Shown: in pieces, positions 1-64,000 of the stretch
How the letters are laid out: every line of letters begins with the position of its first letter
How positions within the stretch are numbered: the stretch's first letter is position 1
From: Candidatus Poribacteria bacterium
GTDB taxonomy: Bacteria; Poribacteria; WGA-4E; WGA-3G
Length of the DNA: 64,000 bases
Reading direction: 5' to 3'
NCBI GenBank assembly: GCA_965221425.1
Contig: OZ244889.1
Location: 2,843,854 to 2,907,853 of the forward strand
The notes under the pieces: generated by a model
Seen by the model: the letters and a program-made list of their open reading frames with translations, nothing else
The model's database searches: none
Told to the model about the DNA's origin: nothing
Made by a program: the position numbers and the translations under genes

Positions 1-825
1 CGAGCGATTATCAATACTCGTGACGAACCGCTTAGCGACTATACGAAATATCGCAGACTCCATCTCCTTGTCGGAGACTCTAACATGTCGGAGTATGCGA
101 CTGCCCTGAAGGTCGGAACAACTGCACTTATCCTTGATGCTATTGAGCGGCACTACGAAATTCATGGCGTAAAACTTCCGATCCCGAACCTTGACCTTGC
201 AGACCCTATCGCGACTATCAGACATATCTCAAGAGACACTTCTTTTAAATGGGAGGTGAATTTGCAGAACGGTAGCACTGTTTCTGCCATTGACATTCAA
301 CGTGAATACCTCAATTTTGTGCAGAACGTGTTAACGGAACTTGATGAAACTGCCAAGTGGGTCCTCACAGAATGGGAAACTGTACTGAACGACCTTGAAG
401 CAGATTGGACACGCCTCACAACGCGACTTGATTGGGCAGCGAAAAAGTGGTTTCTTGATGCCTTAATCGCCGAAGAGGCATTGAGTTGGGATGACCCATG
501 GCTCAAAAGTCTTGATTTAGAGTATCATAATATTGATCATGAAAACGGCATCTTTTACGCGCTGCAAAGCGAAGGATGTATGAGACGGGTCATTACAGAT
601 CAGCAAATTAGCCATGCCATCAGCAACGCACCTATTGACACGCGTGCAAGGGTGCGCGGATACCTTATGCGAAACCTAAAAAAACAGAAAATGCCGTGTA
701 TTGTTGACTGGCACCATATTTATGCGGGGCAAACCGAATGTTTTGAGATGAAAGAACCCCTTGACACAAGTATACCTAAAGCACAAAAATGGCTCCAAAT
801 CCTTAAACTTCGGCAGAGAATGTAA
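1..825 (+). CDS. Pup ligase/deamidase family protein (PafA/Dop-like), 3' part; the 5' end lies outside the window
   Basis: Frame 1 is open from nt 1 (RAIINTRDEPLSDYTKYRRLHLLVGDSNMSEYAT...), so the listed ORF 85..825 is only the tail of a longer gene. The NTRDEP...RRLH..GD.N block and the helical C-terminal domain (LDWAAKKW...) match what I recall of PafA/Dop carboxylate-amine ligases. This fragment cannot separate PafA from Dop. Confidence 0.7.
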   Translation, partial: RAIINTRDEPLSDYTKYRRLHLLVGDSNMSEYATALKVGTTALILDAIERHYEIHGVKLPIPNLDLADPIATIRHISRDTSFKWEVNLQNGSTVSAIDIQREYLNFVQNVLTELDETAKWVLTEWETVLNDLEADWTRLTTRLDWAAKKWFLDALIAEEALSWDDPWLKSLDLEYHNIDHENGIFYALQSEGCMRRVITDQQISHAISNAPIDTRARVRGYLMRNLKKQKMPCIVDWHHIYAGQTECFEMKEPLDTSIPKAQKWLQILKLRQRM

Positions 826-863
826 ACAATCTTGACAACAAAATGATGAGGTTATAGATTTCA

Positions 864-1796
864 ATGAAGCGGATAAAAATTCCCGGAGTTGACCAAGAAA
901 TTTCACAACTGATTCTGGGAACTATGATGTATTCACCTGCCAGTTTCGACCACAGCACCGAAATGCTTGACACATTCTTTGAAGCAGGTGGAAATGCTTT
1001 GGACACTGCACATATCTATGGCGGCGGGAATAGTGAAAAGTTAATTGGGCTTTGGATGAAGGAACGTGGCAATCGGGACAAGGTGTTTCTAATAGATAAA
1101 GGGGGACACCCACAAGGGGGGGTGCCACGCCGTGTTTCCCCAGAGTACGTTAAACAGGACCTTGATGAAAACCTTGACCGTCTCCAGACCAATTATATTG
1201 ATCTTTATATGCTCCATAGAGACGATGTAGAAATTCCGGTTAGCACGATAATTGATTATTTGAATGAGGAGATAACTGCCGGACGTATCCGAGCTATTGC
1301 CGCTTCTAATTGGGAACCTCAGCGCATTATTGCGGCAAATACGTACGCCGAAGAAAACGGGTTAAGCGGTTTTGTTGCTTGTAGCAATAACATTAGTCTT
1401 GCAGTACCAATGGAACCGATGTGGGGTGGTTGTGTTTGTGTTGATGATGATGCACGCCGTTGGCATGTAGAGAGTCAATTCCCGTTAATGCCGTGGTCAT
1501 CTCAAGCGCGGGGTTTCTTTAGTGGTGCTTTTACTCCTGAAAACCGAGACAATGGAGATATGGTACGTGTCTATTACAACGATGATAACTTTGAAAGGCT
1601 TGCACGTGCCAAACAATTAGGGAAACAATACGGCTTTTCCGCGATTCAGGTCTCGCTTGCATACTGTGTTAATCTGCCCTTCCCAATTTTTCCGATTGTT
1701 GGTCCGGCTAACTTAGAAGAGATAGCATCTTCCTTGGGCGCATTGAAACTTCAACTCTCTGAGGATGAAATGGCCTGGCTAAACCTTGAAACATAA
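864..1796 (+). CDS. aldo/keto reductase family oxidoreductase
   Basis: 310 aa. The N-terminus (LGTM...GGNALDTAHIYGGGNSEKLIG), the LDRLQTNYIDLYMLHRDD block and the C-terminal VGP.NLEE segment are typical of the AKR fold. Confidence 0.85.
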   Translation: MKRIKIPGVDQEISQLILGTMMYSPASFDHSTEMLDTFFEAGGNALDTAHIYGGGNSEKLIGLWMKERGNRDKVFLIDKGGHPQGGVPRRVSPEYVKQDLDENLDRLQTNYIDLYMLHRDDVEIPVSTIIDYLNEEITAGRIRAIAASNWEPQRIIAANTYAEENGLSGFVACSNNISLAVPMEPMWGGCVCVDDDARRWHVESQFPLMPWSSQARGFFSGAFTPENRDNGDMVRVYYNDDNFERLARAKQLGKQYGFSAIQVSLAYCVNLPFPIFPIVGPANLEEIASSLGALKLQLSEDEMAWLNLET

Positions 1797-1877
1797 TAAA
1801 ATAGACATACATCCGGCGAATGCCATACAAGTAATCGTTGTTGATTTTGCATGCTGCTATAGTAAAACCTATAATTA

Positions 1878-1949
1878 ACGTGAGTTTGATAAAAACCTAT
1901 TGTAGCGCAAACTTTATTGTCTCATTGGCACAAACTAAAAGTTTGTTGC
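1878..1949. repeat. GCACAAACT/AGTTTGTGC palindrome module
   Basis: ACGTGAGTTTGATAAAAACCTATTGTAGCGCAAACTTT...GGCACAAACTAAAAGTTTGTTGC. This is the reverse complement of the module at 54179-54262. Confidence 0.7.
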
Positions 1950-2037
1950 TCAACTACTTTTATCCGTTATGTTCCAAAACAGGTTTATCAAAATGTCCCA
2001 ATACTTTCAAAGTTCACTATAAATAGGAGGGAATTAT

Positions 2038-2130
2038 ATGAAAACGCAAATTTTTAAAGCAATACTTACCTTTCAGTTTCTTTTACTTCTTTTGAGTATT
2101 ATAGGCAGTGCTTTTGCGCAAGAAAGCTGA
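2038..2130 (+). other. orphan Sec-type signal-peptide mini-ORF, in frame with the downstream barrel gene but cut off by TGA
   Basis: AGGAGG lies 7 nt upstream of the ATG at 2038. The translation is MKTQIFKAILTFQFLLLLLSIIGSAFAQES followed by a stop, i.e. an n-h-c signal peptide with an AFA-Q cleavage site. TGA occurs at 2128-2130 and again at 2137-2139, in the same frame as ORF 2167..3147. Confidence 0.5.
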
Positions 2131-2166
2131 GGCGCGTGAAGCAATCCCGCAATCCCACGTGGTGGG

Positions 2167-3147
2167 ATGGGTGAAGTCAGTTTGGCTTCAGAATCTAAAA
2201 AATTTCAAGTTTCTTTCAGCACGATGCGATGGTTTGATGCGCAAGGCGGGCACTTTGAAGATGAAGGAGTTTTTATTGATTCAAACGGAAACCGAAAAAT
2301 AGACGCAGTTCCACAACACCGACATCATGTTACTTTAAATGTATATCGCGTTGATGTAGGGTTAAAATATCAACTCGGACCTCAATGGTCTTTGGAAGCT
2401 AATCTCCCTTATGAATCCAAAGTTCAAGAAGCAAGTATTGAGAAGCTTGATGGTATTAAATATACCGAAGTGCAATGGGATGCAATTGCAGAAAATGGGC
2501 GTATTCATCATCGTAACGACACCTACACCGGTTTTACAGATTCAGAAGTTTTTCTTGGGCATTATAGACTGGGTGTCTTCACAGAGGGTGATTTTTTAAT
2601 GGGGCGTATCGGAACGTCAATTCCATTTGGGAAAACTGAGGAGGACCCGTGGGTACTTGGGGCTGCTGGTCTTGAGCATCTACATCTCCAATTTGGAACT
2701 GGGACGTTTAACCCTATAATTGATCTGCATTACAATCTGCCTATATACAAAGGGTTTGCAACGCGTACCAATCTCCGCGCAAAATTACCTTTCTACGAGA
2801 ACAGTAAGACCTATCGTGGTTCCAGAGAACTTACATACGCTGCGGGGTTGAACTATCGTCTGAATAAATGGTTTTCTTTCCAAGCAGGCTACCTTGGAAT
2901 TTATCAATCCTATGCGTATTGGGATGGAGAAATAGACAAAAATACGGGGCTTCTTTTCGGTCTGGCATCACTCGGTACATCTATTAGAACGCCATTCAAT
3001 GTTCCGTTATCCGTTACGCTGATGCTCCCACTGCATCAAAAAACACTTTATGATGACAGCGAGACTTTGGCTGATAGCAAATATGAAGAGAGCGATGCGT
3101 TTGAATTTGGTCCGCTTGTCTCCTTAACGGTTTTATATTCATTTTAG
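2167..3147 (+). CDS. putative outer-membrane beta-barrel protein (possibly MetA-pathway/'transporter'-type barrel); probably the disrupted 3' body of a gene starting at 2038
   Basis: 326 aa with alternating amphipathic strands, frequent aromatic/Gly strand ends and a C-terminal ...VLYSF. It has no signal peptide of its own, but one is encoded in frame just upstream. Confidence 0.5.
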   Translation: MGEVSLASESKKFQVSFSTMRWFDAQGGHFEDEGVFIDSNGNRKIDAVPQHRHHVTLNVYRVDVGLKYQLGPQWSLEANLPYESKVQEASIEKLDGIKYTEVQWDAIAENGRIHHRNDTYTGFTDSEVFLGHYRLGVFTEGDFLMGRIGTSIPFGKTEEDPWVLGAAGLEHLHLQFGTGTFNPIIDLHYNLPIYKGFATRTNLRAKLPFYENSKTYRGSRELTYAAGLNYRLNKWFSFQAGYLGIYQSYAYWDGEIDKNTGLLFGLASLGTSIRTPFNVPLSVTLMLPLHQKTLYDDSETLADSKYEESDAFEFGPLVSLTVLYSF

Positions 3148-3198
3148 GCTTTCACAGCAATAACTAACAAAAGCACAAGAGGGTTTTAGAAAAAATAA

Positions 3199-3633
3199 AT
3201 GATAGCACACAGCAGAGGAGTCCAAATCTTCCAGGGCATAATTAGTATTATCTTAGGTGTTGTTAGCATCTTATTGGCTATCGTGTTACGACAATCCACA
3301 TATCCAACCATGACTCTCACCGCTTTTTTTCTAATTGGCTTGACTCTCATTTTTTCTGGTGATTACCTCATTAACCCTTTTGGTATGCCTATAGATCCCT
3401 TCAAACAACAACTTCTCAGTGAGATGTGTCTTATTGCTTACGGTGCGTTTTATGTTAATATAGGCGGATCTCAGTTGTTACAACCCCTCACAAAGTTCAA
3501 CATTGCACAGTACTTAGACCCAGTGTGGATACGACGGGGTATAAGCACTATCGGTATACTTTTAATTATTGGTGGGCTTTACGGAATTTATCAATTGCGG
3601 CACGCGGAACTACCCGAACCCCCATCAGAATAA
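3199..3633 (+). CDS. hypothetical integral membrane protein (about 4 TM helices)
   Basis: 144 aa with four hydrophobic stretches. I recognise no family motif. Confidence 0.55.
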   Translation: MIAHSRGVQIFQGIISIILGVVSILLAIVLRQSTYPTMTLTAFFLIGLTLIFSGDYLINPFGMPIDPFKQQLLSEMCLIAYGAFYVNIGGSQLLQPLTKFNIAQYLDPVWIRRGISTIGILLIIGGLYGIYQLRHAELPEPPSE

Positions 3634-3665
3634 CGAATGTTTTGTTGTGGTACGTGACGTTTCGT

Positions 3666-3783
3666 TATAGTAATATCCACAATTACCTGGACATTGGCGA
3701 GGTTTGGAAACCTCGCCAGCGAGAACGTGTCGGGCTTGCTATTCATTGAAATGTGAGCATATCATATTTTGGATTTTACTATA
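3666..3783 (+). repeat. MITE-like ~115 bp element with terminal inverted repeats, copy a
   Basis: TATAGTAATATCCACAATTACCTGG...GGCGAGGTTTGGAAACCTCGCCAGCG...ATTCATTGAAATGTGAGCA...TTTTGGATTTTACTATA. The ends TATAGT.A.ATCC and GGATTTTACTATA are reverse complements of each other. Confidence 0.75.
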
Positions 3784-3809
3784 AGTGCTTCCCAAGCAGA
3801 ACATAAGAT

Positions 3810-4115
3810 TCAGCGCGCGATAATTACTGCATAGCGCAGTGGTGTCTTCCCTACGTTTCGTATACCGTGTAACACTTGGCAATCAACATGCACGGCTTCG
3901 TTGTCACGGATGCGGTGTTTGTGTTCTCCGAATAAGACTTCGCCTTCCCCAGAAAAAACATAAAAAATTTCTTGCCCATCATGTGTATGTGGTGGATGTG
4001 CGCGCTGCCCCGGTCCAACTTCGGAGATGTGTAGATGGAGTTGTTCTTGGTCTGCCCCTACTTCAAAAATGAACCGCTCAATACCTTTGATGTCAGTTCT
4101 TACTGTTTCTGCCAT
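3810..4115 (-). CDS. cupin domain protein
   Basis: 101 aa. G.RAHPPHTHDGQEIFYVFSGEGEV ... H.I.N.G is the two-motif cupin metal site. Confidence 0.8.
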   Translation of the reverse strand: MAETVRTDIKGIERFIFEVGADQEQLHLHISEVGPGQRAHPPHTHDGQEIFYVFSGEGEVLFGEHKHRIRDNEAVHVDCQVLHGIRNVGKTPLRYAVIIAR

Positions 4116-4204
4116 TGCGAACCTCCTTTCTTTTCACTATTCTACCACACCCTTTAAATCCTTTCAATCTGAAAAAGACAACAAGAATGTGTCCAGTTTT
4201 TTGC

Positions 4205-4415
4205 ATGTGTATTGTCAGAATCGAGGATGGACGCGGATTTTGTCTTTTGTACCGCAAACTTTAGTTTGCGTTTTTTGGCACAAACTGGAAAGTTTGTGCT
4301 ACATTTTTTATTGTCTGAATCGCGGAGGACACGGATTGCGCGGATGGGGTTTGACAAAATAAGTTCCTTTTCAAACGATTGGGGTATACTTTGAATAGGC
4401 GTTTGGGAGTCCCGA
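4205..4415 (+). repeat. ~210 bp composite repeat, copy 1 (direct repeat with 7425..7635)
   Basis: Collinear with copy 2 through TGTC.GAATCG.GGA...CGCGGATTTTGTCTTTTGTACC.CAAACT..TAGTTTGCGTTTT.TGGCACAAACTGGAAAGTTTGTGCTACATTTTTTATT.GTCTGAATCGCGGAGGACACGGA...CGCGGATGGGGTTTGACAAAATAAGTTCCTTTTCAA...ACTTTGAATAGG..TTTGGGAGTCCCGA. Confidence 0.85.
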
Positions 4416-4598
4416 AGTCACTAATCCGCGTTTTTCGCGAATCCGCGATTCGGAAAATTGAAGGTTGGACACAAGAGTTTATCTCAAATTGGAGGGATAG
4501 TTGGTGGGAATTTTAGCGCATTAAAATTTGTATAAGGGTTAAAATTGCCTCAATTCGGACTTTTTTCCGAAAAATATAATGAAATTTCAAATTTTTTC

Positions 4599-4627
4599 TT
4601 GACATTCGTTGCACAATAGTGTAAAGT
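4599..4627 (+). promoter_or_regulatory. sigma-70-like promoter candidate (TTGACA-17-TAAAGT), first of two tandem units
   Basis: TTGACA at 4599-4604, a 17-nt spacer, and TAAAGT at 4622-4627. The predicted start falls at the conserved GACGTAAAATTCGC segment. Confidence 0.4.
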
Positions 4628-4714
4628 TACATGTAGACGTAAAATTCGCGCTCGCGCGGATTGCGTCGGAGGTGCTTTTTAATGCACCGAATATAGACAT
4701 ATTATAAAAAATTG

Positions 4715-4743
4715 TTGATATTTTTTTCCAATTATATTATAAT
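4715..4743 (+). promoter_or_regulatory. sigma-70-like promoter candidate (TTGATA-17-TATAAT), second tandem unit
   Basis: TTGATA at 4715-4720, a 17-nt spacer, and TATAAT at 4738-4743. The predicted start falls at GACGTTAAAAAATTCGC. Confidence 0.45.
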
Positions 4744-5017
4744 ATGTGTGACGTTAAAAAATTCGCAGGGAATTATTAACGTTGAGGTGCTCTCAGTGCA
4801 CCGACAGTGTAAATCCTTACTTAACACTGCCGATGCGGAGCACTGCCAGATTAGCCCTGACAGGCTGGTTCTATTTTATCAAGACCTGATGGTAAGGTCA
4901 AGCATAACATAGGGACCAGCCCTCTATAGAAATAGATAAAACTGTACAAATACCTACCTATTTCTGTAGTCTGTCATGAACAATTAACCTACTCAATTAT
5001 AATAGAGGAGGCACAAG

Positions 5018-5266
5018 ATGAGACGAGACTACACAGTTCTTCTCACCACACTTATTGTTTTCACATTCGTGATTAGCGGTTTTTTGCTGCTTGGCACACT
5101 TGATGCTACACAGACAGAGCCGTCTGATTGTGAACCATGGTTTAAAAAGGAATGTTCACCGAAACAAGAAGGACAGCTACCCGAATGCTGTCCGAATTCA
5201 AGACCCTTGCACGCTGAACGCAGCGAAGTGAAGCGAGGGATATTCCTAATTAGGAGGATATACTAA
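5018..5266 (+). CDS. small membrane-anchored Cys-containing hypothetical protein (cassette gene 1)
   Basis: GGAGG precedes the ATG. There is one N-terminal TM helix, then CEPWFKKECSPKQEGQLPECCPN. The stop overlaps the next start as TAATG. Confidence 0.55.
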   Translation: MRRDYTVLLTTLIVFTFVISGFLLLGTLDATQTEPSDCEPWFKKECSPKQEGQLPECCPNSRPLHAERSEVKRGIFLIRRIY

Positions 5267-5946
5267 TGTCACGCAAATTATACTGGGCACTCGGTGTCCT
5301 CATAGTTTTATTCGGCACGGCGTTTGTGTTTGTGACGATACACGATCGTGCGGAAATACGGCAGCTGAAACAAGAAGCTGCGGCAGCAGAAAAGATGTGG
5401 GCAGACCATAAGAAGGCGAAACAAGCAGCACAAACGCCTATGGATTATACCAAACCGCCACCGGGCAAAACGTTTGCGAACGGTGGACACTGGCATAACG
5501 GTGAATGGCACGACGGGCCACACGGAACACCTATTGTCGTGGATGATGTGCCAAAAACCGAACCTGTGCCGATGGAAAGTGTCGTCATTGAGGGCGTTGG
5601 CGATTTGAAAGAGTGGCTGACATTCTTTGAATCGTTTCCTGATGATCTACCTTTGGAAGAATTCCAAAAATTCAGAGAAAAACATCGTCAATACTACGAT
5701 GCCACGCGGGCCTTTGATTACAAAAATGCTTCACCAGAAGTGTCAGCAATGATGCGTCGAATCAGTGAAAAAATTACTAAAGTGCAGACCAATGTTTTCG
5801 CGAAAAAAGCTGCTGTTCGTGCTGAGGCGGATGCACGTCGTGCTGAATGGGCACGTCAGAATCCGCAACCTCGAGCTCTTTTTGCAGGTTCTGAAGAAAG
5901 CACAGCTATTTTTGAAAGTTCCGCCCCCAAAGGAGGTGACGAATAA
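5266..5946 (+). CDS. membrane-anchored hypothetical protein with a His/Trp-rich segment (cassette gene 2)
   Basis: 226 aa with an N-terminal TM helix, a charged helical stretch and GGHWHNGEWHDGPHG. TAATG overlaps occur at both ends (5264-5268 and 5944-5948). Confidence 0.6.
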   Translation: MSRKLYWALGVLIVLFGTAFVFVTIHDRAEIRQLKQEAAAAEKMWADHKKAKQAAQTPMDYTKPPPGKTFANGGHWHNGEWHDGPHGTPIVVDDVPKTEPVPMESVVIEGVGDLKEWLTFFESFPDDLPLEEFQKFREKHRQYYDATRAFDYKNASPEVSAMMRRISEKITKVQTNVFAKKAAVRAEADARRAEWARQNPQPRALFAGSEESTAIFESSAPKGGDE

Positions 5947-7361
5947 TGTTATATTTCAAACGTTCACTACTCACACTGCTTGTGATCTGTGTGATTGTGC
6001 TGCCTGTATGTATTTTCACTGTTGCTGCGGACACCACACCGAATTGTAATGTTTGCACGAGTGGGTGTTCTGCGTGTCCGCCTGTTGTAGAAACCAGCGA
6101 TGGCAGAACAGTCATTCTCACCGATGTTAAACAAGCACATGATGAGTGGAACACCTACGAAGAATATTTGGATGATGCTCTTGATCAGATGCATAATCTG
6201 AAACACGAGCTTGAGGCTCTGGACAAAGCGATTGCTGGTGATAAATCGGGACTTTCGGATTTGGCTTTAAATCTTGCGATCACAGCTGCATCTGGTAAGC
6301 GTCCTGATATTGCTGCGACGCTCTTATTTGTGAAAGCCCTTCTCAAGGATATTGAGAAGGAGATCAAAACATACGATCTGAAACTTCAGCGGATCAGTAA
6401 ATATTCGGAGATAGATTCCAAGAATCAAGAAATCGCGGATAGGTATTCGGATCGTGACAAGTTTCATTCTGCGCTGTCGCAGTTGGAAGGATTTGAGCGG
6501 GATAAGCAGAACACTGGCACATTGGAATCTATGCAAGTCTCTATTCCGATGCTGGCCGCCGAATGTCCGGGTTGTAACGAATGGTGGTATGATTCGATTC
6601 ATATTGAATATTACAGTGGCGTGACCATGAATGGCAAGTATGGCACAGGCGTGCCGCTCTCTTCTATAGTTTCTAATGCGACCTCGCACCAAACGACGTG
6701 TGGGGGGTGCGGTGATCCTTACTATACGTGTCGTCCGAAGGAAATTGAAGCGCATCAGGTGTTGTATTGTCGGAAGGAAATTGTGTATGGAGGGATTTTC
6801 AACAAAGTCGTGATAAATGTGTGTGGGAATCCGTATCGGAACTGCGATGACCCGCCGAAAAAACAGATTCACTGGTGGGTCCCGATTTATGGATATAACA
6901 TAAGCTCGGAAGGGTTTTATGTTGCTTATATTTCGGGATATAGTGGCACGCCTACCAAATGCGGTAAAGGGGAAACGCAACCGCCCAATGTGTCTATTTT
7001 TGGTCCCAATGGTGTCGGTTTTCACGAGAGTGATATAGACAAAACACCGAATTGCGATCAGTGCGCAGATGGAAGTGAAGATTGTCCAGGGGCCGACACG
7101 AATCATAATAACTTTAACAATAATGGCGGGACTAACGGCAACAATGTCGGTAATACTTACACACCCGATCCGACACCTGTCCCCACGCCCGACCCTGAAC
7201 CGTCTACAGATGACGACGGTAATGATGACGACGACAGTGATGATGATGACGATCTAACGCACTGGTGCCCTTGGTGTAGTTCTTACTACGATCCAAACAA
7301 CAACAGGTATTCCACAGAATGTAGAGGTTTCACTTCTCACGACGGTTTTCCTTCGCCCTAA
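5946..7361 (+). CDS. membrane-anchored Cys-rich hypothetical protein with a coiled-coil region and an acidic tail (cassette gene 3)
   Basis: 471 aa. It has an N-terminal TM helix, and the motif TPNC..C..G...CP occurs near both ends. About 180 aa are helical/coiled-coil, followed by several CxxC pairs, a TPDPTPVPTPDPEP linker, DDDGNDDDDSDDDDD and a terminal HWCPWCSSYY. Confidence 0.6.
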   Translation: MLYFKRSLLTLLVICVIVLPVCIFTVAADTTPNCNVCTSGCSACPPVVETSDGRTVILTDVKQAHDEWNTYEEYLDDALDQMHNLKHELEALDKAIAGDKSGLSDLALNLAITAASGKRPDIAATLLFVKALLKDIEKEIKTYDLKLQRISKYSEIDSKNQEIADRYSDRDKFHSALSQLEGFERDKQNTGTLESMQVSIPMLAAECPGCNEWWYDSIHIEYYSGVTMNGKYGTGVPLSSIVSNATSHQTTCGGCGDPYYTCRPKEIEAHQVLYCRKEIVYGGIFNKVVINVCGNPYRNCDDPPKKQIHWWVPIYGYNISSEGFYVAYISGYSGTPTKCGKGETQPPNVSIFGPNGVGFHESDIDKTPNCDQCADGSEDCPGADTNHNNFNNNGGTNGNNVGNTYTPDPTPVPTPDPEPSTDDDGNDDDDSDDDDDLTHWCPWCSSYYDPNNNRYSTECRGFTSHDGFPSP

Positions 7362-7424
7362 TAGACCGTGATGTGTTCACATCACGAAACATTTCACAGG
7401 TAGGTATCCGTTTTGGGTGCCTGC

Positions 7425-7635
7425 CTTTTCTTTTGTCTGAATCGCGGAAAACGCGGATTTTGTCTTTTGTACCACAAACTTTTAGTTTGCGTTTTGTGGC
7501 ACAAACTGGAAAGTTTGTGCTACATTTTTTATTCGTCTGAATCGCGGAGGACACGGAGAACGCGGATGGGGTTTGACAAAATAAGTTCCTTTTCAAGAGA
7601 TTAAGACAAACTTTGAATAGGTATTTGGGAGTCCC
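7425..7635 (+). repeat. ~210 bp composite repeat, copy 2
   Basis: See copy 1. By eye roughly nine positions in ten are identical. Together the two copies bracket the three-gene cassette 5018-7361. Confidence 0.85.
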
Positions 7636-7640
7636 GATGA

Positions 7641-7691
7641 TGTGCGGGTTGTTGTTCATTAAAACGTGAACATATTTTCGGATTTTACTAT
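7641..7691 (+). repeat. right half of the MITE-like element
   Basis: TGCGGGTTGTTGTTCATTAAAACGTGAACATATTTTCGGATTTTACTATA, abutting composite repeat copy 2. Confidence 0.65.
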
Positions 7692-7756
7692 AAACAGTTG
7701 ATTTATTAATCAATTTATGATATAAAATCAGTAATGTCTATAAAAGGGGAGTACTT

Positions 7757-8707
7757 GTGAAACTCGTTACATTCAAAAAGTCATCGTTAGATGAACATTC
7801 CCGACTCGGCGCATGGTTTGATAGTGATCAAATTGTTGATCTCAACTTAGACGACTTAGATATGATCCAATTCTTTGAACAGAATTGCGGCGCAGATGCG
7901 CAAAAACGTATTGACTCTGTTCAACAGCAACTCAGTGATGGGGTAGACTTGTCCGATGTTGTTTTCTCTGTGTCTGATGTTCAATTACTTGCTCCATTTC
8001 CGCGTCCGGCGAGTTTACGTGATTTTGGGGTATTCAAAACACACATGGATGCCGCCGCGCGTATCACGGGAAAAGAAATATCGCCTGAATGGTTCAAACT
8101 ACCTAACTATTATCGGGGCAGCACGAGTCCCACCTCCATTGCTGGACACGAAGCTGTAGTGACCTGGCCCAACTACACGGAAAAACTTGATTTTGAACTG
8201 GAATGGGGCGTTTACATCGGTAAAACCGGTAAAAACATATCAATAGAGGAAGCCCCTGAATACATTGCTGGATATACGATTTATAACGACATCAGCGCAC
8301 GTGATATTCAATTCCGACACATGACATTGTCACTCGGTCCTGCCAAAGGTAAGGATTTTGACAATAGCAATATTATGGGACCGTGTCTGGTTACACCTGA
8401 TGAAATTGGCGATCCGTATAATCTAAAAATGAGTGCGAAAGTGAATGGCGAAGTTTGGGCAGAAGGGAACACTTCAGATATGTATTACTCCTTCGCAGAA
8501 ATGATCTCGTTTGTTTCGCAGTCTGAGACTCTTTTTCCGGGTGAATTTTTAGGTTCTGGTACTGTCGGAAAGGGGTGCGGTTGGGAACTCGACCGATGGA
8601 TTCAACCGGGGGATGTAATTGAACTTGAAGTAGAAAACATCGGTGTGTTGCGGAATCAGATCGGTGAACCGGTACAAAACCCTGCAGCATGGAAGGAAAA
8701 AGTATAA
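7757..8707 (+). CDS. fumarylacetoacetate hydrolase (FAH) family protein
   Basis: GTG start. The blocks GYTIYNDISARDIQ, GKDFDNS and GEFLGSGT are typical of the FAH fold. Confidence 0.8.
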   Translation: MKLVTFKKSSLDEHSRLGAWFDSDQIVDLNLDDLDMIQFFEQNCGADAQKRIDSVQQQLSDGVDLSDVVFSVSDVQLLAPFPRPASLRDFGVFKTHMDAAARITGKEISPEWFKLPNYYRGSTSPTSIAGHEAVVTWPNYTEKLDFELEWGVYIGKTGKNISIEEAPEYIAGYTIYNDISARDIQFRHMTLSLGPAKGKDFDNSNIMGPCLVTPDEIGDPYNLKMSAKVNGEVWAEGNTSDMYYSFAEMISFVSQSETLFPGEFLGSGTVGKGCGWELDRWIQPGDVIELEVENIGVLRNQIGEPVQNPAAWKEKV

Positions 8708-9459
8708 CTGTGCGACTTAAAGATAAGGTTGCCATTATTACAGGTGCTGCTTCTGGGATTGGCAAAGCCACCGCAAAACTTTTTTCGGAACACGACGCGA
8801 AGGTCGTTGTAGCTGACATTGATAAAGACGGTGGAAATCAAACTGTAGCTAATATTCACAATGCTGGCAATGAAGCAATTTATGTTGAAACCGATGTGAC
8901 GATCAAAGCAGACACAGAACAGATGGTAGCCCAGACCGTAAAAACTTACGGCAAACTTGATATTCTTTTCAATAACGCTGGGATTGCAATGCGCCTCCCT
9001 GTTGCTGAACTGCCGGAAGATGACTGGCATCGTTGTTTAAATGTCAATCTTACCGGTGTTTTTCTTTGCGCAAAGGCAGCTATTCCATCTATGCAGCAAA
9101 ACGGCGGCGGATCCATTATCAATATGTCCTCTATTTACGGTATTGTTGGTGCGGATGTGCGTGCCGCGTATGTTGCATCCAAAGGTGCTGTCACAAACTT
9201 AACACGCGGCATGGCACTTGATTACGCGCAAGATAATATCCGTGTCAACTGCATCTGTCCGGGCTTCGTAGAGACGCCTTTAGTTGCCGGAGTCGTCAGA
9301 ACACCGGAAGAATATCAGAAACTTGCGGATAAGCATCCGCTGCGCAGGCTGGGTCAACCTGAAGAAATCGCTTATGGAGCGTTATACCTTGCCTCCGATG
9401 AATCTGCGTTCGTTACGGGAATTGCCTTGCCGATTGATGGCGGCTATACGGCAGGATGA
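8689..9459 (+). CDS. SDR family oxidoreductase
   Basis: Contains TGAASGIGKA (the TGxxxGxG motif), NNAG and the catalytic YVASKGAV (YxxxK). It overlaps the FAH gene by 19 nt. Confidence 0.9.
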   Translation: MEGKSITVRLKDKVAIITGAASGIGKATAKLFSEHDAKVVVADIDKDGGNQTVANIHNAGNEAIYVETDVTIKADTEQMVAQTVKTYGKLDILFNNAGIAMRLPVAELPEDDWHRCLNVNLTGVFLCAKAAIPSMQQNGGGSIINMSSIYGIVGADVRAAYVASKGAVTNLTRGMALDYAQDNIRVNCICPGFVETPLVAGVVRTPEEYQKLADKHPLRRLGQPEEIAYGALYLASDESAFVTGIALPIDGGYTAG

Positions 9460-9493
9460 TGTCAGATACCTTAGCCTTTTATTAGGTGAATTT

Positions 9494-12154
9494 ATGCGTA
9501 AATTATCTTTAGTGGTTTTTCTTATATTGCTCATAAACAGTGCATATCTATTCAGTTTCGGCGAACCAACACTCTTCTATATTTCCAACGTCTTGTTCCA
9601 CTTAGCACTTGGGACTATATTAATAATCCCGTTTGGTGTCTACCTTTATCATAAATTCAAAAACATCTCACCTATTGGACGTATTGGTATTTTTGGATTG
9701 ATAGTCGGAATCGCTACTGGTGGTTATCTGATGATGGTTGGTGCTACCACTCCCTATCGTTGGCTGCTCATTACACACATTGTTAGCATCAGTATAGGGA
9801 GTCTTCTCTTTTGTATTCACCTATTGAAGGACAGTACCAGTCTTTCGTCAAGTCTGAAAAAAGTAATTGTTGGCACATTAATTGCTGTCCTGTTTTTCCC
9901 AATTGGTGCCAAACTTTCCCAACACTATTTCCCAAATGAGAATTATTTTGTCAAAAACCCCGCGCTGCCACCTACAAGTATGTACGAAGAGGGCGGCGGA
10001 ACAACGGGTCATTTTTTTCCAGCATCCGTTGAAACAGAGACAGGTAACCTGATTCCGACAGACTTCTTTCTTACATCGGAGACTTGTGCTGCGAATGGAT
10101 GTCATCCTGATATTTTCAAACAGTGGAATGAATCTGCTCATCATTTCTCTTCTTTCAACAACCAATGGTACCGTAAGTCAATCATTTATATGCAGGAGGT
10201 AAATGGAATTGAAGCTTCTAAATGGTGCGGCGGATGCCACGATCCCGCGATTTTACTCAACGGTATTATGGATAAACCGATTCAGGAAAATCTACACACA
10301 CCTGCAGCACAGGCAGGGTTAGCATGCACTGCGTGCCACTCTATTGAAAGGGTAAAAGATACGATGGGTAACAGCGGATATGTGATTAAATATCCGCCTC
10401 TGCATGATATAGCGTCAAGCGATAATCGTTTCGTCCGAAGTTTACATAACTATCTGATACGTTTAGATCCAGAACCGCATAAAAAGAGTTTTCTTAAACC
10501 TTTTCACCGCGACAATACAGCCGAATTCTGTTCAACCTGCCATAAAGTACATCTGGACTTTCCAGTCAATAATTTTAAATGGGTACGTGGTTTCAATGAC
10601 TACGATCAATGGCAAAAAAGCGGTATTTCCCAACAAGGCGCGCTCTCTTTTTACTATCCTGAAAAGGCTAAGAAATGTGCAGATTGTCACATGCCGCTCG
10701 TAGACTCTACGGATGCGGGCAATATCAACGGTAAGGTTCATAGTCATCGTTTTCCTGCTGCGAACACAGCACTTCCCTTTGTAAATCAACACGAAGAGCA
10801 ACTCCAAGCTGTAATAGACTTTTTACAGAATGATGTGGTAACATTGGATTTGTTTGCCAATGGGATGCCGATTCCAAAAAATGGAACTGAAATCAAGCGA
10901 AATGAAAACACGCTTATTGAGGTTGTCGTCCGTACGCGAGGTGTCGGTCATCAATTCCCGGCTGGGACTATTGACGCGTTTGACATCTGGCTTGAGGTGA
11001 AAGCCACAGATGAAAACGGAAAAATCGTGTTTTGGAACGGCAGGATTGAAGAACCTGACGGAAATGGACCTGTTGATCCGAACGCACATTTTTATCGCGC
11101 TTATATGTTGGACGCGCATGGAAATCTGATCAACAAACGAAATGCGTGGGCGATGCGGACAGTATTGTACTCACGTACTATTCCGCCGGGTGCTGCAGAT
11201 ACCGTTCGATATCGTCTTGAAATTCCAGACGATTGTGGTGACATTCTTACCTTGGAAGCGAAACTCAATTACAGAAAATTCAATTGGTGGCATACGCAAT
11301 GGGCTTATGCAGGTGTCCGCGATCCTAAAGATACAAATTTTCAGGTGGATAAAGGTTACGACGATGGAAAGTGGGTTTGGACAGGTGATACATCAGATGT
11401 CGCGGGAAAAATCAAGGCGATTCCCAACCTTCCAATTACCGTGATGGCAGAAGCAAAAGCAGCGCTCTATGTAAAACTGGCATCGCAAAATACACCTAAA
11501 CGAAAAACAGAAATAGCAAATGCACGTGAACGTTGGAACGACTACGGCATTGGGCTTCTCCTGCAAGATGATCTGAGAGCTGCACAAAACGCTTTTAGGA
11601 AGGTAACCGAAATTGAACCCACCTACATGGACGGATGGGTGAATATCGCACGATGTCGTATCAAAGAGGGAGATATGCGTGGTGCTGAAGCGATGCTCAA
11701 TAAAGCGTTTGAGATTCAGAAAACATTGCCTACTGAAAACTTACATCGTGCAAAGGTTCATTACTTTTACGCTCTGGTTCAAGAATCTTATGGTAACTAT
11801 GACACGGCGATTCAGCATCTTCAACAAGCTGCCTTGCAATTTCCGCGCGATACTCGTGTTCGCAACGAATTGGGACGTATGCACTTCCTAAAACGCGAAT
11901 ATGAAACTGCTTTAGCGCAGTTCCAAAAAACGCTTGCGGTTGATCCTGAAGATTTGGATGCGCATTACAATATGATGCGATGTTATCGCGCGCTTAAAAA
12001 TCGTTCTATGGCTGAGAAATCCGAAAAACTGTATTTACGGTTTAAGGCAGATGAGTCCGTTGACGCGATTACAGGTATTGCCCGCCGCGCTGACCCGCAT
12101 GCGAATCGGGAACGTCAGCAAATTCATGAACACGTCAACAGTTATGGACAGTGA
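9494..12154 (+). CDS. membrane-anchored multihaem c-type cytochrome with a C-terminal TPR domain
   Basis: I prefer the start at ATG 9494 (MRKLSLVVFLILL...). About 5 N-terminal TM helices are followed by haem motifs CGGCH, CTACH, CSTCH and CADCH plus an atypical CAANGCH. The C-terminal roughly 250 aa look like TPR repeats. The 9284 start in the ORF track would run through the SDR gene. Confidence 0.75.
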   Translation: MRKLSLVVFLILLINSAYLFSFGEPTLFYISNVLFHLALGTILIIPFGVYLYHKFKNISPIGRIGIFGLIVGIATGGYLMMVGATTPYRWLLITHIVSISIGSLLFCIHLLKDSTSLSSSLKKVIVGTLIAVLFFPIGAKLSQHYFPNENYFVKNPALPPTSMYEEGGGTTGHFFPASVETETGNLIPTDFFLTSETCAANGCHPDIFKQWNESAHHFSSFNNQWYRKSIIYMQEVNGIEASKWCGGCHDPAILLNGIMDKPIQENLHTPAAQAGLACTACHSIERVKDTMGNSGYVIKYPPLHDIASSDNRFVRSLHNYLIRLDPEPHKKSFLKPFHRDNTAEFCSTCHKVHLDFPVNNFKWVRGFNDYDQWQKSGISQQGALSFYYPEKAKKCADCHMPLVDSTDAGNINGKVHSHRFPAANTALPFVNQHEEQLQAVIDFLQNDVVTLDLFANGMPIPKNGTEIKRNENTLIEVVVRTRGVGHQFPAGTIDAFDIWLEVKATDENGKIVFWNGRIEEPDGNGPVDPNAHFYRAYMLDAHGNLINKRNAWAMRTVLYSRTIPPGAADTVRYRLEIPDDCGDILTLEAKLNYRKFNWWHTQWAYAGVRDPKDTNFQVDKGYDDGKWVWTGDTSDVAGKIKAIPNLPITVMAEAKAALYVKLASQNTPKRKTEIANARERWNDYGIGLLLQDDLRAAQNAFRKVTEIEPTYMDGWVNIARCRIKEGDMRGAEAMLNKAFEIQKTLPTENLHRAKVHYFYALVQESYGNYDTAIQHLQQAALQFPRDTRVRNELGRMHFLKREYETALAQFQKTLAVDPEDLDAHYNMMRCYRALKNRSMAEKSEKLYLRFKADESVDAITGIARRADPHANRERQQIHEHVNSYGQ

Positions 12155-12265
12155 TTATACCCAATTAACGCGATTCATAACGGTAGGTGCGGTTAGAAAA
12201 CGGCACTGAATTTGAATCAAAAACCTTCATAACGACTTACCCTGTCGGGTGCGGTTAGGAAACCG

Positions 12266-12478
12266 CCCATAGGCGTCAATTTAGTGCCTGAGTTTCTTGT
12301 TGGAGGGCTTTGGGAGTCCAATTTCTCTTGTAGGAGCGAGCTTCGCTCGCGACATCAGACGCAGGGTCGCGAGCAAAACTCGCTCCTACAGAATGTCCGA
12401 AGTGCCAAATTCCAAACGCGCGTTTGCCAATGAATTCGCGACTACGAACGCTTATCTTCTTAAATTGATGCATATGGT
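12266..12478 (+). repeat. ~210 bp composite repeat (inverted partner at 23741..23942)
   Basis: CATAGGCGTCAATTTAGTGCCTGA...TGTAGGAGCGAG..GCTCGCGAC...GTCGCGAGCAAAACTCGCTCCTACAGAATGTCCGAAGTGCCAAATTCCAAACGCGCGTTTG.CAATGAATTCGCGACTACGAACGCTT.TCTTCTTAAATTGA. The sequence contains a two-tier hairpin. Confidence 0.85.
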
Positions 12479-12650
12479 GCGGTTAGGAAACCGCACCCGC
12501 AGAATACCACACGCGTATTCTGCGTTGATTTGGCCAAATGCCAAACGCGCATTTGGCGTTGATTCATCGCCCTTGGGTATTAACTTTAAGTAAACCTTAA
12601 TAACAGAAAACTCTTAAAACTAAATACCCCTGCCCTGTTATAGAAATTCG

Positions 12651-12680
12651 TTGACACTTTATTCCTGAAGATGTTATAAT
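12651..12680 (+). promoter_or_regulatory. sigma-70-like promoter candidate for the TonB-dependent receptor gene
   Basis: TTGACA at 12651-12656, an 18-nt spacer, and TATAAT at 12675-12680, about 40 nt before the ATG at 12719. Confidence 0.5.
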
Positions 12681-12718
12681 TCCCGTAACCTTACAAATCA
12701 GAAGAGTGAGGCTGCATA

Positions 12719-14749
12719 ATGTCCAACACCAAATTGTACGCCATTAGGTTTCTCCTTTTCCACATTCTTTTTTTGTTTTTCGCTCATGTTCTTACGGTTC
12801 ATGCCCAAGAAAACCAAAAACCGATAGAACTTGAGAAAATTGTTGTAACGCCTGGCCGATTTATGATTTATGATGGCGCGACCCCACAACTTTCACTTTC
12901 CAAGAAAGAGATAGAAAGGTTTCCATTAATCGACAATGATATAATGCGTTCAGGACATATTTTACCGGGCGTTACTGCAAACGATTATAGCGCACGTTTC
13001 AGCGTTAGGGGTGGCGAAAAGGATGGCGTCTCAGTGAGATTGGACGGAATGGAACTCTACAATCCGTATCATCTGCAGGATTTTGGCGGGGCTGTATCTT
13101 TGGTTGGACTCGGTTTAATCCAACGGGCTGATCTGCTGATGGGCGGATTCCCCGCAGAATATGGACAAAAAATGTCGGGTGTGTTTGACATGACAACCAA
13201 GCCTCCGAATACAGAAAAGGTCTCAGCAAATTTCGGGATAGACCTTATCAATGCAACCGCTATGGTGGAGGGACCTCTAACTGAAAAAGGCGGATGGATG
13301 CTGTCAGCACGCCGCGGTTACGTTGACTTAATCCTTGCACTCATAGATCTTGACGAGGAATATAAACCACAATATGCCGATGTCTACGGAAAACTGATGT
13401 ACCAGGTAACAGAAGCAGACACACTCACGCTTAACGGATTGTACGGTTGGGATAAAAATCTGATACGTGTAGGCGATATAGACAACAACTTGGATTCTCT
13501 ATACGACAATTCAACTGTTTGGCTAAAATGGCGACATACGTTTGGCACTTCGTATTGGACAGATGTTTTTGTTTTTGGTGGCACATCAAGCCAAGAGAGG
13601 ACAACAGGAAAATCGGATTTTGACAATCGCGATTTTCGATTTTTAGGCACAAAAGCAGAACTCACATTAAACGGATTTGAAAAACATACGTTTCGTACGG
13701 GGGTTGAGTGGCGTTGGTCTGCTGCCCAATACGATTACGACGTTCAAGAACGACAAGCAGGCATAAACAGATATAAGCCGATTCGCGCAAACTTTGACGA
13801 CAGCGGGAATGACATTAAATTATTCCTACAAGATGAGTGGCAGATTCATCCGAAACTTGCACTCAACGTAGGTGGGCGCTATGTCGTTCAGAACTATCGA
13901 AATTCAGATGTTCAAAACTATGAAATTGGGCCTCGTGTGGCGTTCGCGGTAAGTCCGAAGAAAAATTTAGTATTCCGAGGTGCCTGGGGTGTCTATCATC
14001 AACCTGTCGATTTGATGTCAGTGCCTGTTGAAGATAATATAAAGACCGTCGGACGGGCAGAACAGGCAATGCATTATATCCTCGGTTGTGAATATACCCG
14101 TGGCAACAATTTTTTGATTCGCCTTGAAGGATACTACAAAAAATTTGATAATTTGGTAGGGAGACTGAGAGAATTTGGACGGCAAATGCAGATTTTCACG
14201 CCCCCAGAATCCGCTGATGCAAGGGGATTTGATCTATTTGCGACACAAGCTGTTTCATCACGTTTTACATGGGGACTCGGTTACGCTTACGGCATCGCAA
14301 AAGAAACATCGGGAGACATAACAATATTTCGGCAGTATGATAGACGGCATTCACTTTTTCTTAGCAGTAGCCATCAGATTGCGTCTACATGGCATCTCTA
14401 TCTCAGCTGGCGTTTTCATACTGGTGATCCGAGAACACCTTTGACTCATGAAAAGGTTCAGTTAACAGAAGGTAGTATTGCTTGTAATCGGCAATTTGGC
14501 GAAACACATTCGGAGCGATTGCCAGCCTACCATAGTCTCGATTTTCGGATTACAAAGCGGAGCCCGTATAAACGATGGGCACTCACATGGTATTTTCAAA
14601 TTTTAAACTTATATAACCACACCAATTTAGATCAGTATGCGTTCAGTGAAATGCGTGATGAAGTAACAGGTGCTATTACTGACTGCGTAATTGAGGAAGA
14701 ACCCCAGTTACCTATTATTCCTACGTTAGGCATGACGATTACATTTTAA
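12719..14749 (+). CDS. TonB-dependent receptor
   Basis: A signal peptide ending in HAQE, a plug-like N-terminus (IVVTPGRF...), a long beta-rich body and a terminal aromatic residue (...GMTITF). Confidence 0.8.
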   Translation: MSNTKLYAIRFLLFHILFLFFAHVLTVHAQENQKPIELEKIVVTPGRFMIYDGATPQLSLSKKEIERFPLIDNDIMRSGHILPGVTANDYSARFSVRGGEKDGVSVRLDGMELYNPYHLQDFGGAVSLVGLGLIQRADLLMGGFPAEYGQKMSGVFDMTTKPPNTEKVSANFGIDLINATAMVEGPLTEKGGWMLSARRGYVDLILALIDLDEEYKPQYADVYGKLMYQVTEADTLTLNGLYGWDKNLIRVGDIDNNLDSLYDNSTVWLKWRHTFGTSYWTDVFVFGGTSSQERTTGKSDFDNRDFRFLGTKAELTLNGFEKHTFRTGVEWRWSAAQYDYDVQERQAGINRYKPIRANFDDSGNDIKLFLQDEWQIHPKLALNVGGRYVVQNYRNSDVQNYEIGPRVAFAVSPKKNLVFRGAWGVYHQPVDLMSVPVEDNIKTVGRAEQAMHYILGCEYTRGNNFLIRLEGYYKKFDNLVGRLREFGRQMQIFTPPESADARGFDLFATQAVSSRFTWGLGYAYGIAKETSGDITIFRQYDRRHSLFLSSSHQIASTWHLYLSWRFHTGDPRTPLTHEKVQLTEGSIACNRQFGETHSERLPAYHSLDFRITKRSPYKRWALTWYFQILNLYNHTNLDQYAFSEMRDEVTGAITDCVIEEEPQLPIIPTLGMTITF

Positions 14750-14773
14750 TCGCGTGTTTACTTTAGGTGAAGC

Positions 14774-15220
14774 GTGAAAATGTTTAAACGTATCAGAAAC
14801 TTATTATACCAAATCTGGGATTCCGCCAGAACCTCACGCGACAACTTTCTACCACGGGTAGCCCCCAGCGTAGAAGAGGCGATCCTACCTTATGACCCCG
14901 AAGAAAATGCTATCCTGCCAAGTGAACTTAAACAGATGATGAATGCTGGCAGGGATTTCGTTTTGCTTGACGTGAGGGAGGTATGGGAATATCAACTTGT
15001 TCATATTGAGGGGGCAGTGTCTATTCCGCTTGGTGAACTGCCAAGACGGTCTCGTGAACTTTTACCGGTAGATGAAATTGTTGTTTACTGTCATCATGGG
15101 ATGCGGAGTCTTGATGCCGCATATCTGCTACAACAACTCGGATTCAAGTCGGTACTCAGCGTTGCTGGCGGGATTGATAGGTGGGCAAAAGAGATTGATC
15201 CGGACATGCAGCGTTATTAG
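14774..15220 (+). CDS. rhodanese-like sulfurtransferase domain protein
   Basis: LLDVRE..E and the active-site loop CHHGMRS. The start could be GTG 14774 or ATG 14780. Confidence 0.8.
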   Translation: MKMFKRIRNLLYQIWDSARTSRDNFLPRVAPSVEEAILPYDPEENAILPSELKQMMNAGRDFVLLDVREVWEYQLVHIEGAVSIPLGELPRRSRELLPVDEIVVYCHHGMRSLDAAYLLQQLGFKSVLSVAGGIDRWAKEIDPDMQRY

Positions 15221-15331
15221 ATCATAGTCTTGCCGGATGCTGTTGAAAATATATCCATGGACATGAATTGACAAAACTATCATAATCTTTCATCGATCGT
15301 ATCTAAACAATTTTGAAGGGAGATTTTCACT

Positions 15332-16048
15332 GTGTCCTTGAAAATCGGCATCACTTGCAAAAAAAATGTCCGCCTGGAAAACTATACCGATGCAATTGTA
15401 AATTTTGGAGGGGATCCGATCATATTTGCATCGCTGGAAAAATCGATTCCTGAACATTTGGCATCTATACCTAAATATGTTGAGGAAATTGATGGGCTTT
15501 TACTACCAGGCGGCGGCGACATTGATTCGACCCATTTTTTTCAGGAACTGCATCCTAAAGTTAATAATGTGAGCAGATCTCGTGACGCTTTAGAACTACG
15601 ATTGTGTCAAAAGGCTTTGAAAGCCAATATTCCTGTTTTCGGAATTTGTCGTGGCATCCAAGTGATGAGTGTTGCAATGGGGGGAAGTCTCTATCAAAAT
15701 ATAGAAGCAGTATATCCAAAAGAGGCACTTGACCATAAGGTAGATGAACATGGAGAGGATTCTCAACATCAAATTGAGATTAAACCCTATAGCCGATTAA
15801 GCGAAATTGTAAATGAACATCAAACCTTAGTGAACTCCGCCCATCATCAAGCAGTAGACGCGATTGGCGAAGAGTTTGTCGTGACAGCGCGTTCAGAGGA
15901 TGGCATCATTGAGGCAATAGAAAACCCTTCAAAGCGGTTTGTGATAGGTGTGCAATATCATCCTGAACGGATGCTTAAAAAGCCGGAACTTCGTCAACAT
16001 GCAGAAAAGTTATTTGAGGCGTTTATTCATGCCGCTAAACAACGATAG
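15332..16048 (+). CDS. class I glutamine amidotransferase, peptidase C26 (gamma-glutamyl-GABA hydrolase-like)
   Basis: LLPGGGDI, the nucleophile elbow GICRGIQ and QYHPE. Confidence 0.85.
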   Translation: MSLKIGITCKKNVRLENYTDAIVNFGGDPIIFASLEKSIPEHLASIPKYVEEIDGLLLPGGGDIDSTHFFQELHPKVNNVSRSRDALELRLCQKALKANIPVFGICRGIQVMSVAMGGSLYQNIEAVYPKEALDHKVDEHGEDSQHQIEIKPYSRLSEIVNEHQTLVNSAHHQAVDAIGEEFVVTARSEDGIIEAIENPSKRFVIGVQYHPERMLKKPELRQHAEKLFEAFIHAAKQR

Positions 16049-16067
16049 CCCGAAAACGGGTCTATAA

Positions 16068-16997
16068 CTAAAAAGTAGCGATCAAAGAAAATCGGTGTGT
16101 TAGCCCCAAATCACCAAATGGGATGAGTGCATAATCAATTTGAAATCTTCGGAGCGTCAGTCCAAAACCGCCTCTAAGTCCTGAAGTTGCCCCCAAATCG
16201 TTGCCACCGAATTTGTAATTATAACCTGCCCGTAGTTGCAATACGTTTCCTATTGTGTAAGCCCCTCCTATCCCGATGGAATTATCGTTGTCGGTGGGAC
16301 GAATGAAATCCATTGTCATGACAACAGCATCGTTCCAGAGACTATACGCTGTTCCTAATCTGAACGTGAAAGGGAGTTCAAACGCATCCTCAACGTACTG
16401 CACTCGTGGTCCAATATGTTGCGCGTTAAAACCGAGTGAAAGAGGAACGTTAGCAAAAGCATATAACCCGCCAAGATCGAATGCAATCCCGCTACCACTA
16501 TCATCAGCAATCTGTTCCCGTAGGAGTTTTGCATTTGCACCAAAAGCCAACGTTTTCCCGATACTCCGCGCATAAGAGAGAACTATTGCTAAATCGTAAG
16601 GTCGGAAAAGGGTTGTTTCATTTCCCTCTTGGTCGCGTCCTTGCAATTCACCGAAGGATAAGAAATTGGCACTTGCACCAACTGTATTCTTTCCAATCGG
16701 AAGCGCAAATCCGACAAACTCATGATTGATTCCAGCGAACCATTCGTTATGCATGAGTGCAAGTTGCGGTTTTTGTAACCGTGTGAGACCTGCTGGATTC
16801 CAAAACGATGCATAGAGGTCATCTGTTGCAGCGACTTGGGACTCTCCCATTCCCATTGCTTTCGCACCGACACCTATCTTGAGAAATGTCATCGCGCGAG
16901 TGCCTGCGTTCTCGTGAATGTCTGTGCTATCGGCTGCAACAGGTATACACGTGAGGATGGAAGCTATGATAAAAATATAAGGAAAGATGTAATTCAT
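16068..16997 (-). CDS. PorV/PorQ-like outer-membrane beta-barrel protein
   Basis: A signal peptide followed by FLKIGVGAKAMGMGESQVAATDDLYASFWNPAGL, the signature N-terminal block of this family as I recall it. The C-terminus ends ...LIATF. Confidence 0.7.
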   Translation of the reverse strand: MNYIFPYIFIIASILTCIPVAADSTDIHENAGTRAMTFLKIGVGAKAMGMGESQVAATDDLYASFWNPAGLTRLQKPQLALMHNEWFAGINHEFVGFALPIGKNTVGASANFLSFGELQGRDQEGNETTLFRPYDLAIVLSYARSIGKTLAFGANAKLLREQIADDSGSGIAFDLGGLYAFANVPLSLGFNAQHIGPRVQYVEDAFELPFTFRLGTAYSLWNDAVVMTMDFIRPTDNDNSIGIGGAYTIGNVLQLRAGYNYKFGGNDLGATSGLRGGFGLTLRRFQIDYALIPFGDLGLTHRFSLIATF

Positions 16998-17049
16998 AAG
17001 TTTGCGTTTTCCGTTAGGTTTTTTCTTCCATATTTTCTTTTAAGTCAGT

Positions 17050-17466
17050 CTATGTATCATCTGGATATTTTTCAGAGGCATCATGTTTTGGAATATTAGA
17101 CTGTTTTAGAAAGAAATGTTGAATCAAAAACCACCCTAAATTTAGGATTATAACTCCGATTACTCCTCTCCAAATCCAAGATAATGTTCCTTGTAACTCT
17201 TTTATATCGTCATTCATCAACTCTATTTGTTTGCCATTTACAGCAACCTCTTTTCCAAGATCAGCTATATTCTTATTTTGTTCAGTAAATTTCTTATTTT
17301 GTTCAGTAAATTTCTTATCAATATAATCTCTGAGTCTATTTTCCAATTCGTGCATTTTTTCAATAATAATCATTGCTTGTGATTCAGGAATCTTCTCTTG
17401 TCCGTACGCAATAGGGGTAAGACAAAGCACAAAGATCACCATGAAAGTATTCCATTTGTTACGCAT
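17050..17466 (-). CDS. hypothetical exported coiled-coil protein with a C-terminal TM helix
   Basis: 138 aa with a signal peptide (..PIAYGQE), a coiled coil carrying a duplicated KKFTEQN heptad, and the TM helix VIGVIILNLGWFLIQHFF. Confidence 0.55.
   Translation of the reverse strand: MRNKWNTFMVIFVLCLTPIAYGQEKIPESQAMIIIEKMHELENRLRDYIDKKFTEQNKKFTEQNKNIADLGKEVAVNGKQIELMNDDIKELQGTLSWIWRGVIGVIILNLGWFLIQHFFLKQSNIPKHDASEKYPDDT
17270..17317. repeat. perfect 21-nt tandem repeat (2.3 copies) inside the coiled-coil gene
   Basis: TTCTTATTTTGTTCAGTAAAT occurs twice, followed by TTCTTA. On the coding strand this encodes the duplicated KKFTEQN heptad. Confidence 0.9.
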
Positions 17467-17574
17467 TTAGGTTCACCTTCTGTCACACAAAACTATTTCA
17501 TTTATCAAACTCACGTTATTATATCATATAGGTTTGTTGAAGTCAACTTCCATTTTATTCAAGTTACAAACGTT

Positions 17575-17603
17575 TTGACTTCGTATCTCTCTAATGATAT
17601 ACT
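17575..17603 (+). promoter_or_regulatory. sigma-70-like promoter candidate for the helicase-GIY-YIG gene
   Basis: TTGACT at 17575-17580, a 17-nt spacer, and TATACT at 17598-17603, 30 nt before the ATG at 17634. Confidence 0.5.
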
Positions 17604-17633
17604 AAGCATAAGTATTCTTTCCTACGATCAAAT

Positions 17634-19349
17634 ATGAATCTTGATAAAAACCAAGAGAAAGCTGTTAACCACTTTGCGGGCCCTGCCATCGTTGTTGCGG
17701 GACCAGGGAGCGGTAAAACCAGAGTCGTAACAGAACGTATTCTCAGCCTGATTCAAACCCACAAAATCCCTCCTTCTAAAATCCTCGCCATAGCATTCAA
17801 TAGAAAAGCGGTTGAAGAGATGGAAAATCGGATTGTTGCGGGGCTAAAGTCAAAAAGCACTTTGCCAGTCATCCGTACGCTCCACGCTTTTGGGAAAGAT
17901 ATTGTGACCGCAAACCATAGACATGCAGGATTTGAACATCATCCCGAAATTTGGTCAGGTGAGATTGATAAAATCATTGCACAAGAAAGAGGACAGATTG
18001 ATCAGGCAGCGTCAAGAACGACTGTTTCCATCTATAAAATTGAAAACAAACAGACCGGTAAGTGTTATATAGGGCAGTCCACAAACCCGGAACGGCGGAG
18101 ACGTGAACATTTTGACCACTCATCAAATGATCGGCTCCGTCAAGCCATTCGTGCAGAAGGAGAAACGCAGTTCGTTTTTAAAGTGTTGGAACAGGTTGAA
18201 GGAAGAGAGGCAAACGAACGCGAAGCATATTGGATTAGGCATCACAGAAACTGTGGCGAAGTGTTCAACCGCGCAGACCCGATGCGCGAACAATTTAGCA
18301 ATCAAGTTATGCTTGAGATGTTCTGCCAACATTTTAACATTCAATACACGGATCATCTGGATAGAGACCCCGATTTTGAAAATCTCCGTGACCGTTTTTA
18401 CGACATAAAAGAGATAGTGATGCGAGCAAAACGACAAGTTGAAACAGGCCTCTTTGATCCTAATTCGCTGAAAAACCCTGTTGCGCGTGAATTTGCAAAG
18501 AAATATGAAGATCAAAAATCCGCTGCGAATGCTGTTGACTTTGAGGATATGATTATTTACGCCGCACATCTGTTTGAAACTCACCCAGATATCCGACAAA
18601 AATACATAGACAGATACCCTTATGTGCTTGTTGATGAATTTCAAGATATTGCCCCAATTGATTATCGACTTATTTCTCAACTGTCCGAAAATCTATTTGC
18701 TGTAGGAGACGATGACCAGGCGATTTATAGTTTTCGGGGCGGTGATTCCCAAATTATGCAGAAATTTTCCAACCGATCAGATGTTAAAAAATATGAGATT
18801 ACGCGCAATTATCGTTCTACGTCAACAATTGTGGAGCATGCAAGAGCCATCATTGAACGAAACACACCTCGGATTCGGAAAAACCTACGTTCTCATAACC
18901 CGATGAGAAAAGAATTAGACATTATAGAAACGACACCTGAAACCATCAAAAAACATCTTCTACAAGAATTATCCGATGCTATTGATACCGCAATTCTCGT
19001 CAGAACAAACTATGAGGTTGATCGGATTGAAGAGGTCCTTTCAAGTGAATCTTTATCTTTTCCGGTAGAGGTGACGACAATACATAAAGCAAAGGGACAG
19101 GAATGGGAGAGAGTTATTCTTATTCACAATACGTTGGATCGGAGGTTTCCTCGGCGCGATACCGTCCTTGAAGAGGAACGCCGCGTTTTCTATGTTGCTA
19201 TGACACGTGCGAAAGAGCAATTAGTTGTTCTCGGTGGGACGTGTCAATTCGTACCTGAGTTTAAGAACATTCCGAAGAATATAGGTTATTATTATCGGCA
19301 GTTTGCGTATTGGCGGGCAAGGTGGAAACTGAAAAAACTTGAGACATAG
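17634..19349 (+). CDS. UvrD/Rep-type SF1 helicase with an internal GIY-YIG nuclease domain
   Basis: Helicase motifs are present: AGPGSGKT (I), LVDEFQD (II), VGDDDQAIYSFRGG (III), NYRS (IV), TIHKAKGQEWERVIL and YVAMTRAK (VI). Between motifs Ia and II, at aa 131-212 (nt 18024-18269), lies SIYKIENKQTGKCYIGQSTNPERRRREH...NEREAYWI, which is a GIY-YIG domain. Confidence 0.8.
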   Translation: MNLDKNQEKAVNHFAGPAIVVAGPGSGKTRVVTERILSLIQTHKIPPSKILAIAFNRKAVEEMENRIVAGLKSKSTLPVIRTLHAFGKDIVTANHRHAGFEHHPEIWSGEIDKIIAQERGQIDQAASRTTVSIYKIENKQTGKCYIGQSTNPERRRREHFDHSSNDRLRQAIRAEGETQFVFKVLEQVEGREANEREAYWIRHHRNCGEVFNRADPMREQFSNQVMLEMFCQHFNIQYTDHLDRDPDFENLRDRFYDIKEIVMRAKRQVETGLFDPNSLKNPVAREFAKKYEDQKSAANAVDFEDMIIYAAHLFETHPDIRQKYIDRYPYVLVDEFQDIAPIDYRLISQLSENLFAVGDDDQAIYSFRGGDSQIMQKFSNRSDVKKYEITRNYRSTSTIVEHARAIIERNTPRIRKNLRSHNPMRKELDIIETTPETIKKHLLQELSDAIDTAILVRTNYEVDRIEEVLSSESLSFPVEVTTIHKAKGQEWERVILIHNTLDRRFPRRDTVLEEERRVFYVAMTRAKEQLVVLGGTCQFVPEFKNIPKNIGYYYRQFAYWRARWKLKKLET

Positions 19350-19406
19350 ATTAAGAATTGTGCTATAATCGCCAGATATTCAAAAACTAAATGTTAATTT
19401 TATCTA

Positions 19407-20636
19407 ATGGAAAACAATCCAAAAAACACGAATTCATCTACACGCAACCAGTTCTTTTTCCTCACATTCACACATACCATCCTTGATTCTTACGCCAACC
19501 TATTTCCACATCTACAACCGCGTTTATTAGCTAATCTTGCTTCCGCAGCAACGCGGAATAGTTTTGCAGGTATTCTCATCTCAGTCTATAGCCTTTTCAG
19601 TTCTCTTGGACAGGTTTTCTTTGGGTGGTTGTCGGATAGGGTAAGGACAGTCCATTTCATTACATTCGGAGTAGCATTCACGGTAATCGGTTTAGGCCTG
19701 GTGAGTCTTATCCCTTCAACAGCTATTGTACTTGTGTTATTAGCTATCGGTGGTACGGGTATTGCAGCATTTCATCCACAAGCAACTACTTATGCTGGTG
19801 CACTCGCAGCTGAAACAAGAGGTATGGGGATTTCCATTTTTCTCACAGGTGGTAATATTGGACGCGCTATTGGTCCGGTAGTACTACTTTTGATACCCTA
19901 CCGTCTCGGATACGAACATTTAATTTGGGAAATGATACCGGGTTTACTTGTAGCGTTATCGGTCCCTATCATATTGAAATTTGAACATGAACTTGACCTG
20001 ACCGCGTCTACTCGTGTACTATCACATGGAGAAAAGACACAACGAGAATCCTTTTGGATTGTTGCCCAACCCCACCTGTTCTCACTAATTGTATTGTTTG
20101 TTATTGCCTCGTTTCGAACGGTCACTGGGATAGGATTAGAGAACTTTCTCTCTATCTACTTAAATGACCTGAATTATTCGGATCAGATGCGTTCTTTAGT
20201 TGTTGCGCTCTATATCTTTGCAGGTTCTATGGGTATTATGGGAAGTGGGTGGGTATTAAGTCGTGTACATACACTTATTTTACTGTTGTTCTCACTTGTT
20301 GTTGCGCCGCCACTGCTCTATGCTGCACTTCACACTCAGGGTATCACTGCACTGGTATTTCTGTTTTTGGGTAACGTAGTTCTATCAAGTTCAATTACGT
20401 TAAACATTATAGTAGCACAGATTATTTTGCGAGGGCATGAGAACATCGCATCAAGTTTTATGATGGGTGCATCGTGGGGTGTGGGCGGATTATTAAATTT
20501 GATTGTCGGTGCTTTGGCAGATAAGTACGGATTACCTATTGTGCTGGATTGGTTAGTAATGGTGCCGTTGATGGTGTCCCCACTGGTGATATTCCTCAGG
20601 AGTCAGCCAGATTTATCCAAACCAAAATCTGATTAA
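19407..20636 (+). CDS. MFS transporter
   Basis: 409 aa with about 12 TM helices and a GWLSDR-type loop between TM2 and TM3. Confidence 0.75.
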   Translation: MENNPKNTNSSTRNQFFFLTFTHTILDSYANLFPHLQPRLLANLASAATRNSFAGILISVYSLFSSLGQVFFGWLSDRVRTVHFITFGVAFTVIGLGLVSLIPSTAIVLVLLAIGGTGIAAFHPQATTYAGALAAETRGMGISIFLTGGNIGRAIGPVVLLLIPYRLGYEHLIWEMIPGLLVALSVPIILKFEHELDLTASTRVLSHGEKTQRESFWIVAQPHLFSLIVLFVIASFRTVTGIGLENFLSIYLNDLNYSDQMRSLVVALYIFAGSMGIMGSGWVLSRVHTLILLLFSLVVAPPLLYAALHTQGITALVFLFLGNVVLSSSITLNIIVAQIILRGHENIASSFMMGASWGVGGLLNLIVGALADKYGLPIVLDWLVMVPLMVSPLVIFLRSQPDLSKPKSD

Positions 20637-21712
20637 AAAGCCCATAATACACTTAAAAAATGGGTGTTAATCAGATCGCCTATGAGGAGAGCGTAATCAA
20701 GCCGAAACTGTTTGAGTTGGATACCGACCCCACTTGTCAAGCGAGTATCGCGGTAACCAATGCGCAGTGCTAACGGAGGACTGAGGTGATATTCTATGCC
20801 GAGATGTGTTTGCCCACCGTAACGCTGTTGCCATTGATAGGATAGAATTAATTCGCGATTAAAAAGCAGTTTTGTGAAATAGGCGAGACCTATATTCAGA
20901 TTTGCTGGAATTGATTCTTTAAGGGCAGGCACGGTATTCCATGTCAAAGTTGTTTGGGATATATCCTGTAGGTTTACACCGAAAGCAAACCCACCTGCGT
21001 CTTCAAGACCAAAAAGGGCGTTCATATCTGGTAGGCGCATTAGCACACCCGCATCAAAGCCGTATCCGCGGCTCCCGTAAGTAGAGAAGACGGAAGTAAT
21101 CTCATCAAGATCACCTGCCCCGTTGAAATTCTGAAAGATACCTTTCAGATTGACACCGAACAGAAATTCTGGGGGAACAGAATCTCTACCGAAGTTATCC
21201 CACCACGATTGACTGATGGCAAAGCGCGTTGCAAGGGATAGCACAAAAGCGTTTTCACTATCGTTAAGATACCCCGAAGGTGTAAAATCTTCTTCTCGTG
21301 GTCGATATTTCGGGTCGTTTTTGCGTTGGTCAGCACTAATTGCGGGATCAAATGCGGGTACATCGTAATAGATAGGGATGTCGTCAATACCAGCGCGAAT
21401 CCATGAGAGTCCGAGCGTCAGTTGTGGCAAGATTTTTCCGATGCCGCTGACATAACTAAATGCCCCTAATCCTGAGCGGCGTGTGGCATGCATCATACAG
21501 ACTTGATACTTTTGCGAAACGCCTGCAATTCCGGCGGGATTCCAGTAAGTCGCAGTGGCATCATCAGCTATGCTAACATACGCGCCTCCAAGTCCAAGGG
21601 CGCGTGCGCCGATACCGTTCGTTAAAAAATCACCAGTATAGTTTTCTGCGGATGCTGACAAAACTATAAAAAAACAGCATCCGATAAGTGCCAAGTGTTT
21701 TAGTTTAGTCAA
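20633..21712 (-). CDS. PorV/PorQ-like outer-membrane beta-barrel protein (paralogue of 16068..16997)
   Basis: A signal peptide followed by GIGARALGLGGAYVSIADDATATYWNPAGIAG. The C-terminus ends ...SVLWAF. Confidence 0.7.
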   Translation of the reverse strand: MTKLKHLALIGCCFFIVLSASAENYTGDFLTNGIGARALGLGGAYVSIADDATATYWNPAGIAGVSQKYQVCMMHATRRSGLGAFSYVSGIGKILPQLTLGLSWIRAGIDDIPIYYDVPAFDPAISADQRKNDPKYRPREEDFTPSGYLNDSENAFVLSLATRFAISQSWWDNFGRDSVPPEFLFGVNLKGIFQNFNGAGDLDEITSVFSTYGSRGYGFDAGVLMRLPDMNALFGLEDAGGFAFGVNLQDISQTTLTWNTVPALKESIPANLNIGLAYFTKLLFNRELILSYQWQQRYGGQTHLGIEYHLSPPLALRIGYRDTRLTSGVGIQLKQFRLDYALLIGDLINTHFLSVLWAF

Positions 21713-21754
21713 TGATTCCTATTTCCTTTTAGATTCTGTCATAACAGTGTATTA

Positions 21755-21880
21755 TAGTAAATTATAGAATTAATTGGACATTAGGATCGGTTCGGTTAGG
21801 AAACCGAACCTACCAGGGGTGTTGAGCATCAAACTTTTAGTTTGTGTCCGCATCTGCACAAACTAAAAGTTTGTGCTACA
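21755..21880. repeat. mosaic repeat: TATAGTA..AATTGGACATT module + GGTTCGGTTAGGAAACCGAACCTACC hairpin + double GCACAAACT palindrome
   Basis: The same module order is seen at 33769-33905. Confidence 0.75.
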
Positions 21881-21913
21881 AAATGTCCCTTTAATTCTAA
21901 ATGTCCCTATATT

Positions 21914-22735
21914 TTAGGGTTTGACATCTTGCACACATCTAAATCCTACATCGCTGCTCAAAAGCGAAGGTTTCTCACCCATGCGGTTTGCAACACGAAC
22001 GCTTTTCGCATTGAAACTCCACGAACCCCCACGCACAACACGGCGTGTCTTTATATTTTGGAAGTTATCAATAATCTGATTTGTGTTTTCTGTTCCAGCG
22101 ATGGGGTTCTGATGAGGTGAATTAACATAGAAATTTTTCTGATACGCATCAAGACACCATTCCGACACATTACCGACCATATCAAATAAGTTGTATTTAT
22201 TAGCAGGATATTTTCCGACAGGTGTTGTCTGTTCATCATGTTTGCCAGATTTTGTGTTCTTATTGTAGTTCGCTTTGCTTGTATCAATTGTATCACCCCA
22301 CGGATATTTCTTTCCAATTAAGCCGCCGCGCGCTGCTTTCTCCCATTCTGCTTCAGTCGGCAAACGTTTTCCTGCCCACTGTGCATACACCATTGCATCA
22401 TGCCAACTGACACCGACAACGGGGTGCTGATCGGTAGGCGAACACCGAAAAACAGAATCGGATAGTGCGCGATGTTTCGTGGCATTGATAAACTTTTTGT
22501 AATCTCCCACTGTTACCTCATGTTTATCTATGTAAAAAGCATCAAGATGAACAGTGTGGATAGGCTTTTCGTCACGATCACCGTTTGTGCTCCCCATCTG
22601 AAACTCACCCGCTGGGATTAATACCATTCCTGTGGGTACTGATACGATTTTGGTGTCGTTATGACCATCCGACAACAAGTTTTCTGTAACACAGAAAATG
22701 CTAAACAGTAGTACTATCAACCCGACTTTCATCAA
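21914..22735 (-). CDS. formylglycine-generating-enzyme (SUMF1/FGE-sulfatase) domain protein, exported
   Basis: An N-terminal signal peptide, then MVLIPAGEFQMGS, VSWHDA..YAQWAGKRLPTEAEWEKAARGG, GNVSEW and RVVRGGSW. Confidence 0.8.
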   Translation of the reverse strand: MMKVGLIVLLFSIFCVTENLLSDGHNDTKIVSVPTGMVLIPAGEFQMGSTNGDRDEKPIHTVHLDAFYIDKHEVTVGDYKKFINATKHRALSDSVFRCSPTDQHPVVGVSWHDAMVYAQWAGKRLPTEAEWEKAARGGLIGKKYPWGDTIDTSKANYNKNTKSGKHDEQTTPVGKYPANKYNLFDMVGNVSEWCLDAYQKNFYVNSPHQNPIAGTENTNQIIDNFQNIKTRRVVRGGSWSFNAKSVRVANRMGEKPSLLSSDVGFRCVQDVKP

Positions 22736-22738
22736 TGA

Positions 22739-23602
22739 TTACACCCGATTGAGATTAAAATTGTTCCAATAGTATTGATATTGTGTAGATGTCCAACCGT
22801 TATAGATTTCATCCCACGGCATCCGATTGAAATGAGGTAAAAGTGATCCTTCTGTGACAGGTTTAGAACAACCTTGATAACGATAATCCACTGAAAGACG
22901 AATGCGATCAGGTGACTGATTTGGCAATGCTTTGTGAACGGTGTGGCTGTGAAAGAAAATCGCATCACCTATTTCATAATCTCCGCCAACCCAATGCAAT
23001 CCGTCCGCTTCTAACGGATCAGTGTCAATACCGAGTCCTCCTGCTCCTAATGCTGGCTTCACGGGAAAAATGCCAAACCGATGCGATCCAGCTAAAACAG
23101 ATAATCCCCCCATATATTCAGGACATGCCCCCAACGGAATCCAACCTGTATAGGTCTCCTCAGTGCCACGAATATGGATAAAGTCTTGATGTGCGGGGGT
23201 TGTATACTTTGTGTTTTCTGGGAACATGATTCTTCCGATATTCCGTGGATGCACCAGCGTTTTTTCGCCAAACAATTTGTCACACATATCCAAAACTGCG
23301 GGATGATGTGCAAAGGCATGGAACGATTCAAGAGATTGGAATTCGTCTAACACGGGCCAATATCCGTCATCACCTTCCATGAAAGGACCACCTGTACGAA
23401 TTCCATCTATCAGTGCTTCACCGCCTTGTGCCCATCCGTGCCGATGACAAATCTCCAAAAAATCTTTGCGTAAGCCGTAAATGGACTCAGCATCAATTAA
23501 TCCACGAAAATAGAGATAACCATCCTGTTTTGCTTGTTCGCGGAGTTTTTCAGGCTGATCTAACAGTTCGTTTGAGACAGTAAAGGGTTTAACGTCTGCC
23601 AT
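22739..23602 (-). CDS. phytanoyl-CoA dioxygenase (PhyH) family Fe(II)/2-oxoglutarate oxygenase
   Basis: I prefer the start MADVKPF at 23602, which has a GGAGG about 12 nt upstream. The ORF-track start at 23689 adds 29 aa that run into repeat sequence. HQD (HxD) and a later HSH..H are consistent with the facial triad. Confidence 0.75.
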   Translation of the reverse strand: MADVKPFTVSNELLDQPEKLREQAKQDGYLYFRGLIDAESIYGLRKDFLEICHRHGWAQGGEALIDGIRTGGPFMEGDDGYWPVLDEFQSLESFHAFAHHPAVLDMCDKLFGEKTLVHPRNIGRIMFPENTKYTTPAHQDFIHIRGTEETYTGWIPLGACPEYMGGLSVLAGSHRFGIFPVKPALGAGGLGIDTDPLEADGLHWVGGDYEIGDAIFFHSHTVHKALPNQSPDRIRLSVDYRYQGCSKPVTEGSLLPHFNRMPWDEIYNGWTSTQYQYYWNNFNLNRV

Positions 23603-23740
23603 AACGTATTGTCGCCTCCAAGAGATTATACAAAAATGTTTGTAAATTGGATGTATTGATATTATACCAACAAATAGGAGGCGTGTCAATGATATAGAAC
23701 GGTGTCAGACAATACCACACCCTTAACTCAGTCCCTATAG

Positions 23741-23942
23741 ATGCGGTTAGGAAACGCATCATAGGCGTCAATTTAAGAAGACAAGCGTTCGTAGTCGCGA
23801 ATTCATTGCCAAACGCGCGTTTGGAATTTGGCACTTCGGACATTCTGTAGGAGCGAGTTTTGCTCGCGACCCTGCGTCCGATGTCGCGAGCAAAACTCGC
23901 TCCTACACGAAGAAAATCAGGCACTAAATTAACGCCTATGGC
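23741..23942 (-). repeat. ~200 bp composite repeat, reverse-complement copy of 12266..12478
   Basis: Its reverse complement aligns base for base with the 12.3 kb copy over most of the length. The flanking GCAGAATACCACACGCGTATTCTGC palindrome sits on the opposite side in the two copies, so the structure is mosaic. Confidence 0.85.
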
Positions 23943-24118
23943 AGAATACGCGTGTGGTATTCTGCATTGGTTAGGAAACCGCATCTACCGCAGTGAGTAT
24001 AAATAATTGTTTTTTCTCTAAATCAATCTTAACAGGATCGTTTATTGGTTTGTTGTAAATTTCCGAGATATTCTTCAATAATTACAAATATATGATTCCT
24101 AAATAATGCTTCGATCAT

Positions 24119-24231
24119 TATAGTGAATCCACAATTATCTTTGCATTGGCGAGGTTAGGAAACCTCGCCAGCGTTATGGTGCGGGAATTGTTGTTCATTG
24201 AAATGTCCACAGATTTTCGGATTTTACTATA
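24119..24231 (+). repeat. MITE-like element, copy b
   Basis: TATAGTGAATCCACAATTATC...GGCGAGGTTAGGAAACCTCGCCAGCG...TTGTTCATTGAAATGTCCACAGATTTTCGGATTTTACTATA. Confidence 0.8.
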
Positions 24232-24307
24232 AAATCGGATATTTCTTAACCGATTATTTTGAGAATATGCTACAATTCGGAACAATCTAAACATTAGGAG
24301 GCACAAC

Positions 24308-25489
24308 ATGCTTAGCATCAAACATCTTGAAACAATAACGTTGAATGTACCGTTTTACTGTGATCGTGTCAGTCGGCACATGCACCGTGCAGCAACGCAC
24401 GGAGAACGAGTTTATGTTTACCGCGTTGAACTTAGTAACGGAGTTATAGGGTATGGAGAAAATTTATATGATGAATCGGGTAATATTGAACGATTGGTAG
24501 GGCAAAATCCATTTGCATGTATGAACAATGATGGTGTCGGGTTTGGCATTCAGATGTCACTATATGATGCTGTTGGTAAAACGGTTGGTGTCCCTGTATC
24601 TGGCCTGATTGGTCCGAAGGTGCGTGAAAAGTGTCCGATTTCATGGTGGGATATTGATATGCCGCCAGAGGATTGGGTTGCAGAAGTGCAGGAATCAGTC
24701 AAAAGAGGTTATACATCAGCCAAACTCAAAGCGAGACCTTGGCGAGACATCTTTGCACAAGTTGATGCAGTGGGCAACGCAGTACCAGCGGACTACAAAC
24801 TTGATATTGATTTCAACGGCTTCTTGCTAACAGCGGATAACGCTATTCCTGTTTTACAAAAGTTAGATGAACATCCGAATGTTGCGATCTACGAAAGTCC
24901 GTTCTACCTCGGAACAGATATTGAAGGCGCGGCAAGGTTGCAAGAGGCTGTTCAAAAACGTATCGTAGAGCATTACAATGAATCCTGTTTGCATGCGCGT
25001 TGTTGTGGCGGGTTTGTTGTCGGAGGTAGTGTCAATTCACTGCTGCGTACAAACGCACTCTGCTCTTCATTTGAACAACCGTTCTGGCTACAGATGGTCG
25101 GCACAGGCATTACAACGGCATATTGTGTGCATCTTGGTGCTGTGCTTTCGCAAGCTGAATTGCCAGCGATTACGTGCCATGAGTTGTGGGAATCGGACCT
25201 GCTTGAAACACGACTTGAAGTCGTTGATGGGACGATCAACGTTCCTGACTCACCTGGATTGGGCGTTTCAGTGGATGAAGATGCATTGGTAGCATATCGC
25301 GTTGAAAAATCTGCACCGACACCGCAGCAGCTGTTCCACCAAAGTGATTATACGTGCAGAGTACATATTCCAAATGCGGATGGCGGAGAGACAATCCACG
25401 ATTTCAGCGGAGAGGGTGAATATTATCCGGCGTTTAGTGAAGGAAAGTATCCGGGGTTTGTGCCTGGGGTTTGGATGGAAGTGGTTTAA
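24308..25489 (+). CDS. enolase-superfamily enzyme (mandelate racemase/muconate lactonizing enzyme family)
   Basis: SAKLKARPW, KLDIDFNG, IYESPF and IVEHYNE fit the K/D/E/D metal-ligand strand pattern of MR/MLE barrels. Confidence 0.7.
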   Translation: MLSIKHLETITLNVPFYCDRVSRHMHRAATHGERVYVYRVELSNGVIGYGENLYDESGNIERLVGQNPFACMNNDGVGFGIQMSLYDAVGKTVGVPVSGLIGPKVREKCPISWWDIDMPPEDWVAEVQESVKRGYTSAKLKARPWRDIFAQVDAVGNAVPADYKLDIDFNGFLLTADNAIPVLQKLDEHPNVAIYESPFYLGTDIEGAARLQEAVQKRIVEHYNESCLHARCCGGFVVGGSVNSLLRTNALCSSFEQPFWLQMVGTGITTAYCVHLGAVLSQAELPAITCHELWESDLLETRLEVVDGTINVPDSPGLGVSVDEDALVAYRVEKSAPTPQQLFHQSDYTCRVHIPNADGGETIHDFSGEGEYYPAFSEGKYPGFVPGVWMEVV

Positions 25490-25510
25490 GAGGCCACATG
25501 TAATTCGGCA

Positions 25511-25545
25511 ATGCTCCGGTTGTTTTCAACTGGAGCATTTTTATT
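25511..25545. terminator. hairpin terminator between the convergent enolase-family and mrr genes
   Basis: ATGCTCCGGTTG-tttt-CAACTGGAGCAT followed by TTTTATT. There is an A-rich run on the other side of the stem, so it could act in both directions. Confidence 0.55.
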
Positions 25546-26419
25546 CTGTTTCTGCAAAATAGTTGGAATCTACCCGTTTGATTTCAAAAGTTTCCTTTGT
25601 TGAAACACCGACGTTATGTTCTATCATAAGCTGCGCGAGTTGTTGACCATCAATTAGAACCACCTTGGAATCTGTTGAGTCAATTTTTGAGGCGTAGTCC
25701 GTAGCACGCTTTGCAAAATTTGAGGTAGTAATGAAAATTCCTTTACGAGCTCTTTTTTTTTGTAATGCCCCTACGAAATCACGAACCGGAGGTTCCCCAA
25801 CATTTGTTTTTTCTCTTTTGGCTTGAACATAAATCACATCAAGCCCAAGTCTATCCTCTTTAATAATGCCATCGATTCCACCATCCCCACTGCGTTCGAC
25901 AGCTTCAGCATCCTCTCGTGAACCGCCATAACCCATTGCAACAAGTAAATCAATAACGAGTTCTTCAAAAAAAGCAGGCTTTTTGCTTTTGATGTGATAT
26001 AAAAGTTCGTCCGCCAATTCTTTGTGAACTTTTTGGCAAAAGTCCTCAATCTTATCAACGGTAGACACTACCTCTTCTTGTTCTCCCTCTTGAACAAGGA
26101 AATACGGTGTTCCTTTTTTACCTGGTTTTTTACCTGGTTGACGCATCTTTCCTTTCTTAGCTAGGTTTATAATGGCATCACTTACCATGTAATAAAAAAT
26201 ATTCTGATATCCTTCTTTATTTTTCGTCTTTGCGTTTTTTTGTTCATCAGATAAATTAAAATGTACGACTAATTTTTCTACTGTCTCCCTGATTTTAATT
26301 CCTTCAGATGGATGATCAAGATTTAGAATGGCTGACCTTATTTCTTCAAGTGCTGGAAAATCTATCTGATAACTTTGATTGGTTGCCGGATCAATGGCTG
26401 TTCTTGACGTAGTTTTCAT
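25541..26419 (-). CDS. mrr: Mrr-like type IV (modification-dependent) restriction endonuclease
   Basis: An N-terminal Mrr_N-like winged helix, and a C-terminal catalytic core FEELVIDLLVAMGY...GDGGIDGII...DVIYVQAKR (the D...(D/E)xK pattern). I prefer the start MKTTSR at 26419, which has a GAGG RBS. Confidence 0.8.
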   Translation of the reverse strand: MKTTSRTAIDPATNQSYQIDFPALEEIRSAILNLDHPSEGIKIRETVEKLVVHFNLSDEQKNAKTKNKEGYQNIFYYMVSDAIINLAKKGKMRQPGKKPGKKGTPYFLVQEGEQEEVVSTVDKIEDFCQKVHKELADELLYHIKSKKPAFFEELVIDLLVAMGYGGSREDAEAVERSGDGGIDGIIKEDRLGLDVIYVQAKREKTNVGEPPVRDFVGALQKKRARKGIFITTSNFAKRATDYASKIDSTDSKVVLIDGQQLAQLMIEHNVGVSTKETFEIKRVDSNYFAETE

Positions 26420-26635
26420 AAAAGCCTCTTTAAGATTCAGAAATGTGTTTATAGCATGACACACCCAACCTAATCTGTCAAGTTAAATTTGCCATAGCCA
26501 GAGTCATGCAGTTTTCGCGTTTTTTCCAATATTTACCCAAGGTCGGAATCAACACTAAATGCGCGTGGTATTCAGCTCCTTTGGTTCAGACATATAGCGG
26601 GAAACCCAATGCCCCATTTTGTGCAGCATGAACAC

Positions 26636-26670
26636 CCCCTGCACGTTATTGTGCAGGGGATTCTGCTTTT
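26636..26670 (+). terminator. orphan intrinsic-terminator-like hairpin with no upstream plus-strand gene
   Basis: CCCCTGCAC-gttatt-GTGCAGGGG followed by ATTCTGCTTTT. It lies in the 300-bp spacer between the mrr start and the TolB-like gene. Confidence 0.3.
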
Positions 26671-26766
26671 AAACCAAAATCTGTCCATATTCAGCGGTTT
26701 CGGATTGGCACGCAAATTGCCTATATATTAACATCTACATTGATATATCAATCAAGGAGAACGACA

Positions 26767-27780
26767 ATGCGCAGACTTCAAATAATCCTAAGTCTCAGCT
26801 TAATCTTGTTTTTTACAGCGGCTGCGGGTGCGAAAATCGTTTTTAGTTCCTCCCAAAACGGAAATACGAACATCTATATCATGAGTGATAACGGTAGTAG
26901 TATCAAGCAGATCCTTGCTCATCCAGAATCGAGTTTATCGCCAGGTTGGTCGCCAGACGGACAACAGATCGCTTTTCTGTGGGACACAGATCCGTCAGAC
27001 CGCTCCAATTACAACATCTTTATAATGAACGCTAATGGCACAAATGTCCAACAAATTACGCATAATAAAGCTGTGGGCAATCAGAAGTTAGCGTTTTCAC
27101 CGGATGGCAAAAAACTTCTCTTTAGTAGGAGGATAAACTCACATGGAGAAAGAGCCGGGCTTTACCTTGTAGATATTAAAACTGCTACCATCACGCAGAT
27201 TTCGGACATCAAAATGCGTGACGTTGATTGGTCGCCTGATGGAAAGCAAATTATATTTCTCAAAGAAGAATGGTGGTGGGAGGAACACAATCTTTGGATA
27301 ATGAATGCCGATGGCACAAACGCTCGCCCTTGGATACGTCTCAATAAAACTTTTTATCCCAGTAATGCAAGATGGTCACCAAATGGTCGACATATTCTGT
27401 ATACCGAATCCGACCTGCATTTCAAAATGGGAGGCGGTGGGGTTCGTCTGGCAGGCACTTACCGATATATGATACGTAAAGCGGACGGTGGCGCTCCACA
27501 GATGTTGGCTATTCCGAAAAATATGTGGCCTGGTTCTGTTGCCTGGATGAATAGAGGTAGATCGGTGCTTTTCAGTGCGATTGATTTCACGCATTGGGAC
27601 GATCCAAATCATTTTGATCAATTCTATCGGTATGATATTGCAACGAGGAAGATCAAGCAGTTGACGCATGATCCGGGTGATAAATGGAGTGCGGATTGGG
27701 TTGACGGTGCCCATTCCGTTTCGCCTGTAGGCAAGTATTCCGTGCGGTGGGGTGAACTTAAAAAGGCGTATTTAGATTAA
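26767..27780 (+). CDS. exported TolB-like (PD40) beta-propeller repeat protein
   Basis: AAGGAG lies 6 nt before ATG 26767. A signal peptide is followed by repeated WSPDGQQIAF / FSPDGKKLLF / WSPDGKQIIF / WSPNGRHILY units. Confidence 0.75.
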   Translation: MRRLQIILSLSLILFFTAAAGAKIVFSSSQNGNTNIYIMSDNGSSIKQILAHPESSLSPGWSPDGQQIAFLWDTDPSDRSNYNIFIMNANGTNVQQITHNKAVGNQKLAFSPDGKKLLFSRRINSHGERAGLYLVDIKTATITQISDIKMRDVDWSPDGKQIIFLKEEWWWEEHNLWIMNADGTNARPWIRLNKTFYPSNARWSPNGRHILYTESDLHFKMGGGGVRLAGTYRYMIRKADGGAPQMLAIPKNMWPGSVAWMNRGRSVLFSAIDFTHWDDPNHFDQFYRYDIATRKIKQLTHDPGDKWSADWVDGAHSVSPVGKYSVRWGELKKAYLD

Positions 27781-27810
27781 TATGACAGCGGAAAACAAGG
27801 AGGTATTATC

Positions 27811-28064
27811 ATGAAGAGGCTCATGTTGCTATTCACATTCACGGTCATTGGTCTTATGCTCACTGTTAATGCGTCAGCAAAAACTATCGTAACAGATGGA
27901 CTTGTGAGTTATTGGACTTTTGATCGAACCACTATTAACAATCGCACAGTAGAAGATGTTTGGGGTGAAAACGATGCAACGATTGTGGGAAATCCAAAAG
28001 TAGTCAGAGGATACTTAAAACAAGGACTGGCGTTAGATGGTGTTGGGGACTATGTGAGTTTACC
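27811..28064 (+). pseudogene. 5' fragment of a LamG/concanavalin-A-like lectin domain gene, truncated by repeat sequence
   Basis: A signal peptide followed by TDGLVSYWTFD...VWGENDATIVGNPKVV.GYLKQGLALDGVGDYVSLP is the usual start of exported LamG-domain proteins. From nt 28065 the reading frame enters the CATAGGCGTCAATTTA repeat module and nested hairpins, and no remainder of the domain follows. Confidence 0.5.
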
Positions 28065-28257
28065 CATAGGCGTCAATTTAAGGGGTAAATCCATTTGGCA
28101 GTGTCTTCAGTCCCGTAGGGACGATATGTTTATAGCTAAGCGTTCTACCCTTCTCTTTAGTCCCGTAGGGACGATATGTCCGTTTTTCTATGTCGTTCCT
28201 ACGGAACTCAAGAGAGGGGACACATTTTTTCTATAAACATATCGTCCCTACGGGACT
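28065..28257. repeat. repeat insertion with nested inverted repeats that truncates the LamG gene
   Basis: The CATAGGCGTCAATTTA module starts at 28065. There is a perfect 27-bp inverted repeat, AGTCCCGTAGGGACGATATGTTTATAG (28109-28135) with CTATAAACATATCGTCCCTACGGGACT (28231-28257). An inner imperfect hairpin spans 28159-28208. Confidence 0.75.
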
Positions 28258-28379
28258 AAATACAGGATAGTTTCAATCACCATGCGGATTGAGAAGCACT
28301 GATAGAATCATAAACGTTTTCTTAACTTTACACCCGCTGAATGCCAAAAGGCATTCATAGCGTTGATTTATGGGTATTC

Positions 28380-28500
28380 GCCATGATTCCCCGCCTCGCA
28401 AGCAGAGATGTGCACCTGCTGCTTGCGAGGCTTCCTAACCGAACCTATGTAGAATCGTGCGGTTAGAAACCGCACCTACCAGGGAGTGTAAATATATTTT
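28380..28500. repeat. mosaic of hairpin modules (GCAGAGATGTGCACCTGCTGC, CTTCCTAACCGAACC, GTGCGGTTAGAAACCGCACCTACCAGGG)
   Basis: Modules are shared with 43780-43850 (reverse complement) and with the GGTTAGGAAACC family. Confidence 0.65.
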
Positions 28501-28596
28501 GGATTTCACTTGTAAAATTGTATCTGTCCTATCCAACTTTCCGTTTTTTATATCAAAGTCTATCTAAGTGAAAGTTCTACATATCAGGGATTATAG

Positions 28597-29868
28597 TTGT
28601 CTAACAAAGAAGAAGCTACCACAAAACAGGAAAAACTTGTCGGTTATTTTGAACTTCTCCTCACGAATTCAAACTTTCGTTGGCTTTGGGCAGGACAAGT
28701 TGTCAGTCTCTTGGGCGATTGGTTTAATATCATCGCGTCTGCTATCCTGATTCACAACCTCACTGAATCGGGATTAGCATTAGGGGTGTTGTTTACGATA
28801 CGGATGCTTGCCCCTTTCTTTGTAGCACCGCTTGCTGGAATATGTGCGGATCGCTTTAACCGTAAGCGTATCTTAATCATCACCGACATCATCCGAGGGT
28901 TACTCCTTTTCGGTTTTCTCTTTGTTAAAACCGAAAAGGATATTTGGCTTCTCTATGTCCTCACGATGCTTTTATTTGCTGTAAGTGGTTTTTTCAGTCC
29001 AGCACGAAGTGCCATACTCCCTGATATTACCACACGTCGCGAGCTTGGCACAGCCAATGCGTTGAGTGCTACAACTTGGTCTGTGATGCTTGCGCTTGGT
29101 GCCGCTATTGGTGGATTTACAGCAGGACTTTTTGGGGTACATACTGCCTTTATAATAGATGGATTCACCTTTTTTGTGTCAGCTGGAATTCTGCAACAGA
29201 TTAAACTGCCAATCCGTTTTACTGCTACAACAGAGATTCGGGGAGGTTCAAAGTGGACAACACTTCGTTATATGTTGCGGTATCCCGATATATTCTTTAT
29301 ATCGCTACATAAAGCTGCCATAGCACTTCTTTTGTCTTCTGGATTTATGGTGGCACAGGTAAAAATCGCAAAAGATATCTTCGTTATTGGCATTGACGGG
29401 GCAATCAGTTTAGGTGTGATGTATTGCATGGGTGGTGTTGGCAGTGGTATAGGCCCCATTGTTGCAAGATATTGGACAGGTGACCGTGACAAACCGCTTC
29501 GGCGGAGTATTAGTCTCGGTTATTTGATTGGATCAGTTGGACTCGCGATTGCTGCACCGCTTTTGAATCTACCAATTGTAGTTCTTGGTGGTTTTGTGCG
29601 GAGTGTTGGTGGGGGAATCGCTTGGGTATTTTCAACACAACTGCTCCTTCAAGGTGCGCCTAATGAGATTCGGGGGCGTATCTTTGGCACGGAGTTTGCG
29701 CTTTTCACACTTATGGGCGGTATCGCTACAGCGACTGTCGGTGCAATGCTGGATATATTTGGCGTGCAGGCTGTCCTGTGGGGAATGACTGCCCTTCCGC
29801 TGATTCCAGCAGTACTATGGTGGCTCTGGCAGGCACGACACACTTCTTCAGAAGCGGGAAAACGATGA
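28597..29868 (+). CDS. MFS transporter (MFS_3/EntS-like)
   Basis: TTG start. FRWLWAGQVVSLLGDWFN and GICADRFNRKRIL are typical of this family, and there are about 12 TM helices. Confidence 0.75.
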   Translation: MSNKEEATTKQEKLVGYFELLLTNSNFRWLWAGQVVSLLGDWFNIIASAILIHNLTESGLALGVLFTIRMLAPFFVAPLAGICADRFNRKRILIITDIIRGLLLFGFLFVKTEKDIWLLYVLTMLLFAVSGFFSPARSAILPDITTRRELGTANALSATTWSVMLALGAAIGGFTAGLFGVHTAFIIDGFTFFVSAGILQQIKLPIRFTATTEIRGGSKWTTLRYMLRYPDIFFISLHKAAIALLLSSGFMVAQVKIAKDIFVIGIDGAISLGVMYCMGGVGSGIGPIVARYWTGDRDKPLRRSISLGYLIGSVGLAIAAPLLNLPIVVLGGFVRSVGGGIAWVFSTQLLLQGAPNEIRGRIFGTEFALFTLMGGIATATVGAMLDIFGVQAVLWGMTALPLIPAVLWWLWQARHTSSEAGKR

Positions 29869-31461
29869 AGGTTTTTCTTGCACAACAGGAATAACATAAC
29901 TCCGAATCGTCGTTCCTTCTAATGTCTCTGTTTCAACGCGCGCCTCTGGATTCGTGCGGTGATCAAACACGACATAGTACCCCTCATCAGCTTTTTCTGA
30001 TTTGAGATACGCTACAAGCTGCTTTTTACCTGCTTGATAATACTTTTCCCCTTCCCATATTTTAGTTTCAACAATGTATTTTCGGGTGTTGTGAATAATG
30101 AGAAGGTCTATTCTCCCACGTCCCGTTTGCACTTCAAGAAACATATCCGCGCGGACAATACGGATAAAGTGATCGAGATAGGCGTATAGCAGGTTTTGTC
30201 CAACATATTCCTGTGGCGTTTCTGGCACTTCCAATATCCGAAAACCTGCGCGGGCGATAAAATCCTTGAAGTTGTCAAGTAGTGCTTCCAGTTCAATTGC
30301 ACCGGACGGTGAAATGTAATCAATAAAATCTTTATCACTGTCTTCCGGAAAATACGTCTCCTCCAATCCATTTACTAACGGTTTAAATGCTTGCATGATT
30401 CGGTGTTGATAAATCGGATTGACGATTTCACACATTCTGTCATCGCCCTTTTTAATTACGCCATACATAACAAGTTCATTGATGATTTCGTTATCAAGTG
30501 TGAACGGCAGTCCTCTTTCATAAGAGGTAATTCGCATGATTAGTTTTTCAAACCGTCGGTCTCTACGAACATTTGTTAGGAGGTGCAGGATGTTGGTATT
30601 CTGCTCTTCAAGCATCTGTTCATGGGCAGTTAAAAAGTGTTCCATCCGTATCGTTTCTGTTTTCGGGACGTCTAATTCCTCTGTGAGAATCTGCGCAAAA
30701 CGGTTGACAAGGAACGGTTGTCCGGCAGTCTGTTTATGGAGTGTAAAGATGACTTCTGAGTCGAACGTTTGCCCAACTTCATCGGTATATTGTGAAAGTA
30801 ATTCGTCTACTTGTTGCAAACTGAAATTCTGTAGGTTGAATTCATCTTGGATATTGAAAGGTGAGACTGATCGATCATAGTTAAGTTGCATAATGCTCTT
30901 AACCCCGACAATGCAAACACTGTGCGGGCATTGGAGTTCGTCAGATAAATAGATACGGCGGAGCGAATGAAGAAAATCACTTACAACGGATTGTGGAATG
31001 CCATCAAATTCGTCAATGATGAGAACGACCTTCTGTCCAATTTCATGTTGATTGTTAAGAAAACTTGCACATTGTTCAAAAAATTCCATCATTGAAACGT
31101 GGTTAGTTATTTGGGTAGTCTCCGAGAATTGAGTTAAACACTCAGAAGAACGTCCGCGTTTCTGAAAAACCACCTCAATTTCTTTGCAGATGCTATTGTG
31201 GAGGTCTTTATAAAAATCGGAAGGCGTAAGATTTCTGTAGGGTTCAAAGTTCAATTGGATCGGAAAATAGGTTGGGTCTTCAAGTGTGAGAGTCTCCATA
31301 GAAAATCGGAAAAAGGTAGTTTTACCAGTTTGGCGCGGTGCAAAGAGGACAATGTAGCGCCCCTCTTTGATGCGATAGATAAAATCCTTAATTTCTTCAG
31401 TACGCGGCACAATATAGTGCTTGTCCGGATAAACGCGTCCTCGGGTTCCAAAACTTCTCAT
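29848..31461 (-). CDS. AAA-like ATPase with a C-terminal PD-(D/E)XK nuclease-like domain
   Basis: Walker A is FAPRQTGKTT and Walker B is VVLIIDEFD. The C-terminus GRGRIDLLIIHNTRKYIVETKIW matches the D...ExK pattern of PDDEXK-type tails on archaeal-type ATPases. Confidence 0.65.
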   Translation of the reverse strand: MRSFGTRGRVYPDKHYIVPRTEEIKDFIYRIKEGRYIVLFAPRQTGKTTFFRFSMETLTLEDPTYFPIQLNFEPYRNLTPSDFYKDLHNSICKEIEVVFQKRGRSSECLTQFSETTQITNHVSMMEFFEQCASFLNNQHEIGQKVVLIIDEFDGIPQSVVSDFLHSLRRIYLSDELQCPHSVCIVGVKSIMQLNYDRSVSPFNIQDEFNLQNFSLQQVDELLSQYTDEVGQTFDSEVIFTLHKQTAGQPFLVNRFAQILTEELDVPKTETIRMEHFLTAHEQMLEEQNTNILHLLTNVRRDRRFEKLIMRITSYERGLPFTLDNEIINELVMYGVIKKGDDRMCEIVNPIYQHRIMQAFKPLVNGLEETYFPEDSDKDFIDYISPSGAIELEALLDNFKDFIARAGFRILEVPETPQEYVGQNLLYAYLDHFIRIVRADMFLEVQTGRGRIDLLIIHNTRKYIVETKIWEGEKYYQAGKKQLVAYLKSEKADEGYYVVFDHRTNPEARVETETLEGTTIRSYVIPVVQEKPSSFSRF

Positions 31462-31505
31462 TTTTCACCTTGATTATGAAATCGTTTTCGCTACACAGAA
31501 ATATC

Positions 31506-31578
31506 TATAGTGGATTTTACAATTATCTAATTATCTGGGCATCATGAATCGGCGAGGTTAGGAAACCTCGCCTACCGG
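31506..31578 (+). repeat. left half of the MITE-like element
   Basis: TATAGTGGATTTTACAATTATC...GGCGAGGTTAGGAAACCTCGCCTACCGG. Confidence 0.6.
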
Positions 31579-31617
31579 TGGATGTGTTTGCAGAAGGAGT
31601 ATCTATTCTACCGTACT

Positions 31618-32352
31618 CTATTCATCCTCGTCTTCAGAATAGGAATGTCCGCTGAAGATTGCTCGAACCTGTTTTGCTGTTTTTGGGCCTGATAGCAACT
31701 GTCCAATTCGGTCACCTTCCTCTTTCAGCAAAGCCTTGACATTTGTTAACACCGCTTCCAACTTATCCCCTGGAAATTTACATGCGCCGTTCTCATCCAT
31801 ATGGATAATCTCACCCGGTGCCACATCCATGCCTGCTATGGAGACAGGAACATTGACAGCTTGGACTGCCATTGCCCCGTGTCCGGGCGAAACCCCACTC
31901 AACAGATACTGAAATTCCATCGGACGGATTTCATCAATGTCTCGTGAAGGTCCATCTGAAATTACGCCTAAACACCCTAAAGACTTCATTGCAGCTGTCA
32001 TGTTACCGCCCGCTAATCCCACTTTATTCGCTAATTCCGGTGGAAATTTTTGCTCCAATGCTAAAATTGTCGGTTTTTTAGATGCATCTAACGCATCAAC
32101 CACGTCCATAAAAGAGAGTTCGGAATAATTCGGATCGGGTAAACCGTAGACACACGTCACCGCATACCCTGCCATTGCTCCTAACTCAGGATACATACAA
32201 CGGATAGTGGTGTCTGTATACCAGTTTTCTGTCCACGGGTTGTAAAGCCCAAGGCAAAGCGGATTTCCCGGGTAGGTGGCTACCACATTTGTGATTGATG
32301 GCGTATCGTATTTACGCAATTCTGCTAACATTTCTTGTTCGGTTAATGCCAT
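31618..32352 (-). CDS. RraA-family protein (HMG/CHA aldolase / oxaloacetate decarboxylase-like)
   Basis: I prefer the start MALTEQ at 32352, which has a GAGGTG RBS. GGNMTAAMKSLGCLGVISDGPSRDIDEI and GEIIHMDENGA resemble the RraA-fold signature blocks. Confidence 0.65.
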   Translation of the reverse strand: MALTEQEMLAELRKYDTPSITNVVATYPGNPLCLGLYNPWTENWYTDTTIRCMYPELGAMAGYAVTCVYGLPDPNYSELSFMDVVDALDASKKPTILALEQKFPPELANKVGLAGGNMTAAMKSLGCLGVISDGPSRDIDEIRPMEFQYLLSGVSPGHGAMAVQAVNVPVSIAGMDVAPGEIIHMDENGACKFPGDKLEAVLTNVKALLKEEGDRIGQLLSGPKTAKQVRAIFSGHSYSEDEDE

Positions 32353-32387
32353 AGTGCACCTCATTTTAGAAGGATTTTCCAAGTCAA

Positions 32388-33266
32388 TTAGACAGGCATT
32401 GTTCTACCTGCATAAGCGCGGCCAATACGCGCAGTTTGTTCGCCTGAACCACAAATTCTCACACCAGCATTAATGCTTGCTTCAATCGTCTCTGGCGATG
32501 CGCTTTCCAAAAACTTTAATCCTGCCGATTCGCACGCTGCAAATACGCGATCTCTCGCGTCTTGTAATTCCTGTGGGCGTGGATTCGGTATATGTTTATA
32601 GCCAAACGACATGCTCATATCACCCGGCCCCCATTCTGCAAAAGCGATTCCCGGCACCCGAGCAGTCATTTCAACGTTGGCTAATGCGCGCTTATTTTCA
32701 AACTTCAAACCGAGGAGCAGTTCACCGTTAGGGTTCAACGGCCAAGGGTCAGCGGTATCAAGGTATTGGTCAACGGAAACACCCCAGATATGTGAGGCAG
32801 GTCCCTGCCCGGCAGAACCGCGTCTACCGACATCCAGTTGCGTTCCTACCCCGATTGTTTGGAATGGATAGCGGCACGCTTCTACAAAAGCTTTGACAGC
32901 CTCCGGTGATTCTGCGTGGCAGAGCAATAGGCCATGCACACCGCGTGCAAGGAGTTGGCGCATCTGCCATCCGTTCGCGCGAATCACATCGGCACTTACG
33001 CCATCTACCGGCAACTCAACGATCACTGCCGGTGTTTTGTGTCCGCTATTGGTGGGACCGCCGTCTGCAAGTCCGCGCATGTAGCTATCTAATCCGGACA
33101 GATCAAAACAACCGTGCTCCATACCGATGTTGATATAGTCAGCCCATGTTTTTGCTATCTCACGACCTGCATCATAATTCAGGTCCGAGGTTGTATGACT
33201 TCCTGTATAGAAAACTGGCTGATCTGCTTCTAATAATTCAATTGCTTTATTAACCCTTTTGGGCAT
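32388..33266 (-). CDS. HpcH/HpaI-family aldolase
   Basis: I prefer the start MPKRVNKAIELL at 33266, which has a GGAG RBS. The length and the central VHGLLLCHAESPE and FAEWGPGDMS blocks fit class II pyruvate aldolases. Confidence 0.6.
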   Translation of the reverse strand: MPKRVNKAIELLEADQPVFYTGSHTTSDLNYDAGREIAKTWADYINIGMEHGCFDLSGLDSYMRGLADGGPTNSGHKTPAVIVELPVDGVSADVIRANGWQMRQLLARGVHGLLLCHAESPEAVKAFVEACRYPFQTIGVGTQLDVGRRGSAGQGPASHIWGVSVDQYLDTADPWPLNPNGELLLGLKFENKRALANVEMTARVPGIAFAEWGPGDMSMSFGYKHIPNPRPQELQDARDRVFAACESAGLKFLESASPETIEASINAGVRICGSGEQTARIGRAYAGRTMPV

Positions 33267-33504
33267 TGCGATGCTCCTTCTAAAGCCCCGTAAAAAATTT
33301 TGATTAACAGGGAACATATCTATAGTTGCTTTATGAACTTTATCTTATAGTAGAGTTTCACAATCTGTCAACAGAATTTTGCGATTGTTCTTTGACATTT
33401 CCAAAGCACTTGACAATTTTGCAGGAATAGGATAAGTTAATAAATAGGGTAAGTTAATAGAGGTGAAGTATGCATCATTTTTCTACTTATCCACATCTTC
33501 TATT

Positions 33505-33575
33505 ATATGGTAGATTTTAGAGTTATTTGGACACTTTGCACCAGCGAGGTTAGGAAACCGAACCTACCGAGGGTG
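33505..33575 (+). repeat. mosaic repeat (TAGATTTTAGAGTTATTTGGACA + GAGGTTAGGAAACCGAACCTACCGAGGGTG)
   Basis: A direct repeat of 33769-33838 and 21755-21820. Confidence 0.7.
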
Positions 33576-33768
33576 AAAGTGTATAATTATTTTTATAATT
33601 TACCATACCTACGTGGAGTATCTACAGTATCTACCGAAATTTTGCGGGTAAAGGTCGCAATTCGGAGATCGCTCCTACCGATGGACTACTTATGGTAGAA
33701 GGGAACTTCGATTTCCGACTACTGACACGACCCGCAATTTTAGTGTAGGCAGAACACTAGCTCACCCA

Positions 33769-33905
33769 ATATAGTAGACTTTAGAATTAATTGGACATTA
33801 TGTTCGGTTCGGTTTCCTAACCGAACCTACCGAGGGTGTTGTAGCACAAACTAACAGTTTGTACTACAGAAGTGTCTCATTAATTATAGATTTTACTATA
33901 TAACC
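33769..33905 (+). repeat. mosaic repeat: hairpin + GTAGCACAAACTAACAGTTTGTACTACAG palindrome + GTGTCTCATTAATTATAGATTTTACTATA end
   Basis: It shares modules with 21755-21880 and 51933-52021. Confidence 0.75.
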
Positions 33906-34023
33906 GTATTAATACCGTTTTAACGTTGACAGTTGATTTTATCTTTGCTAATTTTAAAATAGAGAAAATAAACCCCGCAGAAATTTGTTTTTAAAGTGAG
34001 AGATAACTTAGCGAATAATCGTT

Positions 34024-36000
34024 ATGAAGATTAACGAATTGATATTAGGTAAATATAGGTTGCTTGAGTATCTCAGTTCAGGCAGCTTTTCGTCTGTTTT
34101 TCGTGCGCGCGAAGAGATGACGGACCGCATCGTTGCGATCAAAGCACTTTCCAAAGATGCTTATCCAGCGGACAGAATGCGCTATCTTTCAACCGAACTT
34201 AAAGCAATGTCAGATATATGGGGACATCCTAATATCGTCTCGATCCATACTGTTGAACCTGGGAAAGATAACTGCCTTGCCTGGATAGTTATGGAATATA
34301 TTGATGGAGATAATCTACATCAACTCGTTCAACAAGGCGACTTAACCTTAAACGATGTGCTAAATATTGGTTTGGATATCTGCAACGGTTTAAAAGCTGT
34401 ACACGCCCATAATATCCTACACCGTGATATTAAGCCCCAAAATATTTTACTCACGCCGGAGAAAGAAGCAAAAATTGCGGATTTCAGTATCGCACGCATT
34501 TTGGGGGAATCAACCGAATTCGCTGGAACCATGACCGGCACCCGCCGCTACATGGCACCAGAACAGCATTATGGGGCTTATGATTTTCGCGCTGATTTGT
34601 ATGCTACGGGTTTAGTTCTTTATGAAGCACTCACAAAACAATTTCCTTTTTCGGGTGAAGTCGATGTAATTGATAGAAAGAAAGCATCGGGTGAAATAGA
34701 GAACCTCGAAAAATGCCCAGAGGAATTCCGGAATTTTTCGCTAAAAGCACTCCATCGAGATGTTGATAAACGTTACCAAACAGCATCTGAAATGTACGAA
34801 GAACTTGACCGCATTCGCCGCTGGCAATACGAACAACAAGCCTCTGTCCTTATTGCAGAAAGCGCTAATTCCCCTGCAACTGAACTCGCAAGTGCACTCG
34901 AACGTTGTCGAAAGACCTTCCGATTAGAAATTGATGTTGCCGAATTCATTAACCAAAACCTCTTCTTTGAGATGCGCAGCAAAGACGAGAAGGAAAACCG
35001 CGAACGTGTTAAGATACGACTGAGGCAACACTATACCGAAGCGATTAAGTACCTACGGAACGAAAACATAGAGAACGCACTTCAAGAACTCCATAAGGCA
35101 CATAACCTCTGTTTACAGGATGCAGAACTCATTGCACAAGCAGACGCCCTCTTCAAGGAAGTGAGCACAGCAACATCACTACCGAATGCTTCAACAGTTC
35201 AGGATATTGCTGCACTGATTGAGAAACTCTCTGAAACAGAAAAAACAGACCTATTTGATACATTAAACACATCGGAAACCCAGACTGAACCTGAAGTTTC
35301 CCAGGAAACCCCCGAAGTTTACCATACGGAATTAAATACAATTTCTTTCCCTAAAACTGAGGCACAACAGGTAAATAATTACCGTGTCTTAATAGAAGAA
35401 GCTTCACCTGAATTTTTATTAGATAAAGTTCATGCAGACATACAATATCCACATGAGGAAGAAGCAGCGTATATCTATCAACAAGCCCAAATTTTTATGC
35501 AACAAGAAAACGTCCGCGGATGTCTTGGGCAGTATAAAAGACTTGGGGCTTTTTATTACAGGCACGCCAGACGGTTCATTCGGATGGACGAAATAGAACT
35601 CGTCGCGAATTGTTATACACGCGCGCGATTTGCTTACGCAGCAGCTCAAAAGCAACGGAACGCACGAAAAAACGCAAGAAATGGAGCCGCATACTACGTT
35701 CATCTTGCACGACAATTAGAAATGCAACGCTCCTGGATGGAAGCTGGTATGTCATACATCTTCGCTGCCGACAATTACCGTTTTGCCCAGCTGAGTTTGG
35801 ATGTTGAAAAGTGTGAATCTTCCGCGACTGTTTGCTATTTCAATGCTGCTGAAAGCGCACATCTCATCGGTGATCTTCAAACCGCTTATGAGTATTATAT
35901 GTTAATTTTATCTATCGGTGAGAAATTGCAAAATCCGCCGAGAGCGGTAATTGAGGCACAAAAATTGCTTGAAGAAATTCGGAAAGGCAGTGACAAGTAG
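34024..36000 (+). CDS. Hanks-type Ser/Thr protein kinase with a long C-terminal helical (TPR-like) domain
   Basis: GSFSSVF...VAIK, HRDIKPQNILL, a DFS variant of DFG, and TRRYMAPE. There is no TM helix. Confidence 0.85.
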   Translation: MKINELILGKYRLLEYLSSGSFSSVFRAREEMTDRIVAIKALSKDAYPADRMRYLSTELKAMSDIWGHPNIVSIHTVEPGKDNCLAWIVMEYIDGDNLHQLVQQGDLTLNDVLNIGLDICNGLKAVHAHNILHRDIKPQNILLTPEKEAKIADFSIARILGESTEFAGTMTGTRRYMAPEQHYGAYDFRADLYATGLVLYEALTKQFPFSGEVDVIDRKKASGEIENLEKCPEEFRNFSLKALHRDVDKRYQTASEMYEELDRIRRWQYEQQASVLIAESANSPATELASALERCRKTFRLEIDVAEFINQNLFFEMRSKDEKENRERVKIRLRQHYTEAIKYLRNENIENALQELHKAHNLCLQDAELIAQADALFKEVSTATSLPNASTVQDIAALIEKLSETEKTDLFDTLNTSETQTEPEVSQETPEVYHTELNTISFPKTEAQQVNNYRVLIEEASPEFLLDKVHADIQYPHEEEAAYIYQQAQIFMQQENVRGCLGQYKRLGAFYYRHARRFIRMDEIELVANCYTRARFAYAAAQKQRNARKNARNGAAYYVHLARQLEMQRSWMEAGMSYIFAADNYRFAQLSLDVEKCESSATVCYFNAAESAHLIGDLQTAYEYYMLILSIGEKLQNPPRAVIEAQKLLEEIRKGSDK

Positions 36001-36172
36001 TTTTATGGTGAATTATCAAATCAGTAGACAGTCCAGTGAACTACGTACCGAAACATATTCTCTGGTAGGCGCGGTTTCCTAATCTCGTTTATTCAGAGTG
36101 TCCGGTTAATTCTAAAATTTTCATAAGGTTTATGTATTTAATTTCTGTCTTATAGTAAAGTAAGGAGAACTA

Positions 36173-37360
36173 ATGATTTCGCTATCGCAACGCAGTCAAA
36201 ACGTAACACCATCATCAACTTTAGCCATCACCGCGAAAATCAACGCGATGATCGCGGATGGCGTAGATGTTGTCAAATTCGGGGCAGGCGAACCCGATTT
36301 TGATACACCCGACTATATCAAAGCCGCCGCAATCACTGCACTTGATGCAGGATTCACAAAATACACACCTGTCCCCGGTATTCCTGAACTTCGGGAGGCA
36401 ATCGTGGACAAATTCAAAAATGACAACGGGCTGGAGTATACACCATCTCAAGTCATCGTTTCGTGCGGGGCAAAACACACCCTCTATAACATTATGCAAG
36501 CGATCTGTGACCCGGACGATGAAGTCATCTTTGCTGCGCCCTATTGGGTGAGTTATCCTCAGCAGATTAAGTTGGCAGGTGCTGTGCCACGCGTGATTGA
36601 AACCGCTGCCGAACAGAACTTCTGCATGCAACCCAATCAGGTAGAAGCAGCAATCACACCAAAGACAAAAGCGATTCTGATTAACAGTCCAAGCAACCCT
36701 ACCGGCACTACTTATGATGTGGAAACACTGAAGCAAATAGCAGCACTTGCAGTCAAACATCAGGTCTATCTCATCTCTGATGAAATCTATGAAGCACTGC
36801 TTTATGACGGTGCGACACATCAGAGTCCCGCGTCATTCAACGAGGAGACGAAAGCGATTACCTTTGTTGTCAACGGCGTATCCAAAGCGTATTCCATGAC
36901 GGGATGGCGTATCGGGTATACCGCAGGTCCCGAAGATGCGATTTCAGCGATGTCTCGCATTCAATCACACAGTACTTCAAATCCGACCTCCATTGCGCAG
37001 AAAGCTGCTGTCGCCGCACTGAATGAACCGCAAGATGCTGTTGAGGAGATGCGACAAGCATTTGAAGAACGCCGCGATGTTATCTGTCAACGTTTTGATG
37101 AGATTGACGGTGTAAGTTATGTCAAACCGCAAGGTGCATTCTACATTTTTCCCAATTTTTCTGAGCATTATGGCAGAACACTTGACGGTAAAAAGATTGA
37201 AGGGTCAATGGATATAACTGATTATTTTCTCAGTTCAGCAGGTGTTGGCGTTGTACCTGGAGACGGATTCGGTGCAGATAACAATTTACGGCTCTCCTTT
37301 GCTACCTCTCTGACAGAGATAAATCGTGGGTTAGATCGGATTAAGAAAGCGTTGGAATAA
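36173..37360 (+). CDS. class I PLP-dependent aminotransferase (aspartate aminotransferase-like)
   Basis: GEPDFDTP, NSPSNPTG and the PLP-lysine block SKAYSMTGWRIGY. Confidence 0.9.
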   Translation: MISLSQRSQNVTPSSTLAITAKINAMIADGVDVVKFGAGEPDFDTPDYIKAAAITALDAGFTKYTPVPGIPELREAIVDKFKNDNGLEYTPSQVIVSCGAKHTLYNIMQAICDPDDEVIFAAPYWVSYPQQIKLAGAVPRVIETAAEQNFCMQPNQVEAAITPKTKAILINSPSNPTGTTYDVETLKQIAALAVKHQVYLISDEIYEALLYDGATHQSPASFNEETKAITFVVNGVSKAYSMTGWRIGYTAGPEDAISAMSRIQSHSTSNPTSIAQKAAVAALNEPQDAVEEMRQAFEERRDVICQRFDEIDGVSYVKPQGAFYIFPNFSEHYGRTLDGKKIEGSMDITDYFLSSAGVGVVPGDGFGADNNLRLSFATSLTEINRGLDRIKKALE

Positions 37361-37400
37361 GGCAATTCTTTCTTGTGGGAAGGCTTTTTAAGCTCGCTTA

Positions 37401-37578
37401 CTGTCTGAATCGCGGATTAGCGCGGAGGGCACGGATTTTAAGAGTATCCGCGTTGTAGTCGCGCAATTCATTGCCAAATCAACGCCAAATGCGCTTGGCA
37501 GAACGCGCTTTTGACATTATGCATGATTTAGTGCCTCGGACATTCAGAATAGTAGGTGCGGTTAGGAAACCGCACCAC
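37401..37578 (+). repeat. mosaic repeat (CTGTCTGAATCGCGGA.. + CGGATTTTAAGAGTATCCGCGTT + ..AATTCATTGCCAAA.. + GGTAGGTGCGGTTAGGAAACCGCACC)
   Basis: Modules are shared with 4310-4350, 41484-41545, 43444-43477 and 12400-12500. Confidence 0.7.
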
Positions 37579-37696
37579 AACCCGAATAATAAAATAATCT
37601 ACATCAAAACGCGCCTACAGGGGTGCCTTTGTCTGAACCAGGATTTCCAAGATTATCAGATTTTCAGGATTAGGCGTTCGCACAAAAGGATTTAAC

Positions 37697-37725
37697 TTGA
37701 CATTATATATCCATTTGGATATAAT
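37697..37725 (+). promoter_or_regulatory. consensus sigma-70 promoter with an embedded palindromic operator; predicts a leaderless higBA mRNA
   Basis: TTGACA (37697-37702), a 17-nt spacer, and TATAAT (37720-37725). The spacer and -10 element contain TATATCCA-TT-TGGATATA, an 8-bp inverted repeat. The ATG at 37732 is only 7 nt after the -10 element. Confidence 0.6.
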
Positions 37726-37731
37726 TATACT

Positions 37732-38094
37732 ATGATGGACATAAAACGAGACTTGAAGCAAGTTGTTTGGGTTGGAAACGCCAAGAAAAAACTTAAAAAA
37801 TTTCCGAAATCTGTTCAAAAGGATGTAGGAGATGCTTTGTTTTCTGCACAAGCGGGAAGTTTACCTCCAGCGGCGAAACCTCTCAAGCACATCGGTCCAG
37901 GGGTTTTTGAAATACGGGCTACACATAAACCTAATACCTATCGTGCTGTGTATACCGTGAAAATTGGGGAGCGGATTTATGTCCTGCACTGTTTTCAGAA
38001 AAAAGCAAAGAGAGGTATAGAAACACCAAAGAAAGAGATAGCCTTAATCAAAGAGCGTCTGAAAATGGCACAAGAAAGGGAAGGAAAACTATGA
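37732..38094 (+). CDS. higB: RelE/ParE-superfamily toxin, phage Gp49/HigB-like
   Basis: 120 aa. F.IR......YR..Y.....RIYVLH.F.KK is the Gp49-like pattern. The toxin gene comes first and overlaps the downstream HTH gene by ATGA. Confidence 0.75.
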   Translation: MMDIKRDLKQVVWVGNAKKKLKKFPKSVQKDVGDALFSAQAGSLPPAAKPLKHIGPGVFEIRATHKPNTYRAVYTVKIGERIYVLHCFQKKAKRGIETPKKEIALIKERLKMAQEREGKL

Positions 38095-38522
38095 GCAAAA
38101 AAGTAAAATTTGAAGAGAGTTCAGGCAATGTTTTTGCAGATATCGATCTACCGGATGCGGAAGAATTGCATCTCAAAGCTCAACTTGGATATGAGGTGTT
38201 CCGGATTATAGAAGAACGAAAGTTAACCCAAGCTGAAGCTGCAGATATTTTAGGCGTAAAGCAACCTGAAATTTCTCGGCTCAAGAAGGGGAAGTTTAAC
38301 CATTACAGTGTTGAACGATTATTGACTTTTCTGACTCGTCTGAATCATGACATAGAAATTCGTACTACTCCCACTGAAAACAGGATAGGAGAAATACGGG
38401 TTATGAAAGAAGAACCTATGAATCAGACAACATTAGAACAACAAAACAGAGAAGAATCAGATAGAGACTTCATTCGAGACAAATTAATGGATATTGAGAC
38501 ATCTGAATCCAAGTTTGCATAG
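38091..38522 (+). CDS. higA: XRE-family HTH antitoxin (HigA-like) with a roughly 50 aa C-terminal extension
   Basis: LTQAEAADILGVKQPEISRLKKGK..HYSVERLLTFL is the HTH_XRE antitoxin pattern. The start is coupled to the toxin stop (ATGA). Confidence 0.75.
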   Translation: MSKKVKFEESSGNVFADIDLPDAEELHLKAQLGYEVFRIIEERKLTQAEAADILGVKQPEISRLKKGKFNHYSVERLLTFLTRLNHDIEIRTTPTENRIGEIRVMKEEPMNQTTLEQQNREESDRDFIRDKLMDIETSESKFA

Positions 38523-38532
38523 GAAAAGCCAG

Positions 38533-39633
38533 ATGATAAAAGATAATTTTGCCAAAACCACTGCTAAAACTGCCAAAGACTACGTTGATAAAGGTAGGGA
38601 GTTATTCAATCAGAAAGATCATAGTAGTGCCATATCCAACTTTGATAAGGCAATTCATGTAGACCCTACCTCAGCTTTAGCTTACCACGGCAGGGGAACT
38701 GTAAGGATATGCTTAGGACAACATCTTGAGGCCATTTCTGACTTCAATGAGGCTATTCGTTTAGACCCCAACTATGTAGATGCTTACAACAACCGAGGAT
38801 CTGCCAAAATAGATTTAGGGCAACATCTTGAGGCTATCGCTGACTTTGACGAAGCAATTCGTTTGGACCCTAATTATATAGATGCTTACTATAACCGAGC
38901 TCTCGCTAAAAACGAAATAAATCAATATATAGAAGCGATTTCCGACTTTAACGCAGCCATCCATTTAGTTCCAGACGATGCAATTTTTTATACTGATAGG
39001 GGAATCTCAAAAAGCAGGCTAAAACAGTATACTGAGGCTATTTCTGACTTTGATGAGGCAATCAGATTAGATCCAAACTTAGCAAGAGCATACAATAATC
39101 GTGGTATTGCGAAACGCAGAATGGGACAACATTTCGAGGCTCTCACTGACATTGATACAGCCATCCGTTTAGACCCTAAAGACGCAGTTTCATATAACAG
39201 CAGAGGGGCAGCAAAAGGTGAGCTCGGGCATTCTGAAGCTGCTATTGCTGACTTTGACGAGGCAATTCGACTTGACTCAGAATTTGTAACAGCCTACATC
39301 AACCGCGCCCTTGCCAAAAGCTTAATAGGCCGACATTTTGAGGCTATTTCCGACTTCGACACGGTCATCCGTTTGGATCCTAACTCCTACCAAGCTTATA
39401 ATGGTAGAGCAATAGCTAAAGCAGAACTTGGGCATTCTGAAGCTGCTATTGCTGACTTTGATGAGGCTATTCACAAAAATCCTGATTATACAGAAGCATA
39501 TTTCAATAGAGGGATCTCAAAAATAGAATTGGAGCATGAAGTAGGAGCAGCACAAGACTTCCAGAAAGCCTTAAGCTTAGCACAGGAAACGGGAGACGAA
39601 GAACTTATCGCCCAAATTAAGAAACAGATGTAG
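38533..39633 (+). CDS. TPR repeat protein (about 10 very regular 34-aa repeats)
   Basis: Repeating unit ..A..DFDEAIRLDPN...AYNNRG.AK..LGQH.EA. I prefer ATG 38533 over the TTG 38494 in the track. It starts 10 nt after higA ends. Confidence 0.8.
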   Translation: MIKDNFAKTTAKTAKDYVDKGRELFNQKDHSSAISNFDKAIHVDPTSALAYHGRGTVRICLGQHLEAISDFNEAIRLDPNYVDAYNNRGSAKIDLGQHLEAIADFDEAIRLDPNYIDAYYNRALAKNEINQYIEAISDFNAAIHLVPDDAIFYTDRGISKSRLKQYTEAISDFDEAIRLDPNLARAYNNRGIAKRRMGQHFEALTDIDTAIRLDPKDAVSYNSRGAAKGELGHSEAAIADFDEAIRLDSEFVTAYINRALAKSLIGRHFEAISDFDTVIRLDPNSYQAYNGRAIAKAELGHSEAAIADFDEAIHKNPDYTEAYFNRGISKIELEHEVGAAQDFQKALSLAQETGDEELIAQIKKQM

Positions 39634-39647
39634 TCACATCCGCCCTC

Positions 39648-39730
39648 TGGTAGGCGCGTTTACAAAACGCGCCGTTTATGTCAGTCTTAGGTCTGGCGCG
39701 GCGCGTTTACAAAACGCGCCTACAAGGGTA
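39648..39730 (+). repeat. two identical GGCGCGTTTACAAAACGCGCC hairpins between the TPR and methyltransferase genes
   Basis: Hairpins at 39653-39673 and 39700-39720, flanked by GGTAGG / CCTAC-like arms. They follow the same architecture as the GGTTAGGAAACC family but with a different loop. They may also act as terminators. Confidence 0.75.
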
Positions 39731-39788
39731 GGAACACGGGTAAGTGTGATTTCTAAACGCGCCTATATTAGACGAAAGTCAATCACTT

Positions 39789-41171
39789 ATGAACGTCCAA
39801 AACAGAACCATCTTCTCAAACGACAACCTCCCCGTGCTACGCGGCATGGACACCGAATCGGTTGACCTGATCTATCTTGACCCGCCCTTCAATTCCAATC
39901 GCAACTATGCAGCCCCTATCGGGAGCGAGGCAGCCGGCGCAGCGTTCAAAGACACATGGACACTCTTCGATGTAGACAACGCATGGCACGGCGAAATTGC
40001 CGATCGCGAACCGGCGCTCTATCAAGCAATCCACGCAGCCGAACTCACACACGGCAAAGGCATGAAGTCTTACCTGATTATGATGGCGGTGCGGTTGTTG
40101 GAGATGAAGCGTGTACTCAAAAAGACTGGAAGCATATACCTACACTGCGACCCAACTGCCAGTCATTATCTGAAGGTAATCATGGATAGCATTTTCGGCA
40201 AAAACAACTTCAGGTCTGAGATCACATGGAAACGGACAACATCTGCACAAAAAGGCTCTCAACATCGTAGTTTGCGGTGGGGTAATAATGCGGATATGCT
40301 TTTATATTATGCATCATCTCGTGAAGCATCATTGCGACCAGAAAAAGAATTGACAGCAGCCGAAATTCGGGAGAAATTCAAGCATGTTGACGAAAATGGA
40401 GAAAGGTATTACAACGACTCATCGCATATTTGGAGCACGCCAAATATGGGTGAACGTCCAAATCTCTGTTATGAATGGCGCGGGTTCGTTAACCCACATC
40501 CATCTGGGTGGCGGCTGAGCAAAGAACGTTTGGAGGAGGAATATCAAAAGGGAAACATCGTTATTCGTCCTGATGGAAAACTGGAGCGGCGAAAATATCT
40601 AAAAGATTACAAAGGTGCGTCCTATGGCAATATCTGGGACGATGTGCTTCCACCTGCAGGAGAGGAACGCACCGGCTATCCTACGCAAAAACCTATCGCC
40701 TTATTGGAGCGCATCATCAAAGCAAGCAGTAACAAAGAAGATATCGTGTTAGACCCGTTCTGTGGATGTGCCACCACCTGTGTTGCAGCAGAACGACACC
40801 AACGGCACTGGATCGGTATTGACATATCACCGAAAGCGGTTGATCTTGTGCGTGTGCGGTTAGAGAACGAGGTCGGACTTTTCGGAGACGTTATCCATCG
40901 CACAGATATTCCAAAACGGAGTGAGAAGTTACCGAACTATCGCACTCACAAACATACGTTGTTCGGTAAACAGGAAGGGTTATGTAACGGATGTCGGACA
41001 CAATTTCCGTTTCGGAACATGACGGTTGACCATATCGTGCCACAATCGCAAGGCAGCACCGACCATGAAGATAACCTACAACTGCTCTGTGGTGCATGCA
41101 ACTCTACAAAGGGACAAGGCACACAAGCGGAGTTGATTTCTCGGTTGAAAGCGCAGGGCGTTTTACACTAA
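39789..41171 (+). CDS. N6-adenine/N4-cytosine DNA methyltransferase (beta-class order) fused to a C-terminal HNH endonuclease
   Basis: Motif IV is IYLDPPFNS near the N-terminus. YPTQKP and motif I, VLDPFCGCATT, lie near aa 300-330. The C-terminal roughly 65 aa (nt ~40970-41171) read CNGC...VDHIVPQSQGSTDHEDNLQLLCGACNSTKG, an HNH motif with a CxxC...CxxC zinc pair. Confidence 0.8.
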   Translation: MNVQNRTIFSNDNLPVLRGMDTESVDLIYLDPPFNSNRNYAAPIGSEAAGAAFKDTWTLFDVDNAWHGEIADREPALYQAIHAAELTHGKGMKSYLIMMAVRLLEMKRVLKKTGSIYLHCDPTASHYLKVIMDSIFGKNNFRSEITWKRTTSAQKGSQHRSLRWGNNADMLLYYASSREASLRPEKELTAAEIREKFKHVDENGERYYNDSSHIWSTPNMGERPNLCYEWRGFVNPHPSGWRLSKERLEEEYQKGNIVIRPDGKLERRKYLKDYKGASYGNIWDDVLPPAGEERTGYPTQKPIALLERIIKASSNKEDIVLDPFCGCATTCVAAERHQRHWIGIDISPKAVDLVRVRLENEVGLFGDVIHRTDIPKRSEKLPNYRTHKHTLFGKQEGLCNGCRTQFPFRNMTVDHIVPQSQGSTDHEDNLQLLCGACNSTKGQGTQAELISRLKAQGVLH

Positions 41172-41235
41172 TTGGACATTATAATCAGCATTGATTCACC
41201 GCTTGTGCAGTAGTGGACGCGAACTAAATGAAGAT

Positions 41236-41346
41236 TATAGTGAAATCCACAATTACCTGGGCATTGGCGAGGTTAGGAAACCTCGCCAGCGGGATGAAGT
41301 GGAGATTGTTCATTGAAATGTCCACATATTTTCGGATTTTACTATA
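41236..41346 (+). repeat. MITE-like element, copy c
   Basis: TATAGTGAAATCCACAATTACCTGGGCATTGGCGAGGTTAGGAAACCTCGCCAGCG...TTGTTCATTGAAATGTCCACATATTTTCGGATTTTACTATA. Confidence 0.8.
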
Positions 41347-41483
41347 AATAATTAATTCGGAAATTTCTGTCCAATGCAGGTGTACCCCGCTGCTGGTGAG
41401 GCGGGGAATGCCTAAAGACGAATGTGCCAAATCAACGGTATGGATCATGGCGAATGCCATACGCGCATTCGTCTTTAAGCATT

Positions 41484-41545
41484 CCCCGGATTACACCGAT
41501 TTCGCGGATTTTAAGAGTATCCGCGTTTGTAAACGCGTAATTCAT
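41484..41545 (+). repeat. CGGATTTTAAGAGTATCCGCGTT module copy
   Basis: It shares CGGATTTTAAGAGTATCCGCGTT with 37432-37454 and is followed by the palindrome GCGTTTGTAAACGC. Confidence 0.6.
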
Positions 41546-41605
41546 CTGAATATAGGATAAACAATAGAAAGCACTTATAAAAATAGAAATAAAGGAGATA
41601 TTATC

Positions 41606-43315
41606 GTGACACAACCAAACTTAGTCTTTGTTATTACAGATGACCAAGGCTACGGTGATTTAGGATGCACCGGAAACTCTGTTATCAACACGCCGAATTT
41701 AGATGCACTTGCAGGAGAAAGCGTACAACTGCGAAACCTGCATGTCGGCCCTACCTGTTCCCCGACGCGCGCAGGCATCATGACCGGTAGATACTGCAAC
41801 TCAACAGGTGTGTGGCATACCATCGGAGGCAGATCACTTCTGCGAAGCGATGAGGTCACGATGGCAGATATCTTCAGGCGCAACGGTTATAAAACTGGCA
41901 TGTTCGGCAAATGGCATCTCGGCGACAACTATCCGTTCCGTCCGCACGACCGCGGCTTTGAAGAGGCACTCTACCACGGTGGCGGCGGTATCAGTCAAAC
42001 GCCTGACTATTGGGGTAACGACTATTTTGATGATACCTACTTTAGCAACGGGTCTGAACAGCCGTTTGAAGGGTATTGTACAGATGTATGGTTTCAAGAG
42101 GGGATGAAGTTTATTGAGCGAAATCAGAATCGTCCATTTTTCTGCTATATTCCAACCAATGCGCCGCACGGTCCGTTCCGTGTCCCTGATGCCTATAGTG
42201 AGGTATACCGAAGGAAAGGAGAACCAGAATCGCGCGCTTGTTTCTATGGCATGATTACCAACATAGATGACAACATGGCGCGACTCCGACACCATCTCAA
42301 AGTGCTTGGACTTGAGGAAAACACTATCCTGATCTTCATGACGGATAACGGATCTGCTAATGGCTGCGATTTAGATGGACAGCAGTTTGTCAAGTCTGGA
42401 TACAATGCTGGGATGCGTGGAAAAAAAGGGTCACCTTATGAAGGTGGACATCGTGTGCCGCTCTTTATGCATTGGCCCAATGGTGGCTTCTCACAAAAGA
42501 AAGAGGTTGACAAACTCACAGCTAACATTGACCTACTACCCACACTTATTGACCTCTGCGATTTAGAGGTGTCCGAAACATCTCGTTTCCACGGCACCAG
42601 CATCACACCGTTACTGCAAGATGAACCGGTGGAATGGGAAGATCGCGTGATTGTTACAGATTCACAACGGATTGAAAATCCGGTTAAGTGGAGACAGAGT
42701 GCCACTATGTCACAAAGATGGCGACTTATCAATGGTACCGAACTTTATGACATCCAAGCAGACCCTGAACAACGAGAGGATATTGCTGGCGACCATCCTG
42801 AAGTCGTCGCGGAACTACGCGAACATTATGAGTCATGGTGGACGTTAGTTTCGGAACGGTTTGATGAAGAGTGTCCAATTGTGGTGGGTACCCAAAACGA
42901 GCAACTTGCATGTATAACGACACACGACTGGCACGGCGGTGGCAACGCTTGGAATCAAGGGTCCATACGGAACGGTATGGAATGCAACGGGTATTGGGCA
43001 ATTGAGATTCCTGAAGATGGGGAGTATAGTTTCGAGTTGCGCCGCTGGCCCCGTGAAGAAAACAGAGCCATTACAGAAGGGATTCCTGGTGAGAAAATTG
43101 ATCTCTATAACGGTGGCCGCGCATTAGATTTAAAATCCGCACAAATCCGTATTGGTGATCAATCGGAGACACAATCTATTGATCCTGATGCAGTTGGCGT
43201 AACCTTTACGTTCAATCTCAAAGCAGGACAGACACGTCTACATACACAGTTCTCTGATGAAACAGGCGAATTGACACTTGGCGCGTATTATGTCTATGTA
43301 AAACGCGTGATTTAA
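41606..43315 (+). CDS. formylglycine-dependent sulfatase (arylsulfatase family), with no recognisable signal peptide
   Basis: GTG start. TDDQGYGDLG, the CSPTRAGIMTGR (C-x-P-x-R) motif, GKWHLG and DNGS. Confidence 0.85.
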   Translation: MTQPNLVFVITDDQGYGDLGCTGNSVINTPNLDALAGESVQLRNLHVGPTCSPTRAGIMTGRYCNSTGVWHTIGGRSLLRSDEVTMADIFRRNGYKTGMFGKWHLGDNYPFRPHDRGFEEALYHGGGGISQTPDYWGNDYFDDTYFSNGSEQPFEGYCTDVWFQEGMKFIERNQNRPFFCYIPTNAPHGPFRVPDAYSEVYRRKGEPESRACFYGMITNIDDNMARLRHHLKVLGLEENTILIFMTDNGSANGCDLDGQQFVKSGYNAGMRGKKGSPYEGGHRVPLFMHWPNGGFSQKKEVDKLTANIDLLPTLIDLCDLEVSETSRFHGTSITPLLQDEPVEWEDRVIVTDSQRIENPVKWRQSATMSQRWRLINGTELYDIQADPEQREDIAGDHPEVVAELREHYESWWTLVSERFDEECPIVVGTQNEQLACITTHDWHGGGNAWNQGSIRNGMECNGYWAIEIPEDGEYSFELRRWPREENRAITEGIPGEKIDLYNGGRALDLKSAQIRIGDQSETQSIDPDAVGVTFTFNLKAGQTRLHTQFSDETGELTLGAYYVYVKRVI

Positions 43316-43443
43316 AATACAGAGTCTAAAAAATGTTATGGGACAGCAGGCTGCCGTTCCATGCCCCTTCTTTTTCAGGGTGTGTAAATATTTTGGCAAA
43401 AGTTTGGGATAAGGTGCGTTGTTTGAGACGTTTCCCATTTTTG

Positions 43444-43477
43444 CTGTCTGAATCGCGGATTATCGCGGAGGACACAC
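43444..43477 (+). repeat. CTGTCTGAATCGCGGATTATCGCGGAGGACAC module copy
   Basis: The same module occurs at 4314-4345, 7536-7565 and 37401-37432. Confidence 0.65.
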
Positions 43478-43742
43478 ATACAAAAAACTTTACACCTCTT
43501 CTTTTTCAACGCCGCTTGCACAAAATCGTGCAGTCATCTCTTCTGCTTGTTCCATTTCGGAATTTAATCTTGATATACCAGACTTATGAATAGAACAAAT
43601 GGCAATGATGTGTTCAGAGCTCTGACAGGGTTATTTAGTTTTCGATTTTTCTGGTATATTTTCACATTTTCATATAAACGAATACATAAGCAAAGTAGTA
43701 GGCACACACCGTGTGTCATCCACCCCAAAATGTGAAGCGGAC

Positions 43743-43886
43743 GGCACGCGGATGAAGTTTAAAAAATAAATGGGTAATGTGGCGAGGTTAGGAAACCTCG
43801 CCAGCAGCAGGTGCACATCTCTGCTGGCAATGTTTCCTAACCTCGCTAAATTACCGAATTAATAACTTAAACTTCATCCGCGTGCC
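43743..43886. repeat. 144-bp near-perfect palindrome upstream of sigma-WD1
   Basis: The outer arms are GGCACGCGGATGAAGTTTAA (43743-43762) and TTAAACTTCATCCGCGTGCC (43867-43886). The inner arms are GGCGAGGTTAGGAAAC and GTTTCCTAACCTCGC, around CAGCAGGTGCACATCTCTGCTG. Confidence 0.8.
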
Positions 43887-44012
43887 TGCTACCCTTAATG
43901 GAATATTCAGATAAAGAATTCAAATTTGCCTCAATTATGACAATCATGCAACCTTTTAACTTTTAAATCGCGTCATTAATTACTGTAAGCACACGGTATA
44001 ATGAGGACTCTA

Positions 44013-46736
44013 ATGAAAAAAAGCGATGCAGAATTAATTCACCAAATCTTATCCGGCGACGAGGCGGCTTTCAGTGCCTTAGTCCAAAAATACCAAAAAA
44101 GTGTTCATGCGCTTGCATGGCGGAAAATCGGTGATTTCCATATCGCTGAAGAAATTACACAAGATATTTTTCTACATGTATACAAAAAATTACCAACCCT
44201 GAAAGACTCGAATCAATTTGCTGGATGGTTATATGTGATCGCTAACAGACAATGCATTGCATGGCTGCGTAAGAAAAAACGGGCAGTGCAATCCCTTGAG
44301 GCTACAAGCCAAGAGACGTTAGAAGAAACCGCTTATGCCTGCTATATTTCAGAACAACGTGAAGAGGCGGAAGCTGAGCGCCGCCGCGAAATTGTTCAAA
44401 ATCTGTTGGAAAAGTTACCGGAGAGTGAACGTACGGTCGTTGTCCTCCACTACCTCGGAGAGATGACTTGCGAAGCGATTAGCAAGTTTTTAGGTGTATC
44501 ACCAAACACGGTTAAAAGCCGGTTGAGTCGCGCACGAAAACGTCTAAGAGAAGAAGAATCTCTAATTCGTGAAACTCTTGGCACTGTTCCACTGTCTCCA
44601 AATCTAACTGCAAACATCATGCGGGATATTAGCAACGTAGAACAGACACCACCCTCAGTGAGTAAGCCGCTGTTACCATTAGGGGCTTTAGGTTCATCTG
44701 TCGTTCTAATTATTTTCTTGCTGGGCGCGAGCAATCAATACCTGACTTACTTTCAATTGCCCTATAGTTTTGACGCGCAATCAGAAACCGCTATTGAAAT
44801 TGTTGAAACACCTATTATCCCTAATATCAAACCGAAACCTGATGTGAAAAATCGTGTTGGAAGCGATACTGCTCTCGGAAAAAGTAGCAATGACGGATTA
44901 GCACAAGGAAAATCATCTATGCAAAATAACTTTACCCAAGATTCTACAAAATGGAAATTGCCGGAAGGTGCAAAAACGCGCCTCGGAAAAGGACACATAT
45001 TTGATATGGTTCACTCTCCTGATGGCAAACTACTTGCTGCCGCAGGAACGATCGGTATATGGATTTATGATGCACACACCGGTGAAGAACTCAACCTGCT
45101 CACAGAACACATGGAAAGTGCTTCAACAGTCGCTTTCAGTCCTGATAACAGCCTTTTGGCAAGTGATGGAAAAGATAACACCATACTGTTATGTGATCCG
45201 CATACAGGAAAACATAAAATGACTCTCACAGGACATACTGAAGGTATTAGTTCGGTAGTGTTTAGTCCTGATGGGAAAACACTGGCAAGTGGGAGTGAAG
45301 ATGAAACGATCCGTTTGTGGGATGTGGCTACAGGTGAACAACTTCTTGTCTTTGCTGGACATGCAGGTGGTGTCTCTGAGGTCATATATTCTCCAGATGG
45401 CGAAATACTTGCCAGCCACGGCATGGATGAAATGATTCATCTGTGGGATGCTAACACTGGCAAATACCTTCGCTCAATTACTGAGTATGAGGGAGACGTT
45501 TATTCCATGGCATATTCGCCTGATGGCGAGGCTTTAGCAAGCGGCGGAGCGGATGGAATAATTCGATTATGGGAGTATCATACCGGACAGCTTAAGACAA
45601 CCTTAACTGCCACAACAAACTCCGGAGGAGTTAAGAAAGTAGCGTTCAGTCCAGACGGACAGACACTCGTTAGTAATAACTACGAAAATGATATGATTCA
45701 GTTTTGGGATGTGGCTTCAGGTGAACGACTCGAAACCATAAAAAGCCCACCAGATACGACCCATCATATAGTGTTCTCCCCGGATGGTAGGACATTGGTA
45801 AATGCTGGTAGTGATGGTACAATTCGGTTCTGGGATGTTGCCACCACTAATCCGATTCGAACCCTTGATGGATATGCAGAAATGTTTCGTGATATGGCAT
45901 ATTCACCAAATGGAAATACACTTGCTACTGTAAGCTCCGGTCCAAGCTTGCGATTATGGGATCCTCACACTGGCAGACTAAAAAAGATCTACTTTCCAGG
46001 TTCCATTAGTATCACTTGTATCGCTTATGCTCCAGATGGCGTAACGCTTGCATGTGGACCGGGACCAACTGAATATGACACGGTGTATCTATTCAATACT
46101 GAGACAGGAGAGCATGGACGCGTTTTCAGTGGATACAAGGACACTATTGAATCAGTGGCGTTTAGCCCAGATGGAAATACTATAGCATGTGCAGGTTGGG
46201 ACGAGACAATCAGATTGTGGGATGTTAGGACAGGCGAAACTATAAAAATTCTTACAGGAGAGAAGGATATTATTAGGGAAATTGACTATTCTCCGGATGG
46301 GAAGATGCTTGTGAGTACGAGCGATTCAGAAATCCGTTTTTGGAATATAAATACAGGTGAAACTGTAAAAGCTATTCCCGGTCACACTGTTGCGCTTTCA
46401 CCGAACTGGGAAAAGTTTATAAGCTGGGGATATAATATAGATATCCAGTTATGGAATATGGATAGTGATGAACCAGTGAAAACCATCACGTCAGAAGAAA
46501 AAACATACTTTCGGGCGTATTCACCAGACGGACGTACAATTGTTGGCATTGATTCGGAAGGTCAATTATCGTTTTGTGATGCGGGGACTTGTGAGGTTAT
46601 TCAGACTTTTGCCATCGGACATAAAAGAAGTAATAGGTCAGAAGGTGTCTATTTTATTAGATATTCACCAGACGGACGCACCCTCGCCACTGGGGGATGG
46701 GACAGCACAGTTCTATTATGGGATGTCCCGCAGTAA
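44013..46736 (+). CDS. ECF-type sigma-70 domain - TM helix - 14-blade WD40 fusion protein (sigma-WD1)
   Basis: Coordinates below use the ORF-track numbering, where aa 1 = nt 44001. Region 2 is IAEEITQDIFLHVYKK...FAGWLYVIANRQCIAWLR. Region 4 is LPESERTVVVLHYLGEMTCEAISKFLGVSPNTVKSRLSRARKRL. A TM helix sits at aa 223-245 (nt 44667-44735). The motif WKLPEGAKTRLGKG comes next, then 14 (F/Y)SPDG...WD units. I prefer ATG 44013 (GAGGA 4 nt upstream) over ATG 44001. Confidence 0.8.
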   Translation: MKKSDAELIHQILSGDEAAFSALVQKYQKSVHALAWRKIGDFHIAEEITQDIFLHVYKKLPTLKDSNQFAGWLYVIANRQCIAWLRKKKRAVQSLEATSQETLEETAYACYISEQREEAEAERRREIVQNLLEKLPESERTVVVLHYLGEMTCEAISKFLGVSPNTVKSRLSRARKRLREEESLIRETLGTVPLSPNLTANIMRDISNVEQTPPSVSKPLLPLGALGSSVVLIIFLLGASNQYLTYFQLPYSFDAQSETAIEIVETPIIPNIKPKPDVKNRVGSDTALGKSSNDGLAQGKSSMQNNFTQDSTKWKLPEGAKTRLGKGHIFDMVHSPDGKLLAAAGTIGIWIYDAHTGEELNLLTEHMESASTVAFSPDNSLLASDGKDNTILLCDPHTGKHKMTLTGHTEGISSVVFSPDGKTLASGSEDETIRLWDVATGEQLLVFAGHAGGVSEVIYSPDGEILASHGMDEMIHLWDANTGKYLRSITEYEGDVYSMAYSPDGEALASGGADGIIRLWEYHTGQLKTTLTATTNSGGVKKVAFSPDGQTLVSNNYENDMIQFWDVASGERLETIKSPPDTTHHIVFSPDGRTLVNAGSDGTIRFWDVATTNPIRTLDGYAEMFRDMAYSPNGNTLATVSSGPSLRLWDPHTGRLKKIYFPGSISITCIAYAPDGVTLACGPGPTEYDTVYLFNTETGEHGRVFSGYKDTIESVAFSPDGNTIACAGWDETIRLWDVRTGETIKILTGEKDIIREIDYSPDGKMLVSTSDSEIRFWNINTGETVKAIPGHTVALSPNWEKFISWGYNIDIQLWNMDSDEPVKTITSEEKTYFRAYSPDGRTIVGIDSEGQLSFCDAGTCEVIQTFAIGHKRSNRSEGVYFIRYSPDGRTLATGGWDSTVLLWDVPQ

Positions 46737-46789
46737 GTGCCATTACATAATATAGACAACAGACACAATCTTCAAGGAGTTTAAATTAC

Positions 46790-48769
46790 ATGAAAATATT
46801 AAACATCATACTGGCTTTTGGACCGCTAATCTCTACATTCTATCTGTTAACTTTTTTGTCTACAACCGCTTTCTCTCAAAATCATATCCACTTAGGACTA
46901 CCTGCAGGTGCAAAAGCACGACTCGGAAAAGGCAGAATACATCAAGTAAAGTATTTTCCTGATGGCAAACGTTTGGCTGTTGCTACTTCTATCGGTATCT
47001 GGATATACGATGTTCAAACAGGAGAGGTGCTTGACCTGCTCACGGGACACACAGCACCGGTTACGTCAATAGCCTTCAGTCCAGATGGTGAAACTTTTGC
47101 TTCTGGAAGTAAAGACAACACCATTCGATTATGGGATAGCAAAACACACAAACTTAAAGCAATCTGTATTGGTCATGAAAATGAGGTCAATTTATTAGCA
47201 TTTAGCCGTGATGGTAAGATGCTTGCTAGCACGAGCAGGGACTGGAAGATGCGGCTCTGGGACGCGCGCACAGGTAAACCACTTCAAACTATCACAGATT
47301 GTGGTGCCGACGATATGTATGCAATAGCATATTCTCCGGATGGTAAGACTTTCCTCACATTCAGGTATGATGACAAGTTTGAAGCATATATTGAATTCTG
47401 GGATGTGCAAACCGGTGAATTTTTAAATTCGGTTCTCATTGAAGCAAATTTCAATGCTGCAGCGATTTCACCTGATTGCAAGATTTTGGCTTGCGGTGGC
47501 GAAGATCCGCTTCAATTTTGGGATGTCGAGACGGGTAAACTCTTAAGAAGCTACACAAAATGGGTAGGAAATTTTGAGTCTATGGAGTTTTCATCCGATG
47601 GGAAGACTCTCATCACAGGTAGTTATTGGGACAGAGTTGATATTTGGGACGTTGGCACAGCAAAACTTCTAAAAAGCATGGGGCATGCTGACACGGTCAA
47701 TTCTGTAACGTATTCACCAGATGAAAAGACAATCGCAAGTGGAAGTGACGATGGTACAATCCGGTTCTGGGATGCCGCTACTGGCGATCAAATAAAAATG
47801 ATTACCGGACATGCCTCCTCAAAAATCTATTCTGCAGCATATTCTTCTGATGGTAACACACTTGCTTGTGGTGGTAAGTCCAAAATTCAATGGTGGGATT
47901 CACTGACAGGTGAACATCTAAAAACGATCAAAGAACCGAGTTGTGATGTCCATTCAATTGCATATTCTTCGGATGCAAAGCTACTTGCAACTGGTGGTAC
48001 TTCTATGAAAGCGCGTTTGTGGGACGGGCAGACGGGTCGGTTCCTCGGCAGTTTTAAGGGACATAAGAGCAGGGTTACTGACGCATATAAGTATCAGGTT
48101 TCTTCCGTAGCGTTTTCCCCCGATGGCAGGACGCTTGCCAGTGGAGGTGGGAAGAAGATGCCCAGAAATTCCGTCAAGAAAGCCAGTAGTGAAGACAATA
48201 TGGTCTGTTTGTGGGAGATTCGCACAGGTGAATTATATCCGATTGGTGAACGTTTGGCAATCTTTACCGAACATACGGATCGGGTCTCTACAGTGGTATT
48301 TTCGCCTGATGGTACTACACTTGCCAGTGGTAGCCAAGACAAGACAATTCAACTTTGGGATATAAACACGCGCAGCCATTTGAAAACGCTCACAGGACAT
48401 GAAGAGGGTGTTGCCGCTGTGGTATATTCGCCAGATGGTAGCACACTTGCAAGTGGTAGTCAGGATGGGACTATACGATTGTGGCACGCGCACACGGGCG
48501 ACTTGGTGCTACCGCCAATTGAAGAAGCGGGACAAGTAACTTCTTTGGCGTATTCTCCAGATGGGAATTTGCTTGCAAGTGGTAGTGAGGACGACAACGC
48601 TGTACATGTCTGGAATGCACAGACTGGGAAACGCCTGCAAACCTTCATTGGATATACACAGAGCGTCAACGCTGTTGTATTTTCTCCAGATGGTAAAACG
48701 CTTGCAAGTGTGAGTGAAGATGGCACAATTCTTTTGTGGGACCTCACACAATTGGTAAGTGATCAATAG
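46790..48769 (+). CDS. exported 14-blade WD40 repeat protein (WD2)
   Basis: AAGGAG RBS. The signal peptide is MKILNIILAFGPLISTFYLLTFLSTTAFSQN, followed by GLPAGAKARLGKG and canonical GH...SPDG..LASGS.D.TIRLWD units. It starts 53 nt after sigma-WD1 ends. Confidence 0.85.
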   Translation: MKILNIILAFGPLISTFYLLTFLSTTAFSQNHIHLGLPAGAKARLGKGRIHQVKYFPDGKRLAVATSIGIWIYDVQTGEVLDLLTGHTAPVTSIAFSPDGETFASGSKDNTIRLWDSKTHKLKAICIGHENEVNLLAFSRDGKMLASTSRDWKMRLWDARTGKPLQTITDCGADDMYAIAYSPDGKTFLTFRYDDKFEAYIEFWDVQTGEFLNSVLIEANFNAAAISPDCKILACGGEDPLQFWDVETGKLLRSYTKWVGNFESMEFSSDGKTLITGSYWDRVDIWDVGTAKLLKSMGHADTVNSVTYSPDEKTIASGSDDGTIRFWDAATGDQIKMITGHASSKIYSAAYSSDGNTLACGGKSKIQWWDSLTGEHLKTIKEPSCDVHSIAYSSDAKLLATGGTSMKARLWDGQTGRFLGSFKGHKSRVTDAYKYQVSSVAFSPDGRTLASGGGKKMPRNSVKKASSEDNMVCLWEIRTGELYPIGERLAIFTEHTDRVSTVVFSPDGTTLASGSQDKTIQLWDINTRSHLKTLTGHEEGVAAVVYSPDGSTLASGSQDGTIRLWHAHTGDLVLPPIEEAGQVTSLAYSPDGNLLASGSEDDNAVHVWNAQTGKRLQTFIGYTQSVNAVVFSPDGKTLASVSEDGTILLWDLTQLVSDQ

Positions 48770-48774
48770 CTATA

Positions 48775-49215
48775 TCAGTGTGGTTGGGAAATCGCACCAT
48801 AGATGTCAATTTAAAAATTTTCCAATCACGTTTAGGGATTACTATCCCTCTTTTGTAGATTGGGTTGAGGAACGAAACCCAACATGAAACGCTTTTATAT
48901 ACTCGAAATGTTGAGTTTCACCTACGGTTCAACCCATAGCCGTCAATTTAGTATCCATTGTGAGCGGTAGGCGCGCTTTGTAAGCGCGCTGGCTCTGTCT
49001 GAAAAGCGGCTTGGTGGTAGAGAAGGTTTCTTCTGTAGGAGCGACCTCCAGGTCGCGACCGGGAGGTCGCTCCTACAGAATATAAGAGGCGCAATGAATT
49101 GCGCGACTACAAACGCCGCTAACCTTAAGAAAATGTAAATATATTTTGATTTTAACTATAATAAAAAGAAATGTAAGAGACGCAATGAATTGCGCGACTA
49201 CGAACGGTCTATTTC
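48775..49215. repeat. mosaic repeat region between WD2 and sigma-WD3
   Basis: It contains the GTGGTTGGGAAATCGCACCATAG hairpin, two CATAG.CGTCAATTTA modules, a GGGTTGAGGAACGAAACCC hairpin, GGTAGGCGCGCTTTGTAAGCGCGCTGG, the 16-bp-stem hairpin TGTAGGAGCGACCTCC...GGAGGTCGCTCCTACA, and two copies of GCAATGAATTGCGCGACTAC.AACG. Confidence 0.75.
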
Positions 49216-49318
49216 TTTAAGAGAAGTTATTTTCAGAAATTGTATAATTATTCATTTTTTTAAACCCACTCCTTGAAAACCTCCCTCTTTCTATTAAAAC
49301 CGAATTAGAAATTTATTT

Positions 49319-51856
49319 ATGAACAGCGATTTGATTACTCTCAGAGACCTTAAAGACGATGAGATTATACGTCTTGTACAAAACCGTGATGAAGCGGCAT
49401 TTACGGAACTCATGTCCCGTTATTCGCCGCAGATTTGGCGTATAGTAGTCGCAAAATCTAGACAACACCGGGATGCAGAAGAAATTCGTACTGACATCTG
49501 GATGGCAGTGTGGGACAATATAGGGGGGCTCCGGAAAATAGATAGTTTTGGTGCATGGTTGCGGCGAATTGCATATAACGCTTGTAACAGGTATTATTCT
49601 TCTCACCGCCGTTCGCGTGAGGAAATCCCACAGAGCAATGCGGATTTAGCCGAACATATTGACCAAGATGCCCCAACACGTTATCAGGAAGCACAATTAC
49701 GCGCAGATGCCAGAGAGGCGGTGAATCACCTCCCACATCGGGTCCGTCCCATCGCTGTCCTGTACTATCTTGAATCCTGGAGTGTCAAAGACATTGCGCA
49801 AAAACTTAACTTAGCTATAGGCACAGTCAAGACCAGATTAAGAGAAATCCGCTCACTCCTGCGGAAGGAGTTTGGCGTTGAGCCTCAACAAGGAGATATT
49901 ATGTCGTTAGAATCCGTTGGATCGCACAATCTTGAGAATTACATTGAAAACTATCTACCGAAAGGCGCAATAACAAGGTTCGGTAAAGGCTATGTATTTG
50001 ATTTTGCATATTCGCCAGATGGAACTCGCCTTGCTTTAGCAAGTACAATTGGTGTCTGGCTGATTGATGTAGCAACCGGTGAGGAAATCAATCTGTTAAC
50101 TGGACATACTTATTATGTCGATAACGTTGTTTTCAGTCCTGATGGTAGAACGCTTGCAAGTTTAAGTAAAGGATACCACGGCGATGGTGTTATTCGTTTA
50201 TGGGATGCCGTCACTGGAGAATCTAAAGCAGTACTTACAGAAGGGATAAATTCTCCTATTTTCAGTCCTGATGGTAAAACACTGGCAAGCAGTGGTGGTG
50301 GAGTAATCCATTTATGGGATGGTGGCACAGGTGAACTAAAAAGAACGCTCATAGGGCACACAGCTCCAGTCAAGACGTTAGCATTCAATCCAGATGGCAG
50401 CACACTTGCAAGCGGCGGTATTGATGAAGTCATCCGATTTTGGGATCTTTCCACTGGTGAGCTACAGTTAACCTTCGCAGCACACGCAAATACTGTAGAT
50501 TCCTTAAAGTATTCTCCAGATGGAGAGGTCCTTGTTAGTCAAGGTGGAGATAACAATGTTTGCCTATGGAATGCACGGACCGGTGAATTTTTGCGCATAC
50601 TCACAACTTGGACAGAAGATAATTATTCTATTGACTTTTCAAAAGATGGGAGAACACTTGTAGGTGTGAATTCCGATGAAACTGTCCGATGGTGGAACCC
50701 TCATACCGGTGAGCAACTCAAAACAATAAAACAGAATAGAGAGCTTGAGGAAGTGCAGTATTCTCCGGATGGTAGAATATTTGCATGTAGTGAGTGTTAT
50801 GGAAAAGCAACAGTCCTACTATTTGATGCCGACACGGGAGAGTTATTACATGATCTCAAAATGCCTGGACATGCAGAATGGGTTACTGGTTTTCAATTTT
50901 CACCTGATGGGCAGACACTTGCCGTTAAAACCGAGAATGAAATATATTTCTGGGATGTAAATACCGGTGAACTTGAAAAGACAATCACAGGATATTCTGA
51001 TGTTGTAAGTAGTGTAGCATATTCTCCTGATGGGAGGACATTAGCGAGTTTAGACGATATCGTACGTATTTGGGATTTAGATACGCAGAAACTCATAAAA
51101 ACACTTTCCACAAAAACACTTTCTGTGAAAGGGTCAATAAGGGCAATCGCATATTCTCCTGATGGGGAGACACTCGCTTGTGGAACTATGGATAAAACGA
51201 TTGTACTATGGAATGTTAGCGAATGGAAAAAAAGAGGAGCACTCAAAGGACATACAAATGGCGTATCCTCGGTAGCCTTTAGTCCAGATGGACAAACCCT
51301 TGCCAGTGGCAGCTGGGATGGGACAATCCAATTGTGGGATGCCCACACAGGAGAACACTTAAAAATCTTTGATAGGCATGCATCGTATGTTAGTAAAGTT
51401 TTATTTTCACCTACTGGACAGATTTTAGCCAGTATTGAAGACGATGAAACAATTCGTTTTCGGGATGTTGCAACGGGGAAACTTGTGAATGCTATAAAAA
51501 TGGAAACAGATGTTGATGTCTGTTCTATAGATTTTTCTTCTGATGGGACAACCCTTGTAACCGCAGACGACACCCTGAAAATTAAATTTTGGGATGTTTC
51601 TACTGCACAGCAAAAATCTATCACACACTTAGAAGCAAAAGGTTATTATGCTGTCCTTTCACCAGATAGCAACACACTTGCAAGCGCAGTTGCTGAGGAT
51701 GAAATATTTTTGTGGGATGTTGCTACAGGAAAACTTCTGAAAACTTTAAAGGGACATATAGGCGGTATTAATTCTATAGTCTTTTCTCCAGATAGCAAAA
51801 CACTCGCGAGTTGCTGTAGAGACAGCACAGTAATTTTATGGGATTTAACGAAATAG
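49319..51856 (+). CDS. ECF-type sigma-70 domain fused directly to a WD40 propeller, with no TM helix (sigma-WD3)
   Basis: Region 2 is DAEEIRTDIWMAVWDNI...FGAWLRRIAYNACNRY. Region 4 is LPHRVRPIAVLYYLESWSVKDIAQKLNLAIGTVKTRLREIRSLLRKE. About 25 aa later comes NYLPKGAITRFGKG followed by WD40 units. There is no hydrophobic segment between the domains. Confidence 0.8.
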   Translation: MNSDLITLRDLKDDEIIRLVQNRDEAAFTELMSRYSPQIWRIVVAKSRQHRDAEEIRTDIWMAVWDNIGGLRKIDSFGAWLRRIAYNACNRYYSSHRRSREEIPQSNADLAEHIDQDAPTRYQEAQLRADAREAVNHLPHRVRPIAVLYYLESWSVKDIAQKLNLAIGTVKTRLREIRSLLRKEFGVEPQQGDIMSLESVGSHNLENYIENYLPKGAITRFGKGYVFDFAYSPDGTRLALASTIGVWLIDVATGEEINLLTGHTYYVDNVVFSPDGRTLASLSKGYHGDGVIRLWDAVTGESKAVLTEGINSPIFSPDGKTLASSGGGVIHLWDGGTGELKRTLIGHTAPVKTLAFNPDGSTLASGGIDEVIRFWDLSTGELQLTFAAHANTVDSLKYSPDGEVLVSQGGDNNVCLWNARTGEFLRILTTWTEDNYSIDFSKDGRTLVGVNSDETVRWWNPHTGEQLKTIKQNRELEEVQYSPDGRIFACSECYGKATVLLFDADTGELLHDLKMPGHAEWVTGFQFSPDGQTLAVKTENEIYFWDVNTGELEKTITGYSDVVSSVAYSPDGRTLASLDDIVRIWDLDTQKLIKTLSTKTLSVKGSIRAIAYSPDGETLACGTMDKTIVLWNVSEWKKRGALKGHTNGVSSVAFSPDGQTLASGSWDGTIQLWDAHTGEHLKIFDRHASYVSKVLFSPTGQILASIEDDETIRFRDVATGKLVNAIKMETDVDVCSIDFSSDGTTLVTADDTLKIKFWDVSTAQQKSITHLEAKGYYAVLSPDSNTLASAVAEDEIFLWDVATGKLLKTLKGHIGGINSIVFSPDSKTLASCCRDSTVILWDLTK
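49890..49903 (+). promoter_or_regulatory. internal Shine-Dalgarno plus ATG at the sigma/WD40 domain junction of sigma-WD3
   Basis: AAGGAG (49890-49895), a 5-nt spacer, and an in-frame ATG (49901, codon 195). The product would start MSLESVGSHNLENYIENYLPKGAITRFGKG, mirroring the N-terminus of the free-standing WD5. Confidence 0.45.
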
Positions 51857-51932
51857 GAATTATATAGTGAACTTTCAAATTATTGGGACATTTTGATAAA
51901 CCTGCTTCAAAAACATAACGGACAGCAGAAGT

Positions 51933-52021
51933 TGTAGCACAAACTTTTAGTTTGTGCCGCTGAGACGCAAACTAAAAGTTTGCGCTACAGAAGTGTCCCA
52001 TTAATTATAGGTTTTACTATA
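51933..52021 (+). repeat. double GCACAAACT palindrome + GTGTCCCATTAATTATAGGTTTTACTATA end, immediately upstream of WD4
   Basis: TGTAGCACAAACTTTTAGTTTGTGCCGCTGAGACGCAAACTAAAAGTTTGCGCTACAGAAGTGTCCCATTAATTATAGGTTTTACTATA. Confidence 0.8.
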
Positions 52022-52046
52022 CATCAAAAATAGAGATGAGGAGGAC

Positions 52047-53990
52047 ATGAACATGCAAAAGCCGCAACACTACACACAGTGGAAACTTACCCCAGGTGCC
52101 AAAAAACGCATCGGAAAAGGGGGGATAAATGAGATTAAGTATTTTCCGGATGGCACACAGCTCGCTGTTGCGAGTACGATAGGCATCTGGATTTACGATG
52201 TACGAACATGTAAACCGCTTGAACTGATTACGGGACATACAGGTCCAGTCAATTCATTAGTATTCAGTCCGGATGGGGGAACGTTTGTGACCGCGAGCGA
52301 TGATAAAACCGCACGTTTGTGGGATGCCAATACAGGACAACACAAAATAAGTTTCATTGGGCATACAGATGTTATCAACTCTGTCGCGTTCAGTCCAGAT
52401 GGTGAAAAGCTTGCCACTGCGAGTGACGACAAAACGATTGGTCTCTGGAACCTGCATACGGGAGAACAGATAGCAAAACTTGAGGGGCATACGGAGAAAG
52501 TTTTTTCAGCAGTTTTTTCGCCAGATGGAACAGCAATTGCCAGCAGTGAAGCGTTCGGTGAAGGAGGAGGTATCCGAATATGGGATGTTCAAACAGGTGA
52601 ATTGCTTAAACACTTTACTGAAGAAACAGATTGGGTAGAATATATCGTTTATAGTCCTGATGGTAGCATGCTTATTAGTCGAGATGGCTGTGGAGAAATT
52701 AATTTCTGGGATGCTAACACAGGCAAAAAACTGAAAACGTGTGAAGCAGAAAGTTGGATGGGTGATTTTTCCCCCATTACATTTGCTCCTGATGGACGCA
52801 CATTCGCTACTGGAATACATGGTGATGATGTCTGTCTTTGGGATATTGGCACTGGAAGATTGTTGAAAAGGTTTGAACTTGAAGTAGATGTAGATTCTTG
52901 GCCCTCTTCTGTCGCATTTTCACCCGATGGCGAAACGATTGCTTGCGCAAGTGAGGAGGGCACGATTCGGTTTTGGGAGGTAAACACCAGCAAAATCTTA
53001 GAAACGATTTCGGATCATACCCTTCATTGTTCTTCTACCCAAAAAACAAAAGGAAAACGTTCTCAGCGAAAAACAGTAGGAACACGTCATCCTTCTCAAC
53101 GCACTTATTCTGTTGCCTATTCTCCAGATGGCAACACACTCGCGAGTAGCTATGGGACCGAAATTCTTATGCGAAACTCAGAGGCCGGTGAAATCCAAAC
53201 AACCATCACATATTCTTGGGAGATTCATCGTCGTCCACAGCAAAATGTACTTGTAATCGCACATTCATCAGACGGTAAAATACTTGCAAGTGCTGAAGAT
53301 ACAACAAAAGCGCGATTATGGGATACGCAAAACGGAAGATTCCTTGGTTCCTTCGTTGGGCATAAGGAAAGTATATCTGCAGTGGCGTTTTCGCCAGACA
53401 GTCGCATGCTTGCCACTGGCAGTCATGACAACACAATCCGCTTATGGAAAGTTTGTATCGGTGAACTGTATCTTATCGGCGAGCTGTTGTTTACACTCAC
53501 TGAACATACAGACAGTGTATGCACCGTAGCATTTTCTCCGGATGGAGGCAACCTTGCCACAGGCAGCTGCGACAAGACAGTCCGATTATGGGATGTCCGC
53601 ACCGGAAATCACCTGAAAACCTTTACTGATCACATAGGAAGTGTTTATGCGGTGGCATATTCACCTGATGGTAGCATACTTGCCAGTGGAAGTGAGGATG
53701 GGACGCTCCGCTTATGGAACAGCCAGACCGGCGAATTGTTAGAAACTTTTAAAGGACAAGCAGAGAAAATATTTTCTGTTGCATTTTCTCCGAATGGTAG
53801 TTTGATAGCATGTGGGGACAATGGCGCAATTCACTTTTGGGACGTGCAAACTGGAAAACTACTGGATACTTATAAGGGACACACAGATGTTGTGGATAGT
53901 CTTGCGTATTCACCCGATGGCGAAACGCTTGCGAGTGGCAGTAGAGATGGCACAATTCTTTTGTGGGATTTAACAACATTTTTTAACTGA
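52047..53990 (+). CDS. cytoplasmic-type WD40 repeat protein (WD4), paralogue of WD2
   Basis: GAGGAGGA RBS and no signal peptide. It contains QWKLTPGAKKRIGKG and canonical WD40 units. It shares with WD2 the unusual segment LW.V..GELY.IGE.L...TEHTD.V.TV.FSPDG and the ending DGTILLWDLT. Confidence 0.85.
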   Translation: MNMQKPQHYTQWKLTPGAKKRIGKGGINEIKYFPDGTQLAVASTIGIWIYDVRTCKPLELITGHTGPVNSLVFSPDGGTFVTASDDKTARLWDANTGQHKISFIGHTDVINSVAFSPDGEKLATASDDKTIGLWNLHTGEQIAKLEGHTEKVFSAVFSPDGTAIASSEAFGEGGGIRIWDVQTGELLKHFTEETDWVEYIVYSPDGSMLISRDGCGEINFWDANTGKKLKTCEAESWMGDFSPITFAPDGRTFATGIHGDDVCLWDIGTGRLLKRFELEVDVDSWPSSVAFSPDGETIACASEEGTIRFWEVNTSKILETISDHTLHCSSTQKTKGKRSQRKTVGTRHPSQRTYSVAYSPDGNTLASSYGTEILMRNSEAGEIQTTITYSWEIHRRPQQNVLVIAHSSDGKILASAEDTTKARLWDTQNGRFLGSFVGHKESISAVAFSPDSRMLATGSHDNTIRLWKVCIGELYLIGELLFTLTEHTDSVCTVAFSPDGGNLATGSCDKTVRLWDVRTGNHLKTFTDHIGSVYAVAYSPDGSILASGSEDGTLRLWNSQTGELLETFKGQAEKIFSVAFSPNGSLIACGDNGAIHFWDVQTGKLLDTYKGHTDVVDSLAYSPDGETLASGSRDGTILLWDLTTFFN

Positions 53991-54178
53991 TTGGAAAGTG
54001 ATGTTCTTAATTTACCAATATTAATGTGTTTTTTTGGACAAAACGCGCAAAAAGTGCATCCATGGATGTGTTAATGAGGTGTCCGTGACGAAGTTTAAGA
54101 ATTGTTAACGCCAGTTTGATAATAAATGACATCAGCTTAATAACAGGTCTTTTCTCCGAAGGCCCACCTTGCGGTTCT

Positions 54179-54262
54179 TGTAGCACAAACTTTCCAGTTT
54201 GTGTGCTATGGGCGCAAACTGGAAAGTTTGCGCTACAATAGGCTTTTATCAAACTCACGTAA
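54179..54262 (+). repeat. double GCACAAACT palindrome module immediately upstream of WD5
   Basis: TGTAGCACAAACTTTCCAGTTTGTGTGCTATGGGCGCAAACTGGAAAGTTTGCGCTACAATAGGCTTTTATCAAACTCACGT. Confidence 0.8.
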
Positions 54263-54281
54263 TTGTTAAGGAGAATTGGTT

Positions 54282-56213
54282 ATGGAAAATATGATGATTC
54301 CGAATTACATTAAAAATTATCTACCTGAGGGTGCTATCGCGCGGTTCGGGAAAGGGTATGTCTTTAATTTTGAATATTCTCCAGACGGCTCCCGGCTTGC
54401 TGTTGCAAGCACAATCGGTGTCTGGCTATATGACACACAAACATATAGAGAACTGCACCTACTAACTGGACATACAGATTATGTCACGGGCGTATTTTTT
54501 AGTCCAGATAGCAAAACACTCGTCAGCCAAAGCGGTGATGGCGAATGGTCTCCTGCAGAGACAAAACTATGGAATGTCCCTTCTGGTGAACTGATTGCGC
54601 CCCTTATAGATCAGAAAATAAAAGTTAATAACATCGTCTTCAGCCCGGATGGAGGAACACTTGCAATAGCAAGTAGCGACAATACCATCCGATTATGGAA
54701 TGGTGTCACTGGTGAACCGAAAGCAACCCTCACAGAACATGGGTGTAAGGTTTTAAAGTTCAGTCCTGATGGTAGCAAGCTCATAGGTGGTAGTGGTGAA
54801 GTCATCCGTTTTTGGGATGTCGCCACGGGTGAACTTCAGTTGACTTTCGCAGCACACGCAAATTCCATAGATGCTCTGCAATATTCTCCGGACGGAAAGA
54901 TGCTTGCAAGTCGCGGAGGAGATAACAATGTGTGTTTATGGGATGCTGATACCGGTGAATTTTTGCGTAATTTCAGAGAGGATACAAGCAAGGTCTCTTC
55001 TATTGACTTTTCAAGAGATGGCAAAACGCTTGCTATCGTGAGTTCTGATGGAACACTTATCTTGCGGAATAGCCAGACAGGTGAAAAAATCAAAACTATT
55101 ACATCGGAAACAGAGTTGAATATTGTGGAACATTCTCCAGATGGTAAAACTTTTGCTTGTGATGAAGGTGAAGATGGAACAATGCTTCTATTTGATGCCA
55201 AGACAGGAGAGTTATTACACACCCTCAAAATGCCCGGAATAAGAACAAGTGTTAATGATTTTCGGTATTCACCCGATGGGCGCACACTTACCGTTTCCAA
55301 CGGATTTGACATCTATTTTTGGGATGTGAATAGCGGGGAACTTCAAGAGACAATCACCGGATATTCTGAGGTTGTAGGTGGCGCAATATATGCTCCAAAT
55401 GAGAATACACTGGCAAGTTTTGACTATATTGTTCGTATTTGGGATATAGAAAATCATAAACTACAGAAAACGATAGAAACTAATAGTAATGTATCTGCAA
55501 TTGCATATTCTCCAGATGGAAAAACAATCGGTATTGGCACTTACGACAATACAATTCTATTATGGGATGTTAGCAAATGGGATAAGAGGGCAATTCTCAA
55601 AGGACACAGGAAAGGAGTCTCCTCGGTAGTATTTAGTCCAGATGGGCAAACTCTTGCCAGTGGAAGTTGGGACAGGACAATCCGTTTGTGGAATCAGCAC
55701 ACTGGAGAACTCTTAAATACGCTAACAGGACATAAAGAAGGTGTTCATGATCTGGTATTTTCACCGAACGGCACAACACTTGCAAGTGGTGGTTGGGATG
55801 GAACAATTCGCTTTTGGAATGTATCCACAAGCAAACTTTTAAGAACTATTGACACAGAGTCAGATAATAGTATAGATTCCATTGCGTATTCACCTGACGG
55901 AATGACACTTGCATGTACCGGGGATAACGGTGCTGATGGTATCCGTTTTTGGGATGTCACAACCGGTAAACTCCTAAAAACAATCGAGGTGGAAGCGGGG
56001 GCGTATTCTTTAGCGTATTCACCAGATGGCAGTGTACTTGCCAGCACTGGTAATGGTGAAATCTCTTTGTGGGATGTGGCAACGGGAACACTTCTGAAAA
56101 CTCTGAAAGGACATATAAGTGCTATCAATTCTGTAACCTTTTCTTCCGATGGCAAAACGCTTGTGAGTAGTTGTAGGGACAGCACGGTAATTTTGTGGGA
56201 TTTAACAAAGTAA
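54282..56213 (+). CDS. cytoplasmic-type WD40 repeat protein (WD5), a sigma-less paralogue of the WD part of sigma-WD3
   Basis: AAGGAG lies 8 nt before ATG 54282. The N-terminus MENMMIPNYIKNYLPEGAIARFGKGYVFNFEYSPDGSRLAVASTIGVWLYD parallels aa 195 onward of sigma-WD3. Long blocks are collinear (VIRFWD..TGELQLTFAAHAN..D.L.YSPDG..L.S.GGDNNVCLW.A.TGEFLR), and both proteins end SCCRDSTVILWDLTK. Confidence 0.85.
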   Translation: MENMMIPNYIKNYLPEGAIARFGKGYVFNFEYSPDGSRLAVASTIGVWLYDTQTYRELHLLTGHTDYVTGVFFSPDSKTLVSQSGDGEWSPAETKLWNVPSGELIAPLIDQKIKVNNIVFSPDGGTLAIASSDNTIRLWNGVTGEPKATLTEHGCKVLKFSPDGSKLIGGSGEVIRFWDVATGELQLTFAAHANSIDALQYSPDGKMLASRGGDNNVCLWDADTGEFLRNFREDTSKVSSIDFSRDGKTLAIVSSDGTLILRNSQTGEKIKTITSETELNIVEHSPDGKTFACDEGEDGTMLLFDAKTGELLHTLKMPGIRTSVNDFRYSPDGRTLTVSNGFDIYFWDVNSGELQETITGYSEVVGGAIYAPNENTLASFDYIVRIWDIENHKLQKTIETNSNVSAIAYSPDGKTIGIGTYDNTILLWDVSKWDKRAILKGHRKGVSSVVFSPDGQTLASGSWDRTIRLWNQHTGELLNTLTGHKEGVHDLVFSPNGTTLASGGWDGTIRFWNVSTSKLLRTIDTESDNSIDSIAYSPDGMTLACTGDNGADGIRFWDVTTGKLLKTIEVEAGAYSLAYSPDGSVLASTGNGEISLWDVATGTLLKTLKGHISAINSVTFSSDGKTLVSSCRDSTVILWDLTK

Positions 56214-56243
56214 TTTGTAACCCAAAACAGAGGTATTGATGAT

Positions 56244-58070
56244 ATGAACGGACAAAACACAGAACCGTACACACAATGGGGGCTTCCCCCAGGCGCAAAA
56301 GCACGTCTCGGCAAAGGCGCAATTGGATGGCTCCAGTACTCGCCAGATGGTACGCAACTTGCTGTCACCGGTCCTCTTGGGATCTGGTTATACGATGTTC
56401 ACACCTGCACAGAAGTTGCTCTTCTAAAATCCGATCTGGATGACAGAACAACCGAACCCCCACTTTCGTGGGCTGGCACAACCCTTGTCAACCTAAATTG
56501 GGATAACACAATTTCGCTATGGGGTGTTCACACCAGACAACGTCAAATTAACCCTGTGAATCACACAGAAGAGGTTTACGATTTCGCACTGTCGCCAGAT
56601 GGAACTCTCTTGGTAACCGGCGGAGATGATAAAAACATTCAATTTTGGGATTGCCGGACGGGTCGTTTTCTTTTTTCTGCTGTTGGCCATACGCAAATGA
56701 TCGATGCATTAGCATTTTCCCCGGATGGTAAGGTTCTTGCAAGCGGTGGTAATGACAAAACTATTCGACTTTGGGATGCCCAAAATGGTAGACTTCTTTC
56801 CACCCTTACTGCGGATGAAACTGATATCTGGATGTTGGAATTTTCTCCTAATGGTATTATTCTTGCCAGTAGAAATACGAACGGAACCATTGACTTGTGG
56901 GATGTGGAAACAGGCGAGAAGCGAGAAACCTTTACAAATTTGGGTAATCAGGGTCATTTTAGATTTTCACCTGATGGCACCCTGATCGCCAGTGGAAGCA
57001 ACGATAACACCGTCCGGATCTGGAATGCAGATTCAGGTACTGAACATGCAAGGTTCACGGGGCATACAGCATCTGTTTGGGGTATAGCGTTTTCACCCGA
57101 TGGCACGACAATTGCCAGTTCCGCAGCAGATAACACAATTCGGTTCTGGAATCTTGCTGACGGTACAGAAAAAGGAATCATTACCGGACATGTGGGTTGG
57201 GTACATTCCGTTGCTTTCTCACCTGATAGCAGCCTTCTTGCGGTCGGAGGTAATCATAAAACACCCTTCTTGTGGGACTTGGATACCTATACTGAATCCA
57301 CACCTTTTGACAGTCATCTCGGTTCCATTGATGAAGTTGTATTTTCTCCAGATGGCACAACGCTTGCAAGTGCCAGTAGAGATGAAAGGATTTTTTTGTG
57401 GGATATGAACACCAGCACTCAGCGAGCAATTTTGCAGGGGCATACAGATATGATTCGTTCATTGGCGTTTGCGCCAAATGGCACGACTCTCGCCAGCGGC
57501 AGTGACGACAAGGCTATCCGATTATGGAACATTGATACCGGAAACCAATTGGCACTTTTAAAGGGACATACCAGTTGGATTGGCACCGTTGCATTTTCAC
57601 CCAATGGTAGAACCCTTGCCAGCTGTAGTGCTGATGGGACGGTTCGCTTATGGAATGCTAACACAGGACATCGGCTAACCGTTCTTGAAGGACATACTGA
57701 TGTTGTTTTTTCAGTGGCATTTTCACCAGATGGTAGAGTTCTCATCAGTGGAGGTACGGATGAAACCATCAGATTTTGGGACATGCATTCTTGTCAACAT
57801 CTGTCAACTTTGACAGTACCGACTTATGTTCATGCATTGGCATTGTCTCCAGATGGAGGAATCCTTGCGAGTGCCGGGCAGGATGGAAAAATCCAAATAT
57901 GGGAAACACATACGGGCAAGCAAAAGGCAGCCCTAAGCGGACACATTGCTGATGTTGACACATTGGCATTCAGTCCTGATGGAAGAACACTCGCCAGCGG
58001 TAGTGATGACGGCACAGTGATTTTATGGGATTTCACAAAATTAATTCATAAACCAAATCAGAGGTATTGA
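56244..58070 (+). CDS. WD40 repeat protein (WD6), 14 blades
   Basis: No signal peptide. PYTQWGLPPGAKARLGKG is followed by 14 SPDG/SPNG-type units. Confidence 0.85.
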   Translation: MNGQNTEPYTQWGLPPGAKARLGKGAIGWLQYSPDGTQLAVTGPLGIWLYDVHTCTEVALLKSDLDDRTTEPPLSWAGTTLVNLNWDNTISLWGVHTRQRQINPVNHTEEVYDFALSPDGTLLVTGGDDKNIQFWDCRTGRFLFSAVGHTQMIDALAFSPDGKVLASGGNDKTIRLWDAQNGRLLSTLTADETDIWMLEFSPNGIILASRNTNGTIDLWDVETGEKRETFTNLGNQGHFRFSPDGTLIASGSNDNTVRIWNADSGTEHARFTGHTASVWGIAFSPDGTTIASSAADNTIRFWNLADGTEKGIITGHVGWVHSVAFSPDSSLLAVGGNHKTPFLWDLDTYTESTPFDSHLGSIDEVVFSPDGTTLASASRDERIFLWDMNTSTQRAILQGHTDMIRSLAFAPNGTTLASGSDDKAIRLWNIDTGNQLALLKGHTSWIGTVAFSPNGRTLASCSADGTVRLWNANTGHRLTVLEGHTDVVFSVAFSPDGRVLISGGTDETIRFWDMHSCQHLSTLTVPTYVHALALSPDGGILASAGQDGKIQIWETHTGKQKAALSGHIADVDTLAFSPDGRTLASGSDDGTVILWDFTKLIHKPNQRY

Positions 58071-58074
58071 TAAT

Positions 58075-59895
58075 ATGAATATTGAAAATCTACCACCCTA
58101 CATGCAATGGGGGCTTCCCCCAGGTGCAAAAGCACGTCTCGGCAAAGGTGGTCTTGAAGAGGTAAGATATTCACCAGATGGAGCACAGCTTGCCGTCACA
58201 GGTTTGATCGGTATTTGGTTATACGATGCCCATACTTACAAGGAAGTTGCGCTTCTTCAGCGTGGTCAGAATCAAGGAACAAACACACTTCCGCTTTCGT
58301 GGACAGGTACGACCCTTTTCACGCAAAATTGGGATGGAACGCTTTCAATTACGTTATGGGATACGCAAACCGGACGACGCCAAATTACCTTTAGAGAGCA
58401 TACAAAGGATATCCAAGATATTAAACTTTCACCAGATGGCACAACTTTTGCCTCTGTCGGGTGGGATAAGGCAGTTCGATTTTGGGATAGTCGTACAGGT
58501 CGTTTACGTTCTACTGTTATAGGGCATACTGAGCCAATCCTTACGTTAGTATTTTCAGCAGATAGTAAGACTCTTGCCACTGGCGGTTTTGACCACACTA
58601 TTCGACTTTGGGATGTCAGCGATGGCAGCTGCCTTTCCACTCTCACCGGGCATGAAGATGATATTAGACATCTTGCGTTTTCTCCAAACGGTATTATTCT
58701 TGCCAGCAGAAGTCGGGATAAAACCGCATGTTTGTGGGATGTTCCTACCGGTGAAAAGGTGGCAACTCTCATAACAGATATTGAAGAGTACGGGAAAACG
58801 GTATTTTCACCAGATGGCACTCTTATCGCAACAAATTGTGATGATCATTCCATCCAGATATGGAATGCTGACACGGGTGTAGAACATACCAGGCTCATAG
58901 GACATCAAGCGTTAATCTGGGATATAACGTTCTCACCTGATGGCAAAACACTTGCAAGTGTCAGTGAGGATAGCACTATTCGGTTTTGGAACGTAAACAA
59001 CGGCATAGAAAAAGGGATCATCACTGGGCATGCAAGATGGAGCATTTTTCTCGATTTTTCACCTGATGGCAGCGTTCTCGCCAGCAGCGCAAGTGATAAT
59101 ACACCTCACCTGTGGGATATGAATACTTACGCTGAGTCGACACCTTTTGACGGTCCTCGCGACTCTATTGATCATGTTGCATTTTCTCCCGATGGTGCAA
59201 TGCTCGCAAATGCCAATAATGAGAGAATTTTCTTGTGGCATGTCAACTCCGGCACCCAAAGCGCAATCTTGCAGGAACATACAGATTATATTCGCACATT
59301 AGCATTCGTCCCGAATAGTACGACACTTGCCAGCGGGAGTGACGACAACACAATCCGATTATGGGACATTGATACAGGAAATCAATTAGCACTATTAACA
59401 GGACATACTGATAATATATTGGCAGTTGCCGGTTCACCAGATGGTACAATCCTTGCAAGTTGTAGTGCTGATGAGACACTTCGTTTATGGAATGCAAATA
59501 CAGGGCATCCGCTTACTGTTCTTAAGGGACATACCGAAAAGATTGGTGCGATTGCATTTTCACCGAATGGCAGAGTCCTCGCCAGCGCAGGTTGGGATGG
59601 AACAATTCGGCTATGGGATCCACAAAATTGTGAACTTATCTCAACCTTTGCAGTACCAGATAATCTTTATGCATTGGCATTTTCCACCGATGGAAATATC
59701 CTTGCAGGTGGCGGTCAAGATGATAAAGTTCGATTATGGGATGTTCACACCGGTAACCTTCGGGCAGTCATGAGTGGACACTATGCTGACATTGAGGCTT
59801 TGGTGTTTAGTCCCGATGGCAGAACCCTTGCCAGCGGCGGTGATGATGGCACCATCCTTTTGTGGGACCTTGCGACTGTTGAAAGCACGTATTGA
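58075..59895 (+). CDS. WD40 repeat protein (WD7), tandem duplicate of WD6
   Basis: It starts 4 nt after the WD6 stop. PYMQWGLPPGAKARLGKG is present, and the protein is collinear with WD6 along its whole length. Even the RBS context AGAGGTATTGAT(G/A)ATATGAA is shared. Confidence 0.85.
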   Translation: MNIENLPPYMQWGLPPGAKARLGKGGLEEVRYSPDGAQLAVTGLIGIWLYDAHTYKEVALLQRGQNQGTNTLPLSWTGTTLFTQNWDGTLSITLWDTQTGRRQITFREHTKDIQDIKLSPDGTTFASVGWDKAVRFWDSRTGRLRSTVIGHTEPILTLVFSADSKTLATGGFDHTIRLWDVSDGSCLSTLTGHEDDIRHLAFSPNGIILASRSRDKTACLWDVPTGEKVATLITDIEEYGKTVFSPDGTLIATNCDDHSIQIWNADTGVEHTRLIGHQALIWDITFSPDGKTLASVSEDSTIRFWNVNNGIEKGIITGHARWSIFLDFSPDGSVLASSASDNTPHLWDMNTYAESTPFDGPRDSIDHVAFSPDGAMLANANNERIFLWHVNSGTQSAILQEHTDYIRTLAFVPNSTTLASGSDDNTIRLWDIDTGNQLALLTGHTDNILAVAGSPDGTILASCSADETLRLWNANTGHPLTVLKGHTEKIGAIAFSPNGRVLASAGWDGTIRLWDPQNCELISTFAVPDNLYALAFSTDGNILAGGGQDDKVRLWDVHTGNLRAVMSGHYADIEALVFSPDGRTLASGGDDGTILLWDLATVESTY

Positions 59896-59972
59896 TTGAA
59901 ATATTAAATAGCATGTAATACCATTTCTATCAATTTTTGTCCATTAGCGGTTGTTAGAAATGAAGCGGAATG

Positions 59973-60002
59973 TGGCACAAACTATGAAGTTTATGCTACA
60001 AA
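59973..60002 (+). repeat. degenerate single GCACAAACT palindrome upstream of WD8
   Basis: GGCACAAACTATGAAGTTTATGCTACAAA. Confidence 0.5.
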
Positions 60003-60048
60003 AAAGAGACATTATATATCAAAAATAGTATAAGTTGGAGACATTATC

Positions 60049-62061
60049 ATGAAAAAGAACATACCGCTTCAGTTTGACTACGATAGCACAGACAGCAGCA
60101 CATGGCATTTACCTGAAGGTGCAATTGCCAGGTTAGGAAAAGGTAATAGCGTCACAATGACATTATCCCCAGATGGTACGCTTCTCGCTATTGGAAGTTA
60201 TCTCGGTATGTGGTTGTATGATGTAACTAAGGGTACGCCCCTATCACTTTGGGAAGTAGGAACACAAATTTCAGCTGTCGCCTTTTCTGCTTGTGGAGAA
60301 TGGATAGCAACAAGCAGCTGGGGCGGTCCTATCAAAATCTGGGATGTGAAAAGCGAGAATTGCTTAGCAGAATTACCGCGAGATGAAAGTGGAGGCAATT
60401 CCGAACTTGTCTTTTCACCCAATCGAGAATGGTTTGCTGTAGGAGGAACAGATAGAAGTTCTAATCCCGAGAAGAAACTATATTGTAGTGTTGAAGTTTG
60501 GCGGCTTCCAGAAAATCTACAAGAGAATGCAACCTCTAATTGTCCGACACGAGAATTATTGTATGTGGGGACCAACCCGCTTGCATTTTCACCAGATGGA
60601 AAGTTACTCGCTTTTGCTTCCCCTGACGGAGCCCCTGAACCGTTTAATACAAACGGATATCCTGTAATTGGTGGAAGATGGTTGTTAGATGCAAGCCAAG
60701 TTGTAGTCTATGAGTTAGCAACGAGACAACATCTCACCACTCTTGATGGGGGTAAAGATGTCAGTTCTATCTCCTTTTCACCGTGCGGGAAGTTTATGGC
60801 TATATGTGACCGGAACGGTATTACCAAGGTATGGAAAGTACCTGGACAACCCGCAACAGAACTGCAATCTTGGCACCTGCATAAGGTTTATCAGGAAGTG
60901 GTCGACAACGGTTCCCACAATATCAGTTATGCACCGGAAAACCGACTCTTATCTACTGTTTACGCATACAAAGATGACACTTTTTCAGTGCATGATTTAG
61001 ATAACAATGAAATACTTTATCAACACACCAAAGAAACTGGCCCCTATAACCCAGACTATTCCCATGGAACCCGTCTTGCATTCGAGAGTGAAAACGATGT
61101 ACATATTTGGATTGAGGGTGAAGACCAATTAGTTTCTTTGGGGCATACCGCTGGATTTTTTGTAGGTCCTCTGCAGTTTTCTTTAGATGGAAAGGTATTA
61201 ATCACAACAACCAGATATGATGGTATTTTCAGTTGGGATATTACACATCCCAACGATCCACCTCACATTTTTAAACCCCTTGGCATGAAACCGGATTCAG
61301 ATGGATGGGGAGAACGTTATTTTTGTGTGGAGGTATCGTCTGAAGGAAAGCACTTTGTCACTTCCGGTGATGAAAGTAGTGTTCGACTTTGGGAATTGGG
61401 AGCAGACACACCGATTGCATCGTTTTCTATACAAGCTGAAGCGTCTGACGCGGTTTTCTCCCCAACTGCCAATTTACTCGTCTGCATAGACAAGAATGGA
61501 AAGGTCTATATCTGGGATATCGCAACAGGTGAAATCTACGACACCTATACGACAGAAAAAACGCATACCTCACCTTACATAGAATTTAGTCCAGATGGCA
61601 CATATCTTATCAGTCATTCTGGTCAAATCTATGATGTTGTTCAACGTAAACCTCTGGACCGGTATTCAAGTGAGGATGGAATACAATTCCTGGCGTTTTC
61701 CCCGAATTCCTCCCAAATCTGGTGTGATTGGCAAGGATGGAATAGTGAGACAATAGATTTGTGGGATATTCAACAGGATGAAGAAGTACTGGAACTTCCC
61801 AAACCAGAGTGGTGGGAGTCTAAATATATTGAAGCGTTTGCATTATCTACATGTGGACAATATATCGCTTGCAGTCCTGATACGTGGACGCTTGACGGGC
61901 ATATATGTGTTTGGGATATCCGCAAGGGAGACGAACCTATTGTTACGTTAGGGTTGACAGAAGGCATATCTTCTCTTGCGTTTTCTCTTGATAACACGCT
62001 TTTGGCAAGTGCTGGCACAAGCGGTGCTATGCTACTTTGGGATATGAAACCTTATCTTTAA
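60049..62061 (+). CDS. divergent WD40-like beta-propeller protein (WD8)
   Basis: TWHLPEGAIARLGKG is present. The repeats are degenerate (FS.CGE, FSPDGKLL, FSPCGKF, IWD/VWK) and lack most of the GH/WD consensus. Confidence 0.7.
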   Translation: MKKNIPLQFDYDSTDSSTWHLPEGAIARLGKGNSVTMTLSPDGTLLAIGSYLGMWLYDVTKGTPLSLWEVGTQISAVAFSACGEWIATSSWGGPIKIWDVKSENCLAELPRDESGGNSELVFSPNREWFAVGGTDRSSNPEKKLYCSVEVWRLPENLQENATSNCPTRELLYVGTNPLAFSPDGKLLAFASPDGAPEPFNTNGYPVIGGRWLLDASQVVVYELATRQHLTTLDGGKDVSSISFSPCGKFMAICDRNGITKVWKVPGQPATELQSWHLHKVYQEVVDNGSHNISYAPENRLLSTVYAYKDDTFSVHDLDNNEILYQHTKETGPYNPDYSHGTRLAFESENDVHIWIEGEDQLVSLGHTAGFFVGPLQFSLDGKVLITTTRYDGIFSWDITHPNDPPHIFKPLGMKPDSDGWGERYFCVEVSSEGKHFVTSGDESSVRLWELGADTPIASFSIQAEASDAVFSPTANLLVCIDKNGKVYIWDIATGEIYDTYTTEKTHTSPYIEFSPDGTYLISHSGQIYDVVQRKPLDRYSSEDGIQFLAFSPNSSQIWCDWQGWNSETIDLWDIQQDEEVLELPKPEWWESKYIEAFALSTCGQYIACSPDTWTLDGHICVWDIRKGDEPIVTLGLTEGISSLAFSLDNTLLASAGTSGAMLLWDMKPYL

Positions 62062-62077
62062 AACAAGGAACAATATT

Positions 62078-64000
62078 ATGCAAAATCAAAAACCAGCAGC
62101 ACTCAATGTCGTTCCAAATGATCCTATAGGCAACACATGGGCATTACCAGAAGGCGCAATTGTGCGATTTGGAACAGGGGACCTTAATAAAGTGAAAAGT
62201 TCACTTTCTCCTGATGGCAAGTATCTCGCCGTTGGGACTGGAGTAGGACTTTGGTGGTATGATACCACGTCTATGATGCCGATCTCGCTCTGGGAAACGG
62301 AAAGAGGGTTTATTAGTTCAATTCATTTCTCTCATGATGGCAGACAGATTGTGATTCGCAATTGGGATCAAATCCTTAAGGTCATGGATGTTCAAACTGC
62401 TGAATGTATTTATGAAATGAAAGTGCAAGGTTCAAATTTCACCTTATCATCAAACAACAAGTGGATTGCATCATGTGATTGGCAAGGAATTGTCAGAGTA
62501 TATGATATACAGAAAGGTGAATTTTTAGCACAGATGGATCGTGGAGAACATGAGTGGAAATCAAACGATATTCCTCATCTTGAATTTTCTCCAGATGGTA
62601 ACTTCCTTGCTGGCACAGCACAAAATCCTAAAATGTATTCACCCGACGATCAAGTACTAAATCCTGACACAGAAGGTGAGCAAACATACCTATGGAATCC
62701 GGAAACAGGGGAGGTAATTCTCAAGTTTGCAGGATCAGATTTTGTCTTTTCGGCAGATAGTCGGCTGCTGGCAGCCGCATCTCCCGATGAATCACATTCC
62801 TCGAGTGATGCTAAACGTATTGACCGCTGTGTTTCAGTGTGGGATGTGGTATCAAGAAAACGGATTGCCCACTTTACAGAACATACTGATCGGGCAATTA
62901 ATATCACTTTTTCACCCTGTGGCAAGTTCATCGCTTCATGCGATGAAACATTGCAGACCTTGCGAGAATGGGAACTGGCAACCGGCACGCAAAAGAAGGT
63001 TTATGAGAATTGTCTTGATGCCTTCTACTCCCCGGATGGTATCTTATTTGGTGTTGTATTTGTTTCTGATGACACGATAGAGGTTTGGAACGTGGATTCT
63101 CAGCAAAAAATGCTGGAACTGCCTCAGAGTGTTAATTTTGGATCAGCAAAAAAGAAGGTTTTCGCCTACATGCAAGAACATCAATTCCAAATCGCTGATA
63201 TAATTGCTAACAAATTGGCAGATAGCATACAGAAGTCATCTCCAATAGAACATAGAATTGGTTTTGCCATGCCAGATCCGCTGGTTGTTTGGGTAAATGA
63301 CCAGACACTTGCAAGTGGGAGCTATAGGCAAGGTATTGTATTATGGGATATTGTGGAAAAACGCGTTTGTGAAAGGTTATTGGAGAGTGAAAAAATTCAT
63401 GTTTTCACAGTTCTACCTAATGGTAAAATGTTAGCTGCCTTGGTTAGCTCTAAATACGACACGACTAAGGTATGGGATGTAGCAAATTCTGATAAACCTA
63501 TCGCTGAGTTTAATGCAAATGTATGGTGGGAACGTCACCAAGCGTTTTCTCCTGCAGGTGATCGTATGGCTGCAGGGAGTACAGAAGACGGTAAAGTGTA
63601 TGTCTGGAATTTACAGCAACCTGAGCATCCAATGATACTGACTGGACATGCTAAAAAGCATATTTACTCACTTGCGTTTTCACCAAACGGCAAACGTTTG
63701 GTGACTGGCTCAGATGACAACACAGCAAGACTATGGGATGTAGAATTGGGTAAGCACATCGCGATACTGCCTATGAATGAACACCACACCCCGATAAAAG
63801 TATTGTTTTCGCCGTGCGGTAACATAATAGCTGGTGGGTTGGGCAGCGAAATCCGCTTGTGGTGTACGGAGCAACTTACAACATTACGTACAATACCGCA
63901 GCCAGACAACAACCAACGGGTTTATGCACTCGCTTTTTCACCGTGTGGCAATTATCTCGCATCGGGAACTTGGTGGGAGAAGGGCATGCAAAAAATGGCT
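62078..64000 (+). CDS. divergent WD40-like beta-propeller protein (WD9), 3' end outside the window
   Basis: ATG 62078 opens a frame with no stop up to nt 64000, which is why it is absent from the ORF track. TWALPEGAIVRFGTG is followed by units such as LSPDGKYLAVG, FSPCGKFIAS, FSPNGKRLVTGSDDNTARLWD and FSPCGNYLASG. Confidence 0.7.
   Translation, partial: MQNQKPAALNVVPNDPIGNTWALPEGAIVRFGTGDLNKVKSSLSPDGKYLAVGTGVGLWWYDTTSMMPISLWETERGFISSIHFSHDGRQIVIRNWDQILKVMDVQTAECIYEMKVQGSNFTLSSNNKWIASCDWQGIVRVYDIQKGEFLAQMDRGEHEWKSNDIPHLEFSPDGNFLAGTAQNPKMYSPDDQVLNPDTEGEQTYLWNPETGEVILKFAGSDFVFSADSRLLAAASPDESHSSSDAKRIDRCVSVWDVVSRKRIAHFTEHTDRAINITFSPCGKFIASCDETLQTLREWELATGTQKKVYENCLDAFYSPDGILFGVVFVSDDTIEVWNVDSQQKMLELPQSVNFGSAKKKVFAYMQEHQFQIADIIANKLADSIQKSSPIEHRIGFAMPDPLVVWVNDQTLASGSYRQGIVLWDIVEKRVCERLLESEKIHVFTVLPNGKMLAALVSSKYDTTKVWDVANSDKPIAEFNANVWWERHQAFSPAGDRMAAGSTEDGKVYVWNLQQPEHPMILTGHAKKHIYSLAFSPNGKRLVTGSDDNTARLWDVELGKHIAILPMNEHHTPIKVLFSPCGNIIAGGLGSEIRLWCTEQLTTLRTIPQPDNNQRVYALAFSPCGNYLASGTWWEKGMQKMA

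Follow-up and report, generated by a model that had tools for sequence, protein, structure and literature searches.

Fusions of ECF sigma factors to WD40 repeats are already known from sequence, and membrane-bound hybrids of sigma and anti-sigma factors are known experimentally. ECF57 is a group with WD40-like extensions, for which no cognate anti-sigma factor is known, regulation via protein interaction has been proposed, and two conserved cysteines have been suggested to link sigma2 and sigma4 (PMC8999054); proteins of this type occur at 5.3 copies per planctomycete genome (PMC7826278). ECF01-Gob, which the first-pass annotation of the present DNA named as the group with WD40 extensions, is indeed cited for a C-terminal extension (PMC4937300), but the WD40-like extension is ascribed to ECF57 (PMC8999054). 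Among the membrane-bound forms, the ECF48, ECF52 and ECF53 hybrids, e.g. SCO4117, combine an ECF sigma, a transmembrane segment and an extracytoplasmic domain, and regulated intramembrane proteolysis is the demonstrated route of activation for IutY of Pseudomonas putida (ECF243), which is released by Prc and RseP (PMC8999054). In ECF41 and ECF42, a soluble C-terminal extension (SnoaL-like, TPR) modulates sigma activity (PMC8999054, PMC7826278). As a rule, the members of an ECF group retain a target promoter of their own, and autoregulation is usual (PMC7826278). WD40 genes are also highly abundant in Poribacteria as 'eukaryote-like repeat proteins' (PMC3909097), a literature that considers a possible role in host interaction; the papers found mention no link to sigma factors.

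Here we describe an array of WD40 genes, two of them fused to ECF sigma factors, in a 64,000-nucleotide stretch of DNA (the window) from a 5.2-Mb contig of a sponge symbiont, Candidatus Poribacteria.

Composition of the array

Nine co-directional plus-strand ORFs occupy positions 44001-64000 and reach the window edge, and both the ORF calls and Pfam confirm the first-pass description of nine WD40 genes starting at 44.0 kb. Minus-strand ORFs of 150-240 residues within the WD genes are nested antisense frames and were left out of the gene set. All nine products display strong WD40/beta-propeller scores in Pfam and represent double propellers with ~12-15 blades each, the tandem repeats being supported as closed propellers by the Pfam WD40 and whole-propeller models. 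The proposed split into seven canonical and two divergent members is also recovered, with PF00400 scores of 296-384 bits for the former as compared to 103 and 135 bits for WD8 and WD9, which share ~25% identity with everything else in the array. Using an HMM built from the array's own WD40 repeats, we counted 14 units each in sWD1, WD4, WD6 and WD7 (the same number as noted initially for sWD1 and WD6), 15 each in sWD3 and WD5, 14 units and a fragment in WD2, and ~12-13 detectable units in WD8 and WD9. Beyond the two fusions, sWD1 and sWD3, no sigma sequences were detected in the window by tblastn, and Rfam returned zero matches in it.

The arrangement is common and conserved across Poribacteria, while WD5-WD9 form a periphery that varies between genomes. 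The first pass knew of no described array of this sort, and we found nothing in the Poribacteria literature on ECF or sigma factors describing such arrays, yet the arrangement is not rare. Two related arrays, L011 and L004, contain an IS insertion and frameshifts. A REP-like palindrome (TGTAGCACAAACT...; 51933-51989, unstranded) is located between sWD3 and WD4, with similar copies at 54178-54238 and 59971-60000, and is a genome-wide intergenic repeat without array specificity. Inverted repeats 5' of the fusions were similarly rejected as specific operators, since they belong to two intergenic repeat families present across the window and in other genomes.

The closest non-poribacterial relatives of the propellers are the WD40 arms of nSTAND NTPases, HTH proteins and kinases. 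In STAND NTPases and Ser/Thr kinases such arms are sensors attached to an NTPase or a kinase, whereas the propellers of the array are joined to an ECF sigma or to no partner domain.

A predicted membrane-bound and a soluble sigma fusion

Both fusions pass Sigma70_r2 and Sigma70_r4_2, congruent with the regions 2 and 4 assigned to them at the outset, and score 108.7 (sWD1) and 80.7 bits (sWD3) with the TIGR02937 sigma70-ECF model (cut-off 42.9). The sigma domains align over both regions to the solved structures of SigW, SigE, RpoE and AlgU, and their AF2 helices fit sigma2 and sigma4 with pLDDT >90. Both N-termini are genuine ECF-type (group IV) sigma domains of ~190 residues, with regions 2 and 4 but neither 1.1 nor 3, fused to WD40 double propellers. 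They do not, however, constitute the single family first envisaged: the two sigma domains share 27% identity and belong to different groups, and sWD1 is a predicted membrane form with a transmembrane (TM) helix, whereas sWD3 is soluble.

The sigma-TM-WD40 architecture of sWD1 (44013-46736, plus strand) was delineated using Pfam, NCBIfam, hydropathy, AF2 and family conservation. Its start is most likely the ATG at 44013, as in the first pass, judging from a GAGG ribosome-binding site and an ATG that are kept in orthologues; residue numbers nevertheless count from the ORF at 44001. The ECF sigma (residues ~10-190, nt 44028-44570) is followed by a short helix, NLTANIMRDISNV (201-213), a TM helix detected by hydropathy (224-244, nt 44670-44732), a conserved extracytoplasmic stalk (244-273), a low-complexity linker, and the 14-blade double propeller (318-911, nt 44952-46733). 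The protein is predicted to be a single-pass membrane protein with an extracytoplasmic (periplasmic) propeller, and 79 of 80 relatives of the N-terminal module possess a TM helix within ~30 residues of the sWD1 position. Orthologues collected via pattern scans (loci L002-L010) are 63-83% identical, and the exact protein, with either start codon, has no match in the gene-position index.

This sigma and TM module is greatly expanded in Poribacteria. In the family, hereafter sigma1, conservation spans the sigma, the juxtamembrane helix, the TM helix and the initial ~30 residues of the extracytoplasmic part, whichever ectodomain follows (WD40, BNR/sortilin, LRR, M16-like or Kelch), which supports a shared release mechanism. 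The TM helix includes a conserved Pro and Gly, helix-destabilising residues typical of site-2 protease substrates. No FecR-like or ZAS anti-sigma domain is present between sigma4 and the TM helix, as Pfam detects sigma domains only in residues 1-343 of sWD1, and merely ~35 residues are available in this gap. Neither was a separate anti-sigma gene recognised beside the fusions, in keeping with the first-pass view that the propeller occupies the place of such a partner. The AF2 model of the sWD1 sigma best matches the compact, anti-sigma-bound conformations of SigW/RsiW and CnrH/CnrY (TM 0.63-0.68, rmsd 6-7 A), with a poor match to holoenzyme conformations (rmsd 22-28 A), and the helix following sigma4 is confidently modelled (pLDDT ~82-85). 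The compact shape is however weak evidence, because AF2 often yields this form for isolated ECF sigmas.

In topology sWD1 resembles IutY and ECF48/52/53, since a single chain unites the sigma in the cytoplasm, the TM helix and a sensor on the outer side, although this does not extend to the TM-less sWD3. In contrast to the IutY type, sWD1 has a ~13-residue helix between sigma4 and the TM helix in place of a FecR-like or zinc-finger anti-sigma domain, its ectodomain is a WD40 double propeller in a family that swaps ectodomains, and it is co-encoded with a paralogous propeller predicted to be exported, WD2.

Analogously, sWD3 (49319-51856, plus strand; Pfam, NCBIfam, hydropathy, AF2 and structure alignment) is composed of an ECF sigma (residues 13-185, nt 49355-49873) and a 15-unit double propeller (212-845, nt 49952-51853), with no transmembrane segment by hydropathy. 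The AF2 model (overall pLDDT 83.3, pTM 0.67) has a well-defined propeller with ~60 strands at pLDDT ~85-95, for which the best Foldseek match is the 14-repeat double propeller 2ymu of Nostoc (E 3e-50), one of the highly repetitive bacterial WD40 proteins; the propeller part is a tandem 7+7(8)-blade WD40 with 35% identity to it. The ~24-25-residue connector between sigma and propeller is of low confidence (pLDDT ~32), and no confident packing between the two is seen in this model; the suggestion that the propeller occludes sigma regions 2 and 4 thus finds no support there. Full-length alignments with orthologues give 80-87% identity, and the sigma3 group to which sWD3 belongs is isolated, with 23 representatives at E<=1e-30 among 1.84 billion sequences, followed by a gap. 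As in ECF41 and ECF42, a soluble sigma carries a large domain at its C-terminus and lacks an anti-sigma gene. The extension is however a ~630-residue double propeller on a flexible connector, without confident sigma packing in AF2, and unlike in these groups a conserved partner gene follows immediately 3'.

With ECF57 and ECF01-Gob, the poribacterial fusions share an ECF sigma with C-terminal WD40 repeats (14-15 units here), the presence of several copies per genome and the lack of a recognised cognate anti-sigma factor. A Gemmataceae-like metagenomic protein, P0352, even exhibits a sigma-TM-WD40 organisation with the LP.GA..RLG cap motif of the poribacterial proteins. The known groups are nevertheless from another phylum, Planctomycetes, and identity between the poribacterial sigmas and those of the sigma-TM-WD40 proteins examined from elsewhere is only ~27-35%. 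Furthermore, the ECF57 cysteine pair is not seen: across 47 sWD3-type sequences the sigma domain has only one invariant cysteine (C89), and across 82 sWD1-type sequences one nearly invariant cysteine (C81). TM and TM-less architectures occur side by side here, in contrast to ECF57 and ECF01-Gob, and Poribacteria have conserved free propellers as dedicated candidate partners, whereas the two non-poribacterial examples inspected are singletons. A search for the same array in Planctomycetes with the Gemmataceae-like query recovered a single related locus, with an extension that lacks WD units according to the repeat HMM.

Candidate partner propellers and upstream elements

WD2 (46790-48769; Pfam, hydropathy and repeat HMM), a free double propeller with ~14 blades, starts 54 nt after the end of sWD1, and this position just downstream is conserved next to sWD1 orthologues. 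It begins with a hydrophobic segment resembling a signal peptide or signal anchor (residues 1-29, nt 46790-46876). WD4 (52047-53990; same methods), a free 14-blade double propeller without signal peptide, is 45% identical to WD2, and the two belong to the same clade (clade B), in which 0 of 46 members are sigma-fused. The free genes had been regarded as paralogues of the fusions' own sensor domain. Our survey of related genomes, in which the fusions and their order recur, corroborates that free propellers are conserved neighbours, but WD2 and WD4 fall in this separate, never-fused clade, and only WD5, WD9 and the WD6/WD7 pair group with propellers of which most or some carry a sigma in other genomes.

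In loci sampled around sigma fusions, and hence with a bias in adjacency counts, 32 of 44 clade B members are situated directly downstream of a sigma-WD fusion, as opposed to 3 of 22 members of the free WD6/7-type clade in the same loci. The gaps between fusion and partner are mostly 14-70 nt, and mostly 14-40 nt for the sWD3-WD4 orthologue pairs. The latter genes are adjacent in at least 17 species-level Poribacteria genomes, with the pair at 70-92% identity and often preceded by sWD1-WD2. Clade B propellers are only 35-38% identical to the fused propellers that precede them. Moreover, the partners tend to match the compartment of the fusion's propeller: among 118 non-redundant sigma-WD fusions, with counts that are non-independent as two orthologous pair types dominate, a hydrophobic N-terminal segment is present in 15/15 free WDs that follow a TM-bearing fusion, while after TM-less sigma3 fusions it is absent in 20 and present in 5 (5/25 break the rule). 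A free WD is missing downstream of many sigma1-TM-WD fusions (in 31 cases no plus-strand ORF of >=300 residues lies within 700 nt, in 24 a further fusion comes next, and in 8 a gene of another kind), and thus a partner propeller is not obligatory.

The remaining genes, all on the plus strand, display neither a TM helix nor a hydrophobic N-terminus by hydropathy, as is the case for WD4. WD5 (54282-56213; Pfam and repeat HMM), a 15-unit double propeller that most likely starts at ATG 54282, which AAGGAG precedes, rather than at TTG 54276, is 57% identical to the sWD3 propeller and represents a sigma-less member of a mostly sigma-fused clade; a search for a sigma relic 5' of the gene found none. 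WD6 (56244-58070) and WD7 (58075-59895), both 14-blade double propellers (Pfam and repeat HMM), are separated by 4 nt and 60% identical, constituting an old tandem duplicate, and the WD6 clade mixes sigma1-TM fusions with free copies. Of the divergent members, WD8 (60049-62061; Pfam and repeat HMM) has ~12 detectable blades, and genes of its type flank sigma3-WD9-type fusions in L005, L006 and L086. WD9 (62078-64000; Pfam), with start ATG 62078, is cut by the window end, and the related propellers of other genomes (38-52% identity) are fused to a sigma3 domain.

Each fusion is preceded by a promoter-like element on the plus strand that is specific to its group. The sigma1 element (43933-43974) comprises AATTATGACAAT (43933-43944) followed by ATGCAACC-N16-CGCGTC (43946-43974), and resembles the ECF -35 (AAC) and -10 (CGTC) elements. 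The ATGCAACC and CGCGTC boxes hardly vary 5' of 12 sWD1 orthologues with non-aligning flanks. The element has a single match in the window, and in 2.1 Mb of Poribacteria loci the pattern matches 72 times on the gene strand versus 4 times on the other, 58 of the 72 being directly upstream of sigma1-type fusion genes. The sigma3 element (49255-49310), TTTTTTTAAACCC-N16-CCTCTTTCTATTAAAACC, is kept 5' of 16 sWD3 orthologues with unrelated flanks and recurs 5' of nearly all sigma3-type paralogues, short ones included. Its triple AAACC pattern occurs nowhere else in the window, and TAAACC-N15-19-CTCTWTA has 35 matches in the Poribacteria loci, all on the gene strand, with a -35/-10 assignment that is not confident. 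Both motifs are strand-biased and located at approximately -30 to -60 of nearly all members of their own group, which fits the ECF autoregulation rule (PMC7826278). No further copies that could serve as regulon sites were found in the window beyond the two 5' of the fusions. Generic scans of the window were at chance level, for sigma-70 promoters (47 vs 41.7 expected) as well as terminators (12 vs 15.8 expected), and neither the group motifs nor the generic scan revealed a promoter for WD4-WD9. As neither promoter type is recognisable for WD5-WD9, these genes may be read through from sWD3.

Proposed mechanism and alternatives

Aggregated, the domain content, predicted topology, conservation, pairing and group-specific upstream motifs established here lead us to favour, on balance, a reading of the region as two one-component ECF sigma modules peculiar to Poribacteria, with one dedicated free double propeller apiece, plus five further free paralogues. 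The activity, proteolysis, physical interactions, signal and autoregulation of these modules we infer as follows. In the first, sWD1 and WD2, a cytoplasmic sigma would be linked through the short helix and the TM helix to the stalk and 14-blade propeller on the outside, with WD2 probably co-transcribed and exported or anchored on the propeller's side. The tethered sigma would be inactive at rest. The propeller may read an extracytoplasmic signal, together or in competition with WD2, and the signal would trigger proteolytic release of the sigma, as with IutY, whereupon the freed sigma would activate its own GCAACC-N16-CGCGTC promoter. In the second, sWD3 and WD4, a soluble sigma of another ECF group would be joined by the flexible connector to its 15-unit double propeller, which would act as a regulatory C-terminal extension. 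WD4 would be the cytoplasmic partner propeller, the state of the extension may be set by WD4 or a ligand, and sWD3 would drive its own TAAACC-N~17-CCTCTTT promoter. WD5-WD9 may be sigma-less relatives of the sensor-type propellers, or additional partners.

Alternatively, the free propellers are not signalling partners. The locus would then be a hot-spot in which 'eukaryote-like' WD40 proteins, serving as scaffolds or effectors in the sponge symbiosis, duplicate in tandem and exchange domains, with sigma fusion as one of several propeller fates and adjacency reflecting birth by duplication. Such an origin would agree with the reported abundance of WD40 as a eukaryote-like repeat in Poribacteria (PMC3909097), with the differing WD5-WD9 periphery, the IS insertion and frameshifts in L011 and L004, and the many fusions without a free neighbour, as well as with clades that mix fused and free members, WD5 and WD9 being sigma-less with fused relatives elsewhere. 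We nonetheless consider it unlikely, as the WD2/WD4 clade is too distant from the preceding fused propellers to consist of recent duplicates, is never fused, and follows fusions far more often than the other free clade. Additionally, whether its members carry an export signal follows from the topology of the fusion before them, and the strong conservation of the sWD3-WD4 pair across genomes also speaks against this alternative. The absence of an export signal in six of the seven free propellers is moreover ill-suited to secreted host effectors.

In a second alternative, sWD1-type proteins would be permanently membrane-tethered sigmas or transcription activators similar to ToxR or CadC, with the propeller acting allosterically or via oligomerisation and without need of proteolytic release. 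Neither an anti-sigma domain nor a protease gene is recognisable in the locus, the juxtamembrane segment is short, and the conserved stalk and TM helix could equally transmit a signal. However, a sigma has to join the RNA polymerase core and reach promoters, and the sole characterised membrane-fused ECF sigma, IutY, is freed by Prc and RseP. Together with the conserved helix-destabilising Pro and Gly of the sigma1-family TM helix, this renders permanent tethering rather improbable.

Finally, the notion that the fusions or their order are assembly chimeras over WD40 repeats, a concern raised from the start, or gene-call fusions, is effectively refuted, for although repeats with a 126-nt period densely fill the region, misassembly is unlikely given that DNA repeats at 43-64 kb are <=221 nt and <=~80% identical to the reference copy (the few closer copies being <50 nt), the paralogues share <=60% protein identity, the exact sWD3 protein is also encoded by a 2.7-kb Logan contig of independent origin and by contigs >1 Mb, full-length fusions in the same order are present in dozens of independently obtained MAGs, chromosome-level assemblies among them, and the open reading frames run through the sigma-propeller junctions without break. 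Rather, the array looks like a one-protein signalling system with dedicated partner propellers.

Extending the two-module reading, we tentatively put forward a large poribacterial signalling network of membrane-tethered one-component ECF sigmas, in which a module of sigma, TM helix and conserved stalk would bear interchangeable sensor ectodomains, a possibility we hold with clear reservation. Heteromeric propeller pairs would form in this network, in which the dedicated, never-fused partner in the same compartment would gate sigma release or activity, with sigma-less copies such as WD5 and WD9 as competitors, and many 'eukaryote-like' WD40 proteins would be parts of transcriptional sensing, not host mimics.

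ECF sigmas with fused sensors are a recognised but almost untested class, and the groups with WD40 extensions are without a characterised member. The locus is well suited to asking how a propeller controls a sigma, being compact, conserved and equipped with internal controls: membrane and soluble versions lie side by side, each with a predicted cognate promoter and a candidate dedicated partner. ECF sigma/promoter pairs usually function in heterologous hosts, and the predictions are therefore directly testable despite Poribacteria being uncultured. For the sponge symbionts, the finding changes the reading of their abundant WD40 'eukaryote-like proteins', at least a large subset of which is probably wired to transcription.

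Propeller and sigma domains of the array

The array begins at 44.0 kb and continues up to the edge of the window. Its nine genes are long plus-strand ORFs, and all of their products are matched by WD40 and whole-propeller Pfam models. Two of them, sWD1 (44001/44013-46736) and sWD3 (49319-51856), join an ECF sigma to WD40 repeats, while the others are free propellers: WD2 (46790-48769), WD4 (52047-53990), WD5 (54276/54282-56213), WD6 (56244-58070), WD7 (58075-59895) and the divergent WD8 (60049-62061) and WD9 (62078 to beyond 64000). PF00400 scored 296-384 bits in the seven canonical proteins, and 103 and 135 bits in WD8 and WD9, which are ~25% identical to every other array protein. A repeat HMM made from the array's own repeats yielded 14 WD40 units each for sWD1, WD4, WD6 and WD7, congruent with the 14 counted in the first-pass annotation for sWD1 and WD6; it gave 15 each for sWD3 and WD5, 14 plus a fragment for WD2, and ~12-13 for WD8 and WD9. 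The nearest propeller pairs are WD6/WD7 (60% identity), sWD3/WD5 (57%) and WD2/WD4 (45%), the remaining canonical pairs being 32-38% identical.

The earlier assignment of the two fusion N-termini to ECF sigma factors was borne out. The N-terminal ~190 residues of sWD1 and sWD3 constitute a complete ECF sigma domain, passing Sigma70_r2, r4_2 and TIGR02937 (108.7 and 80.7 bits, respectively, cut-off 42.9) and aligning along its whole length with ECF sigmas of known structure. The two domains share only 27% identity, and no further sigma-like sequence was detected within the window.

Relatives and partners in Poribacteria

All relatives belong to Candidatus Poribacteria, a group of sponge symbionts. 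A scan of species-representative genomes for the N-terminal module of sWD1 (sigma, TM helix and linker) recovered at least 594 stretches, at least 568 of which were confirmed. In 79 of the best 80 of these matches the TM helix is positioned within ~30 residues of that in sWD1, with a C-terminal part of 300-900 (mostly 650-800) residues. Among the matches listed, ~45 relatives carry full WD40 double propellers, and other ectodomains comprise BNR/sortilin-type propellers, LRR, an M16-peptidase-like domain and Kelch repeats. Orthologues of sWD3 (80-87% full-length identity) are present in many genomes, some labelled 'sigma-70 family RNA polymerase sigma factor' or 'LpqB family beta-propeller' by NCBI. 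Only 23 of 1.84 billion representative proteins are related to the sWD3 sigma domain (sigma3) at E<=1e-30; beyond these, scores fall to ~92 bits, the generic ECF level.

A WD4 orthologue lies immediately 3' of sWD3 in at least 17 species-level genomes, often with sWD1-WD2 preceding the pair in related loci, and the downstream WD5-WD9 segment varies; in most cases 14-70 nt separate a fusion from its partner. We clustered 227 non-redundant double propellers from loci related to the array. None of the 46 WD2/WD4-clade members is sigma-fused; the sWD3/WD5 clade (n=25) holds 20 sigma3 fusions, one fusion to a sigma of the sWD1 group (sigma1) and four free copies, five of seven WD9-clade members are fused, and both sigma1-TM fusions and free copies occur in the sWD1 and WD6/7 clades. 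Direct placement 3' of a sigma-WD fusion applies to 32/44 WD2/WD4-clade members and to 3/22 free WD6/7-clade members of the same loci. The partner's export signal tracks the topology of its fusion, being present in 15/15 free partners after TM fusions and absent from 20/25 after TM-less fusions (Fisher's exact test 8e-7, descriptive only, as the cases are related by descent). WD8-type genes adjoin sigma3-WD9 fusions in other loci.

From fusion status, adjacency and export-signal counts, the free array genes are therefore of two kinds: WD2 and WD4 form a dedicated, never-fused partner clade, and WD5, WD9 and WD6/7 are sigma-less members of sensor-type clades. The proposal that the free genes are paralogues of the fusions' own sensor does not hold for WD2 and WD4. 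We regard it as highly probable that the sigma-propeller fusions are functional and conserved and that dedicated partners are encoded alongside them. A reading of the array as a hot-spot where unrelated scaffold proteins arose by duplication is unlikely.

Topology, promoter-like motifs and possible mechanism

Hydropathy analysis placed a single TM helix between sigma and propeller in sWD1 (aa 224-244, numbered from the 44001 ORF) and a signal-peptide- or signal-anchor-like hydrophobic N-terminus in WD2 (aa 6-24), and neither feature in the remaining seven array proteins. As the sWD1 sigma must be cytoplasmic, the propeller beyond the helix is expected outside the cytoplasm, in the compartment also predicted for WD2. 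Across 120 members of the sigma1-TM family, conservation regardless of ectodomain extends over the sigma domain, a short post-sigma4 helix (NLTxNIMRQV), the TM helix with its Pro and Gly, and a stalk of the first ~30 extracytoplasmic residues (SNQYLxRFQKPYSFEAQSExTIEIVDAPIV; 44730-44819, plus strand, aa 244-273). The stalk matches no Pfam family and may represent a cleavage or docking site.

In an AF2 model of the sWD1 N-terminal module, sigma reached pLDDT >90 and the extra helix ~82-85, with low values for TM helix and stalk. The modelled sigma is far closer to the compact anti-sigma-bound SigW/RsiW and CnrH/CnrY than to holoenzyme conformations; this clue is weak, since AF2 models of free ECF sigmas often take this form. 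The sWD3 model (pLDDT 83.3, pTM 0.67) comprises sigma2, sigma4 and ~60 strands, with a low-confidence connector (residues 188-211); by fold it is closest to the Nostoc 14-repeat double propeller 2ymu, with eukaryotic tandem propellers and Apaf-1 ranking next. Neither pLDDT nor pTM indicated packing of the sWD3 propeller on sigma.

Upstream of sWD1 orthologues a single block is conserved, AATTATGACAAT-c-ATGCAACC-N16-CGCGTC (43933-43974, plus strand); a GAGG ribosome-binding site and the start codon, ATG at 44013, come after it. The pattern GCAAC-N17-19-GCGTC has 72 gene-strand matches in 2.1 Mb of loci versus four on the other strand; 58 of the 72 are directly upstream of sigma1-type fusions and three upstream of free WD genes. 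Orthologues of sWD3 share a different block, TTTTTAAACC-N~17-CCTCTwTAT..AAAAC (49255-49310, plus strand), also found upstream of nearly all sigma3-type paralogues, short ones included, with all 35 matches in the loci on the gene strand. Within the window each motif is present a single time, and neither was found before WD4-WD9. ECF promoters are group-specific and usually autoregulated (PMC7826278), a pattern that both candidate motifs would fit.

Hairpins in the intergenic gaps before WD4-WD9 are members of genome-wide repeat families. A REP-like intergenic palindrome family with core TGTAGCRCAAACTTT has 14 matches in the window (0.4 expected by chance), between array genes (51933-51989, 54178-54238, 59971-60000) and outside (1901, 4248-4303, 7468-7524, 21866, 33840-33868). 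A second, with core GCGAGGTTAGGAAACCTCGC, has nine matches (0 expected), with copies at 3697, 24149, 31552, 33544, 36069, 41267 and 43782/43827, and forms a ~144-nt nested palindrome upstream of sWD1 (43743-43886); similar copies in other Poribacteria (L003, L010, L086) occupy intergenic positions that are not homologous, which makes this family look MITE- or REP-like. The 550 nt preceding sWD3 also hold a near-perfect, spacerless 25+25-nt palindrome (49031-49080, 96% complementary), which is not conserved upstream of the orthologues.

In module 1 (sWD1 and WD2), the membrane would hold sWD1, whose periplasmic propeller, with or against WD2, would sense a signal; IutY-like proteolysis would then free the sigma to activate its own promoter. 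In module 2 (sWD3 and WD4), the sigma would be soluble, with its own propeller as regulatory extension and WD4 as partner. IutY has been shown to release its sigma by proteolysis, a similar release has been proposed for ECF48/52/53, and the C-terminal extension of the WD40-bearing ECF57 has been proposed as regulatory (PMC8999054). The specific gating and proteolysis steps are tentative, with at best an even chance, and the composite of partnered fusions, gating and proteolysis is mildly favored. That sWD1-type proteins instead are permanently tethered activators appears improbable.

Assembly, neighborhood and known systems

An assembly artefact behind the fusions or gene order is scarcely credible, considering the even G+C along the entire window, DNA repeats restricted to the 126-nt WD40 period (copies <=221 nt and <=~80% identical to the reference copy, the few closer ones <50 nt), an independent 2.7-kb Logan contig encoding the exact sWD3 protein, the 5.24-Mb contig carrying the window, and recurrence of the same fusions and order in many independent assemblies. 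The array with its sigma-propeller fusions is real and conserved. Two related arrays are decaying, with an sWD1-type gene interrupted by an inserted 301-aa ORF (L011:10010-13670) and a WD2 orthologue split in two ORFs (L004:12743-14792).

Elsewhere in the window, 37732-41171 holds a three-part set, a HigB/HigA toxin-antitoxin-like Gp49/HTH_37 pair, a TPR protein and a fusion of N6/N4 DNA methylase and HNH nuclease, between aminotransferase and sulfatase genes; these adjoin in L004, so the set looks like an insertion. A UvrD/REP-type helicase (17634-19349) has a GIY-YIG nuclease match within its N-terminal helicase domain (aa 133-206). A 658-aa Ser/Thr protein kinase (34024-36000) lies ~8 kb upstream of the array, with a kinase-like ORF at the equivalent position in L004.

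Sigma-WD40 fusions in Planctomycetes are known from sequence analysis, ECF57 with 5.3 copies per genome (PMC7826278), and PMC4937300 cites ECF01-Gob as having a C-terminal extension. Compared by reported traits, ECF57 likewise joins WD40 repeats C-terminally to an ECF sigma, but its two conserved cysteines are not shared by the window's sigmas. Two non-poribacterial sigma-TM-WD40 proteins, P0341 (L113:2189-5278) and the Gemmataceae-like P0352, fall outside the poribacterial sigma groups (27-35% sigma identity to those of the window); the sigma domain of one of the two shares 63% identity with its counterpart in a Gemmataceae MAG. Both share the LP.GA..RLG cap motif before blade 1 with the poribacterial fusions, and both lack a neighboring free propeller.

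We found no published link between poribacterial WD40 genes and sigma factors in the literature searched. What appears new is the phylum in which the sigma-WD40 fusions occur, an isolated sigma3 group, an expanded sigma-TM-stalk module with interchangeable ectodomains, adjoining membrane and soluble fusion versions in one array, a never-fused partner clade compartment-matched to its fusion, and two predicted promoter motifs, one each for sigma1 and sigma3. The array represents a compact, directly testable system for propeller control of ECF sigmas, and sigma-linked propellers alter the interpretation of sponge-symbiont WD40 proteins.

Follow-up and report, generated by a model that had tools for sequence, protein, structure and literature searches.

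A 64-kb window (the whole stretch of DNA analysed, 64,000 nucleotides) from a sponge-associated Candidatus Poribacteria bacterium holds a nine-gene WD40 array with two duplicated gene pairs, each consisting of one gene for a sigma factor with a fused WD40 propeller and one for a free propeller, and within each pair the predicted compartments match. This confirmed what had been observed in the initial annotation of the sequence; the interpretation given there was partly supported, and its evolutionary part proved stronger with relatives than from the window alone. We refer to the sigma-fused propeller type of sWD1 and sWD3 as Y, and to the free type of WD2 and WD4, encoded immediately downstream, as X. 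We put at about 0.55 the probability that the pairs are paralogous Y-X signalling modules, one outside and one inside, in which the free X propeller would be the cognate partner of the fused sensor propeller. TM helices and signal peptides were assigned from hydropathy, the -3/-1 rule and conservation. The comparison set consisted of 80 loci, all from Poribacteria, and the propeller tree contained 80 propellers. All features of the window described below lie on the forward (+) strand.

Architecture and predicted targeting of the two pairs

The gene sWD1 (44001-46736, 911 aa) encodes an ECF sigma domain, a TM helix and a 14-blade WD40 double propeller. Its true start is probably the ATG at 44013, because a GAGG Shine-Dalgarno sequence lies 6 nt 5' of it and because this position aligns with the starts of orthologues. 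The sigma2 and sigma4 domains (SIG1 type, 44001-44570) gave profile matches above the Pfam cut-offs (Sigma70_r2, PF04542, 53 bits; Sigma70_r4_2, PF08281, 64 bits) and scored 106 bits with TIGR02937 against a cut-off of 42.9, and the sigma domain aligned end to end with the structures of SigW (5WUQ) and RpoE (1OR7). The scores of sWD3 with PF04542, PF08281 and TIGR02937 were 39, 39 and 77 bits. As expected of ECF (group 4) sigma factors, both proteins contain sigma2 and sigma4 only, with model scores that exceed the cut-offs, and both sigma domains aligned over their full length to the SigW, RpoE and SigH structures. No equivalog-level NCBIfam match was obtained for either sigma domain, the best being SigW with 113 bits against a cut-off of 209. 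The C-terminal extensions, for which we used a threshold of >50 aa, measure ~720 aa in sWD1 and ~650 aa in sWD3, and the WD40 beta-propeller profile PF00400 matched sWD1, WD2, sWD3 and WD4 with E-values of 4e-91 to 9e-116. No anti-sigma gene adjoins either sigma gene, the genes 3' of sWD1 and sWD3 encoding WD40 proteins that gave no anti-sigma Pfam match, and neither a protease gene nor an anti-sigma domain was found in the locus.

A hydrophobic helix had been proposed to lie between the sigma domain and the propeller of sWD1, and it was found as a single predicted TM helix (PLLPLGALGSSVVLIIFLLGASN, 44667-44735, aa 223-245) with a Kyte-Doolittle 19-residue mean of 2.33, compared to at most 1.14 elsewhere in the protein. 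A TM helix is present in 138 of the 149 SIG1-type paralogues of the loci, with a mean column conservation of 0.59. A Lys precedes the helix of sWD1 (..SVSKP) and no positive charge occurs in the next 40 residues, and sWD1 is thus predicted to be a single-pass membrane protein with its N-terminus inside. The helix is rich in Gly, Pro and Ser. The linker from sigma region 4 to the helix (aa 191-222, about 32-33 aa; conservation 0.61) lacks an anti-sigma domain of the FecR-like or ZAS (HxxxCxxC) kind, with no Cys or His and no Pfam match in it. As the linker is only ~33 aa long and lacks such a domain, nothing obvious besides the tether would keep the sigma domain of sWD1 inactive, which counts against the signalling-module reading.

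The helix is followed by a conserved juxtamembrane segment (QYL..FQ.PYS.DAQSE..IEIV..PI, 44736-44825) that is predicted to be extracytoplasmic and whose mean conservation in 133 paralogues (0.70) is at the level of the sigma domain, regardless of the C-terminal domain. WD40 repeats extend from aa ~320 onward, and the Y-type double propeller (44958-46733) opens with the motif LPEGA..RLGKG. An AF2 model of sWD1 had a pLDDT of ~85 for the sigma domain and 80-95 for the propeller, with ~56 strands; aa 199-326 had a pLDDT <50 and the pTM was 0.47, and the model is uninformative on topology or on sigma-propeller contacts. The best PDB match of the propeller part was 2YMU (Foldseek E 6e-48, 33% identity, 577 aa), which is consistent with two seven-bladed propellers, and the other Foldseek matches were tandem-propeller proteins. 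2YMU itself is a stand-alone protein of 14 highly repetitive WD40 blades, and its matched chain contains neither a sigma domain nor a TM helix or signal peptide.

WD2 (46790-48769, 659 aa) starts 53 nt after the stop codon of sWD1 and encodes an X-type double propeller that is predicted to be secreted. The signal peptide ascribed to it earlier was borne out: its N-terminus (MK-ILNIILAFGPLISTFYLLTFLS-TTAFS, followed by QN) has a positive n-region, a hydrophobic core of ~22 aa (KD 1.92) and A-x-S at -3/-1, and is kept in 11 orthologues; in other WD proteins with a signal peptide the cleavage sites are canonical AXA. Neither a lipobox Cys nor a twin-arginine is present in the N-terminus, and by these rules the segment at 46790-46876 (MKILNIILAFGPLISTFYLLTFLSTTAFS, cleaved before QN) is predicted to be a Sec-type (type I) signal peptide. 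The core being long, it could alternatively be an uncleaved signal anchor, and the propeller would be outside in both cases. The WD repeat of WD2 that carries the 6-aa insertion of the X clade (LWEIRTGELYPIGERLAIFTEHTD) is found at 48209-48280. A weak hairpin at 48834-48849, 3' of WD2, was picked up in a scan whose yield was at chance level.

In the second pair, sWD3 (49319-51856, 845 aa) consists of a SIG3-type ECF sigma domain fused directly to a Y-type double propeller, with ~25 aa between sigma region 4 and the propeller. As the initial annotation had stated, sWD3 contains no hydrophobic segment (no window above KD 1.14), and its neighbour WD4 (52047-53990, 647 aa) has no signal peptide; both proteins are predicted to be cytoplasmic. 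WD4 is an X-type double propeller with the X insertion at 53442-53513, only 13 aa precede its propeller motif, and the ORF cannot be extended since an in-frame stop lies 12 codons 5'. The 190-nt gap between sWD3 and WD4 contains a REP-like palindrome, and co-transcription of the two genes in the window is therefore uncertain. We considered that sWD3 could be an artefact in which a lost stop joined a sigma gene to a WD5-like gene (with its Met in ..GDIMSLES..), but discarded the idea, as five further species (L003, L004, L007, L008 and L020) have retained the fusion. The array continues with WD5 (54276-56213), a free, untargeted Y-type propeller, with WD6 and WD7 (56244-59895), free cytoplasmic propeller paralogues with a mutual identity of 60%, and with WD8 and WD9 (60049-64000), divergent free propellers that carry the same N-terminal motif. 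WD9 begins at 62078 and is cut by the end of the window.

Promoter-like motifs, phylogeny and gene order

Upstream of sWD1 lies an ECF-type promoter-like motif, TGCAACC-N15-CGCGTC (43947-43974), that occurs once in the 64-kb window and is invariant in 10 orthologous upstream regions. This candidate promoter has AAC in the -35 and CGT in the -10 element, the sequence features of the autoregulatory type. The motif was found 51 times in the 80 loci; in 41 cases a SIG1-type sigma-fusion gene begins no more than 200 nt downstream of it, and none of the 31 signal-peptide WD genes has it upstream (0/31). Its presence at SIG1-type genes and never at signal-peptide WD genes fits an autoregulated sWD1-WD2 operon. 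The motif upstream of sWD3 is of the SIG3 type (TTTTTAAACC-N17-CCTCTTTCTATT, 49255-49295) and is conserved at 11 of the 12 SIG3-type genes compared, sWD3 of the window among them; AAACC is present, with CCTCT where CGT is expected. A generic sigma-70 scan of 43300-56300 was at chance level both for promoters (29 compared to 26 expected) and for terminators (10 compared to 10).

WD2 and WD4 had been described as each other's closest relatives, and they were indeed mutual best matches (45% identity, 522 bits), their clades, which together form X, being sisters in two NJ trees (bootstrap 93-98). Two shared features had been cited for this pair. The odd segment stood, as it contains a 6-aa insertion (YPIGER in WD2, YLIGEL in WD4) that is present in all X members and in 0/59 other propellers aligned. 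The C-terminal ending proved not to be specific, DGTILLWDLT being found also in WD7 and nearly so in WD6. The propeller clades of sWD1 and of sWD3/WD5, which form Y, were also sisters (bootstrap 72-96), with five diagnostic residues for this grouping compared to 0-1 for the alternatives.

Of the 18 X-clade genes in other Poribacteria, 16 follow immediately after a Y gene of the same orientation, in most cases at a distance of no more than 66 nt, and this adjacency is retained at 44-88% identity. The order sWD1-WD2-sWD3-WD4 is seen in at least five other species (the same five that keep the sWD3 fusion), and the sWD1-WD2 pair in L001-L005, L007-L009, L015 and L020. Together with the Y-then-X order, the tree of 80 propellers supports a two-gene Y-X module that appears to have been duplicated, as proposed earlier. 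That sWD1 and sWD3 are themselves duplicates held with outgroups but not within the window, where the propeller of sWD3 is nearest to that of the free WD5 (57% identity). Its identity to the sWD1 propeller is 36-38%, and the two sigma domains share 27% identity and have different upstream motifs; the kinship is thus hidden in the window and visible only when outgroups are included. An origin of the WD2 signal peptide from the TM helix of sWD1 by partial duplication was considered and rejected, since X and Y form distinct clades and the ancestral state of X includes a signal peptide.

Matched predicted compartments and the switch of the second pair

To count compartment matches we used cases in which a free WD gene is the next gene on the same strand. 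A sigma-TM gene was followed by a signal-peptide WD gene in 14 cases and by an untargeted one in two, both of which are fragments. Sigma genes without a TM helix were followed by an untargeted WD gene in six cases and by a signal-peptide WD gene in none. A third matched state, with a signal peptide on both genes, occurs in L018_1487/L018_3501. There was one mismatch, L015_5711, a truncated Y without sigma domain, TM helix or signal peptide that lies upstream of a signal-peptide X. Most of the matched pairs are orthologues, and they represent only ~5-6 independent module lineages with one clear co-transition, and the statistical support is therefore moderate. No free WD gene was found next downstream in 43 of the 59 sigma-TM-WD genes examined, indicating that a partner is not general to this family. 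Free WD genes of the loci numbered 31 with and 26 without a signal peptide, and the TM helix has been lost in L013_12905 and L018_12981, which have no partner at all. The Cys content is lower in exported versions, of X and Y alike.

The co-transition concerns the second pair. L019_10010 encodes a sigma domain, a TM helix and an sWD3-type propeller that groups with the sWD3 crown at 100% bootstrap, and the next gene, L019_12868, encodes a WD4-type protein with a textbook signal peptide (..SNAFA, followed by QAN). Further basal members on the WD4 side, L015_17658 and L018_6494, also have signal peptides. L019 thus holds the orthologues of pair 2 in the outside state, which indicates that pair 2 moved inward; the earlier suggestion that the module was re-targeted as a unit is upheld, with the direction from outside to inside. 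Module 2 thus has an outside-type ancestor, both genes having lost their targeting on the same branch. The change in sWD3 was more than a deletion of the TM helix: its entire sigma-TM-linker module gave way to another ECF sigma, joined ~10 aa before the propeller.

Proposed mechanism, alternatives and known systems

We propose that X is probably co-transcribed with Y from the sigma factor's own ECF-type promoter. The fused propeller would act as a sensor or regulatory domain, and the free propeller would bind it in the manner of RseB on the periplasmic domain of RseA; as a binding partner of Y, X would need to share its compartment. In module 1, a cytoplasmic sigma domain would be connected by one TM helix and the juxtamembrane segment to a propeller outside, and X would be exported via its Sec signal peptide. 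The relay could be regulated proteolysis, in which a site-1 cut in the conserved juxtamembrane segment would be followed by an intramembrane cut in the Gly/Pro/Ser-rich helix that releases the sigma domain. Module 2, with neither TM helix nor signal peptide, would be entirely cytoplasmic, and the partner may act there directly on the sigma-propeller protein.

The free propeller could instead be a co-transcribed cargo or output that does not bind the fused propeller, for example a secreted eukaryote-like protein for the sponge host, and the compartments would then match because sensor and output face the same milieu. This would agree with the habit of ECF sigmas of transcribing their own operon, with a promoter motif that is present only upstream of the sigma gene, with the many sigma-TM-WD genes that have no free WD neighbour, and with the abundance in Poribacteria of eukaryote-like repeat proteins, WD40 proteins among them, that have a TM helix or a signal peptide (PMC3909097). 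However, it leaves unexplained why X and Y have each stayed within one specific clade in no fewer than three duplications of the unit, and what use a cytoplasmic sigma-propeller protein would have for a cytoplasmic version of a protein that used to be secreted, and we consider it unlikely. We give little credence to the view that the genes are tandemly expanding paralogues that lack functional coupling, their targeting being matched by shared ancestry and chance. Although the window has two pairs only, matched pairs elsewhere are mostly orthologues, roughly every second free WD gene has a signal peptide in any case, and the L015 mismatch and the partnerless loss of the TM helix in two genes point in the same direction, the losses of TM helix and signal peptide in pair 2 would be two separate mutations ~2.5 kb apart on the same branch. 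Moreover, Y-X adjacency has survived considerable divergence in 16/18 cases, and a sigma gene without TM helix followed by a signal-peptide X was never seen.

A different question is whether the tethered sigma is released at all. It might work while anchored, like ToxR or CadC, or be sequestered and never active, as the conserved ~33-aa linker and the lack of an anti-sigma domain or protease gene in the locus could suggest. This seems improbable, since a sigma factor must join the RNA polymerase core, and IutY, the only membrane-anchored ECF sigma to have been characterised, is set free by Prc and RseP; the Gly/Pro/Ser-rich helix and a juxtamembrane segment conserved like a processing or docking site also argue for release.

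ECF sigmas that carry a fused regulatory extension have been called one-component systems among sigma factors. To our knowledge, IutY is essentially the only membrane-spanning member whose mode of signalling is known. It is an ECF243 sigma/anti-sigma hybrid of Pseudomonas putida that is anchored in the membrane and becomes active when Prc and RseP cleave it (PMC8999054). Like sWD1, it combines an N-terminal ECF sigma domain, one TM helix and an outside domain in one polypeptide; unlike sWD1, it also contains an anti-sigma domain of the FecR-like kind and acts together with a TonB-dependent receptor. SCO4117 and the ECF52, ECF53 and ECF48 proteins of Actinobacteria also have a membrane-crossing C-terminal extension that ends in an outside binding domain, and proteolytic activation has been proposed for them, but they contain a zinc-finger (ZAS) anti-sigma domain, which the sWD1 linker lacks, and one or two TM helices. 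RpoE-RseA-RseB of E. coli and SigW-RsiW of B. subtilis resemble module 1 in having a membrane-spanning element between the sigma factor and an outside sensor, whereas in sWD1 the sigma domain and the membrane element form one polypeptide with no anti-sigma domain and with WD40 propellers outside. The closest functional analogy for WD2 is RseB, a soluble protein that is encoded in the same operon, is exported and, by binding to the outside domain, controls site-1 cleavage.

Regulation via protein-protein interaction has been proposed for Planctomycetes ECF sigmas with a WD40 C-terminal extension, ECF57 and ECF01-Gob (PMC8999054; PMC8567305). Compared by architecture, they share with our proteins an ECF sigma2-sigma4 core, WD40-type repeats and the lack of a separate anti-sigma factor; they are from Planctomycetes, whereas all 80 loci here are from Poribacteria. 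ECF01-Gob reportedly has one TM helix ahead of its WD40 repeats (Jogler and co-workers, 2012). We know of no description of a paired free propeller or of an inside/outside alternation in ECF57 or ECF01-Gob. Unlike in these families, the Poribacteria sigma-TM-juxtamembrane module is attached to WD40, Kelch, LRR and sortilin-like domains. The literature searched contained no paper that connects Poribacteria with ECF sigma factors, and the eukaryote-like repeat proteins of this phylum are generally discussed as host-interaction factors (PMC3909097).

As a tentative generalisation, Y-X may be an undescribed sigma signalling unit, a sigma-fused propeller receptor with a dedicated soluble propeller co-receptor that can operate on either side of the membrane and is moved by N-terminal 'address' cassettes. 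The cassettes would always be swapped at one point, directly ahead of the LPEGA..RLGKG motif, and four states were seen (sigma1-TM-linker, sigma3, signal peptide and nothing). The same propeller pair, outside-anchored and cytoplasmic, in one genome and across species, constitutes a natural experiment, with matched constructs for asking whether the free propeller is a cognate regulator and whether release needs proteolysis. By the same tentative reading, much of the WD40, Kelch and LRR repertoire of Poribacteria would be sensor domains of anchored ECF sigmas and not effectors, and part of the eukaryote-like repeat expansion in sponge symbionts would have to be reread. The 149 SIG1-type sigma genes in the 80 loci, with WD40, Kelch, LRR or other domains behind a conserved sigma-TM-juxtamembrane module and with a promoter motif in common, suggest a sensory system that is specific to the phylum and may serve to perceive cues from the host or matrix.

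The WD40 array and its targeting signals

Nine co-directional WD40 genes run along the + strand from 44001 through the window end. They comprise two ECF sigma-WD40 fusions, sWD1 (44001-46736, 911 aa) and sWD3 (49319-51856, 845 aa), and the free propellers WD2 (46790-48769, 659 aa), WD4 (52047-53990, 647 aa), WD5 (54276-56213, 645 aa), WD6 (56244-58070, 608 aa), WD7 (58075-59895, 606 aa), WD8 (60049-62061, 670 aa) and WD9 (from 62078, cut by the window end). All propellers in the window open with the motif [WY].LPEGA..R[LF]GKG, and an N-terminal ECF sigma domain is found in sWD1 and sWD3 alone among the nine genes. Both sigma domains, which share 27% identity, exceeded the Pfam cut-offs for Sigma70_r2 and r4_2, passed TIGR02937, and aligned end to end with the SigW and RpoE structures. 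The true start of sWD1 is probably the ATG at 44013, which has GAGG 6 nt upstream and matches the starts of aligned orthologues. An AF2 model of sWD1 was confident for the sigma domain and a 14-blade propeller and not confident at aa 199-326; the best PDB match of the modelled propeller was 2YMU.

Hydropathy was scanned on the Kyte-Doolittle scale with a 19-residue window (KD19). Maxima were 2.33 for sWD1 (aa 224-242) and 1.92 for WD2 (aa 6-24), and reached 1.14 in sWD3, 1.41 in WD4 and at most 1.16 in WD5-WD8. A simple Hessa-scale sum gave 0.25 and 0.97 for the sWD1 and WD2 segments versus at least 5.8 in all other proteins. In the WD2 N-terminus, an n-region Lys and a long hydrophobic core lead up to the cleavage site A-F-S|Q; there is neither a lipobox nor a twin-arginine motif. 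The initial annotation had proposed a transmembrane (TM) helix in sWD1 and a signal peptide in WD2, and both predictions were upheld by the hydropathy maxima and the A-F-S|Q site. Its further claim that sWD3 lacks a hydrophobic segment and WD4 a signal peptide agreed with the low KD19 values; the propeller motif of sWD3 follows sigma region 4 after just ~25 aa, and the WD4 ORF cannot be extended, an in-frame stop lying 12 codons ahead of its ATG. Matched targeting within pair 1 (sWD1-WD2) and pair 2 (sWD3-WD4) was thus confirmed as a sequence-based prediction.

Upstream of the array, in a region of synteny shared with the related locus L003, lie genes for a 658-aa Ser/Thr protein kinase and a TPR-repeat protein (34024-36000 and 38494-39633). 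Two genes upstream of the array, one ORF (39789-41171) joins an N6/N4 DNA methylase domain (PF01555) to a C-terminal HNH endonuclease domain; a sulfatase gene (41606-43315) comes after it.

Two paralogous modules

With sWD1 aa 1-330 as query, a scan in which each GTDB species was represented by a single genome yielded over 568 related stretches, and the best 80, all from Candidatus Poribacteria MAGs, were taken as loci (L001-L080), L001, L002 and L003 showing 87-90% identity. At the protein level 2,996 homologues were recovered; in these, WD40, Kelch, LRR or DUF6242/sortilin-like domains follow one common sigma-TM-linker module. ORFs in all loci were classed from their hydropathy and their BLAST matches to the window domains. 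An sWD1-type gene is followed by a WD2-type gene in L001-L005, L007, L008 (twice), L009, L015 and L020, and the complete sWD1-WD2-sWD3-WD4 order recurs in L003, L004, L007, L008 (cut by the locus end) and L020. Conservation of the sWD3 fusion rules out that it arose as an artefact of assembly or of a lost stop codon. WD2 orthologues keep the N-terminus MKILN..LPLIST..L.TFLS.TAFS|Q, and other secreted WD proteins have textbook cleavage sites (e.g. ..ANTFA|QDY, ..CHANA|QWD).

Within the window, WD2 and WD4 are each other's best match (45% identity) and WD6 and WD7 form a mutual pair (60%). The sWD3 propeller is closest to the free WD5 (57%), and that of sWD1 shows 35-38% identity to all others, with none nearer. 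Two NJ trees of 55 and 80 propellers (100 bootstraps each) recovered an X clade, the free propeller type of WD2 and WD4 (bootstrap 93-98), divided into a WD2 clade (100) with a signal peptide in every member, and a WD4-side clade (99). The latter holds L018_6494 and L015_17658, then L019_12868, all with signal peptides, and a WD4 crown without. The Y clade, the propeller type of the two fusions (72-96), comprises an sWD1 clade (100), L018_1487 (signal peptide), L019_10010 (sigma-TM) and an sWD3/WD5 crown, L019_10010 joining the crown at 100%. The segment described earlier as odd in WD2 and WD4 is an ordinary WD repeat with a 6-aa insertion (YPIGER in WD2, YLIGEL in WD4), present in all X members and in 0/59 other propellers. 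Five diagnostic residues favour the Y grouping, versus none for Y1+X and one for Y2+X.

WD2 and WD4 are therefore closest relatives in sister clades, as first suggested, on mutual best match, bootstrap and shared insertion. The suggested duplication of a two-gene module is only half visible in the window, as WD2/WD4; the other loci supply the rest. Together, the trees, the insertion and the diagnostic residues identify pairs 1 and 2, at sequence level, as paralogous Y-X modules.

The sigma class of sWD3 (SIG3 type) forms a small family confined to Poribacteria, with 57 matches, mostly ~305-aa proteins and some joined to WD9-like propellers. Several stand-alone ~300-aa members (P0134, P0137, P0139 and others) match PF00091 (tubulin/FtsZ GTPase family) in a ~100-aa C-terminal extension, a match that is probably spurious because the extension is short. 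An ORF of 232-244 aa with an N-terminal hydrophobic segment recurs in other species inside their WD arrays, where it follows WD4-type genes or precedes WD6-type genes (L004 19545-20246; L007 19486-20220; L009 17616-18335; L015 15004-15732; L018 5587-6285), and is absent from the 64-kb window.

Relocation of pair 2 and compartment matching

In locus L019 (JAJECN010000035.1), a sigma domain of the sWD1 class (SIG1 type) and a TM helix are joined through the conserved linker to an sWD3-type propeller ending ..CRDSTIILWDLTK. The next gene, whose ORF overlaps the propeller gene by 18 nt, encodes a WD4-type protein starting MKILNLLLIILPLISGLCLSNAFA|QAN. Since this pair and all basal relatives on both the Y and X sides are exported, the ancestor of pair 2 is placed outside the cytoplasm, and the crown lineage including the window is predicted to have lost the Y TM helix and the X signal peptide on the same branch. 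The Y change was a cassette swap, in which a SIG3-type sigma, fused ~10 aa ahead of the LPEGA motif, took the place of the ~316-aa sigma1-TM-linker module. The proposal that the module was re-targeted as a unit thus gains a direction, outside to inside, with both losses on one branch and L019 retaining the outside state.

When the next same-strand gene was a free WD gene, it encoded a signal peptide in 14 cases downstream of a sigma-TM-WD gene and lacked one in 2 (both fragments); downstream of a sigma-WD gene without TM the counts were 0 and 6, these cases being mostly orthologues from about five or six independent module lineages. Y lies directly upstream of X in 16/18 cases, and the matched states are TM with signal peptide, both cytoplasmic, and both with signal peptide (L018). 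No free WD gene follows next in 43/59 sigma-TM-WD genes.

Y and X might also change location without any coupling. Such independence is favoured by two SIG1-type fusions without a partner, L013_12905 (12905-15355) and L018_12981 (12981-15527), in which a ~70-aa internal deletion removed the cytoplasmic linker, TM helix and juxtamembrane segment and left the distal linker, an internalisation separate from that of sWD3. It is favoured also by the sole mismatch, L015_5711, a second copy of pair 1 (L015 5711-9493) whose Y is truncated to a bare propeller (MKDKLSQDSTKWKLPEGA...) without sigma domain, TM helix or signal peptide, upstream of a signal-peptide X; this pair may be a decaying copy. Against it, the pair-2 losses lie ~2.5 kb apart and needed separate mutations, yet fall on the same branch. 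X could otherwise be co-transcribed cargo, and a tethered sigma factor might be active without release.

Putative signalling and upstream elements

Conservation was averaged over 133 TM-bearing SIG1-type paralogues, giving 0.70 for the sigma domain, 0.61 for the cytoplasmic linker, 0.59 for the TM helix, 0.70 for the outside juxtamembrane segment (aa 246-275; 44736-44825, + strand) and 0.41 for the distal linker. The juxtamembrane segment, QYL..FQ.PYS.DAQSE..IEIVD.PI, matched no Pfam family. Because its conservation equals that of the sigma domain regardless of the sensor domain behind it, it is a candidate common processing (cleavage) or docking site. The 32-aa cytoplasmic linker of sWD1 has no Cys, no His and no Pfam match, so sWD1 is predicted to lack an anti-sigma domain. 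Cys content is lower in exported than in cytoplasmic X (0.93% vs 1.48%) and Y (0.83% vs 1.17%), values that are not phylogenetically independent and lend weak support.

Beyond the architecture and history of the modules, which these comparisons establish, we infer the mechanism. The Y propeller would act as sensor and X as its cognate soluble partner, much as RseB acts on RseA. Module 1 might use regulated proteolysis, on the model of IutY, to pass its signal across the membrane, and in module 2 control would be exerted directly, inside the cytoplasm.

WD40 extensions like those of sWD1 and sWD3 occur on planctomycetal ECF sigma factors, ECF01-Gob being one. Jogler and colleagues reportedly described it in 2012 with one TM helix before the WD40 repeats. 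Such extensions also occur in Planctomycetes in ECF57 (PMC8999054) and in T. immobilis (PMC8567305). Membrane-spanning sigma hybrids include IutY, for which regulated proteolysis was demonstrated, and ECF52 (PMC8999054). Kamke 2014 gives WD40 abundance and TM/signal-peptide frequencies and never mentions sigma (PMC3909097). The literature searched contained no paper joining Poribacteria with ECF sigma factors and no description of this sigma-fusion family, its dedicated free-propeller partner or paired relocation between compartments.

The motif TGCAACC-N15-CGCGTC (43947-43974, + strand), 39 nt before the ATG at 44013, occurs once in the window and is unchanged in ten orthologues. In the loci, 41/51 copies are found upstream of SIG1-type sigma genes at a distance of at most 200 nt, with 0/31 at signal-peptide WD genes and 0/9 at SIG3-type genes; about six were expected by chance, as estimated from pattern degeneracy. 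Its AAC/CGT character, typical of ECF promoters, suggests that sWD1 is autoregulated, and the motif together with the 53-nt gap between the genes suggests co-transcription of WD2. A different motif, TTTTTAAACC-N17-CCTCT(T/A)TAT (49255-49295, + strand), is common to SIG3-type genes, so pair 2 would also have been rewired to another promoter specificity.

Across L001-L080, TGCAACC-N15/16-CGCGTC precedes nearly all close SIG1-type fusion genes, whatever the C-terminal domain. Its -35 and -10 elements are near-identical among paralogues and the spacer alone varies, so one may ask whether the dozens of paralogous sigma factors per genome cross-talk. The SIG3-type motif is specific to sWD3 orthologues and the ~305-aa stand-alone forms. 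A near-perfect palindrome of ~140 nt (43745-43884; arms CACGCGGATGAAG... and GCGAGGTTAGGAAAC) upstream of the sWD1 promoter motif looks MITE- or REP-like; it also precedes the L002 and L009 orthologues, and the 15-mer GCGAGGTTAGGAAAC has six copies in the window. A dispersed intergenic REP-like palindrome, GCACAAACT-N4-5-AGTTTGTGC, at times doubled with a GCGCAAACT..AGTTTGCGCTACA arm, occurs at 4278, 7499, 21856, 33844, 51937, 54212 and 59975, with copies between sWD3/WD4, WD4/WD5 and WD7/WD8.
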